IMG/VR virus record: IMGVR_UViG_3300044477_000051
Location: 1-39,739 of that record
DNA from: a virus
Lineage: Duplodnaviria > Caudoviricetes
Strand: one strand, 5' to 3'
Length of the DNA stretch: 39,739 bases
The position numbers and the translations under genes were made by a program. Under the pieces are notes generated by a model. That model was not told the origin of the DNA. It saw only the letters and a list, made by a program, of their open reading frames with translations, and searched no databases. This document shows, in pieces, positions 1-39,739 of this stretch (within the stretch, counting starts at the first letter, position 1; the number at the start of each line of letters is the position of its first letter).

Positions 1-54
1 TTGGTCTTTCAGGTAGGCTTGATTCTGATTAAATGCTCTCTGTAAATTACTCAT
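1..54 (-). CDS. Partial early gene running off the left edge (MSNLQRAFNQNQAYLKDQ...)
   Basis: ATG at 54 on the minus strand, GAGAGGA RBS just upstream, downstream of the leftward promoter at 107-134; open to position 1. Confidence 0.55.
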   Translation of the reverse strand, partial: MSNLQRAFNQNQAYLKDQ

Positions 55-106
55 AGTGTCCTCTCTTCTGCTTAAAAGCTTTTGAATGAGCAACGCTCAT
101 AAGTTA

Positions 107-134
107 AGTATAGTACTATAGTTGATAATGTCAA
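107..134 (-). promoter_or_regulatory. Leftward sigma70-type promoter
   Basis: Minus strand TTGACA (134-129), 16 bp spacer, TATACT (112-107); overlapped by the palindrome TAGTTGA-N5-TCAACTA (119-137). Confidence 0.65.
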
Positions 135-502
135 CTAGTTTGTGATTTATTTTTGAAGTTTTGCAGGATTATTTTAGGGGACTAACGAAGTTAGGTGGGA
201 CTAACTAAAGGGCTGGTTGGTCTGCGCTTCGCTTGACGGCCCTCCCCCAAAGGCTCTATATGTTTAGGGTGAACTAACTGAATGAGGCCAGGCTAATTTT
301 TTTAGGGGGTACCCGGTTTCGGACGCGGGGGTAGGGATATGTATATAGATGCACCTCACACAACTCCAGCCATTTTTGAAAAAGGAAGTTGCTACTATAA
401 ACCTATAGTCTCCTAAAGAATATGTTGTATATGCTGATATCACATGTTTGGAAAACCTTACGGTTTTCCGGCCGCACGAGTACATGCAAGGAAAAAATTT
501 CC

Positions 503-531
503 TTGACAAAACCCCGGACGGCCACTATACT
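503..531 (+). promoter_or_regulatory. Rightward sigma70-type promoter
   Basis: TTGACA (503-508), 17 bp spacer, TATACT (526-531), with an A-tract upstream (UP-like). Confidence 0.8.
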
Positions 532-577
532 AAAGGCCATTCGATCATTTACCATAAGACCTCAAATGGACGAGGTC

Positions 578-623
578 GACCCAGAGACAGCTACTCTAAT
601 AGCTCCTCTGGGTTTCTTTTTTT
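578..623 (+). terminator. Intrinsic terminator or attenuator in the leader of the 503 promoter
   Basis: ACCCAGAG..AGCTA-loop-TAGCT.CTCTGGGT followed by TTCTTTTTTT; preceded by the hairpin GACCTC/GAGGTC (558-577). Confidence 0.6.
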
Positions 624-638
624 CTAAAGGAGAATCAG

Positions 639-815
639 ATGACTGATGAATTATTTGTTTCTAGGATAAAAGCTCTTACTGGCCGCACACTAAACATCAT
701 TGAAAATATGACTGAAGAAGATTATAAAACAATAATGAACAAACAGAAAACCTGTTTAGACCTATCCCTTGCTATACTTGAGTGGGCTTTAGAACAAGCC
801 TCAAATGACAAATAA
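639..815 (+). CDS. Hypothetical 58-aa protein (MTDELFVSRIKALTGRT...), below the ORF-track cutoff
   Basis: AAAGGAGA RBS at 626-633, ATG 639, TAA 813-815, followed by a terminator hairpin. Confidence 0.65.
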   Translation: MTDELFVSRIKALTGRTLNIIENMTEEDYKTIMNKQKTCLDLSLAILEWALEQASNDK

Positions 816-843
816 AAAAGCAAGCCCGAAAGCTTGCTTAAAT
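816..843. terminator. Probable bidirectional terminator between convergent small genes
   Basis: AAGCAAGC-CCGAAA-GCTTGCTT hairpin with an A-run on the left (a U-tract on the minus strand). Confidence 0.65.
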
Positions 844-873
844 TATCCCACCCACCACCGCTAGAACCTCAAC

Positions 874-1068
874 TTAAACTATCTTCTTCTGACTTGTCAA
901 TCCTTCAATAATCACCAGATCACTACATGCGGCCCTCTGCATAAAGTACCGCATCTCCTCCGGGACAATAGCAGCGTGACCCATTCCGGCCAGAGTCCGA
1001 TTAACATTGAAGCAGATGAATCGCTTCTGGCACTCTTTGCAAGTAAATAGCTTTCTCTGATCTTCCAT
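874..1068 (-). CDS. Small Cys-containing (CxxC, possible Zn-binding) hypothetical protein
   Basis: GGAGGAG RBS at 1078-1084 (minus strand), CKEC motif, downstream of the consensus promoter at 1218-1246. Confidence 0.65.
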   Translation of the reverse strand: MEDQRKLFTCKECQKRFICFNVNRTLAGMGHAAIVPEEMRYFMQRAACSDLVIIEGLTSQKKIV

Positions 1069-1217
1069 AAAGATTAGCTCCTCCCGTTGTGCTGATTGGC
1101 TTCGCGGCCAGTGCTCTGTATTATTGTTTTGTTTAGAAAAGAAGATAGGTCGGCTTTGTTATGTACGATTTGCTTCACCTATCAAGTGTAGTCCCTCCCC
1201 CAAGAGGTCTGATAGGA

Positions 1218-1246
1218 ATTATAGCACGGCCTGGAGATTGTGTCAA
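1218..1246 (-). promoter_or_regulatory. Perfect-consensus leftward promoter with extended -10
   Basis: Minus strand TTGACA-17bp-TATAAT with TGn immediately before the -10. Confidence 0.85.
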
Positions 1247-1259
1247 CTAAAATAGTTGA

Positions 1260-1288
1260 TTGACAATGCAAATATTTAAGGTTAATGT
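1260..1288 (+). promoter_or_regulatory. Rightward promoter of the packaging operon
   Basis: TTGACA (1260-1265), 17 bp spacer, TAATGT (1283-1288); back-to-back with the leftward promoter, separated by TCAACTA-AAA-TAGTTGA. Confidence 0.6.
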
Positions 1289-1367
1289 CATTTAATAAAA
1301 GATGGGAAAGAGAGAAGGGTGTTTAACACTTGTCTTCCCTCTCCCCCGTTTGATAGGTAGATACATT

Positions 1368-1787
1368 ATGGGGGGCCGCGCCGTGAATGTCAATAGTGAG
1401 ACTGAAGAGATTTTAGGGGACATTGATAAGCTGAGACCTGCTGCGGTTAAAGTACTGAAGAGAGGACTGGCTGGCGATGGTGTGGAGTATAAGGATTCTC
1501 TGGCTGCTGCAAAGCAGGTGTTTGAGATGACGGCTACGGCGAGGCCGAAGAAGATGGCCTTCTCGGAGGTTTCTGAGAGGATGAATCAGGCTCTTGGGGC
1601 GATTGCTGCGGGGATGGCTCTGGCTTTCGGTACTAAGGTGGATGTTGTAGAATTACAACAATCGACTATGAGGGTGGTGGAAGAGGCTAATGAGGTTCCG
1701 GTGGTTTATAAGGGGATGGAAGCTGTGAAGAAGATACAGAGGAGAGATGCTAATGAGCGATCAGGCCGAAAAAGAATTGAAGAGTAG
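1368..1787 (+). CDS. terS: Probable terminase small subunit
   Basis: Size (~140 aa), position upstream of TerL, and a helical 'AVKVLKRGL...SLAAAKQVFE' segment typical of the TerS oligomerisation core; start uncertain (1368 ATG or 1383 GTG). Confidence 0.55.
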   Translation: MGGRAVNVNSETEEILGDIDKLRPAAVKVLKRGLAGDGVEYKDSLAAAKQVFEMTATARPKKMAFSEVSERMNQALGAIAAGMALAFGTKVDVVELQQSTMRVVEEANEVPVVYKGMEAVKKIQRRDANERSGRKRIEE

Positions 1788-1920
1788 CGAGGAAGATTAT
1801 CTGTTGCCGTGGTTGAAGGCCGCCGATGAGCAACCGACGACTAAGCTTGGGGAGTTTTTAAAGGCAGGAAAAAATGAAGATAGAAGCGGAAGCGTACGGA
1901 AAAAAGTGGGTAAGGGTTAA
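1753..1920 (+). CDS. Hypothetical 55-aa protein overlapping terS and terL (MSDQAEKELKSSEEDYLLPWLK...)
   Basis: GGAGAG RBS at 1741, ATG 1753, TAA 1918-1920; codon style matches neighbours and it fills the terS-terL gap. Confidence 0.5.
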   Translation: MSDQAEKELKSSEEDYLLPWLKAADEQPTTKLGEFLKAGKNEDRSGSVRKKVGKG

Positions 1921-3730
1921 GTTTACTGGGCGGGAATGTGTTTATGCGGTTAAGCCTCATGAGGACGCTCTGCTGTTTGATTGTGAGAAGGAAGGGGAAG
2001 AGTACAATAGTATTGTTTCTTCTCGGATGAAGAAAGAGATTGATAAGGGCAAAGAGGGGATTCTCTCGCTGATGAAACAGTTTGCTCTTGTCAATCTTTT
2101 TTATTTTGAGAAGTTTATTCTTGGGCCGTTTGGGCCATGGGATAAGTTGACTGATAGTCTGCATCTTGATATGTGTAATTTTTGTCAAAGTGATTATGTG
2201 TTGGGAGATGGAGCGCATAGTGGGCTGGCTATTGGACGCGGACATTTTAAGAGTACGGTACGAACGACTGGGCTTGGAGCTTGGCTTCTCGTGAGAGATC
2301 CTAATATTAAGATTGCGATTATTAGTAGCGTATTTGATTTTGCCAGCAGATTTTTAAAGGACATTCGGACTGTATTTGAAGTGAATGAGCTGGTGAGGCT
2401 TTTTTGGCCCAGTATGATGTGGACGGGAAAGACGACTTGGAATGATACGACTTTTTATAGTCCGGGTAGGACTAAGGCGGCATCTGAAGGAAGCGTTACG
2501 GCAAAGGGTATTGGGGGTGCGTCTGCGAGTCAGCACTTTGATTATATACTTGTGGATGACCCGATTAGTGCGGAAGACTTGAATAAGGAAATGAGTGCTA
2601 ATAGTGATATGGAAGGTAAGAAGAAGTGGTTGGCAACTTCTCTGCCTCCTCTTGTTATGAGTCCGATGAAGAGTTGTATTTTGTGGACTTTTACTTTTTA
2701 TAGTCTTGATGATTGTTATATGGAGCAGATTGTTCCAAGGGTTTATGCGCTCTTTGGGTTTCTTGATGAGGCGTTTATTGAGGAGAAGGACAAGGGTAAA
2801 TATGCGATGTATTGGAGGCCAACGTTGCAGGATGGGGAACCGATCTTTCCTGAGACGATTAGTTTGAGATTTCTTGAGGAGATGATGGAGAACGATCCGT
2901 GGATGTTCCAGACTCAGTATCAGAATAGGCCGATGGCGATGGAAAGCAGTACGCTGAAAGATTTTGATATTGGAGAATGTTTTGTTTTTCTGGAGAATGG
3001 GGAAGTCGATGGAAGTGTGAAGGAGAGCACTCTTCTTATTTATAAGAAGGTTGAGGGTGTTGTTGAGCATGTGATGAGGTTTCTCAAGCATTGTTATGTG
3101 ATAATGACGGTGGACTGGGCAGCTAGTAAGAAGACCAAGGACGAGAAGAAAAGTAAGACCAGTGTGCAGATGTGGGCAATAACTCCGTTTAATGAGAGAT
3201 GTTTAATTGATGGGTGGAGTGGAAGGGGAAGTAGCCCCGAGGTGTTTAAGAAAATTTTCTTTTTTGCTGAGAAGTGGCGGGACTATATGCAGACCTGTGT
3301 GGTTGAGACTAATGCAATGCAGCTTGGAGTCAAGCAACTGCTTGAGGAGAAGAAGCAGGAGCTGGGTAAATTTTTTAATATTGATGAGGACTGTGTAAGA
3401 GGTGATAAAGAGGTGAGGATTAAGGTTAACTTTGGTTCTCAGTTGATGCAGGGGAATATTTACGCAGGGCCGGAAATGAGATCTATTCTTGTTGGGGAGA
3501 AGAATCTATTTGGTAGTGTGAAGGGGATGTTTGATAATTTGGACTGTGCTGAGAAGGCTCAGAGATGGTTGAAGAAGCCGCTGAATGGGGATGATGTACA
3601 GATGCTTGAGTTTGGGAGTCGATTTCAGTTTGGGAATGCTCATGAGGAATTTCTTGATGATGAGTTTGAGGATAAGGAATTTTGGTTGGAAATGGATAAG
3701 AGAAGAAAAGGAGCCGTCCATATTAGCTAG
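1874..3730 (+). CDS. terL: Terminase large subunit
   Basis: Walker A GRGHFKST, Walker B YILVDDP, 'FQTQYQNRP' linker, RNase H-like nuclease start 'MTVDWA' and later 'DNLDC'. Confidence 0.92.
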   Translation: MKIEAEAYGKKWVRVKFTGRECVYAVKPHEDALLFDCEKEGEEYNSIVSSRMKKEIDKGKEGILSLMKQFALVNLFYFEKFILGPFGPWDKLTDSLHLDMCNFCQSDYVLGDGAHSGLAIGRGHFKSTVRTTGLGAWLLVRDPNIKIAIISSVFDFASRFLKDIRTVFEVNELVRLFWPSMMWTGKTTWNDTTFYSPGRTKAASEGSVTAKGIGGASASQHFDYILVDDPISAEDLNKEMSANSDMEGKKKWLATSLPPLVMSPMKSCILWTFTFYSLDDCYMEQIVPRVYALFGFLDEAFIEEKDKGKYAMYWRPTLQDGEPIFPETISLRFLEEMMENDPWMFQTQYQNRPMAMESSTLKDFDIGECFVFLENGEVDGSVKESTLLIYKKVEGVVEHVMRFLKHCYVIMTVDWAASKKTKDEKKSKTSVQMWAITPFNERCLIDGWSGRGSSPEVFKKIFFFAEKWRDYMQTCVVETNAMQLGVKQLLEEKKQELGKFFNIDEDCVRGDKEVRIKVNFGSQLMQGNIYAGPEMRSILVGEKNLFGSVKGMFDNLDCAEKAQRWLKKPLNGDDVQMLEFGSRFQFGNAHEEFLDDEFEDKEFWLEMDKRRKGAVHIS

Positions 3731-3740
3731 GAGGCTCCTT
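3698..3740 (-). terminator. Intrinsic terminator for groES
   Basis: AAGGAGCC (3708-3715) / GGCTCCTT (3733-3740) stem; on the minus strand followed by TTCTTCTCTT. Confidence 0.55.
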
Positions 3741-3748
3741 AGCTGTGT

Positions 3749-4036
3749 TTAGGCGGGAAAGCTGATTACAATGTCTTTGAAGTCGATGATACGGTATTCT
3801 ACTTTGTCAATAACCGTTCTTCTTCCTTTGAAGGGTTCCCAGATTATCTCTTGGCCTTCAAAAAAGTCCCGTTCTTCCCCCTTTTCGCCTGATCCCATGT
3901 ACATAATTGTGCCATGATTGTCGTCAAGTTTAGTTGTACTTGGCAGAATTAGGCCACCTGCGGTGGTTTCATCCTTGATCGGATAAGGTTTTACAAGAAG
4001 TTTTGTTCCGTGAACGGTAAATGGTGCATTTTTCAT
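3749..4036 (-). CDS. groES: GroES/Cpn10 co-chaperonin (95 aa)
   Basis: GTKLLVKP..DETTAGGLILP (mobile loop)..GTIMYMGSG..EYRIIDFKDIV matches the Cpn10 pattern; GGAGGA RBS at 4041-4046 supports the ATG at 4036. Confidence 0.9.
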   Translation of the reverse strand: MKNAPFTVHGTKLLVKPYPIKDETTAGGLILPSTTKLDDNHGTIMYMGSGEKGEERDFFEGQEIIWEPFKGRRTVIDKVEYRIIDFKDIVISFPA

Positions 4037-4052
4037 TGGTTCCTCCAAAGAG

Positions 4053-4081
4053 ATAGTAGGTTTTTTAGTTGATTTTGTCAA
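4053..4081 (-). promoter_or_regulatory. groES promoter
   Basis: Minus strand TTGACA (4081-4076), 17 bp spacer, TACTAT (4058-4053). Confidence 0.7.
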
Positions 4082-4088
4082 GTTTTGT

Positions 4089-4117
4089 TTGCTTTTTGGT
4101 TGGAAGTGTGATATAAT
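4089..4117 (+). promoter_or_regulatory. Promoter for the small ORF at 4143
   Basis: TTGCTT-17bp-TATAAT with a TG extended -10. Confidence 0.7.
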
Positions 4118-4142
4118 TCTGCGTAGTTTGATAGGGGGTTCT

Positions 4143-4379
4143 ATGAACGAAAAAGAAATTGAAGAAGGTGCCATTCTTGAGGTTGTTTGTACGATTGAGG
4201 CGTTTACAGAAGATTTGATTGTGAGCTGGTTGGGTAATCGGGATCTGATTTTGGATGCAGAAAAGAGACAGAGGTTGTTGCTGGCTGTTGAGAAGGTCAG
4301 GGATGCTTGGAAAAGTGTGAAGGATCTGATGCCAAAGAACTATGGTGAAGAGCTAGATAATGAAATGGATGCACTTTGA
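4143..4379 (+). CDS. Hypothetical acidic helical protein (78 aa)
   Basis: AGGGGG RBS, ATG 4143, own promoter and terminator. Confidence 0.7.
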   Translation: MNEKEIEEGAILEVVCTIEAFTEDLIVSWLGNRDLILDAEKRQRLLLAVEKVRDAWKSVKDLMPKNYGEELDNEMDAL

Positions 4380-4424
4380 CCTAATGGGGGAGGGAAAGAC
4401 TCCCTGTGAGTGATGATTTTTGTG

Positions 4425-4452
4425 AGGCTGCCTGAAAGGGTGGCCTTTTTTA
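4425..4452 (+). terminator. Intrinsic terminator
   Basis: AGGCTGCCT-GAAA-GGGTGGCCT followed by a T-run. Confidence 0.8.
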
Positions 4453-4459
4453 TTGGGAG

Positions 4460-4488
4460 TTGACATTGAGGTGGTGGTAGAGTAGGGT
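4460..4488 (+). promoter_or_regulatory. Promoter of the portal/head operon
   Basis: TTGACA-17bp-TAGGGT directly after the terminator; followed by TTTAATAAAGAT as at the 1260 promoter. Confidence 0.55.
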
Positions 4489-4512
4489 GGTTTAATAAAG
4501 ATAGGAGGCCCT

Positions 4513-6579
4513 ATGTCTGACTATTTACCTGATGTAGAGAATGTGGAGGCGGGAGCAGCTGTTCCTGTTATTGATATTGAGGATAAGGTTAATATTGAGG
4601 GGTTGAAGAATCTAATTAAAGATTATTTGACCAATTATGAAGAAAAGTTTGAAAGACGCAATGAACTTATAAGCCAGATTGTAAGACAGAGGGAAGTTGA
4701 GCCAGATAATCAGGGTAGGGATTCTGATGGACGGTTGAAGACGGTTCCTCCGGTAACGGCAAGTGCGGTTAATATTGCGTACGGACATGTTAAGAATTAT
4801 TTAAATCAGTTAAATCCATTTTTTGATACACAGGCGCTGGGGCAGAGTCCCGATAGTAAGAAGAAAGCCAAGATTGCTCAGAAGTATTTGAATTTGTTAG
4901 CGGATTCAAGGACGGATTTGAATATTCGGGTGAAGAACAATACGATTGTTTATGATTGTGTGAGCCTTGGTGGGAAGTTTGTTAAGGTTATTTGGGATGA
5001 TGATGTTTATCGAACGAAAGTTAAGATGGAAGATGGGACTGTTGTCGATCAGGCGTATAGGAGGCATTTTGGGCCGTCCATTATTCCTGTTGATACCCGA
5101 AATGTTATTTATCCGAATGGGTATGAAAGTATTACGGAGATGCCGTTCATTGCTGTGAAGACGGTTATTAGTAAGATAGAGTATAAGAGACTTTGGATTG
5201 ACGGTACAATTAAGAATTATGTGTTTGACGGTGAAGAAGGTGAAATAGTTTATGAGGAACCGGCTGATGCTGAGGTGAGCCAAGAGATTCAGGACGAGAA
5301 TGAGAGACGCGGGTATAAGTTTAATACTGAGGATATGACAGACTTTTGGGAGTTTTATCTGTACTACGAACTTCTTGATGAGAAGGGTGAGCCGACTCAG
5401 ATGATTGGAGACTATATTGTTTGGTATGCCGCTGGTGATGATAAGATTTTGAGGGTCTCCCCGAATACTCTTGGGGAGAGGCCGATTACTTGTATTCCTT
5501 ATATTATTATGCCGGGGAATGTAGATGGAAAGGGTGTTGGGCATTATACGCTTGGTGCTCAGAATGATGCGGAGTTCTGGAGCAATGTAAGACAGCAGAA
5601 TGCGCGGTTTGCTGTTAATAAGAGCTTTTGGGCTAAGTTGGGAAGCGTTAATCCGAAGGTTAAAGTACAGCCGGGTGGGGTTTATTACTACAATAGTCAG
5701 GATGAAGTGCCGCAAGAGATGAGAGTTAGCGAGGTTCCTGGTAGTTCTTTTGAACAAGAGAGGATGAGTAGGCAAGATGCTCAGATGGGATCTGGAATTA
5801 GCTCTATTATGGGTGGTATGGCTGATCCGACACTCAAGAGTCGGGATACGTTTAGCGGGCAGAACTTCAGGTTTAAGCAGAGCATGGGTGTTATTGGAGC
5901 ACTCATTGAGAATATGGAGAATGGGTTTGCCAGTGTAGCAAATATTGTTTGGAAGTGGTTGGTACTAAAGAATAAGGAAGTTATTGATTATGAGATTCAG
6001 GTTGGCAGGCTTGATCCGGCTGATATAGCGGAGTTGCAAGCTGCGTTGACGATGAAGGTTGAAGATGTACCTGTTACGTTGCAGTTTTCTATTAAGACTA
6101 CAAATCTCGATCAGACTCAAGAGGCCGCTAGGCAGAATTATCTGCTTGTGAGCCAGTTGAATGAGCAATATTTTCAGAGTTTAACACCGGTGTTTCAGGC
6201 GTTGAGTAATCCGCAGATTCAGCAAATGCCTGAGTTGATGATGTTCTTTACGCAGATGATTGTCAGCAAGACGAAGTTGCAGCAACAGATTCTTGATGGT
6301 CTTGATTTGAGTGATACTGAGTTGTTGTTGCCGAATGTTGAAAGACAGGTGGCTCAGATTCAAATGGCAAATGAGCAGATTAGTCAGATGATTAGTCAGC
6401 TTAAAAATAGTAGTGGAGGAGGAGGAGTTAATGGAACAGGAACAGTTGAGGGACAATCCCAACCAACAGCCGTACCAGGCCCCGTTGCCACCGGTAATTC
6501 CGGAGCTGCAGGGGGTATGCCCGGAGGACAGGGAGGAGTTCCGCAAATGCAAGGACAGCCTGGGGTTCAAGGTATTTAG
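4513..6579 (+). CDS. Portal protein (podovirus/P22-like head-tail connector)
   Basis: 688 aa after TerL; 'DCVSLGGKFVKVIWD', 'RPITCIPYIIMPGNVDGKGVG' and 'SGISSIMGG..TFSG' patterns; Q/G-rich C-terminal tail. Confidence 0.85.
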   Translation: MSDYLPDVENVEAGAAVPVIDIEDKVNIEGLKNLIKDYLTNYEEKFERRNELISQIVRQREVEPDNQGRDSDGRLKTVPPVTASAVNIAYGHVKNYLNQLNPFFDTQALGQSPDSKKKAKIAQKYLNLLADSRTDLNIRVKNNTIVYDCVSLGGKFVKVIWDDDVYRTKVKMEDGTVVDQAYRRHFGPSIIPVDTRNVIYPNGYESITEMPFIAVKTVISKIEYKRLWIDGTIKNYVFDGEEGEIVYEEPADAEVSQEIQDENERRGYKFNTEDMTDFWEFYLYYELLDEKGEPTQMIGDYIVWYAAGDDKILRVSPNTLGERPITCIPYIIMPGNVDGKGVGHYTLGAQNDAEFWSNVRQQNARFAVNKSFWAKLGSVNPKVKVQPGGVYYYNSQDEVPQEMRVSEVPGSSFEQERMSRQDAQMGSGISSIMGGMADPTLKSRDTFSGQNFRFKQSMGVIGALIENMENGFASVANIVWKWLVLKNKEVIDYEIQVGRLDPADIAELQAALTMKVEDVPVTLQFSIKTTNLDQTQEAARQNYLLVSQLNEQYFQSLTPVFQALSNPQIQQMPELMMFFTQMIVSKTKLQQQILDGLDLSDTELLLPNVERQVAQIQMANEQISQMISQLKNSSGGGGVNGTGTVEGQSQPTAVPGPVATGNSGAAGGMPGGQGGVPQMQGQPGVQGI

Positions 6580-6757
6580 GGAAATACTCAGGAAACAGGC
6601 TGAGATTGGGAAGACCAATCTGATTTTTGAGCATGATCCGATGTACATGAAATTGTATCAGGGGCATGTAAGGGAGATTGAGAGGATTATTAAGTTGGCT
6701 GATGATATCGTGGCCTATTGGGATCTGGATGAACAGATTAGTGAAGGGGAGGCGTAA
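6431..6757 (+). CDS. Small hypothetical protein following portal
   Basis: GGAGGAG RBS before ATG 6431; helical 'MKLYQGHVREIERI' segment typical of post-portal podovirus genes; overlaps the portal 3' end. Confidence 0.65.
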   Translation: MEQEQLRDNPNQQPYQAPLPPVIPELQGVCPEDREEFRKCKDSLGFKVFREILRKQAEIGKTNLIFEHDPMYMKLYQGHVREIERIIKLADDIVAYWDLDEQISEGEA

Positions 6758-6762
6758 GAGTT

Positions 6763-7587
6763 ATGAGTGATGAAATTGTTGATGATGATATCGTTGTTGA
6801 TGAAAGTCAGCAGGAAGAAGAAGTTGAGTTTGTTGAAGACACGGAGGATGCGCCAGAGATTGATGTATCGCAGAAGTTAAGTGCCTTTGAGAAACAACTT
6901 GAAGAGAGTAAGAAGAACAATGATACACTGGGCGCGATTAAAGAGGGGTTTGGGACGGTTGCTGAGAAGCTGGATAATTCGCTTAGGGGGATTCAGCAGG
7001 GGTTTCAGAATACTCAACCGAAGGTAGTTGATCCTGATGAAGAGTACTTTGCCAATTTGACTGACCAGCAGCTTAGTGAGGACATTCTGACTAAGGGAAA
7101 GGTTGTTGTCGATAGGCTGAAAAGCTCTATTATTAAGCAGGTTCGACAGGAAATGGGTGGGCTTGCCGCTCAGAATACGATTTCTCAGGGGCAGATGTTT
7201 CTGGAGATGCAAGAACAAGACCCGACTGTTGGGCATATTGTGAAGAAGTATAAGGCCGAGATTGAAGCTCAGTTGGGTGGAATGGATGCAAGGTTTAGAG
7301 GGGATCGGGCCATTATTAAAGAGACGATTAATATGGTGGCCGGACGGCATCTTCAGGAAATTTTGGCCGATAAAGAGGCTGGTGTTTCTCGGCCTTCTTC
7401 CTCAGGCTCTTCTCGTCCCGCTGCACCGACTGTGAGTAAGGGTGGTGGAAGTGTAGGGGCTGTGGGGACTAAGAAGCAGGTGGATGTAAGGAAGTTGTTC
7501 CCGGAATGGGAGTATCAAGATTTTGTAAAGAGGGGATTCTCTAAGCAGGATATGTACGATGTGGCTAAGAATAGGGGGAAAATCTAA
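6763..7587 (+). CDS. Probable capsid scaffolding protein
   Basis: Very acidic N-terminus, coiled coil, S/G/P linker and short C-terminal helix; lies between portal and capsid. Confidence 0.7.
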   Translation: MSDEIVDDDIVVDESQQEEEVEFVEDTEDAPEIDVSQKLSAFEKQLEESKKNNDTLGAIKEGFGTVAEKLDNSLRGIQQGFQNTQPKVVDPDEEYFANLTDQQLSEDILTKGKVVVDRLKSSIIKQVRQEMGGLAAQNTISQGQMFLEMQEQDPTVGHIVKKYKAEIEAQLGGMDARFRGDRAIIKETINMVAGRHLQEILADKEAGVSRPSSSGSSRPAAPTVSKGGGSVGAVGTKKQVDVRKLFPEWEYQDFVKRGFSKQDMYDVAKNRGKI

Positions 7588-8205
7588 ATGAGCGAAAAAG
7601 AATTAGGTGAGCCTAAGTCTGTTAAGGCAGACAAAGTAATGAAGTCCGGTGAAAGTAACGAAGGTGGTACTAAGGAACTTAGCGGGACTACAGTCTATTT
7701 CAAGGCTGGTGATTCGGATGAGAAGCTGGTAGTTTGGGATTCAGCAGGGGCTAACATCGTCTTTGATCTTCAGAGTTTTAGGGAGATTGATGACGAGGTT
7801 TTAGACAGGTTGAGCCGGAAGGTTCAAAGGGATTATGACAGAGCGATTGGTGCGTTACAGGCAATGAATGTAAAGCCTAAGCACGAAGTCTTTTTGGCAG
7901 AACCCTATGATCTGAATGGTACAGTGTCTTACCAGTTTAGTGAGGAGCCAGGTTGGCATAATACGCTGATTCGGGCTGCTGACAAAGACAAGTTTGAGAA
8001 GCTTGGCTACGAAGTAGTTAAGACTGCTGAAACGAAAGAAGGTAAGGCCGTTATGATTGAGATGCGGATAGACGAAGGTCGTTATCGTGCAACTCTTCAT
8101 AATGATTCTCGGAAGAGCGAAGCACAGCTCAAAGGGACAGCCGATCGACTGAAGGACAAGGTGCACGAAGTCAGAGACAAAGTGCGTGTCATTGAAGAAG
8201 ATTAG
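7588..8205 (+). CDS. Hypothetical head-module protein
   Basis: Abuts the scaffold stop; codon style matches the operon. Confidence 0.7.
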   Translation: MSEKELGEPKSVKADKVMKSGESNEGGTKELSGTTVYFKAGDSDEKLVVWDSAGANIVFDLQSFREIDDEVLDRLSRKVQRDYDRAIGALQAMNVKPKHEVFLAEPYDLNGTVSYQFSEEPGWHNTLIRAADKDKFEKLGYEVVKTAETKEGKAVMIEMRIDEGRYRATLHNDSRKSEAQLKGTADRLKDKVHEVRDKVRVIEED

Positions 8206-8227
8206 TCTAAAACGTAATGATGTGAAG

Positions 8228-8257
8228 AGGCCCGCCTAAAAGGTGGGCTTTATTTTT
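8228..8257 (+). terminator. Intrinsic terminator-like hairpin before the capsid genes
   Basis: AGGCCCGCCT-AAA-AGGTGGGCTT then TATTTTT. Confidence 0.6.
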
Positions 8258-8271
8258 GTAAGGAGGTTATT

Positions 8272-8733
8272 ATGGCTAATCCTGATACGCCTAATGGAGC
8301 AAGTTTGTTCAGATGCGATCTGCCGTCTATTCCAACGAAGTCTGAGATTTTGAAGAATGGAGTTACGATTGCTAAGGGCGACTTTCTCATTGTTGGGACT
8401 GATGGTTTTCTCACCATAGCTGTGGCTGCTTCACCCGATCTTTACGGTGTGGCGAATTATGCGGCAACTGGTGACGGTTCTACCAAGATTCTGTATACAC
8501 CGGCTCTTCCTGGTCTGACTTGGGAAATGCAGTGCTCCGGTACTGGTGCTCAGACAGACATTGGTGAGGCTGTGGACTTGGAAGGTACTACGGGCATTAT
8601 GGAAATCAATGAGGACGCTAACTCGACGAAGGTTCTCAAGATTATTGAAAAACACCCGGATTCTGCTTATGGCGCGAACACAAGATTCATTGTGGCCGTA
8701 AACAAGAGCGGTTGGGTTTCTGCGTCTGCTTAA
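8272..8733 (+). CDS. Probable capsid decoration/cement protein
   Basis: MANPDTPNG N-terminus and small beta-rich sequence (IAKGDFLIV..GVA..WEMQC) directly upstream of the MCP; AAGGAGG RBS. Confidence 0.6.
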   Translation: MANPDTPNGASLFRCDLPSIPTKSEILKNGVTIAKGDFLIVGTDGFLTIAVAASPDLYGVANYAATGDGSTKILYTPALPGLTWEMQCSGTGAQTDIGEAVDLEGTTGIMEINEDANSTKVLKIIEKHPDSAYGANTRFIVAVNKSGWVSASA

Positions 8734-8754
8734 TAAGGAAGGAGGAATAATAGT

Positions 8755-9660
8755 ATGGGAAATCTGATTACTAGTAAGACGTACTCCTATCTGACTTCGA
8801 GAGATGCAGATAGAGTGTACATGGAAGGTCTGACTGAGAAACCTGCACAGTGGTCGAGTATCTTTAAGAAAAAGACCATGGATGGCTATGACTATGTTGA
8901 AAGAAATTTCAGTGGTCTTGGCTATATGCAGGAAACCTATGAAGGTGCAACTTTCATTTTGGATGAAATGAAACAGGGAAATGTGAAGAGGGTTTACTCT
9001 ACTAAACGTTCCTTGGGAATTGAAACCACTGAAGAAGCGGAAGCTGACGACAGATGGGGAATCATCAAGCAGTTGCCTGCGGAACTTGGAAGAAGCGCTG
9101 CCGCAACTGACGAGTTGATTGCCTTCTTGAATCTCAATCAGGCTTTTGCTGGCCCGAGAGTTGGTATTGACAGTGTGTATCTGTGTTCGGCGTCACACCC
9201 GTACATTGGTTCTGCGACTGTTCAGAGCAACCTTGTGACTGGGGCTTTGGGTGTTTCCACTTTGCAGGACGGGCTTAATAAGATGAACAATCTGAAGCTG
9301 TCCAATGGAAGACCTGCTCTTGCGAGAGCTGACATTCTGTTGGTTGCTGCCGGTTCTGACAACTACTGGATTGCCAAAGACTTGACGAAGAATGAGTTCA
9401 AGTACCAGAGCGCCGATAGAGATCTTAATCCGTTTACTGGGGAAGGTCTGACGATGGTGGCTGTTGACTGGCTGTCAACCAATACGAATTGGTTCTTGCT
9501 GGATTCTAAGCTGCATGATCTGACGATGTTCACCAGAATGGAAAACAAAAAGACTTCTGGCGTTGACCCGAGAAACGGTAACTCTTTCATGAGCTACAAA
9601 CATCGGAAGACTGCGGACTTCTTCAACTGGCAGGGTGTTGTTGGCTCCACTGGAGCGTAA
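8755..9660 (+). CDS. Major capsid protein (HK97 fold, Mu gpT-like family)
   Basis: 301 aa; 'FSGLG..TYEG', 'ETTEEAEADD', 'ELGRSA', 'LCSASHP', 'WFLLD' and terminal 'WQGVVGSTGA' are typical of this MCP group. Confidence 0.88.
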   Translation: MGNLITSKTYSYLTSRDADRVYMEGLTEKPAQWSSIFKKKTMDGYDYVERNFSGLGYMQETYEGATFILDEMKQGNVKRVYSTKRSLGIETTEEAEADDRWGIIKQLPAELGRSAAATDELIAFLNLNQAFAGPRVGIDSVYLCSASHPYIGSATVQSNLVTGALGVSTLQDGLNKMNNLKLSNGRPALARADILLVAAGSDNYWIAKDLTKNEFKYQSADRDLNPFTGEGLTMVAVDWLSTNTNWFLLDSKLHDLTMFTRMENKKTSGVDPRNGNSFMSYKHRKTADFFNWQGVVGSTGA

Positions 9661-9669
9661 GGAGGAATT

Positions 9670-9939
9670 ATGCCAAATACACATTTTTCCAACCTTAATC
9701 TGAAGTTTACAACTGTTGCTGGAAGAAATGGTGCTGGCACTGTTACTGTAGCCGGTGTGGAAGTAGGGGACAAGCTTTTAGCTGTCCTCGCTATCCCGAT
9801 AGCTACTGGAGTAATGGCAGAGGACATAACTGCTTCTTGCTCTGTAACTGCTGCTAACACGATTACTAGTGCAGACGCTTCGGATTACAGTACTGGACAC
9901 TTCTTGTTCATTGTTTATTTGGATAAGAACGCGACTTAA
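9670..9939 (+). CDS. Small beta-rich virion protein (possible head decoration)
   Basis: GGAGG RBS; 'TVTVAGVEVGDKL..VTAANTIT' pattern. Confidence 0.6.
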   Translation: MPNTHFSNLNLKFTTVAGRNGAGTVTVAGVEVGDKLLAVLAIPIATGVMAEDITASCSVTAANTITSADASDYSTGHFLFIVYLDKNAT

Positions 9940-9948
9940 TAATTGGAA

Positions 9949-9977
9949 ATGCTGGTCGAAAGGCCAGCATGCTTTTC
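9949..9977 (+). terminator. Hairpin after the capsid genes
   Basis: ATGCTGGTC-GAAA-GGCCAGCAT then GCTTTT (weak U-tract). Confidence 0.55.
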
Positions 9978-9995
9978 CCTCCCCCAGAGGTACTT

Positions 9996-10346
9996 ATGTT
10001 TGAACAAGAACTTATTGCAGAGAACGCGGTACTTCAATCAGAAACGCTTGTAGATGGACTTGTTACAAAGACTTATAGTTGTTTCTCAACAGATGGGGTT
10101 TTGACGAGGACGGTAGAAATTAGTAATCCGAATGGATCGTGGATTTGGAAGGATACTTCTCCGTACGCGACATCAACAACAAATTATGGAAGTTGGACGC
10201 TTATGGAAAAATACCCTGAGAAAGGTGAGAAAGGAAGGCTCTGCCCTATTTGTGGAGAAACTTTTCCTGAAAGCCGATTTGTTACTGTGAAGGGAAGACG
10301 ACTTTGTATTCCGAATAAGTGCTTTACGGAGGTTAGACAGCTATGA
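9996..10346 (+). CDS. Hypothetical protein with C-terminal Zn-finger-like motif
   Basis: GAGG RBS, ATG 9996; CPIC...C....C; ATGA overlap with the next gene. Confidence 0.65.
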   Translation: MFEQELIAENAVLQSETLVDGLVTKTYSCFSTDGVLTRTVEISNPNGSWIWKDTSPYATSTTNYGSWTLMEKYPEKGEKGRLCPICGETFPESRFVTVKGRRLCIPNKCFTEVRQL

Positions 10347-11479
10347 CATATCAAGAAATGGCTGAAGATGCTTGGGATTCTTTTGGAAGAAATACCGATC
10401 TCCCAATCTATGCAACTCCAAATACTCCTACAACATTTGATTGGGCCTTAACCGGCTCAACCAAAATCCTCCGCTACATTAGAAATGCTGAACTTTCTCT
10501 TGCCTCAGCAATAGATAAGCGAGGCAAGAAGCTTATTTGGAAACACCTTTGCGAACACCGTTATTTTAAGTTTGCTCATTTGTTCGATGGAACGGCTTTT
10601 ACTTGGACAACGAAAGCACCGGGAATTACTGGAGCCTTTAATCAAGAAGACCCACCTACAACTGGTTCATTTACTGATCCCTTTGGTAATGTGCCAAAAA
10701 TGTACTTATCGCTCCTTGCTACTGAAGCGACTGTTGCAAACAGAATCAATACTTTTCTCGATAATGCTTCATTGAAAGACTATGTACTTACAATAACCGC
10801 TGGAGCAGGAGCTGGGCAATCTCGATTAATTGTTGATTCTGCTCTGGTAACTGGTGCTCTTGTTTGTGCAATCAATAAAGATTGGGACACTCTACCAGAC
10901 GCTACTTCTCGTTATAAGCTTTATCGAAATTGGATTGGCTTTAATGAAGTTGCAGTTGCCTACTCCGGCTTCTACAATTTGGTTGGAACTCCGCAGAGCT
11001 ATGAGGATAATCTTCCACTTTCAACTGTTACTCAGCTTGATACTGTATTGAAGATTGTTGAAATGGAAAATGGTTCTGAAATAGAATACGGATTCTCTGG
11101 TGACTCTTATGATAATATTGTACAGGGAACTCCTTCTACTCCGGCAGCTTGGGCCATAGTGGGAAACAGAATTGTGTTTGATTCTCTGGTTGATCCGAGT
11201 ATCACGTTTAAGTTTGAGTGTGTTATGAAGCCGAGAGTGTTTGTTCCGGCTACTGATGCAGCTATTGATACTCTTAATAGGCCAGATTTTCCTGAGCAAT
11301 GGCATCAAGTTATTTTGGCTAAAGTTATTGAGAAGTTGTTTTGTTCTGTGCCTGAGCCTGAGTTTGCAAGTTACTGGGGATCTCAGTACGATAATCAGTT
11401 AATCGAACTTCAGAATGATGGGTCGCTTCTTGCGATGAGAATGAATTATGGAAGAATAGAGGTGGACAATGGGAACTAA
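10343..11479 (+). CDS. Probable head-tail adaptor (tail tubular protein A-like) with inserted domain
   Basis: N-terminal 'MTYQEM..ILRYIRNAE' and C-terminal 'PDFPEQWHQVIL..A..W..QY' adaptor motifs; position after the capsid. Confidence 0.65.
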   Translation: MTYQEMAEDAWDSFGRNTDLPIYATPNTPTTFDWALTGSTKILRYIRNAELSLASAIDKRGKKLIWKHLCEHRYFKFAHLFDGTAFTWTTKAPGITGAFNQEDPPTTGSFTDPFGNVPKMYLSLLATEATVANRINTFLDNASLKDYVLTITAGAGAGQSRLIVDSALVTGALVCAINKDWDTLPDATSRYKLYRNWIGFNEVAVAYSGFYNLVGTPQSYEDNLPLSTVTQLDTVLKIVEMENGSEIEYGFSGDSYDNIVQGTPSTPAAWAIVGNRIVFDSLVDPSITFKFECVMKPRVFVPATDAAIDTLNRPDFPEQWHQVILAKVIEKLFCSVPEPEFASYWGSQYDNQLIELQNDGSLLAMRMNYGRIEVDNGN

Positions 11480-12242
11480 ATCGGATACGCAAAATGCAGC
11501 TTGGCTTCTTAAGCCGGCTGATAGTGACTCTCTTAATCAGGCCGATGATGAGATTCGCTCCACTAGACGAGTTCAACAGGAGCGTATTGCTGAAGAACAC
11601 GTTAATCTTGTAACAACTCCAACTAACGATCAGGGTGTTCATAAGCCCGGTTCAGCCATCATCTACACTGGAACTTCTTTTCCAACTAAAAGACCGGACG
11701 GAGTTACATCATTCACGACTGCCCTCGACAAAGGCAGACTCTTTGTAAATACCTCAACTGGTGTTCAATACGTTCTTCTGACCGCCGATGGCGCAGACAA
11801 CAATGTCTGGGGCGCAATAACTTCGTCTTCTTCCTTTGGAGACTTCGATGTTGGTGGTGACTTGAATGTCGCAACAGATGGAGTGATTGGAAGAAACTTA
11901 GAGGTTGGAGGAAACATAAATACTGTCGGTGGCTATACAAAGAACGGTGAAGCATTTATAGGGTTTAGAGGAAATATTTCTCTTTTAAGTACAGCCACAG
12001 AAGCTACAGCGTACACGGCTATTTCTACAGCGTCTTTATCTAGGAAACCCGTATTTGGATATTTTGGTGATGTCCCCGGTGGAGGTAATTGGTTAATGGG
12101 CTTAGGGTCAATAGATTATGGGCAGGTTACTCTTTACTATTCTTACATTAACAGTGGTGCTTTTACACTAGGCTCAAAGCTTATAAGAGAAGGTAACGCG
12201 ACTCAGATAGGTAAAGTTTTAAATCTTTTCTGGCTTTATTAA
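11469..12242 (+). CDS. Putative tail fibre/virion appendage protein
   Basis: N-terminal 'KPADSD..ADDEIR..QERIAEEH' anchor-type motif, then 'GDFDVGGDLNV..GRNLEVGGNI' beta repeats. Confidence 0.6.
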   Translation: MGTKSDTQNAAWLLKPADSDSLNQADDEIRSTRRVQQERIAEEHVNLVTTPTNDQGVHKPGSAIIYTGTSFPTKRPDGVTSFTTALDKGRLFVNTSTGVQYVLLTADGADNNVWGAITSSSSFGDFDVGGDLNVATDGVIGRNLEVGGNINTVGGYTKNGEAFIGFRGNISLLSTATEATAYTAISTASLSRKPVFGYFGDVPGGGNWLMGLGSIDYGQVTLYYSYINSGAFTLGSKLIREGNATQIGKVLNLFWLY

Positions 12243-12260
12243 AAATAATTGGAGGTCTGA

Positions 12261-12560
12261 ATGGAAGCGGAGTGCGAGTTACAACTGAAAGAGATTGTTC
12301 AACCGATTAAAGATCGCCTCTACATTGTGGAGACTTCCATTAATGGGAATGGAACAAAGGGTTTGCGAGATAGGATGGACGATATGGAAGTAGCTGTTAA
12401 AGAAGGATTTGAAGAGCTGAAGACTCTTATTGATGACAGGCTGAAGCCACGAAGTAAGAGCGACAATGCGAAGTTTAAATTGAAGACGGCTATTTATGCA
12501 GGAGCAATTACGTCGGGAACGGCGATAATTATGAAATTGATTGATGTGTTTTTTCTATAG
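12261..12560 (+). CDS. Holin-like membrane protein (coiled coil plus C-terminal TM)
   Basis: 'INGNGTKGL..R' motif, coiled coil and a hydrophobic C-terminus. Confidence 0.45.
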   Translation: MEAECELQLKEIVQPIKDRLYIVETSINGNGTKGLRDRMDDMEVAVKEGFEELKTLIDDRLKPRSKSDNAKFKLKTAIYAGAITSGTAIIMKLIDVFFL

Positions 12561-12569
12561 GAGGTAACT

Positions 12570-13724
12570 ATGCTGGGAACAGGAACTGGGGCTGATGCCG
12601 TTACGGATTACGATCATATATTGATCCATGAGAAAAGAAAATACAGTATTTCGCTGAAGCCGCCTTCAACAGTGGCGGCTGCTGGAACTTACGCTATTGG
12701 GTTTCACACTCCAGCTAAGGGAACAAGGAAGGAACTTCTTCACATGAGGATTCCTTCTCCTTTCTCTAGTGCGAACTTAGGACAACTTCAGTTGTTTGAA
12801 GGCCGTGGTTGGACGGGTGGCACAATCACAGCATATCCGGTAAATAACTTTAGACATAGAGAGTATGTGGCTGATCCTACAAATACAACTGACACATCTA
12901 ATCAGCTTGATTTGTCCGGTGTTAAGTTTGTCTATGGTGGTACTGCTATCGCTGCTGCTGTTGGAACTCCAATGTTAGCTGCAACTGCCGGTGGTAACTT
13001 TGCCAATCAGCCTGCCGGAGACTCAGTAGAAGTTGTTTCAAACAGTGCTGCTGACGTGGGGATTATTGCAACAATCTATGGAACAATCACTGGGGCAACA
13101 ACCACAATTACGACGGAAACGGTTACACTCAATGGAACAACCGCAGTAGCAACGACTGCTACAACTTGGCAGAACATCCTCGGAGTGGAACTAAGTCGGG
13201 CTGCTGCTGGAACAATTACTTTCAGGGAAGGTTCTGGAGACTTAGCTATCACTACGATCACCGCTGGAAACCTTAGCGCAGGTGTAACAACAACTCTTAC
13301 AAGTAAGAATGCTAAAGGTGGGGTTCCACTTCATGATGCTTCAGCGGCCTCTACGGCACCTGTAGGGTTGATTGGCGATGATGGTAGAGGAACTGCAATC
13401 ACTTCAGTGGCCGCTCTTAATGGAACAACTGAAGAAGCCCACGGGACAATCGCCTTTGTCAACGTGACCAAAGTGCTGGTGGGAGCTGTTGCTTCTTCTG
13501 TAAACGTTACGATTGCTGCGCCATTCCCGATCATCTATGATTCTCAGATGGGAACCGCTGGAGCAGGAGCTACTGGTCTTGGTGGTAGTGGCCCAACTGC
13601 CTCTGAAGAACGAGTACTTGAGTTCGATACAGATTATTTGTTTGTCTGGACAAACATTGGAGCTACCACTGCTACTCAGTTCTATGGTACATTCAGCTTC
13701 TATACAGAGGGGTATAATAAGTAA
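12570..13724 (+). CDS. Thr/Ala/Gly-rich virion structural protein
   Basis: Composition and duplicated 'TLNGTT/ALNGTT' module; position among tail genes. Confidence 0.65.
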   Translation: MLGTGTGADAVTDYDHILIHEKRKYSISLKPPSTVAAAGTYAIGFHTPAKGTRKELLHMRIPSPFSSANLGQLQLFEGRGWTGGTITAYPVNNFRHREYVADPTNTTDTSNQLDLSGVKFVYGGTAIAAAVGTPMLAATAGGNFANQPAGDSVEVVSNSAADVGIIATIYGTITGATTTITTETVTLNGTTAVATTATTWQNILGVELSRAAAGTITFREGSGDLAITTITAGNLSAGVTTTLTSKNAKGGVPLHDASAASTAPVGLIGDDGRGTAITSVAALNGTTEEAHGTIAFVNVTKVLVGAVASSVNVTIAAPFPIIYDSQMGTAGAGATGLGGSGPTASEERVLEFDTDYLFVWTNIGATTATQFYGTFSFYTEGYNK

Positions 13725-14311
13725 TGGGTGCCAAATATTGGAATGACATAAACCGATATTCTCAGCAAAACAACAATAGTTCGGAGAAGATGGCGGGTCA
13801 CTTGGAAACTTGTGGCCCGACTTCTGCCATAAACTGTTATGATGCACTTCACTTGGTTCCTGCTAAACCTGCAACCTTTGGGGGAGGGGAGATGCAGCCG
13901 GAAGATGCCCTGGCAAACGTTATGAACAACACTCCAAAGTATTCGGCTGAACTTGAGAAGATTAGGCAGGGTATCTGGAAGACTCTCCCAGTAAACGAAG
14001 TACCGCAGTATTATCCGTACTTTGCAAAGCTCTGTCTGAAAGCCAGATGTGAAATGATGTGGGACGGAAACCTCTTCAACTACAAGTCTCACCTAGACAA
14101 AGGCTATGCTCTGATGGTCTGTCTAAAGAAGCCGGGTCATTACGTCTGCCTGAAGAATTATGACAATGCTGGTCGGTTCTTCTATGCGAATGATCCGTAC
14201 AATGGAAGAGATGGAATTGACGGTTTCAATAGACATTTTAGTTTTGACGAGATTGAATCTAACACAGAGAGCTGGTATCTCTTGTGGTATCCAGAGGAAC
14301 ACGATTATTAA
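13724..14311 (+). CDS. C39-like cysteine peptidase, candidate endolysin
   Basis: YSQQNN..TCGPTSA (Cys), GHYV (His), ANDPY (Asp) papain-like triad. Confidence 0.75.
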   Translation: MGAKYWNDINRYSQQNNNSSEKMAGHLETCGPTSAINCYDALHLVPAKPATFGGGEMQPEDALANVMNNTPKYSAELEKIRQGIWKTLPVNEVPQYYPYFAKLCLKARCEMMWDGNLFNYKSHLDKGYALMVCLKKPGHYVCLKNYDNAGRFFYANDPYNGRDGIDGFNRHFSFDEIESNTESWYLLWYPEEHDY

Positions 14312-14321
14312 GGGGAACTAG

Positions 14322-15254
14322 ATGGAAACAACTAGTAAGAAAGCATTAGAGCAAGATCAAAGCTTCGAAGGGAAGTTTCCCTTCGAGGCAGTTGAATATG
14401 AATCTATTACTCGAACTGCTACTCCCAAAATAATTCTTAATGGCTACAACTGGAGACTGGACACAGACTTACTTCCTACTACTGATGGTCATTCAACAGA
14501 TGGCCTTCTCTGGAGCAATGGTGGAATAATCTGCTTAAACAACTTTGCTCTTCCAACTACCGATCCCGGACACACAAGCCGACTTTGGAGTTCAGGCAGT
14601 AAAGTAGTATTATCTGGATTTATTGAACCTGAAGTTCCGAGTGTTATTAGGCTAGCTAATAAAAGTATTGCATCTGTAAGTCAGACAACAGATTTGTCTG
14701 TCTATATTGATGGTGGATCTAGCGAGTTAGCTGATAATTCTGAAGTATGGGTTTACTATTCAGGTGGAGTTGCAGCTCGTACTTGTTCTCATACATTCAC
14801 TGGAACAGGTTACACAATAAACGGTGCGGCTATCACTACATATACTGGCTACACTTATGGCTGGTTTAGACTCCAGTTGGATAAAGCGAATGATGATTTT
14901 CGTATTATTGATAGTGACTGGATATGGGAACAAACCTCATCAGGCGCACTTGCGTTAAATACTACTTTCACTTTTGCACACGGACTTGGATCAATCCCAA
15001 AACAATACGAGGTGTATATTGTTTGTACTTCTACTGATTTGGGTTACGCAGTAGGGGACGAATTAGATGTTTCTAGTACTCCCAATTACACTAGATCCGG
15101 AGTTGGTGAATACGTTCATGCCACTTACGCTGATGCAACAAACGTCGGTTTAATTGTAGGGAATAGCGCGGGCTTTTATGCGGTTAATAAGTCAACTAGG
15201 GGTGAAGGAACGGTTACTGTTTCTAAGTGGAAAGTAAGAGTTCGCTACAAATAA
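14322..15254 (+). CDS. Putative tail fibre/receptor-binding protein
   Basis: Two LPTTD..LW.xG repeats; C-terminal 'FAHGLGSIP..C...DLGYAVGDE..WKVRVR' fibre-tip domain. Confidence 0.7.
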   Translation: METTSKKALEQDQSFEGKFPFEAVEYESITRTATPKIILNGYNWRLDTDLLPTTDGHSTDGLLWSNGGIICLNNFALPTTDPGHTSRLWSSGSKVVLSGFIEPEVPSVIRLANKSIASVSQTTDLSVYIDGGSSELADNSEVWVYYSGGVAARTCSHTFTGTGYTINGAAITTYTGYTYGWFRLQLDKANDDFRIIDSDWIWEQTSSGALALNTTFTFAHGLGSIPKQYEVYIVCTSTDLGYAVGDELDVSSTPNYTRSGVGEYVHATYADATNVGLIVGNSAGFYAVNKSTRGEGTVTVSKWKVRVRYK

Positions 15255-15274
15255 GGGGGATTAAGGAGGCTATT

Positions 15275-15571
15275 ATGGATTTATTTGTTTCTTGTTTTAT
15301 TGGAGCACTGTTTGTTATGTCTGTTATTCAGGTGGCAAAACAATGGATTACTTTGGAAGGGAAGGTATGGGCACTAATTGCAATACCCCTCTACATTGTA
15401 ATTGGGATTGTCAATTCATTTGAGATTCCCTATGCTCTACTTATTGAATTGATTTTTGCTATCGGACAGTTAGGTTATGACGTTCTGATTAAACCAGTCC
15501 TTACCATGATAGAGAATATGGGAACTGGCTTAACAGAGGCAGTCAAGAAATCTGTAAAGAAAAGGAAGTGA
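15275..15571 (+). CDS. Probable holin (about 3 TM segments, basic C-terminus)
   Basis: AAGGAGG RBS, ATG 15275; hydrophobic segments, 'QLGYDVLIK' and a KKSVKKRK tail. Confidence 0.7.
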   Translation: MDLFVSCFIGALFVMSVIQVAKQWITLEGKVWALIAIPLYIVIGIVNSFEIPYALLIELIFAIGQLGYDVLIKPVLTMIENMGTGLTEAVKKSVKKRK

Positions 15572-15574
15572 TCT

Positions 15575-17422
15575 ATGCCCTCTTACCAGTCGAGACAAAA
15601 CAACTTTTCAGTTCGTCCCCTTACGGAAGGAATGGTTGTGGATACTCCTCCAAACATGATAGGTAAGGGGGCTTTTTCTTATCTCAACAATTACTTCGTA
15701 AATGAGAAAGGCCTAAAGAAAAGACCCGGAATTTCCTACTCCAACTACGGAGTCTCAATAGCTCTCGCGCCTCCAATCAACTTCCTTACAACTCTCGGCA
15801 CTCAAGCCGGAGATGAACTAACACTTCTTGCTGACAGCAAATACCTCTACAAAGTAACAACAGCAGGCCTTGTCCCAATCTATGACGAATACACAACCGG
15901 CACAGTTACAGCTCTCACAGACGGAGGAACCTATACTGGAGTAACCGGCAACGCTACAGCTTGGGGTGGTGGTGGAGACTATGACTTGATGCCTGGAGAT
16001 GAAATGCTCATCTACAACGGCGCAACCTTAGTCCTTTCATCTACAATCCAAACAGTTACAGATGCAACACACATTCGGCTAACAGCCACTGGTACAACTC
16101 CAGTAGGCCCGGTCTCCTACACCTACATAATCAGAAGACTCTTTGTAAATCCGAATAACGAATATCTTGACTACTGCGAAGCCTATGTAGAAGGAGTCAA
16201 TTATATCCTAATTACCGACAACAATCGTTATGTGCGAATGACAGATGGCTCAACCTTTACTCGCTTCGCTCCTAACTATGACTTTGTATGTAAGTTTGTT
16301 GCCTACTTTGGAGACAGAGTTTGGCTTGGTCACTTAATCATGGACGGCTCATATTGGAAAGATCGCTACACTTGGTCACGTGCACTCAACAAACAGATAT
16401 TCGACGCTGAAGCTCTAGAAGATAAACCAGAAACAGTTGGAACTCTAGTAAAACTTCTTCCACTTGGAAAGAAACTAGTAGCCTACTATGAAGATGCAAT
16501 CTTTATTGGAACTCCTTCAAATAGATCTGATCTACCTTATATCTTTAAACGTGTAGAATCAGGCGGAGTTGGAATTGCAGGAATCCACTGTGTAACCTCA
16601 ACCCCTCTTGGCCATTTCTTTGTAGGTCAAAGCAACGTTTATGTCCTCACAGAAGATGAACAACTCTATCCTCTTGAATCAGGCGTAATGGAAACTTACA
16701 TTCCAACCTGTCATTATCCAGCCCACACCTCAGTCTTATGCGACGCATACAACGATCAAATAGTTATCGGCCTACCATCAGACTCCTCTCTCGATATCTC
16801 CCGTTGGTTCACGTACAACTGGCGTTTAAAGGCTTGGAGCCAATTCACTTACCTCGCTCAATCAGCCTCTCTAATCAAGATGGCGAGCACAGTCACCTAC
16901 GCTTCAATGGGAGCTGGCGACACCTATGCCTCATTTCCTCTCTCAGTTACCTACGCAAACATAGGCCGTTCCTCAGACCTTGCCACAATCTACTTTGGAG
17001 TAAATGAATCAATCTCTTACCTCACAAAAGATGCGGCAGCCGATAATGGAACAACAGCTATCGTCGCTCAATTCGCCACTCCATCGTTTGACACAGACAG
17101 ACCGGATGAAAGAAAGACATTTACTCGGCTCTCAATTCGACTTTCAGAGCCATCAACAATTCCTCTTAACTTCGATATATCAGCTTCAATAGACGAGTAC
17201 AACTACCTAACCGGAGACGGCCTTCTAATCCCTCTTGGAACTCTCACAATCGAGGCTGGCCGATTAGAAGGTTTTATCAACTTTAAGATGACAGCTTCAA
17301 CACTAGAGTTCCACGCGACTCAAACAATCTCAGATGCTCCCTACCACATTAGGGAATACGTGATTACGATACTCCAGAGAGGGGTTGAAAAAGTTCAATC
17401 AATCCTCTATGGTTCACTTTAA
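15575..17422 (+). CDS. Tail nozzle/hub (tail tubular protein B, P22 gp10-like beta-propeller)
   Basis: N-terminal 'GM..D.PP..I....F....NY....GLKKRPG', 'FGDRVW..YTWS' and C-terminal 'FDTDRPDERKTF' pattern. Confidence 0.75.
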   Translation: MPSYQSRQNNFSVRPLTEGMVVDTPPNMIGKGAFSYLNNYFVNEKGLKKRPGISYSNYGVSIALAPPINFLTTLGTQAGDELTLLADSKYLYKVTTAGLVPIYDEYTTGTVTALTDGGTYTGVTGNATAWGGGGDYDLMPGDEMLIYNGATLVLSSTIQTVTDATHIRLTATGTTPVGPVSYTYIIRRLFVNPNNEYLDYCEAYVEGVNYILITDNNRYVRMTDGSTFTRFAPNYDFVCKFVAYFGDRVWLGHLIMDGSYWKDRYTWSRALNKQIFDAEALEDKPETVGTLVKLLPLGKKLVAYYEDAIFIGTPSNRSDLPYIFKRVESGGVGIAGIHCVTSTPLGHFFVGQSNVYVLTEDEQLYPLESGVMETYIPTCHYPAHTSVLCDAYNDQIVIGLPSDSSLDISRWFTYNWRLKAWSQFTYLAQSASLIKMASTVTYASMGAGDTYASFPLSVTYANIGRSSDLATIYFGVNESISYLTKDAAADNGTTAIVAQFATPSFDTDRPDERKTFTRLSIRLSEPSTIPLNFDISASIDEYNYLTGDGLLIPLGTLTIEAGRLEGFINFKMTASTLEFHATQTISDAPYHIREYVITILQRGVEKVQSILYGSL

Positions 17423-17433
17423 AGGAGGACACA

Positions 17434-18342
17434 ATGGCTTACGATCCTTTTAATATTATGGCAGGCTATAACAACCTTATGCAATCTGATTTTATGCAAG
17501 GCCTAGGTCAAGTAGGGCAGAATATCAATAACGCTACAGCTCAAGCCGGTAACTGGCTCGGTCAACAATTAGGACTTGTGGCTTCTCCTGAAGAAGCTGC
17601 CTACCAAAATTGGTTAAGCAGTGGTGCTCAACGAGCCGCCTCGGGCGACTACTATGATACCGTTACTCGACCTGAAGACTATCAAAATATAAATGCGCAG
17701 GCAACAAATACCGCCACTCAAGCTCTTACTGGAGCGTTGGGTAACGCAAATAACTTCATTAATCAGATGCTTCAAGATGGTACAGCCTACGACGTAAATC
17801 AGTTCTATCAAAGAACTGCGCCCACAATCACAAACTATGTTCAGGGTGCTCTTTCGCCTCTTGAACAATCTGCTAGAGAACGAATGGCTCGTGTTGGTGG
17901 AGAGACAATTAATCAGACTGCCGATGAGTTTGCAGGTCTTGGTTCCCTCTACAGTGGAGCAACCAGAAGAACTGCCGCTGATCGAGTAGCCAATTATAAT
18001 GCTCAGACAATGGAAGCTCTCCAGAATACCCAGGCCGGAATGCTCCAAAGCCTCATTAACTCAGGACTTTCTGCCGATCAAGCAGGCCGCTTAACAGCAG
18101 CTCAACTTGCAGGACAAGGTCAAAGTCAAGCACTCTCAGGTCTTACTCAGCTCGGCGAACAAAGCTATGTTGCACCCACAATGGCGATGAATCCTCAAGT
18201 TCAAGCTTGGCTTAACGCAAACAGCGGAACTCAACAAACTGGTGGTGGGTTCGATTGGATGAAAGCTATAGGCGGTGGACTAGCTGGACTTCCTGGCGGC
18301 CCTGCTGGAGTTGTTACCGGACTGGCTACCGGTATAGGCTAA
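17434..18342 (+). CDS. Putative ejection (internal virion) protein 1
   Basis: Q/A/N/G-rich helical sequence with a Gly-rich hydrophobic C-terminus; first of three size-ascending genes after the nozzle. Confidence 0.65.
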   Translation: MAYDPFNIMAGYNNLMQSDFMQGLGQVGQNINNATAQAGNWLGQQLGLVASPEEAAYQNWLSSGAQRAASGDYYDTVTRPEDYQNINAQATNTATQALTGALGNANNFINQMLQDGTAYDVNQFYQRTAPTITNYVQGALSPLEQSARERMARVGGETINQTADEFAGLGSLYSGATRRTAADRVANYNAQTMEALQNTQAGMLQSLINSGLSADQAGRLTAAQLAGQGQSQALSGLTQLGEQSYVAPTMAMNPQVQAWLNANSGTQQTGGGFDWMKAIGGGLAGLPGGPAGVVTGLATGIG

Positions 18343-18352
18343 GGAGATAAAT

Positions 18353-20407
18353 ATGGCAACAGTAAGTGGTGGTGGATTTGTAGGGCCGTCTGCGGCTGAA
18401 GCAGTACAGGCAGGAGCAAGACAAGCTCTTGCTCAAAAACAATTCGAGCAAGATAAGAAAGCTCAAGAATATGCGGCCCTTAAAGCCTCAGTCGATGCTG
18501 AAGTTGCCTCTCAATATCAAGGCGACTATGCTAGATGGCTTAACGCCTCTCCAAACAACATTATTAAACAGCAACAGCTTGCCTCATTTCAGATGGGTGG
18601 AAACCCTATAGCTGCTGCTTTATCAGCTTCTATGGATGCAGGTTCCTTCGGTAACACTCCAATGCAACAGACAGTAGAACAAGCCAAAGCTCAAGCCTAC
18701 TGGGATTATGCAAACGGCTTGATCGCTCCTGTAGAAAATACTAAACAACCCTCTGGTACTACAAGAACTAGACCTCAGCCAACTCCAGCTCCAGTTACTC
18801 CAACAGATACTGGAGCAAAAGTCTCTCTTGATCTTCAAGCCCCACTTGAAAATGCAGGAATTTCGACAGTTCCTTCAGAAGCAGCCGCCTCAGTAAATAA
18901 AGCTCTTGCAACACTTACTTCTCAGTCAGGCAAACAGTTAAACAATTCCGATATGAACATTTTAATCGCAAATGCGGCCAAAGAAATTGCTGATCCAACT
19001 GCAAAATCGACTTTTGTTAAAACAGCTATGAAAGCTTTTACCCAAGATCCGGTAACAGGAAACTGGGTTGCTCCTTCTCCACAGTCAATTAATCAAACAG
19101 ATTATCTTGGTGGTCAATCAACTCTTTCCGCAGCCTCTCAAATGTCTTCAGAGCTTGGCCCAATTACCGGAGTCAGTCCATTACTCAAAAAAGTAGAAAA
19201 CTACTTCGTCGATAAAGACGGTAAAGTAGATCCGGCTCTTCAGGTAAAGTTCTTTAGAGACACTGGAAAGTTCGAACCTAAACCTCAGCCAGCAGGAAGC
19301 ACTCTTACTCAAGAACAGTGGGAAGCTGACCCAATGAATTGGGTTGCTAAACAAGGTGAAAAGAAATTTGAAGGAGACATTATCACCGATGCAAACGGCA
19401 GATACGCTGGCCTTAAAGTAGATAAAGCTTCAAAAGATACGCCAACTCTTCAATCCAAAGTAACTGAGACTCTTCTTCCACCTGCGCAAAAAGCAGTGGA
19501 GGAATCAAAGAAAGACCCAACTAACGTAGGTAAAAAAGCTATTGCGGCGAAAAAGGTAACAAACTTTTACTCCTCATCTTGGGCCGCAACAGAAAAGGGA
19601 AAGAAATCCTACAGCCCAAACAAATACCTCAAGCCCTCAAACGTGGCTGACGTAATGAACAACCTCGATAACATCGACCAGAACACCGACTGGCGCAAAT
19701 CAGGCTTCATTGCCTCGAACGGTCAACCAATGGAACTAGTCCTAGCTGCCGACCGCATCGCTGTAGAGAAAATGAAAAACGACACCGACCTAAAGAAGCT
19801 GGCTGAAGATGCTCGTCAAGCAGACCAGTCAAACGCCACTTCAAACCGATGGGCCTCAATAGAAGAACAACGCCTCGCAAACACCCAAAACGGCGGTTCA
19901 CTAGTTCTCGGAAACAATATGCAAAAACAATCCGAAGAAGCAAACAAACTCCTTGACGATCAGTGGAAAATCTACTCCCAAGGTGTAAAGAACCTCATGT
20001 CCACAACAAAGACAACTTGGCAAGAAACACTAAAACCAGTGGCCGGAAAATCTGCTAAAGAAATAGAAGCTTACATGCAGAAAACTCTTGGCTACCCCAC
20101 TTACGATAAGTATTATGCCAGTCAATTTGCAAAAAATAAATACGATATTCAGGAAGCAGAGATAAAGAAATCTCTTGCAGCTTTAATGGCCAATCAAGGT
20201 CTTTCAAAAGAGCAAATAGATAAAGCTGTAAAAGAAACTATGGACGCTGCATTTGCAGTCGGAAGCCCAGGATCTACAACTACCGGAACTCCTGGTACTA
20301 ATCCTCTTGATATGGGTGGTTACTCGTATCAGAATCCGCCACCTGCTTCAACGACAACAACACCTACTGACAAGAAACCGATACCTGAAGGAAAAACCCT
20401 TCGTTAA
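18353..20407 (+). CDS. Putative ejection (internal virion) protein 2
   Basis: 684 aa, A/Q/K-rich helical, synteny. Confidence 0.6.
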   Translation: MATVSGGGFVGPSAAEAVQAGARQALAQKQFEQDKKAQEYAALKASVDAEVASQYQGDYARWLNASPNNIIKQQQLASFQMGGNPIAAALSASMDAGSFGNTPMQQTVEQAKAQAYWDYANGLIAPVENTKQPSGTTRTRPQPTPAPVTPTDTGAKVSLDLQAPLENAGISTVPSEAAASVNKALATLTSQSGKQLNNSDMNILIANAAKEIADPTAKSTFVKTAMKAFTQDPVTGNWVAPSPQSINQTDYLGGQSTLSAASQMSSELGPITGVSPLLKKVENYFVDKDGKVDPALQVKFFRDTGKFEPKPQPAGSTLTQEQWEADPMNWVAKQGEKKFEGDIITDANGRYAGLKVDKASKDTPTLQSKVTETLLPPAQKAVEESKKDPTNVGKKAIAAKKVTNFYSSSWAATEKGKKSYSPNKYLKPSNVADVMNNLDNIDQNTDWRKSGFIASNGQPMELVLAADRIAVEKMKNDTDLKKLAEDARQADQSNATSNRWASIEEQRLANTQNGGSLVLGNNMQKQSEEANKLLDDQWKIYSQGVKNLMSTTKTTWQETLKPVAGKSAKEIEAYMQKTLGYPTYDKYYASQFAKNKYDIQEAEIKKSLAALMANQGLSKEQIDKAVKETMDAAFAVGSPGSTTTGTPGTNPLDMGGYSYQNPPPASTTTTPTDKKPIPEGKTLR

Positions 20408-20415
20408 TTGCGCAA

Positions 20416-20454
20416 AGGGAGGGCTTGCCTAAACGCAAGTCTTCCCTCTATACT
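20416..20454 (+). promoter_or_regulatory. Hairpin overlapping a possible promoter for the largest gene
   Basis: AGGGAGGGCTTGC/GCAAGTCTTCCCT stem; TTGCCT (20425)-18bp-TATACT (20449). Confidence 0.4.
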
Positions 20455-20477
20455 TCCAATTATTATTGGAGGTACGT

Positions 20478-23400
20478 ATGAACCCGGAACTTAAAGCTTA
20501 TCTTGATTGGGAAAATACAGACGACTTCAGAAAGCTATCCTACGCCGAACAACTACAAACACGAGATACATTCTTTAAAGAATACGCTGCAAAAAACAAC
20601 CTGCTTGGGGGAGGGTATAGCGAAGACCAGCTCTCCACCTTCTACAACCAGCTCGTTATGAGACCCGGCAAGAATCAAAATCCGGCTTTCGATGATGCCC
20701 AAAACCAATTAATGAATAACTTCGTAAATCCAAACATCGCAGCCCTTCAAGGCACAATAAAGAATACGGCCGAAAACGATCCTGAAATTGCAAAGATGGA
20801 AGAAAGATTCCGAATAGACTTGGGCCAAATGTACCCTGATCTATCTCCTGAAGAAATCGAACTTAAAGTAAAAGACAACATGGCCCTTTATCAAGAGCAA
20901 GGGGCCGATAGCATAATAAAAAATCTATCATCTCTTGCAACATTATCTGGCCAATACTCCGGCCTTGGTGTTATGCAAAAACTCCAGAACATGCTTCCAA
21001 TAGACGATACAATTCTAACTCCTCTTGTAGGCTCGGGTAAAAACCAAGACTACATCTACTCCACCGACTTTAAGAAAACCCTCGACTACATCGACCAAAT
21101 GGTAGCGAACGAAAAGAGTAAAGGCCGAACATTTTACTCTGCTGATATGTCCGACTACTACTCTCTTTCAAAAACCGTAAACCAAGTCCTCATGTCTGTT
21201 GTAACTTCCCCCGGAATGAGTGCTCTTGAAGAAGGCTCTCGCTCCCTCATCCTAAACTCACTCGGTAGTATGGCCCTAAACCCTGTTGCTGATAAAGCCC
21301 TTGTTCAGTTCCTTCCAAATGTAATTCGCGCTTCAGCAGAAGCCGCAGGATGGACAGCTTCCGACTACATGGAAAAAATTACTTCAACTCCAAATTTCGA
21401 CATCTCAAGCATTCTTGCAGATGCTCCAACAATAGCAAAGACCTTTGGCGAATACGCCCTCATGGATTACATAATTGGTGGCGTAACCGGCACCATAGCT
21501 CCAGCAGCCCTTGCCTCAGGTAAAACCGCAGCTCTCGGCTTAGTCGGAAAGAACGTCTACGACAACAAAGCCATGCAAACTCTAATGAGTGCGACTGACA
21601 TCAACGATCTCATCACCAAGTTCGACTCATTCTCTCCCGAACTTAAAGCAACACTCCCTGCTTACCAACAGCACTACATGCAATCAATCAAAGAAATAAA
21701 TGCCATTAAGAAACTTCCTCCTGAAGTAATCAAGGCAGACCCCTTATCAGAAATACGCCTTGCCACTGACCTTCAAGGTTTCTCAAACACAATCGAAAAC
21801 GGAACATTCCAACTTCGAGCTAAAGCCTCACCCGATCAATACGCTCGTCAAATAGACTCCTTACCAGGCCTCTATCAAGCTATGGCCGACCATCAAGGCG
21901 CAATCCTCTCTAACATTGAAAAGAGCTACGATGCCCAGATAAAGACAGTACCAAAGCCTCTTGTAGATGCTCCTGAAGTTGGCTTCAAATCCCTTCAAGA
22001 ATCCTACCCCTCAATCACAACCATCAAAGGAATGCAGGATGCAGCAGACCAACTCTTCGACATCACCAAGAAAGAAATCTCAAGTTCTCCTTTAACAACC
22101 TACAAGAACTTACCTTCAATTTCAGGCCGTCCAATCGTCTACGGAGACGAACTCCCCATCCTTGAACAAGTAGCAAAATCAAACGACTACAAACTATACC
22201 GTGTTGATGCCCTCCCCCAAAAGGGTCAGGATTTCTCCTACGGAACAACAGCCGCTCAAATAAACCCGGACGGCAAATATCTGTTTCCTGCAAAGTCAAC
22301 AGCTCCTGTCGAACTCTACGAGCAAACAAAACAATTCTTTACTGACATGCAGCAAAAAGGACTTATCGCCCCCACCTCAATCGACGAGCTATCAAAAGCT
22401 GACCTACTTCGCAAAGGCTTTGACTCCATTGACATGGGAAACGGCAACATAGAAATACTCCTAGCAAACAAAATTAAACGAGTGACAACCCTCAAGCAAT
22501 CGGTAAAAGAAGTCGAGTCCTTTCAGAACTTTTCAAACCTCGCTAAAGACCCCACTTCAAAACTCCCCGATTTCAACGCAACAGTTAAACGCACCTTCAG
22601 CGAAACCTTCAAACCTGAACAACTCACAAAGTCCGATACAGCCCTTATGAACGCTCTATCAGCTATCGCTAGAGAACCAAACCAGCCAGTCCTAAAGACC
22701 CTAACAGAGTCCTACCTCAAGAATAAAACAGGAGCTACCTTCAACGTCAAGCTCACATCCTCTGGCAACAAATACGGCTTCAATCTCATGTTCAAAGACG
22801 GCAACAACATTGAACTCCGGCTTCCCGCAGCCACCTCCTCCATCGAGGGAAAAGTAAACTTTGTCAAATCCTACTTCAATCAACTCAAGAAAGTCCTCGA
22901 TGACACTGGAGTACCCAACAAAATTGACACCTCAGTCAACATCGAACACCTCATGCTCAATGTAGAAAAAGGCTTTAACATTCCTCTCGGCCAAAAGACC
23001 AAAGCCTCCTGGTTTAGAACCGCCTTTAAACAAGTCTACGGTACAGAGCCGATCATCGAAAAAGGAGCCGTTCAAGTAATGGCCGCAGGAGAAAAGCGAG
23101 TCTTTACTTCAGTCGACGATGCCATCTCTTGGTTCGGCAAAAACTCTTTTTCACCTGAACAACTCCAGACTGCCCTCCGTGATGAAGGCTTCCGAGTTTA
23201 CAGAGCAAATTCAAACTGGGTAGTCCAATCAGTCGGTACTTCAAAAACTAAAGTAGCCAGTGGCCCCTCACTCTCAGACATCGCCAATCAAATGGGTTGG
23301 GAGCCTACCAAACTCCCTGCTTCCCTCGCTCCCCGTGAAATGTACATCTTTGCAGACGACGCCATCGAAGTCCAAGTAACGGACAAAGCTATGTACGGAA

Positions 23401-26039
23401 CCCTCCAAGAAACTCAACAGTTCTTCAATCAGTTCCAAGACTACACAAAAATCGGCGCTGCTAAAGAAGCAGTTATCACACCAACAGGAAGAATCTATGG
23501 CTTCTCAAACACTCGATTTACCGTTCAGTCCGACATACTTGCCCATGAGTTCAGCGTTGCCTCCAAAACTGAAGCAGAAGAACTACTTCGAGCTATTGAA
23601 ACCCAGAGCGTTAAAGACGCCACTCTTCAATCTATCTCCCGCGATAAAGGCATTTTTATCTGGAGAAATGGCAACGAATATCATATTAACGATGGAACCG
23701 GAAACATCAAAACATTCAATAACCAGCAAACTCTCTTTGACCATATTCGAGAAAACCCTACTCCTACCGGAGCACCTGATCTCTTCGATACTCGAACAAT
23801 GCAAATCCTAGACCCAATCTTCTCAGCCAAAGGTATCACCCACGACTGGGTTCAAAAACAATCTCTCCTCACAATTCCCGAATCCACATTCGAGAACACA
23901 ATCGACCAACTCGGCGGCTATGCAGCAATCTCCCGTATTGCAGTCCCCCGTACAAATTGGCTCGAAGATGCCTTCAAAACAATCAATCTACCTGAAGGCG
24001 CTCAAATAATCGAACGCATTAAAGCAGGTAAGGATGCAGCCGCAGCCTACTCAGGCCCCATTCAACACCAAATCGACGCAGTATTCAAGAAAGTCTCAAA
24101 GGAACGTCAAGAAGGACTCTACTACTACATCACAGGTGAAATCCCTGAACCCGGCAAATCCTACTTAAAGAAAGCAACACCAGAGGAACTCCAGAAAATA
24201 ATAACTGATTACAAACTTACACCGGAAGACATCAACACTCGCATCCCCGCCATTAAAGCAATCCTTGGTAACGATCCACAATCCGGTCTCTTCGCACTCA
24301 CCGGCAACGACACCTCAAAGTTTCTAACCGACTATCTTCCCCGTCTAAAAGACAAAGGCTATCGTGACGGTTGGGATCAATTCTCAGATCTCACACCAGA
24401 AGACATCCTCAGTACAACAAACTTCGCCTCTTCAATGGACGCAGCTCAGGTAAAAGCTTTCTTCAAAAATTCCCGTACAAGCGAACTTGCTACAATATCC
24501 ACAAGCACAAACCTCTACCACGTCCTCACCTACTATAACAAAAAAACCGCAGATATGTTCTTCCTTAACGGCCCACTCGAAGAACTAAACACCCTCCAAA
24601 AGCGTATCGCTGAATCTCAAACAATCCGAGTCGGCGCAGACGGCAAACCTAAAGGCTTTGCTCCCGGTATGCTCAACACCAAACTAAACGAGTTTAAAGA
24701 ACTCATCACTGGAATGAATAGCAATGGAGAAGAAGTTATCAGTAAAGGAGTTCACGACCTATTCTTCTCAATTACAAAGAACGAAAAACTCTCCCGTGCA
24801 GTAGCAGAAAACTTTTTACCAAAAATCTATGAAGCATCTTACTTCACTTCAATGGCCCTCAAACCCTCTCTAGTAATTCGTAACACACTCCAACCCCTTC
24901 AGACCGCAACTCCATTTCTCGGCTTAGATGCAATCACACACGGCTACAAAACAGTCCTCTCAAAAAACTGTGACGACATCTTTGATGAAATGAGAAAAGC
25001 TGCCGTAATCGCAGACCGTGCGCAATACCTCGATAACTTCGATACTCCCGTCTCAAGCGCCTACCGCAAAGTAGTTGACTTCGGTATGCAGGGCTTCAAG
25101 AACTCAGACGACATATCTCGCGCAGTAACATGGATTGCAGCAAAGAAGAAATTCTCTGATGGCATTGAACGCCTCGGCAAAATGCCAAAGACAGCAGCCG
25201 ATTGGATTCCTTTCTTCCAATACACCAACTCAAACATGCTCTCCCAAGGCTTTGCTCAACGCCAGCTAAAGCTCCTTCAATCCGGCGACATCAAATCAGC
25301 TCAACTTCTCTACGCTCGTGAGATGGTAAACACAACAATGTTTCGCTACGCTAACTGGAACTCACCCTTCGGTAGAACCTGGATAGGCAAGCTCTTCGGA
25401 CAATTCGGCTCCTACTCAGCTTCCTACATCCAAATGGTTAAGCAAACCCTCGGTGGCTTTAACCCCACCAAGTACGCTCACCTAGACCCAGTAACCCGCA
25501 AACTATTTGCCCCTACAATGGCCCAATCACTTACGGCCATAACTTCTTTGGCAGCAAACAGCATGGCCCTTATGTCAACCTTCGAGTTCCTACGAACTCG
25601 TGGAGACAACTTCAACCCAATCTCTCCAATGTACTTTAACGGCGGGGTAATGTATAAATTCGCAGTCAATGCTCTCGGCCTTGCCTCTCAAGTAGGCGGC
25701 TTTAATGCACCACTCTTCAACCAACAACTATCTCAGCTTACAAAAGACATCTCACCCTATCAAGCCAAAGCCTATGCGAACTCCTACAAATTAAAGTGGG
25801 GAATGTATAACTATCCGAACCTCTACCCTGGTTCAGCTCAAGTGCGCTCGATAACTAAGTTTGCTGATGGAATAGCTTCAGGAGACTTTTCCGGGGCGCT
25901 TTTATCCCTAAGTGGATTCTCTGTGCTTCCAGCCGATCAATTTGGACGGTTAAATATACCTTTTCTCCCGTCAGACGATCCGCTTGTAAACTCAGTTCTG
26001 CCGGAGCATCTGAAGACCACTTTAGACTCTTCAGATTAA
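20478..26039 (+). CDS. Large ejection/internal virion protein (~1850 aa)
   Basis: GGAGG RBS before ATG 20478; C-terminal 'SLVIRNTLQ..D..SRA..W...TMFRY....P....GKLFGQF.SY' block typical of large podovirus ejection proteins; no catalytic motif recognised. Confidence 0.7.
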   Translation: MNPELKAYLDWENTDDFRKLSYAEQLQTRDTFFKEYAAKNNLLGGGYSEDQLSTFYNQLVMRPGKNQNPAFDDAQNQLMNNFVNPNIAALQGTIKNTAENDPEIAKMEERFRIDLGQMYPDLSPEEIELKVKDNMALYQEQGADSIIKNLSSLATLSGQYSGLGVMQKLQNMLPIDDTILTPLVGSGKNQDYIYSTDFKKTLDYIDQMVANEKSKGRTFYSADMSDYYSLSKTVNQVLMSVVTSPGMSALEEGSRSLILNSLGSMALNPVADKALVQFLPNVIRASAEAAGWTASDYMEKITSTPNFDISSILADAPTIAKTFGEYALMDYIIGGVTGTIAPAALASGKTAALGLVGKNVYDNKAMQTLMSATDINDLITKFDSFSPELKATLPAYQQHYMQSIKEINAIKKLPPEVIKADPLSEIRLATDLQGFSNTIENGTFQLRAKASPDQYARQIDSLPGLYQAMADHQGAILSNIEKSYDAQIKTVPKPLVDAPEVGFKSLQESYPSITTIKGMQDAADQLFDITKKEISSSPLTTYKNLPSISGRPIVYGDELPILEQVAKSNDYKLYRVDALPQKGQDFSYGTTAAQINPDGKYLFPAKSTAPVELYEQTKQFFTDMQQKGLIAPTSIDELSKADLLRKGFDSIDMGNGNIEILLANKIKRVTTLKQSVKEVESFQNFSNLAKDPTSKLPDFNATVKRTFSETFKPEQLTKSDTALMNALSAIAREPNQPVLKTLTESYLKNKTGATFNVKLTSSGNKYGFNLMFKDGNNIELRLPAATSSIEGKVNFVKSYFNQLKKVLDDTGVPNKIDTSVNIEHLMLNVEKGFNIPLGQKTKASWFRTAFKQVYGTEPIIEKGAVQVMAAGEKRVFTSVDDAISWFGKNSFSPEQLQTALRDEGFRVYRANSNWVVQSVGTSKTKVASGPSLSDIANQMGWEPTKLPASLAPREMYIFADDAIEVQVTDKAMYGTLQETQQFFNQFQDYTKIGAAKEAVITPTGRIYGFSNTRFTVQSDILAHEFSVASKTEAEELLRAIETQSVKDATLQSISRDKGIFIWRNGNEYHINDGTGNIKTFNNQQTLFDHIRENPTPTGAPDLFDTRTMQILDPIFSAKGITHDWVQKQSLLTIPESTFENTIDQLGGYAAISRIAVPRTNWLEDAFKTINLPEGAQIIERIKAGKDAAAAYSGPIQHQIDAVFKKVSKERQEGLYYYITGEIPEPGKSYLKKATPEELQKIITDYKLTPEDINTRIPAIKAILGNDPQSGLFALTGNDTSKFLTDYLPRLKDKGYRDGWDQFSDLTPEDILSTTNFASSMDAAQVKAFFKNSRTSELATISTSTNLYHVLTYYNKKTADMFFLNGPLEELNTLQKRIAESQTIRVGADGKPKGFAPGMLNTKLNEFKELITGMNSNGEEVISKGVHDLFFSITKNEKLSRAVAENFLPKIYEASYFTSMALKPSLVIRNTLQPLQTATPFLGLDAITHGYKTVLSKNCDDIFDEMRKAAVIADRAQYLDNFDTPVSSAYRKVVDFGMQGFKNSDDISRAVTWIAAKKKFSDGIERLGKMPKTAADWIPFFQYTNSNMLSQGFAQRQLKLLQSGDIKSAQLLYAREMVNTTMFRYANWNSPFGRTWIGKLFGQFGSYSASYIQMVKQTLGGFNPTKYAHLDPVTRKLFAPTMAQSLTAITSLAANSMALMSTFEFLRTRGDNFNPISPMYFNGGVMYKFAVNALGLASQVGGFNAPLFNQQLSQLTKDISPYQAKAYANSYKLKWGMYNYPNLYPGSAQVRSITKFADGIASGDFSGALLSLSGFSVLPADQFGRLNIPFLPSDDPLVNSVLPEHLKTTLDSSD

Positions 26040-26385
26040 GTGTAGACGAGATATGTGGTTGACCTGTTGCATCAAAGACCACATATCTCTCCTTCCAAAA
26101 ACCAATCGCCTCAAGGTATTCCTTTCCATACTCTCTCATACGATACCTCTTCTGTTTACTATTCATATTCTTTTCTAAGCAGAGCCTCATAGGGGGAGGG
26201 ACAGCCTTAGCCCTCTCCTTAATCCCCATCTCATGGCAAAAGTGTTCAATCGTCTTATGGCTACACCCCAACTTTTTAGCAACATCCTTATACTTCATCC
26301 CGGCCTTCCTCAACACACTTACCGCCTGATAAAGCAACCCAATGTTCTCCTTCTTCAGCTTATGCCACAGCCCATCATACTTCAT
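25855..26385 (-). CDS. HTH DNA-binding protein
   Basis: 'LRKAGMKYKDVAKKLGCSHKTIEH' HTH; ATG 26385 overlaps the upstream gene end; the 3' end overlaps the convergent gene. Confidence 0.65.
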   Translation of the reverse strand: MKYDGLWHKLKKENIGLLYQAVSVLRKAGMKYKDVAKKLGCSHKTIEHFCHEMGIKERAKAVPPPMRLCLEKNMNSKQKRYRMREYGKEYLEAIGFWKERYVVFDATGQPHISSTLNLKSLKWSSDAPAELSLQADRLTGEKVYLTVQIDRLEAQRIHLGIKAPRKSLLKLFHQQT

Positions 26386-27823
26386 CTTTGCCCTTCCCGC
26401 ACCAAATATACATCTCTTTCCTATTCCTACTCGGAACCTTCCTTCCCTCATTATTTAACACAATACTAATTGAACCTTCCTGCTTCAGCTGATCCAAAAT
26501 CTTATTCAACAAGTCACTCGGAATCTTCGCCTTCAACACAAGCGAATCCCTCATAATCGCCGAACACTCCTGAATAAGCGCCTTCACTTTCTGATACTCC
26601 TGCATGAACTCTTTCTTACCAATCGTATTAATCAGCCCGCCCATCTTACTATACGTCAGCTCAATCAACCGTATCGCATCTTCCAGATCCACCAGCTCAA
26701 TCCTATCCCCACTACAATACCTTTGCGCCTTAAACGCCAACGCCACCTTCAACAGAATCTTATCCATTCTACTCTTAACACCAGCCGTCTCAGGATTCTC
26801 AGCCAAATCCATCTTAAAAATCATGTACCACTCATCATACCTCTTCTGAGCTTCCTCACTCAGCGTATGTCCGCCAACACAAGTCTTGGCAATCCAACTC
26901 ATCTTCATCCCCAACTCATCAAAACTCGGCGCCCCAACAACTTCCCTCGGCATACTCATATACTTCGTATTCCTCTCCAGAAACACAAGCGTCGTGCGGC
27001 TCAAGAAACCATCCCCCAACATATTCTCTGGCAAACTAGTCCTCAACGCTATCGGAGTAGTTGCCCCTAACAAACTTGTACAAAGCTTCCTCAAATACTT
27101 CTGACCCGCACTCTTGGTCTTAAATCCCCACTCCTCATGGGTATCAAAAATATCCAAGAAAATCTCACTCATTGTCGCACTGTACGTCGCCTTGCTAAAC
27201 AGCGTACTCAATTCACTCACATACACCAGCGCCTCGCTCGTCCGATCATACGTCAATACAAAACCATCCTCCCCCAAGACGGCCACACCCCTCTTATCCT
27301 CAATCTGCACAGTATCTCCAAGTCCACTAGTACTCGGCAACAACGTATCCAGCAGCGCCTCTGGTGTCGTCCTATCCTTAACAATCTTCAAATCCTTAAC
27401 GACCCCCATATATGGATCACTCTCCTTCAGGAAATCCACCGCTCTCCTAATCACCTCATACCAAGCATCAAGACTCGCACTTTTCTTATCCCCCGCTCCA
27501 CCTACCAAACAAACATACATATTCGGAAACAGCTTATGCGGATACCATTCAATCCACGCCTCTCTCTTCAACATACTATTAATCGAAACAATGCCAGCCC
27601 AAATCAAATAAATAACTGGAGTCTCACTACCCCGCATCGCATAAACCATCTCAGTAATCAGCCCCTCATTACTTGGCAAACACTGTTCCCCAAAGTCCTT
27701 CCCCAGACTTTCCCAAAACTTATCCTTACAATCCTTCTCACTCCTCACAGAAAACGGCAAAGAGAAAGACTTGGAGGACTGCACATCACTATCATTTTTC
27801 TTGCTGCTTTTCTTAGTTGCCAT
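26375..27823 (-). CDS. DUF3987/YfjI-like AAA+ ATPase, probable replicative helicase
   Basis: CLVGGAGDKKSAS (Walker A variant), TPEAL, YVSELSTLF (Walker B), LLGATTP, GDGFLSR; adjacent to PolA. Confidence 0.8.
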   Translation of the reverse strand: MATKKSSKKNDSDVQSSKSFSLPFSVRSEKDCKDKFWESLGKDFGEQCLPSNEGLITEMVYAMRGSETPVIYLIWAGIVSINSMLKREAWIEWYPHKLFPNMYVCLVGGAGDKKSASLDAWYEVIRRAVDFLKESDPYMGVVKDLKIVKDRTTPEALLDTLLPSTSGLGDTVQIEDKRGVAVLGEDGFVLTYDRTSEALVYVSELSTLFSKATYSATMSEIFLDIFDTHEEWGFKTKSAGQKYLRKLCTSLLGATTPIALRTSLPENMLGDGFLSRTTLVFLERNTKYMSMPREVVGAPSFDELGMKMSWIAKTCVGGHTLSEEAQKRYDEWYMIFKMDLAENPETAGVKSRMDKILLKVALAFKAQRYCSGDRIELVDLEDAIRLIELTYSKMGGLINTIGKKEFMQEYQKVKALIQECSAIMRDSLVLKAKIPSDLLNKILDQLKQEGSISIVLNNEGRKVPSRNRKEMYIWCGKGKDEV

Positions 27824-27824
27824 T

Positions 27825-30413
27825 CTACACCGCCTTCACTAATCCCCAATTCCTGCCCATCTTCGCATCAGTCTTAAATACAACAACTTCATTACCAATC
27901 TTAATCGGCATCTCCATACACTCCGTAAGAACCCGATTACACTCTTCCATCTCCTCATCCTTACACATAACCATAATCGAGTCATGCACATTAAGCACCA
28001 TCTTCCAGCTATCCTTCTTCCTCTTATAAAACTCAATCAACCCATTCGCCGCAATATCCCAACTAAGACTTTGTATCTGAAAGTTCGCTGCCTCTCTCGC
28101 GATTTCATCCACATTGTTCCCATGCAGTACCCGAATCCTTCCTACCGAGTTCCTTATCACTCTCACATTAATCGCAGTCTGTTTAGTCTTTGCCTGCCAA
28201 GTAAAAATCTCAGGGTTAGTCTTCCTAAAGTTATCATCATAAAACTTAAACTCTTCCCAAGTAACAGGAATATCCGGCTCCTTCTCCCTCAGCTTCTTAT
28301 ACATCCCTTGCTGAGTCCCGCAATAACTCGTCCCGAATATATGGGTCTTCGCACAAACTCGATACGTTCCCCACTTTGGATGATCCTCTTTAATCCCCCA
28401 AAGCTTCGTATTCATATCATGAATATTTAGCCCTTCCTTATGCGCCTTAATCAAACTCTTACAACCACTAATATACCCAAGCAAATAAACCTCAATATTC
28501 ACATAGTCCCTTTCAACAAAACTCCACCCTTGTGGACACTCATACGCTTGCTTCACCGAAAACTTCTGCTCCTTCCTCTCTCTCGGCAGGTTCTGTACAT
28601 TCGGTTTCTGACTAGAGAGCCTTCCCGTACTTGTCCCACAACTATTAAGCTGTCCCCTGACCTTCCCATCATCCCAAATCTTAACACCCAAGAAAGTCTT
28701 ACTCATCTGCTCATTATAATTCCACTCATTAAACATCTTCAAAAACTCAACAGTGCAAAGGAGTCCAGCCTTCTCATCCTTCTTCAAAAGACTATCTCTC
28801 TTCAAACTATCAATCTCAACAACTCTATCAACACAAGCCCTCACCAGCTTATCCAACGCAACCTTATCCAAGCCACTCTGCCCGGCCTTAGTCTTCCCCG
28901 GAACAAACCCATTGGGAATCCTCATACGCTCAACCTTCATCACATCAACTCGTTCCTGAAACTCCACAGCCTGCTTGATATCCATCCTCTTCCCAGCGGC
29001 AGATCGCTCTTCAATATACTCCACTGCCTTTCTAAAATACCCAGTATCCTTTTCCCCATAGAGCAGCGCCTTAACCCAATTATCCTTCGTCCAACTAAAG
29101 AACTCAGGAACACAAGTCATTGCTCTCATCAGTTCATCAAGCTCTTTATTCCTTTCAACAATCAACTTCTTAGTGTTATTTCTACTCTTATTATTACACG
29201 GCAGCCCATTCAATCTCATCTCAACCAACACTTTAACAATGTGTCGATCCTTCTCCCAATACAAATCCCAAACACCATCTCTCTTCGCATCGGCCTTCAG
29301 CCCCTCAAGAGCCTTCATCATCCCGATAACATCCAGCCCATTATAATAAAACAGCTTATCATCATCTATCTTACTCGAATCCTTTTCATCCTCAGCTGCC
29401 GAGTCAAACTTAATATCCTTCCAGTACGGCATATCAGTATAAACACTGGCAACATAAGCCAAGCTATGATAAATCTCCGCATCAATACAGTGATGAAGCT
29501 TCATCGTATCGTGCATCAGCCCATCCTTGGCTCCTTTAAACCTCTTCCACTCCAACCAAAACGTATCAAAATAACCATTATGATAAACGCACTTCCCACT
29601 AGTCACTACTTTTTCGATTGCTTTATTAACCTTTTCAAGTCTCGATCCTTCATATAAAGCTCGTCCATTGCGTCTAAGAGGAATGACAACTGCTCGTTCT
29701 CTTGTGCCAATCCCCACGCATTTAATCTCACCTTCATTCGGCTCCAGCGCAGTCGTCTCGATATCCACGCCAATCTCTTCTTCAAGAAGCAATTCTTTAA
29801 CAGCTCTTTCGATCTCTCTAACATCTTCCAGTACCTCCACCTTCAGCTCAGGAACTGTCCACCCCTCTCTCCCGATCCTCACAATCTTCTCAACGTCATT
29901 ACCCCAGATATCAACCTCTTCAATATTTCCCTGCACCAAAAACTGCGGACTATAAGTAGCTACAACCGGCACTACCATACCGAACATCTTCTTTGGAACA
30001 ACATACCCCCTAATCTTCCTCAAACTCTCTACAATCCCAAACGCCCTCTTAGCCCTCTCCCCCAACGCCCCTACAACACCAAACCCCTTAACGCCCCTCA
30101 ACTCTTCAATAAGCCCTGGCAAGCAACACTCTTCTGCTTCATCCATCTCCAACTTACTTGCACCCTCTCCACTACAAGCAACAGCATAAGTAAAATGCAC
30201 ATCCCCCCGAACAACTCCACAATCCTTAAGCATCCTATCAACCATGTTGCCAGCCCAACCGCCGAACACTTTTCCATCGTGCACCGAATGCTTATCAGGG
30301 TTATCCCCCACAATTACCCACTTCGGCCTATCACTTAAGCACCTCCCCCTAACCATCGGATTGCCCCTTAGCGGACACTCGTCACACTTAGAAAACTGTT
30401 CTCTCTTAAACAT
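27825..30413 (-). CDS. polA: Family A DNA polymerase with N-terminal UDG family-4-like domain and 3'-5' exonuclease (SPO1-type architecture)
   Basis: CDECPL..VIVGDNP..FGGWAG (UDG-like); exonuclease DIETT, HNGYFD, YNGLD; polymerase TGRLSS..PNVQNLP, DYVNIE, RVCAKTHIFG, VHDS. Confidence 0.92.
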   Translation of the reverse strand: MFKREQFSKCDECPLRGNPMVRGRCLSDRPKWVIVGDNPDKHSVHDGKVFGGWAGNMVDRMLKDCGVVRGDVHFTYAVACSGEGASKLEMDEAEECCLPGLIEELRGVKGFGVVGALGERAKRAFGIVESLRKIRGYVVPKKMFGMVVPVVATYSPQFLVQGNIEEVDIWGNDVEKIVRIGREGWTVPELKVEVLEDVREIERAVKELLLEEEIGVDIETTALEPNEGEIKCVGIGTRERAVVIPLRRNGRALYEGSRLEKVNKAIEKVVTSGKCVYHNGYFDTFWLEWKRFKGAKDGLMHDTMKLHHCIDAEIYHSLAYVASVYTDMPYWKDIKFDSAAEDEKDSSKIDDDKLFYYNGLDVIGMMKALEGLKADAKRDGVWDLYWEKDRHIVKVLVEMRLNGLPCNNKSRNNTKKLIVERNKELDELMRAMTCVPEFFSWTKDNWVKALLYGEKDTGYFRKAVEYIEERSAAGKRMDIKQAVEFQERVDVMKVERMRIPNGFVPGKTKAGQSGLDKVALDKLVRACVDRVVEIDSLKRDSLLKKDEKAGLLCTVEFLKMFNEWNYNEQMSKTFLGVKIWDDGKVRGQLNSCGTSTGRLSSQKPNVQNLPRERKEQKFSVKQAYECPQGWSFVERDYVNIEVYLLGYISGCKSLIKAHKEGLNIHDMNTKLWGIKEDHPKWGTYRVCAKTHIFGTSYCGTQQGMYKKLREKEPDIPVTWEEFKFYDDNFRKTNPEIFTWQAKTKQTAINVRVIRNSVGRIRVLHGNNVDEIAREAANFQIQSLSWDIAANGLIEFYKRKKDSWKMVLNVHDSIMVMCKDEEMEECNRVLTECMEMPIKIGNEVVVFKTDAKMGRNWGLVKAV

Positions 30414-30422
30414 AGAATCCCC

Positions 30423-30782
30423 TTAATTAAAAATAAAATATCCCAGCAGCCCAGAAAGAATCACCACCACAATTCCATCAATCATCAACCTCTGGTTCAC
30501 ATCGTCCACAAACTCCTCTACAAACAACGCATCCGCTTCCTGTTTCTTCAGTAATATTTGGTACTGATCTTCCACATTGAGGGCACGTCTCAGATCCCCA
30601 ATCGTTATCCCGAACTCTTCCGTCACACTCACCTCGTCGTCCGGCTGCTCTTCGAGTTGATTTTCTGAAAGCGGGTCGAATGATTCTATAGAAAAGTTCA
30701 CACAGGATAATCCAGACAATAAGACCAACAATATTAAACAAAATAATTTGACACAACATAAAATCTCCCTATTGTTTTTCAC
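30423..30782 (-). CDS. Putative lipoprotein with C-terminal TM (u-spanin-like topology)
   Basis: Hydrophobic signal ending in LSGLSC, helical middle, C-terminal 'GIVVVILSGLLGYFIF'. Confidence 0.5.
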   Translation of the reverse strand: MKNNREILCCVKLFCLILLVLLSGLSCVNFSIESFDPLSENQLEEQPDDEVSVTEEFGITIGDLRRALNVEDQYQILLKKQEADALFVEEFVDDVNQRLMIDGIVVVILSGLLGYFIFN

Positions 30783-31098
30783 TTTGTTTTCCCTCCATCA
30801 AGAAATGACAAACAGCTAGCGCATTCCACGCCACATGGTACAAATGCGGCAACCCACTCTCAGGATCAACGTGCTCTCCAACCAACTCCTTCACTAAATG
30901 CCTAACAAGCGCATCTTTATACCTCTCAAATCCACCTTCAACAAACTTCCAACTATCCTTCTTATACCCCTTTCTCAAGCCATACATCGCAACTTCACCA
31001 ACCGCCTCAACTCCCTTCCAAGGAACAAGAGAAAACCGTATCTTCCCATCATCCCACTTCTCCCCAACAACCTCGCTCACAAGTTCCTCCTTAGCCAA
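30769..31098 (-). CDS. DUF5664 dATP/dGTP diphosphohydrolase-domain protein
   Basis: KWDDGKIRFSLVP..YGLRKGY..SWK..YKDALVRHL..DPESGLPHLYHVAWNAL; TTG start. Confidence 0.85.
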   Translation of the reverse strand: MAKEELVSEVVGEKWDDGKIRFSLVPWKGVEAVGEVAMYGLRKGYKKDSWKFVEGGFERYKDALVRHLVKELVGEHVDPESGLPHLYHVAWNALAVCHFLMEGKQSEKQ

Positions 31099-31259
31099 TC
31101 ATCCATCAACTCTGCCGCATCAAACAACAGCCCACTTTCAATCTCCTTATCCTCAAGTCTTCTGGCTTCCCTCAGTAACAGCTTCTTCATTGCCACCAAA
31201 TAGTCTCTATCTTTTTTTGCCAAAGACTTCTTTGAACTCTTTAACGACTTGATCGACAT
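31077..31259 (-). CDS. Small hypothetical protein (start uncertain)
   Basis: Fills the 31098-31207 gap with matching codon style. Confidence 0.35.
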   Translation of the reverse strand: MSIKSLKSSKKSLAKKDRDYLVAMKKLLLREARRLEDKEIESGLLFDAAELMDDWLRRNL

Positions 31260-31440
31260 TCTTCTTCTCCAGTTCTTCCTTCTTCCGTTTAGCCTCAGCC
31301 CTCAACTCTTCCATAACCTGTTCCTGCTCAGCCTGCAAATCCTCTTCAGTCTTCGGCCTCACATTCAACCTAAAGAACCAACAAACACCACCAAGAATAG
31401 CAATAGCCAACACCCATCCAAGTCCCTCTACAAAATCCAT
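31207..31440 (-). CDS. Small N-terminal TM plus coiled-coil protein
   Basis: GGAGG RBS; 'LGWVLAIAILGGVCWFF' then a charged helix. Confidence 0.65.
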   Translation of the reverse strand: MDFVEGLGWVLAIAILGGVCWFFRLNVRPKTEEDLQAEQEQVMEELRAEAKRKKEELEKKNVDQVVKEFKEVFGKKR

Positions 31441-31448
31441 AAGTCCTC

Positions 31449-32480
31449 CTATTCCCCAAGCTTCTTAATAATCTTTTCAATAACCTTCGGCTCATACTGC
31501 AACACACACCCGCTTGCATAATACTTAGCCACTGGCCCCTCCTCCCAATTCATCATCATTAACTTGATCCTCAACTTCTTAACTTGTGCAACACTCATTC
31601 CAAACTCATCGGCCATAACCTCATCAGTCGTATCAGCATCCACACCTTGTCTTTCCCAAACCCTCTTAATATACTGATTCAACCCAACAACATTCCCAAC
31701 TTCAACACCACTCTTTGACACAACTTGGGGGAGGGAGGCCGGAGCAACTTCAGCTACTCCTGCTTCAGCCACCACTACTGGAACCTCAGAAACACGCGGA
31801 ACCTCAGCTGTCTCTCTATTCTGTGCCCTCAACAGCGCACTAATCCCAGTCGGGGCCATTATCGCAATAAAAATAGAAAGCAGCGTGTGGAGGATAAACT
31901 TGATCCAAGATACCGGAACAACCTCACCAAACAAATCCGCATAAAAACTATAAATATTAGCAGCTTCAACATTCGTCTGATCCTTATTTAGCCCCTTAAT
32001 CTCTACCTGAATCTCTTTCTGTCTTTGTGAAATTTCGGCCTTTCGTGTTTCGGCAGTAGCCAGCGTATTCTTATATTCAAACTGATCTTCCAAACTTTTA
32101 ATACTAGTACTGATTCTCTCTTGAATCTGCGCATACTCCTTCACAAGTGAAGCCTGTTCGGCCTCCAACAGCTTCAACTCATCCGCTGACTGTGCCTGAA
32201 CGTTCTCCTTATTCTTCTCAATCAACGAGAAACTCTGACCCCCACTAGTAGCAATAACACTAAACACAATAAGAAAAACCTTCAGCACTGTCCTCTTCTG
32301 CCAACTAACGGCCATCAACAAAACCGTCAGCCCCACCCCAATCAGAATCCCAACCCACTCAACAACTCCATCAGCCCTGGAAAACCTCATAAAATAATAG
32401 TACACCTCAAGAAATCCACCAAACAAAATCAACAACACCGGCAGTAGCCAATCAAAGTTCTTCTTTAAAAAGTCTAACAT
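31449..32480 (-). CDS. Multi-TM membrane protein with coiled coil and C-terminal HTH-like motif
   Basis: Three N-terminal hydrophobic segments, ~90 aa coiled coil, a fourth TM, and 'TDEVMADEFGMSVAQVKKLR'. Confidence 0.7.
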   Translation of the reverse strand: MLDFLKKNFDWLLPVLLILFGGFLEVYYYFMRFSRADGVVEWVGILIGVGLTVLLMAVSWQKRTVLKVFLIVFSVIATSGGQSFSLIEKNKENVQAQSADELKLLEAEQASLVKEYAQIQERISTSIKSLEDQFEYKNTLATAETRKAEISQRQKEIQVEIKGLNKDQTNVEAANIYSFYADLFGEVVPVSWIKFILHTLLSIFIAIMAPTGISALLRAQNRETAEVPRVSEVPVVVAEAGVAEVAPASLPQVVSKSGVEVGNVVGLNQYIKRVWERQGVDADTTDEVMADEFGMSVAQVKKLRIKLMMMNWEEGPVAKYYASGCVLQYEPKVIEKIIKKLGE

Positions 32481-32481
32481 A

Positions 32482-32925
32482 CTAATCTACCTCATCGCCC
32501 AGTCTCGTAACCTCATGCGCCATTCTCCACGGAAAGTAAGTAACCTCACATTCTTTTGCCAACCTCATCCTCTGCTTCTTAATGTCCCAATTAATTCCAA
32601 CCCATCCGGCCTCATAGTACAATTCCGGCATACTATCAATCGTATCAATCGCATACCCAGCCTTCTTATTCGTCACCAAAAACTTCAGCCCCGTGTCATC
32701 CCTAAAAGCCGTCGTTCGTACTGGCTCCTCATCCCTCTCAATCGCCATATAAATCGGCAGCCACCTCTTAACCTTCCACAAATCTTTCCCAATCACGCTA
32801 TTCAAACACTTAGTCCAATCCCTCGGCTTCGGCCTCCTACCCTTATGCGGATCACGAAAACTCCACTGATTCCCCAACAACCGATAGGATACCACATGGC
32901 CCCTTACATACCCAGCCTCTTCCAT
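32482..32925 (-). CDS. Hypothetical protein
   Basis: GGGGAG RBS; codon style matches the operon. Confidence 0.65.
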   Translation of the reverse strand: MEEAGYVRGHVVSYRLLGNQWSFRDPHKGRRPKPRDWTKCLNSVIGKDLWKVKRWLPIYMAIERDEEPVRTTAFRDDTGLKFLVTNKKAGYAIDTIDSMPELYYEAGWVGINWDIKKQRMRLAKECEVTYFPWRMAHEVTRLGDEVD

Positions 32926-32937
32926 ACTCTCCCCTTT

Positions 32938-32972
32938 AAAAAGAAGCGAGAGAAGAACTCGTCCTCCCTCGC
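32938..32972 (-). terminator. Intrinsic terminator after the SSB gene
   Basis: Minus strand GCGAGGGAGGA-CGAGT-TCTTCTCTCGC-TTCTTTTT. Confidence 0.7.
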
Positions 32973-32997
32973 CCCAAAATAACTAAACTCTTAAATC

Positions 32998-33516
32998 TTA
33001 TTCGTCGTCTTCCCAACCAGCAGCGGAAGAGGACTTCTTACCACCTTTCTTACCAGCAGCGGGCGCAGCAGTCACAGCAGTCGGATCAAAATAACTCTTG
33101 AGTTCCGGCCAAATTGTATCACCCTCTTTCCAATCTTTACCTTTCTTCCCAGCCGCCAGCACAAACCCGACATTTTTCGCAACAACCTTATTCAGGTCAT
33201 ACTGATCCTGAGCATTGACCTTCACGCCAACCGCAGTCAGCAAACTCTTCAGCTTACTATTACTAATCTGAATGTTCTGCTTATTGTCCGTCCAAGTAAT
33301 AGTATCAGTGAACGTTCGTCCCCTTGGTTCAGTTCCCTTCTCACCCTGAGGTGGGCCAGAGAGCACACTCAACTTAGTCTCAACCTGATCGAAGCCGTTC
33401 TTGCTTGTCTTCTCTTTGTGTGTCACGACATTCCCAATATACTTTCCGGGAACTAGAACCTCAACCTGACCCGCTTCTGTCGCATCATGCAAACCTTTTC
33501 TTGTACTCATTGCCAT
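32998..33516 (-). CDS. Single-stranded DNA-binding protein (DUF669-like)
   Basis: 'LVPGKY..V....KTSKNG....KLSVL.GP..GRTFTD..LKSLLTAVG' OB pattern; acidic WEDDE tail; GAGGAG RBS supports ATG 33516. Confidence 0.75.
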   Translation of the reverse strand: MAMSTRKGLHDATEAGQVEVLVPGKYIGNVVTHKEKTSKNGFDQVETKLSVLSGPPQGEKGTEPRGRTFTDTITWTDNKQNIQISNSKLKSLLTAVGVKVNAQDQYDLNKVVAKNVGFVLAAGKKGKDWKEGDTIWPELKSYFDPTAVTAAPAAGKKGGKKSSSAAGWEDDE

Positions 33517-33565
33517 AAAAATACTCCTCATCTTCAATATATAAACAGCCATACGGCCAGTTTAT

Positions 33566-34342
33566 TCACTCAACATTCTCACAGAACTTCTTATAATCAA
33601 GATTCTTAACAATCCCCTTCTTAACCTTCCCCCTATATCCAAAGTTCTTCATCTCCCTAAAACAATCAAAGTTCGCCTGATACCTTGGAGCACCATCATC
33701 TCCCTCACATTTCTCAAACAACACATTATAATCCATGGAATCCATAATCGCTCCGGGCAATATCTTCCCACTCGCCGCAGGCACATAATCCCCAGTCTTC
33801 TCCTGAAACATCAGCGTATCAAGAAGCAGCACATTCACATCCAGAGTCTTCAACCTATTAATCAGTGCCATCGTTCTCGTAAGTAGCACCCGATAGTCTC
33901 CAAGGCTAACATTCTCCTTATCCTTACTGGCACTCTCATAACCTTTCTCGATCAGCTCGTGTTCCATACTGACATTCATACTCTTCACAGAGTCCACAAC
34001 AACCGTCTGAGGGAACCAATTCTTAAACGGCCCATCCCGATCTACTAGCCAAATAAACATCTGATCCAGCCCATCAATAATTCCCGTCCCGAACTTAAAC
34101 GAAACGTGCACAACATCCTTCTTATCAGGAAAGAAACTCTGAAGAGTTCTCGCTCCATCATCAAAATCCAAATAAAGAACATCAGGCCAGCTTCCAGCAA
34201 ACATAGTCTTTCCACTCCGATTCAGCCCATAAGCCCCGACCCGATACCTTTTCTTCAATCCCTCAAAGCCCTTGGTCACAACCGCAAAGCCAACATCCTT
34301 CCCAACACTCTTAGTCTTTTCCGTTGTTGTCGTCTTGCTCAT
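33566..34342 (-). CDS. Sak4-like AAA_24 ATPase (single-strand annealing)
   Basis: YGLNRSGKT Walker A, LYLDFDDG, VVVDS Walker B; flanked by SSB and exonuclease genes. Confidence 0.8.
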   Translation of the reverse strand: MSKTTTTEKTKSVGKDVGFAVVTKGFEGLKKRYRVGAYGLNRSGKTMFAGSWPDVLYLDFDDGARTLQSFFPDKKDVVHVSFKFGTGIIDGLDQMFIWLVDRDGPFKNWFPQTVVVDSVKSMNVSMEHELIEKGYESASKDKENVSLGDYRVLLTRTMALINRLKTLDVNVLLLDTLMFQEKTGDYVPAASGKILPGAIMDSMDYNVLFEKCEGDDGAPRYQANFDCFREMKNFGYRGKVKKGIVKNLDYKKFCENVE

Positions 34343-34586
34343 CTATTACCCACCTCTGTTCAATCTTAAACTTGCCTTCCTTCACAATCTTCCGATAGTA
34401 TTTGTGAAACAACTGGGGACTCATGCTCATAGCAATCGCCATTTGCCTCAAACTCATCCCCGGATGGCCCTTCATAAATTCAAGGATCTCGTCCATCTTC
34501 CGATCGACTTCCTTCCCCACCAGCCTCTTAATCTTCTTGGCTTCTTTCATCGGAATAACCTTCCCAGCATTCTTCTTCTTCTTCAT
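34311..34586 (-). CDS. Small winged-HTH DNA-binding protein
   Basis: 'EILEFMKGHPGMSLRQMAIAMSMSPQLFHKYYRKIVKEG'. Confidence 0.7.
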   Translation of the reverse strand: MKKKKNAGKVIPMKEAKKIKRLVGKEVDRKMDEILEFMKGHPGMSLRQMAIAMSMSPQLFHKYYRKIVKEGKFKIEQRWVIDEQDDNNGKD

Positions 34587-35056
34587 TGTCTAAACTCCAC
34601 ATATTTTCCCGGATGATCCCGCCACATTCTGTAGCGTTGTTCCCACAAATACACCCCACTCTCAACCCAAAACTCATAGTCCAAAGAAACAGCAAGCACG
34701 TCCATAACTGACACCCAGTCTGGCATATTCGTAACAGCAATCATAATATCTATTCTGGTAACAACAGTATCCGCGCTAACATTCATGAAAGTATACTTGC
34801 TAATATCAACTCCGTCAAGTCTTTTCGCAACATCAATTACGTAATCCTGAATCATCCAATAGCTACCAACCCCAATCCCAACAAACGCCAACTTCTCCTT
34901 AAACTCCAGTGTCTTCCACCACGCCACATTCAACCGATCATAATACCAAACCCCAGTCACCTCTTTCGTAAAAGTATTATAAAGCATACCCTCCTGGGCG
35001 GATACGCCCGAGGAAAGAAAAAAGAACACGACCAAAATCGCAATAATCTTTTTCAT
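34583..35056 (-). CDS. Exported hypothetical protein
   Basis: Sec signal peptide MKKIIAILVVFFFLSSGVSA-Q; ATGA overlaps on both sides. Confidence 0.7.
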   Translation of the reverse strand: MKKIIAILVVFFFLSSGVSAQEGMLYNTFTKEVTGVWYYDRLNVAWWKTLEFKEKLAFVGIGVGSYWMIQDYVIDVAKRLDGVDISKYTFMNVSADTVVTRIDIMIAVTNMPDWVSVMDVLAVSLDYEFWVESGVYLWEQRYRMWRDHPGKYVEFRQ

Positions 35057-36048
35057 ACATCCCCCTTCTTAACCCTCTCAACAATCTTCTTAACATTCAC
35101 CTTCGTAAACTCAAACGGCACTTCCTTCGCCTTACAAGCCATATTCCGTCTACACCAACTCGAATACTCGCACTCCCTAAAAAAGCTATAGCACCACTGG
35201 CTATTCCTTCGGAACAACTGAACCGGCTCTTTCCACTTACCCGTACCCCAAGCAGCCACCTTAGAAGAGCACTCGGCAATCAGATTCCCCATATTAACCT
35301 TATACTCTGCAACATCAGCTGGATACCTAACAATCACATCACTTCTCTTGAGTGTCGCACTCTCAACCTTCTTACTATTGTCATGCCAATACATGATATC
35401 AGCAATCATCCCCTTAACCTCATCTTTCGGATACGCCTGCCTCGCCATACTTATATAAGCCGTTGCTTGATCCCCCAGCATAACACTGTACTCCGTCTCC
35501 CTCAAGCTAAAACTGGTGGTCTTTGTATCGAGAATAAGAATCCCCTTATCCTTCTTATCCCTCACCAACAAGTCCAACTTCCCAGTAACCACAAACTTAC
35601 TCTTTCTCCACGGAACATCAAGCTGCATCTCCTTCTCGACCCCAAGAATCTGATACTTTTCCAGATCTCCTCCCCCAAAGGTCTCTACCCACGCCGGAAA
35701 AAGCTCCGTCCCCCGATCCCTCAGCTTCTCAAAGTCCGCCAAGCTACTACTAATAATCTTCTTCCGATTAACATCCATCACCTCAAGATACTTCTGAAGC
35801 GGCTTCTTGATCCTCTGTGCATCAGTCCCCTTCTTCATAGAGTAAAATACCTCTTTTGCAGCGTGCATTGCAGTCCCGTTAATAAGCGCAGGCGTACTCC
35901 AAATAGATTCCCATCCCAGCACATACCTTAAAAAGAATTTCATCTGACAGTTTTCGTACAACCCAAAGAAGTGAGAGCCACTTAAGCTCCCGCCCATCTG
36001 GATAAACCTAACCGGCTTTACCTTCCCTTTAACGGATCGTTCACCCAT
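35053..36048 (-). CDS. PD-(D/E)XK exonuclease, Cas4/RecB-like with Fe-S cysteines
   Basis: N-terminal Cys, GTAMH, GVE, GKLDLL, ILDTKT, QATAY, C-terminal C.....C.....C. Confidence 0.85.
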   Translation of the reverse strand: MGERSVKGKVKPVRFIQMGGSLSGSHFFGLYENCQMKFFLRYVLGWESIWSTPALINGTAMHAAKEVFYSMKKGTDAQRIKKPLQKYLEVMDVNRKKIISSSLADFEKLRDRGTELFPAWVETFGGGDLEKYQILGVEKEMQLDVPWRKSKFVVTGKLDLLVRDKKDKGILILDTKTTSFSLRETEYSVMLGDQATAYISMARQAYPKDEVKGMIADIMYWHDNSKKVESATLKRSDVIVRYPADVAEYKVNMGNLIAECSSKVAAWGTGKWKEPVQLFRRNSQWCYSFFRECEYSSWCRRNMACKAKEVPFEFTKVNVKKIVERVKKGDV

Positions 36049-36914
36049 GTAAACTTCCCTCCTGCGTCAATCATCGCTTTCTTAATTGCAGCCACTCGGG
36101 AGAAAAATGCTCCCCTGCAAATATCCAATACCTTGGTTGTCATGAATCCCGGACTCACTTCAAACCCCTCCATCTTCGGTCGGGAATCCATCACCTCAAA
36201 CCCATTATTCGGGTTCCATTTAAACATATCAACTCTCTGCTTCCCACCTTTCTCCCACCCATAGTCACACCCAAACGTCAACAGCTCCATATTAAACTTT
36301 TCCTTCCTTCTACTCATTGCAGAGAAGCAAAGATTCAACATAACATTCGTTGTGTCCCCATCCGAATCAACAAACCCAATCTCATTCTTAAACAAAGGCC
36401 CAGCAGCTCCAGCCAAAAAGCTAATCAACCCAACCGTCTTCTGAAAACTTGGCACAAGCGGCACATAAAAAAACTTCTTCACCCCCTTAAATCTCGAAGC
36501 CAGCCCAAACCTCTGATCTGCCATCGCACTTACATAAAAAACCATCTTTCGTCTAATCGTCTCGTCCCCTTCAATCAACTTTTCAAACTCGGCCACCGCC
36601 TCAAACGTCGCTTCATTTGCATCATGGCAAACAACCACATGCGGCACTACGTGCTGACTAAGCAGAAACCCAATAGCGGTTGTCCCGCAAACAAGCACAT
36701 ATCCCTCATCATTCGCCTTCCTCACCAACTCAATATCTCTCTCAAGACTTGGCCCACTAGAACAAACACAAAGCTTCTTCGCTCTTCCAATCAACTCATG
36801 GTTATAAACCGTCTCAAACTTAACATCAGAAGAATGCGCCCTCAGCACATTACTCATAAAATTAATTCCAAACCTCTCATAAATCTCATGCACAGCATCA
36901 ATCTCTTTAATCAT
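36018..36914 (-). CDS. DUF115 / Maf (MAF_flag10)-like glycosyltransferase-fold protein
   Basis: CVCSSGPSL..IEL..LVCGTTA..LL..HVVPHVVVCHD..GDTTNVML..LLTFGCDYG matches the DUF115/Maf/MptE-like pattern. Confidence 0.75.
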   Translation of the reverse strand: MIKEIDAVHEIYERFGINFMSNVLRAHSSDVKFETVYNHELIGRAKKLCVCSSGPSLERDIELVRKANDEGYVLVCGTTAIGFLLSQHVVPHVVVCHDANEATFEAVAEFEKLIEGDETIRRKMVFYVSAMADQRFGLASRFKGVKKFFYVPLVPSFQKTVGLISFLAGAAGPLFKNEIGFVDSDGDTTNVMLNLCFSAMSRRKEKFNMELLTFGCDYGWEKGGKQRVDMFKWNPNNGFEVMDSRPKMEGFEVSPGFMTTKVLDICRGAFFSRVAAIKKAMIDAGGKFTWVNDPLKGR

Positions 36915-37672
36915 CAGAACATCCTCCCTTTCATCAGTCCACTCTTAGTCAAATATCTACCCAACCATACGGTTGAGTACTCATTACCCTCTCTAATCAA
37001 CTCTCTCTTAGTCCAAACATCATCACCAAACACCCAGCAATAACTGCCCATATACCTTTCACAAAGCCCATCAACAATAGCCATCACACTCCTCTTATAA
37101 ACACTATCTTTCAGCGACTCAACTATCGGAGTATCCAGTCTATACGCCATCGCATTTGGTATCCTTTTTGCCAACCTATTCGCTGTCTCAAAATGCTTCG
37201 TATAAAGAAGCGCAACACCCCGAAACGGACTTACCCCCTTATTCTCCAGCTCCCACTGAAACCCCTTCAACACCTTCATCCTGGGCTTAGTCATCATTAC
37301 AACTCTCGCCTTAACAATCGACTTTCTCCACTCCCCCTTCCACAGCCCATTCTCAATCCGATCCTTCCGCTTCAAGAAATCTTCCCACCCAAGAATCCGA
37401 TCATTCTCACCCAACTCTTCCGTTACAAACCGAAACAGTCTCTTCCGAATATCACACCTCTCCTTACTATTAAACGCACCCCAGAGCACAAAGCAATTCT
37501 TCTTCATCTCCGCATCCAACATCTGATCCACAACAACTTTCGGAAACTCTCCCCACCGCTTAGTATACGCTTCCTTATCCCAAACCCCACTCGTACTCAA
37601 CTCAAAGAATCTCCACAAGCTAAACTCCTCAATCAGAGCCTTCCAAACAAACCCCTTCACACTCAAATTCAT
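36914..37672 (-). CDS. Hypothetical basic, Trp-rich protein
   Basis: 252-aa ORF translationally coupled (TGATG) to the DUF115 gene; no motif recognised. Confidence 0.7.
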   Translation of the reverse strand: MNLSVKGFVWKALIEEFSLWRFFELSTSGVWDKEAYTKRWGEFPKVVVDQMLDAEMKKNCFVLWGAFNSKERCDIRKRLFRFVTEELGENDRILGWEDFLKRKDRIENGLWKGEWRKSIVKARVVMMTKPRMKVLKGFQWELENKGVSPFRGVALLYTKHFETANRLAKRIPNAMAYRLDTPIVESLKDSVYKRSVMAIVDGLCERYMGSYCWVFGDDVWTKRELIREGNEYSTVWLGRYLTKSGLMKGRMF

Positions 37673-37899
37673 TTCAAAATTCCTTCTAATATTTCAAGGA
37701 CATCTTTTTTAGAAATCGCCTCTGCGTATGAATAATCATAAAAATAATATGTTTTCTCTTTTATTTTCTCAATCGCTTCTTTGATGGCTTTTTCGATATC
37801 ACAAATATCAACATATTGCCCTGTGTCCGACTTGTACAACTGTTCACGCGATGATTCGCTATTGCAATGTATTACCAATGAATATCTTTCTATTTTCAT
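37669..37899 (-). CDS. Small hypothetical early protein
   Basis: GGAGG RBS, ATGA overlaps. Confidence 0.65.
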   Translation of the reverse strand: MKIERYSLVIHCNSESSREQLYKSDTGQYVDICDIEKAIKEAIEKIKEKTYYFYDYSYAEAISKKDVLEILEGILK

Positions 37900-38195
37900 T
37901 CTTTTATCCTCCCGCCTGCGGCAAGAAAAAAGGCAACAGCGATCGCAAACTTAGTAGACATACCAACTAGGAAGTCATGGTTCACAGCATAAGTATATGC
38001 CTCTTTATTTAGATCAATATTGTTATATATATTCCAAAGCTCCTCCATCGTCTTTTCCTGCGCGTCAATTTGGGCGTCATAGAAATCCCGGCATTCTCGC
38101 ATACCATTTTCAAAATCATCCTCTGGAGCATTGTTTTGCAATTCTGCGTATGCCATGTCTTTTTTTCTTATTTCTTCATCCGTCATCTTTTTCAT
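37896..38195 (-). CDS. Small hypothetical early protein
   Basis: GGAGG RBS before ATG 38195, ATGA overlap. Confidence 0.65.
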   Translation of the reverse strand: MKKMTDEEIRKKDMAYAELQNNAPEDDFENGMRECRDFYDAQIDAQEKTMEELWNIYNNIDLNKEAYTYAVNHDFLVGMSTKFAIAVAFFLAAGGRIKE

Positions 38196-38611
38196 TTCGT
38201 AACCTCCCTTGTTTTCCTTTTGCAATCAGGACAATAGTCTGGTATCTCACAGTCAAAAGCATGTACCTTACTATTACAAGTTTGCTCTGTCCATTTACCA
38301 CAAAACTGTTCGTTTATACGTTCCCAATGGCATGTTTTTCTCGCCATTACTTTTTTGTGATTTTTCCGTCGATCCGCTAAATAATCATTTATATATTTAT
38401 TTAATTTTTTAGCATCATCACAAGATATTTTTAACATACCCTGCTCCCCATAAAATATCGCTCTATCCTCTTGATACTGCTCACACCTTGCGTCATACAC
38501 CGCTTTGCCTATCGTGACAAAAATGCCAAGCTGCCCAATCGCAAGCCCGATGACAAGACCGAATACCGCACCGATATAGAAAAGGCTAGTGTTAAGAATT
38601 AGGCGTTTCAT
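38192..38611 (-). CDS. Hypothetical protein with N-terminal TM and C-terminal Zn-ribbon (YCPDC)
   Basis: ATGA overlap with the MTase stop; 'TCHWE..TC..YCPDC'. Confidence 0.6.
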   Translation of the reverse strand: MKRLILNTSLFYIGAVFGLVIGLAIGQLGIFVTIGKAVYDARCEQYQEDRAIFYGEQGMLKISCDDAKKLNKYINDYLADRRKNHKKVMARKTCHWERINEQFCGKWTEQTCNSKVHAFDCEIPDYCPDCKRKTREVTK

Positions 38612-39162
38612 TTTCCCCATTGTTCAGCCATCGCGTCGGCGATTCCTTGATAGGTTTTGCTTCTTAACTTCCAACGATCAGGAGATGGCGGCATTTTGTG
38701 AATCCTGTCTGCTCTACCTTCTACTATTTGCGTCGGCTTCAATAATGGCAACCCTTTAAGCCATAAACAAGTTGCCTTTGTTTCACCGTGGCCAAATTGC
38801 CACGGCTGTATTATTTGATCTGGCTTTCTCCATTTTGTCGACATAATACACACTGGGTTTTCAATAGCTATCTTTGCAATATTCGTTTTAGCCAATTTCA
38901 TAAAAAAATAAATTGCCGCTTGCTGTCTTCCGTCAGCTATTTTTTCCCGGAAATGCCGCGCCCCAGAAACCGCCAAATCAGTGCAAGGCGGGTGTGCAAT
39001 CATTAAATCAAAACCATCGTTGATTATATCGAAAACATCTCCTTGATAATGAGGCCCCGGCTTATCAGTCGGCAACAAATCACACGATATGGCATCATAC
39101 CCTAATTTTATAAAAGCGTCCCGAACAGTTCCGCTATATTCGCAAGCAATCAAAACTTTCAT
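38608..39162 (-). CDS. Short phage-type C5 cytosine DNA methyltransferase-like protein
   Basis: KVLIACEYSG (motif I variant), SCDL, QGDV, AHPPCT (catalytic PC), IENP, RSKT. Confidence 0.8.
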   Translation of the reverse strand: MKVLIACEYSGTVRDAFIKLGYDAISCDLLPTDKPGPHYQGDVFDIINDGFDLMIAHPPCTDLAVSGARHFREKIADGRQQAAIYFFMKLAKTNIAKIAIENPVCIMSTKWRKPDQIIQPWQFGHGETKATCLWLKGLPLLKPTQIVEGRADRIHKMPPSPDRWKLRSKTYQGIADAMAEQWGK

Positions 39163-39256
39163 TTCCTTCCCTCCTTCCAACACACAATCGCGCAATAAAC
39201 AAACGGCACTAAACAAAGCAAAGCGGATAGTGTTAGCGATATGATTAGTAATCTGT

Positions 39257-39739
39257 TCATTGTTTTTCCATCTCCATTATTTTTTCAACAATTGAAATAT
39301 ATTTTTTATATTCTAACCCGTGATGTTTATCGCCATATATTTCTTCAACACGTTCGGAAAATTCTACAAGCGTCCCGCTAAAACATCCACAAACGACTTG
39401 ATTTTTATCATCAAGCCAGTATGTCGTCGTTTGCGATTTTCGGCTACCCATGATTTGGCCGGTGTATCGTTGTGGGTTTTTAATGAAATCCGAACAATCC
39501 GAACATCTCGAACAATCCGAACATCTCGAACATCTCGAACATCTCGAACATCTCGAACAATCCGAACAATCCGAACAATCCGAACATCTCGAACAATCCG
39601 AACATCTCGAACAATCCGAACAATCCGAACATCTCGAACAATCCGAACATCTCGAACATCTCGAACATCTCGAACATCTCGAACAATCCGAACAATCCGA
39701 ACAATCCGAACATCTCGAACAATCCGAACATCTCGAACA
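39257..39739 (-). CDS. 5'-truncated protein: (Cys-Ser-Asp/Arg)n repeats fused to a DUF7666-like domain
   Basis: The repeat reads TGT TCG GAT/AGA in frame into FIKNPQRYTGQIMGSRKSQTTTYW..VVCGCFSGTLVEF..YG..EY. Confidence 0.7.
   Translation of the reverse strand, partial: CSRCSDCSRCSDCSDCSDCSRCSRCSRCSRCSDCSRCSDCSDCSRCSDCSRCSDCSDCSDCSRCSRCSRCSRCSDCSRCSDCSDFIKNPQRYTGQIMGSRKSQTTTYWLDDKNQVVCGCFSGTLVEFSERVEEIYGDKHHGLEYKKYISIVEKIMEMEKQ
39488..39739. repeat. 9-bp tandem repeat, 28 units of two variants (ATCCGAACA / TCTCGAACA)
   Basis: Read directly; order AABABBBBAAABAB repeated exactly twice (126-bp higher-order unit). Confidence 0.95.

Follow-up and report, generated by a model that had tools for sequence, protein, structure and literature searches.

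Described systems and the present phage

The primase sites of phage T7 gp4 are given in the relevant part of PMC12839067 as 5'-(G/T)2GTC-3' with a 10-nt 3' flank, about 26 of them being active. We analysed a window of 39,739 nucleotides (positions 1 to 39,739 of IMG/VR virus record IMGVR_UViG_3300044477_000051) together with its relatives, and found words that, like the T7 sites as outlined there, are dispersed, non-palindromic, similar in number per genome and built from a core with a one-sided flank. Unlike the T7 sites, they have a near-invariant core of 9-14 bases that changes between lineages, and no primase gene was recognised here. The PolA-SSB primases encoded by SCCmec and further mobile elements, such as CCPol-MP, share with the window a PolA, an SSB-like protein, a replicative-type helicase and no separate primase, as far as the excerpts of PMC7581432 and PMC10061031 describe them. 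In contrast to CCPol-MP as described there, the window PolA is a full UDG-exonuclease-polymerase replicase, the helicase is of the DUF3987 type, the SSB gene lies outside the polymerase-helicase interval, and the putative start sites are spread over the whole genome instead of forming a single preferred origin.

The nick motifs of tf/LUZ24-like, phiKMV-like and T5 phages are likewise exact, non-palindromic, intragenic words with 9-14 copies, found in podoviruses with two convergent operons. In the cases covered by the sections of PMC3517423 and PMC11780129 at hand they occupy one strand only and unevenly, whereas the words here are about equally divided between strands, evenly placed, and in places paired at very short distance on opposite strands. 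The stoperators of mycobacteriophages, in the portion of PMC9283540 that concerns them, number more than 20 asymmetric 13-mers per genome, and here too a two-domain HTH protein is a candidate reader; however, stoperators follow transcription, lie in intergenic gaps and belong to temperate phages, whereas the present words are mostly intragenic, sense and antisense alike. Unlike stoperators, the words are oriented independently of transcription in the window and in the relatives. No published account of such both-strand words in this family was found in the limited library searched. Our leading option, to which we give a probability of about 40%, is that the words are priming or re-start marks usable on either strand.

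The window phage and its replication genes

The window represents nearly the whole genome of an uncultured podovirus-like phage. Its closest proteins show 52-63% identity, single-protein scans of IMG/VR returned no close relatives, and it formed a long separate branch in four of four trees. The best or only INPHARED match for its terminase, polymerase and helicase was vir526 (Caudoviricetes sp., BK063670.1), with 24-30% identity and the same gene order. No integrase was found.

The replication genes named below lie on the - strand. The DUF3987 helicase gene (26375..27823) adjoins that of a family A DNA polymerase with an N-terminal UDG domain and a 3'-5' exonuclease (UDG-PolA fusion, 27825..30413); the gene for an SSB-like protein (DUF669, 32998..33552) lies 2.6 kb upstream, and further genes encode a Sak4-like single-strand annealing protein (33566..34342) and a PD-(D/E)XK exonuclease (35053..36048). 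The structural model of the helicase (pLDDT 84) predicts an MCM-like fold: the Foldseek matches listed all contained MCM (best E 8e-11, TM 0.36-0.45), and no primase domain was seen in it. The preliminary description had recognised no primase, and our scans agree, primase families matching none of 44 window ORFs, 16 re-scanned ORFs or 123 selected non-core ORFs of six motif-bearing relatives. DUF3987 helicases are frequently paired with AEP or DnaG primases, according to the relevant section of PMC4889955. With a complete replicative polymerase, an MCM-like helicase and no recognisable primase, the family raises the question of how the second strand starts. ORF 36914-37672 has one homologue (80% identity), and no known fold was found for this or the other orphan ORFs.

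A bipartite word on both strands of the window

The exact word GGGGGAGGG occurs nine times in the window, at 4386, 13880, 20607, 26192 and 31727 on the + strand and four times on the - strand, where it reads as CCCTCCCCC (starts 240, 1193, 9977 and 22210). Six copies have the 11-mer form, and near-matches stand at 27268 and 35669. These positions were as first described, as were the encoded peptides (including VPP), and we add a near-match at 30342. The reported excess holds: skew-aware Markov models of orders 1-4 expected 0.27-0.57 copies, more than the 0.1 first estimated but far fewer than nine. Synonymous-codon shuffling of 39 window ORFs gave a mean of 0.375 and a maximum of 3 copies in 2000 shuffles against 5 observed, and block shuffling gave at most 3 in 300 against 9. 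Corrected for all words tested, the score was log10 -6.1.

The element proved to be longer and bipartite, CCT-N(2-4)-GGGGGAGG, with nine sites. CCT stands 2, 3 or 4 bases 5' of the G run at eight of the nine exact copies and at 35669, whereas of the 34 remaining G5 runs a single one has it. On the - strand, CCT-TT-GGGGGAGGG (240..253) stands between genes and precedes the leftward (early/replication) set. CCT-CTT-GGGGGAGGG (1193..1207) follows, by about 10 bases, the -10 box of a 12/12 sigma-70-type promoter on the same strand (1218..1246, TTGACA-17-TATAAT, extended -10), and this perfect promoter indicates a bacterial host. CCT-CT-GGGGGAGGG (9977..9990) runs antisense to the first codons of ORF 9969-10346 (MLFPPPE), and CCT-TTT-GGGGGAGGG (22210..22224) is antisense in the large putative ejection-protein gene (DALPQ). 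On the + strand, CCT-AAT-GGGGGAGGG (4380..4394) is intergenic ahead of the portal gene, CCT-TT-GGGGGAGGG (13875..13888) lies within a C39 peptidase gene (TFGGGE), CCT-GCTT-GGGGGAGGG (20600..20615) is near the start of the large putative ejection-protein gene (LLGGGY), and CCT-CATA-GGGGGAGGG (26185..26200) is antisense within the HTH gene, near the convergence point of two operons. The remaining exact copy, TTGGGGGAGGG (31725..31735, +), is antisense in ORF 31449-32480 (SLPQ) and has no CCT element, while CCT-TT-GGGGGAGGA in the exonuclease gene (35669..35681, -) is a likely tenth site. The near-match at 27268..27277 (-), which lacks CCT, is probably codon-driven; GED is also found here in a relative's helicase.

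Chance, in the form of G-rich skew, Shine-Dalgarno-like G runs and Gly/Pro codons, is an extremely improbable source of these copies. The word is low in complexity and purine-rich, the genome is strongly skewed, a coding-only 8-mer codon-shuffle screen did not flag the word among its top five, which places the window signal among the weakest of the positives, and in G021 the 9-mer has 10 copies versus 6 for its control. However, the window word exceeded every direct null, the CCT element is an independent feature (nine sites versus a null maximum of 1 in 300), and the relatives show the phenomenon very strongly, with corrected log10 scores of -67 to -7. Chance is largely refuted. The results support the proposal that the window word is a selected cis-signal, which protein constraint does not explain.

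Skew in the window switches near 1.1 kb and 15.6 kb, and at four-fold sites it is strong and strand-specific, with values that range between +0.66 (at 1 kb) and -0.81 (at 20 kb). The copies had been called often counter-skew; this is true of about half, the G version lying on the G-poor strand at just 5 of 10 sites, so the window shows no orientation polarity. The 5:5 split likewise gives no support to priming polarised strictly to the lagging strand, as had been suggested.

Lineage-specific words in relatives

We screened 38 sequences, comprising the window and 37 relatives, in which positives were hand-picked. Eleven carried a near-invariant, lineage-specific word of 9-14 bases, eight different words in total, and the seven near-complete genomes among them held 7-32 copies each on both strands. 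The word of vir526, TCTGACGGGGGGG(T), has 19 copies on both strands and differs from that of the window. Orientation was mixed, sense and antisense alike, in the window and all relatives with words. Sites were intact in 9 of 9 cases at 88% identity, showing that the words are kept under selection. Alignments of sites with relatives were gap-free in 44 of 55 comparisons, on which an origin by insertion or as footprints was rejected; the words were gained by overwriting codons. Within a single phage clade, a cis-signal of 13-14 bases can therefore vanish and arise again, in place of earlier codons, at about 20 other positions. A pooled search for a common word in the motif-free relatives gave only microsatellite-like or weak matches. 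The window's extended word, searched in 16 of 64 parts of IMG/VR, gave no contig with dispersed copies among the matches listed (80 of 121 loci), and the multi-copy loci among these were iteron-like clusters or palindromes.

The FtsK KOPS octamer is GGGNAGGG. It lies inside all nine exact window copies, as had been pointed out, and occurs 12 times in the window in total, so that a host-coded signal (KOPS, uptake sequence or REP) copied by the phage was considered. The 11-mer is also enriched in 2 of 301 Spirochaetota genomes (46 and 17 copies versus 3 and 3 for the control). Nevertheless, we hold this origin very unlikely, and translocase loading of the KOPS type, raised in the preliminary description, is not supported, since polarity relative to the skew-defined arms is absent (5:5); moreover, six of the seven other words lack GGGNAGGG, and the G028 word also lacks it. 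Copies in the richer Spirochaetota genome are mostly arms of palindromic REP-like hairpins, and 46 copies per 3.1 Mb is about 10-fold sparser than 6 per 40-kb phage. None of the 301 genomes had an uptake-sequence-like density of the word. In bin G029, all 21 copies of the G029 word were on the phage contig, which makes this word phage-specific, and none occurred in the approximately 3.65 Mb of the bin outside it.

This near-absence of the 13-14-mer from cellular DNA would suit a phage-private Chi or self mark, at which an exonuclease pauses at the oriented word and passes the 3' end to Sak4 while word-free (host) DNA is degraded. The exonuclease and Sak4 are core genes, and resection from either end would require both-strand sites with bounded spacing. 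We judge this reading quite unlikely nonetheless: the words showed no co-variation with or proximity to these genes (exonuclease 2/7, Sak4 1/7), both genes also occur in motif-free relatives, and second-strand priming would be left without explanation. Known Chi sites, moreover, have only 5-8 bases.

Spacing and strand alternation

In the seven near-complete genomes, same-strand spacing was more even than random (Stouffer z -3.2) and strands tended to alternate (z +3.0); in the out-of-sample contig L489 they alternated in 8 of 8 cases (p 0.008). Median same-strand gaps were 3.3-7.8 kb in six of the seven, so spacing is bounded at the kilobase scale on each strand, with the exception of the irregular G028. 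For the window alone, regularity was borderline (p 0.03-0.05). A fixed period of about 5.5 kb is not supported. Intervals as similar as the three pointed out earlier appear in 5.6% of layouts when nine sites are placed at random (P 0.056, borderline). Loosely regular spacing per strand is supported.

Opposite-strand copies are only 1-127 bases apart in some genomes, which bears on the idea that both strands are nicked at the words in a programmed way. The nicks could be present in packaged DNA, or they could supply 3' ends from which PolA and the helicase carry out strand-displacement synthesis that needs no primase, while Sak4 anneals the strands set free. Such nicking would account for the absent primase, staggered alternation would leave a doubly nicked genome intact, and the known nick motifs covered in PMC3517423 and PMC11780129 are exact non-palindromic 9-mers of similar copy number, conserved across genera. 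We nevertheless regard it as unlikely. All motifs described in those sections are one-stranded, whereas the window has 5 copies on + and 4 on -, a poor fit to a virion nick of the T5/tf type; a nick or ejection signal was among the options suggested earlier. The closest opposite pairs (L219, 1 base; vir526, 51; L339, 51; G029, about 70), two of them mid-genome, would give double-strand breaks if nicked. No nickase was common to the motif-bearing genomes, HNH genes appearing in G029 only among 123 ORFs scanned.

A tandem-HTH protein as candidate reader

The gene at 25855..26391 (-), encoded after the helicase, specifies a divergent member of a family-wide protein whose model predicts two HTH domains and a beta domain. 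The words could be double-stranded sites of this protein, which would coat the genome at intervals in an orientation-free, stoperator-like manner, with a role in genome organisation, in the modulation of transcription or in the recruitment of replication proteins. In 8 of 9 motif-bearing sequences a site falls inside the HTH gene or no more than 60 bp away, where 2.1 would be expected (P 1e-4, the best value among the 18 genes tested), but this gene also marks operon convergence, which confounds proximity. Pairs that share a word also conserve the second recognition helix (0.75 and 0.83, with overall identity of about 50%), which different-word pairs do not (0.33-0.42, with 38-49% overall). 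In the window and G024, a site lies at most 16 bases after a strong promoter, and a two-HTH architecture suits asymmetric 13-14 bp sites, judging from the stoperator part of PMC9283540. The correlation failed out of sample, however: L488 and L489 share an 11-base core with G029 and L219 but have another second helix and an HTH gene without a nearby site, and vir526 and G022/G023 differ in their helices but have similar words. Motif-free relatives carry the gene too, the window copy has lost most of its second HTH, the variable spacer fits poorly with double-stranded reading, and we consider this role possible though rather doubtful. Fold searches with the HTH model gave no clear match (best Z 5.3).

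Proposed priming or re-start of DNA strands

Under the priming reading, the word is a selected, genome-specific mark, kept on either strand in its own right at intervals of a few kilobases, and a new DNA strand would start at it once its strand is unwound or displaced in replication. The C-run strand would be the template, the invariant core being copied as a purine-first primer such as GGGGGAGGG, with N2-4-AGG as a looser 3' recognition flank. Forks may traverse the whole genome both ways, as in recombination-driven concatemer replication, in which case sites would be needed everywhere on both strands. One candidate enzyme is the phage PolA with its SSB, acting like CCPol-MP, for which the portions of PMC7581432 and PMC10061031 on PolA-SSB primases provide precedent; alternatively, host primase or RNA polymerase might be recruited through a phage adaptor.

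The replication module of UDG-PolA, MCM-like helicase, SSB, Sak4 and exonuclease with no recognisable primase argues for priming, as do the even per-strand spacing, the strand alternation and the phage-specific nature of the word, and spacer variation of 2-4 bases would make single-stranded reading easier than double-stranded. Several words have an invariant core and a loose flank on one side only, recalling T7 primase sites by analogy, and close opposite-strand copies are harmless for priming. GTC, the T7-type triplet, stands on one strand in five of the eight words, whose lineages are not independent; the window word lacks it. Against it, no priming enzyme was found among the genes, and no gene was unique to motif-bearing or motif-free genomes. 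The module occurred with no detected word in 27 of the 38 sequences. This would be strange if the step is essential, but a signal as faint as that of the window can escape the screen. Compared with known primase sites, near-invariant 13-14-mers are long, and dsDNA-binding proteins typically have targets of this kind. The strong four-fold skew suggests fixed leading and lagging strands, yet window sites are split evenly, and CCPol is truncated, whereas the window polymerase has the make-up of a full replicase.

A bolder and unlikely version is that a widespread podovirus family replicates without a primase gene, its UDG-PolA, alone or with SSB, beginning synthesis de novo at a private word of 9-14 bases that is rewritten genome-wide in each lineage, so that phage DNA only is primed. 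Were PolA to read the words, it would be a replicase that needs no primer and is programmed by sequence, which could be put to practical use. The eight words in related genomes offer exact templates and a specificity panel for priming, nicking and binding in vitro.

Three other ideas were rejected. A general hairpin model was unsupported, as no general hairpin signal was seen at the words (z +2.7 to -2.2). On inspection, only some words start with TGG, as a tRNA primer would need. Sites are often antisense and intragenic, and only 2 of 7 genomes have one no further than 16 bases from a strong promoter, which argues against promoters.

The window genome and its replication genes

The window is a near-complete podovirus-like phage genome and also an entire assembly by itself. 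Its rightward operon encodes a terminase, an SU10-type portal, the major capsid protein and putative ejection proteins, and its leftward operon a PD-(D/E)XK exonuclease, Sak4, an SSB-like protein, a UDG-fused family A polymerase, a DUF3987 helicase and an HTH protein. The predicted model of the helicase (pLDDT 84) resembles MCM structures. No primase family was matched by 44 window ORFs (PHROGs, Pfam), by 16 of the window's ORFs scanned again (NCBIfam), or by 123 selected non-core ORFs from six motif-bearing relatives.

At 1246-1218 lies a perfect sigma-70 promoter, which suggests that the host is a bacterium. From one Leptospira-binned relative and a DUF261 gene in another, a gene linked to Borrelia, our guess would be a spirochaete. 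A GroES-like co-chaperonin gene (3749-4036) lies on the opposite strand within the packaging operon, and GroES genes are present too in five relatives (vir526, G022, G023, G025 and G028). The gene at 39257-39739 plus 1-54, which contains a 9-bp tandem repeat (CSR/CSD units), overruns the right end, with its apparent start at position 54 on the minus strand. A source contig extends, at 2.5-fold depth, 230 bases past position 1, so the assembly was probably opened from a circle within this repeat, possibly near a terminal repeat.

The window's word is over-represented and bipartite

The preliminary description had reported nine 9-mers, six 11-mers and near-matches, and all were recovered in place. 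Its suspicion of over-representation was borne out: segmented Markov models (order 1-4) predicted 0.27-0.57 copies of the 9-mer against nine observed, and 2000 synonymous-codon shuffles of 39 ORFs gave on average 0.375 copies and never more than 3, where the real ORFs have five. The full element is bipartite, CCT-N(2-4)-GGGGGAGG, with nine sites (eight of the nine exact copies, and 35669) where 300 block shuffles never gave more than one; CCT precedes just 1 of the 34 other G5 runs in the window. The word was not picked up by an 8-mer screen restricted to coding sequence, so the signal is real but modest. Taken with the conservation of sites among relatives (below), the word is judged real and under selection, with a putative function.

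Word orientation in the window was independent of gene direction. The copies had been described as often counter-skew, and about half of them are, but the 5:5 split, with skew switches near 1.1 and 15.6 kb, reveals no relation of orientation to skew. Three intervals of ~5.5 kb do exist, but such spacing is expected in 5.6% of random layouts.

Four-fold degenerate sites (1300-39700) showed very strong GC skew. On the plus strand it falls, inside one operon, from +0.66 at 1 kb to -0.81 at 20 kb, crossing zero at 10-14 kb, and holds near -0.7 across the opposite operon. This skew far exceeds that of the eight relatives compared, and suggests that the origin lies near 1 kb and that the arms are unequal.

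Some relatives carry different words

We compared distant relatives (24-38% protein identity, same core gene set) from INPHARED, IMG/VR, JGI and GTDB bins. We screened 38 sequences de novo, several positives having been preselected from a prior screen so that the fraction is not a prevalence; 11, window included, had a strong dispersed word and the remaining 27 no convincing one. The words were TCTGACGGGGGGG(T) in vir526 (19 copies), TTTGGGGGGCATTT in G029, L219 and L325 (21 exact copies in G029), GACGGGGGAG in G022 and G023 (32 copies of the 9-base core and 15 copies, respectively), CAGGCCGGACGAGC in G024 (18 copies), GCTCGGGGGTCCT in G025, CGTGGGGGTCCAA in L339 and GGAGAGAGGAGGA in G028 (7 copies). 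When extra contigs were examined later, a variant, TTTGGGGGGCA, was found in four contigs of a single further lineage, and no word in the other seven. The locus contributes a phage family without recognisable primase that carries eight different words; the literature searched, with incomplete coverage, yielded no description of such words in this family. A more distant UDG-PolA phage contig, L413, scored for CGCCGCCGGC (eight copies) with an order-2 model but not with an order-3 model.

In fast trees, the positives fell in three places, a single clade, the pair of G022 and G023 apart from it, and the window on its long branch, with negatives interspersed, indicating that words were gained or lost repeatedly. 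Internal variants with one mismatch were nearly absent. All nine sites that could be aligned between vir526 and G004 (88% nucleotide identity) were intact, with 108/108 site columns identical against 88% in the flanks; two strains at 94-95% identity kept 12/14 and 11/13 sites, and three coding sites matched at every base between G029 and L219 (55-68% protein identity). The majority of sites are lineage-specific, having been created in place by substitution, often with altered amino acids, and 44 of 55 site comparisons with relatives lacked gaps.

An ATG follows within a few bases of the copies at G029 14527, 20016 and 46535, L219 362 and G022 36761; the G run there may also serve as a ribosome-binding site, and new words may originate from sites of this kind. 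At L219 6138-6166, two copies back to back with one base between them make up a perfect inverted repeat, located exactly where the convergent operons meet, which could double as a bidirectional terminator.

Strand layout and possible function

Across seven near-complete genomes, sites occupied both strands over the full length, with copies on each strand spaced more regularly than expected by chance (Stouffer z -3.2) and strands alternating more often than by chance (z +3.0). This signal came largely from G022 and G023; the window was borderline and G028 did not conform. Contig L489, found afterwards, alternated strands 8/8 (p 0.008). Median same-strand gaps were 3.3-7.8 kb (12 kb in G028), and some opposite-strand copies were separated by 1 to ~130 bases.

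Such a per-strand lattice, indifferent to genes, points towards a DNA-level process handling each strand along its length. Priming or re-start sites fit the kilobase spacing, missing primase, core-plus-flank anatomy and variable spacer, and we give this reading roughly two chances in five. Against priming, most relatives screened lack a detectable word, and 13-14 invariant bases are long for a primase site. Moreover, the strong four-fold-site skew implies fixed strand roles, which the window's sites ignore. KOPS, the FtsK octamer, requires polarity; none was seen in the words, so the translocase-loading option raised earlier is not supported. The literature bears on priming in several ways: DUF3987 helicases are frequently primase-linked (PMC4889955), the word anatomy is comparable to primase sites in PMC12839067, and PolA-SSB primases give a precedent (PMC7581432, PMC10061031, PMC10201439). 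Stoperators, as described in PMC9283540, follow the direction of transcription, whereas the words here do not track it. The nick motifs described in PMC3517423 and PMC11780129 lie on one strand only, whereas the words here lie on both, and nicking at close opposite-strand pairs would break the DNA, which disfavours this reading.

No gene exclusive to motif-bearing genomes was found. A tandem-HTH protein encoded after the helicase looked promising as a candidate reader of the words: a site lay within 60 bp of its gene in 8 of 9 positives against 2.1 expected, the best of 18 genes, and its second recognition helix was conserved in two same-word pairs and not in three different-word pairs of like divergence. 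However, the out-of-sample lineage L488/L489 has an 11-base core in common with G029/L219, yet its helix differs and no site lies near the gene, and the window's HTH protein has lost most of its second HTH.

Cellular genomes and further observations

In bin G029, 21/21 word copies were on the phage contig. Among 301 Spirochaetota genomes, none carried the window's 11-mer at an uptake-sequence-like density, and in the richest the copies were mostly REP-like palindromes. In the Spirochaetota genome G266 (loci L457-L485), the 11-mer (46 copies) is contained in the right flank of an abundant REP-like palindrome.

The vir526 record (L018, BK063670.1) gives Methanomicrobiales as host; because vir526 has sigma-70-type promoters, GroES and a protein clustering with a DUF261 protein, a bacterium seems no less probable as its host. 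A conserved gene lies immediately upstream of PolA in most relatives (L018 14195-14722, L219 496-1017); it had no Pfam match, was absent from the window by tblastn and, by eye, presumably resembles a radical-SAM (QueE-like) protein minus the cysteine motif. In one motif-free clade (L231, L235, L240, L249 and L251), the polymerase is apparently split into separately encoded N-terminal (~275-aa) and ~610-aa parts.
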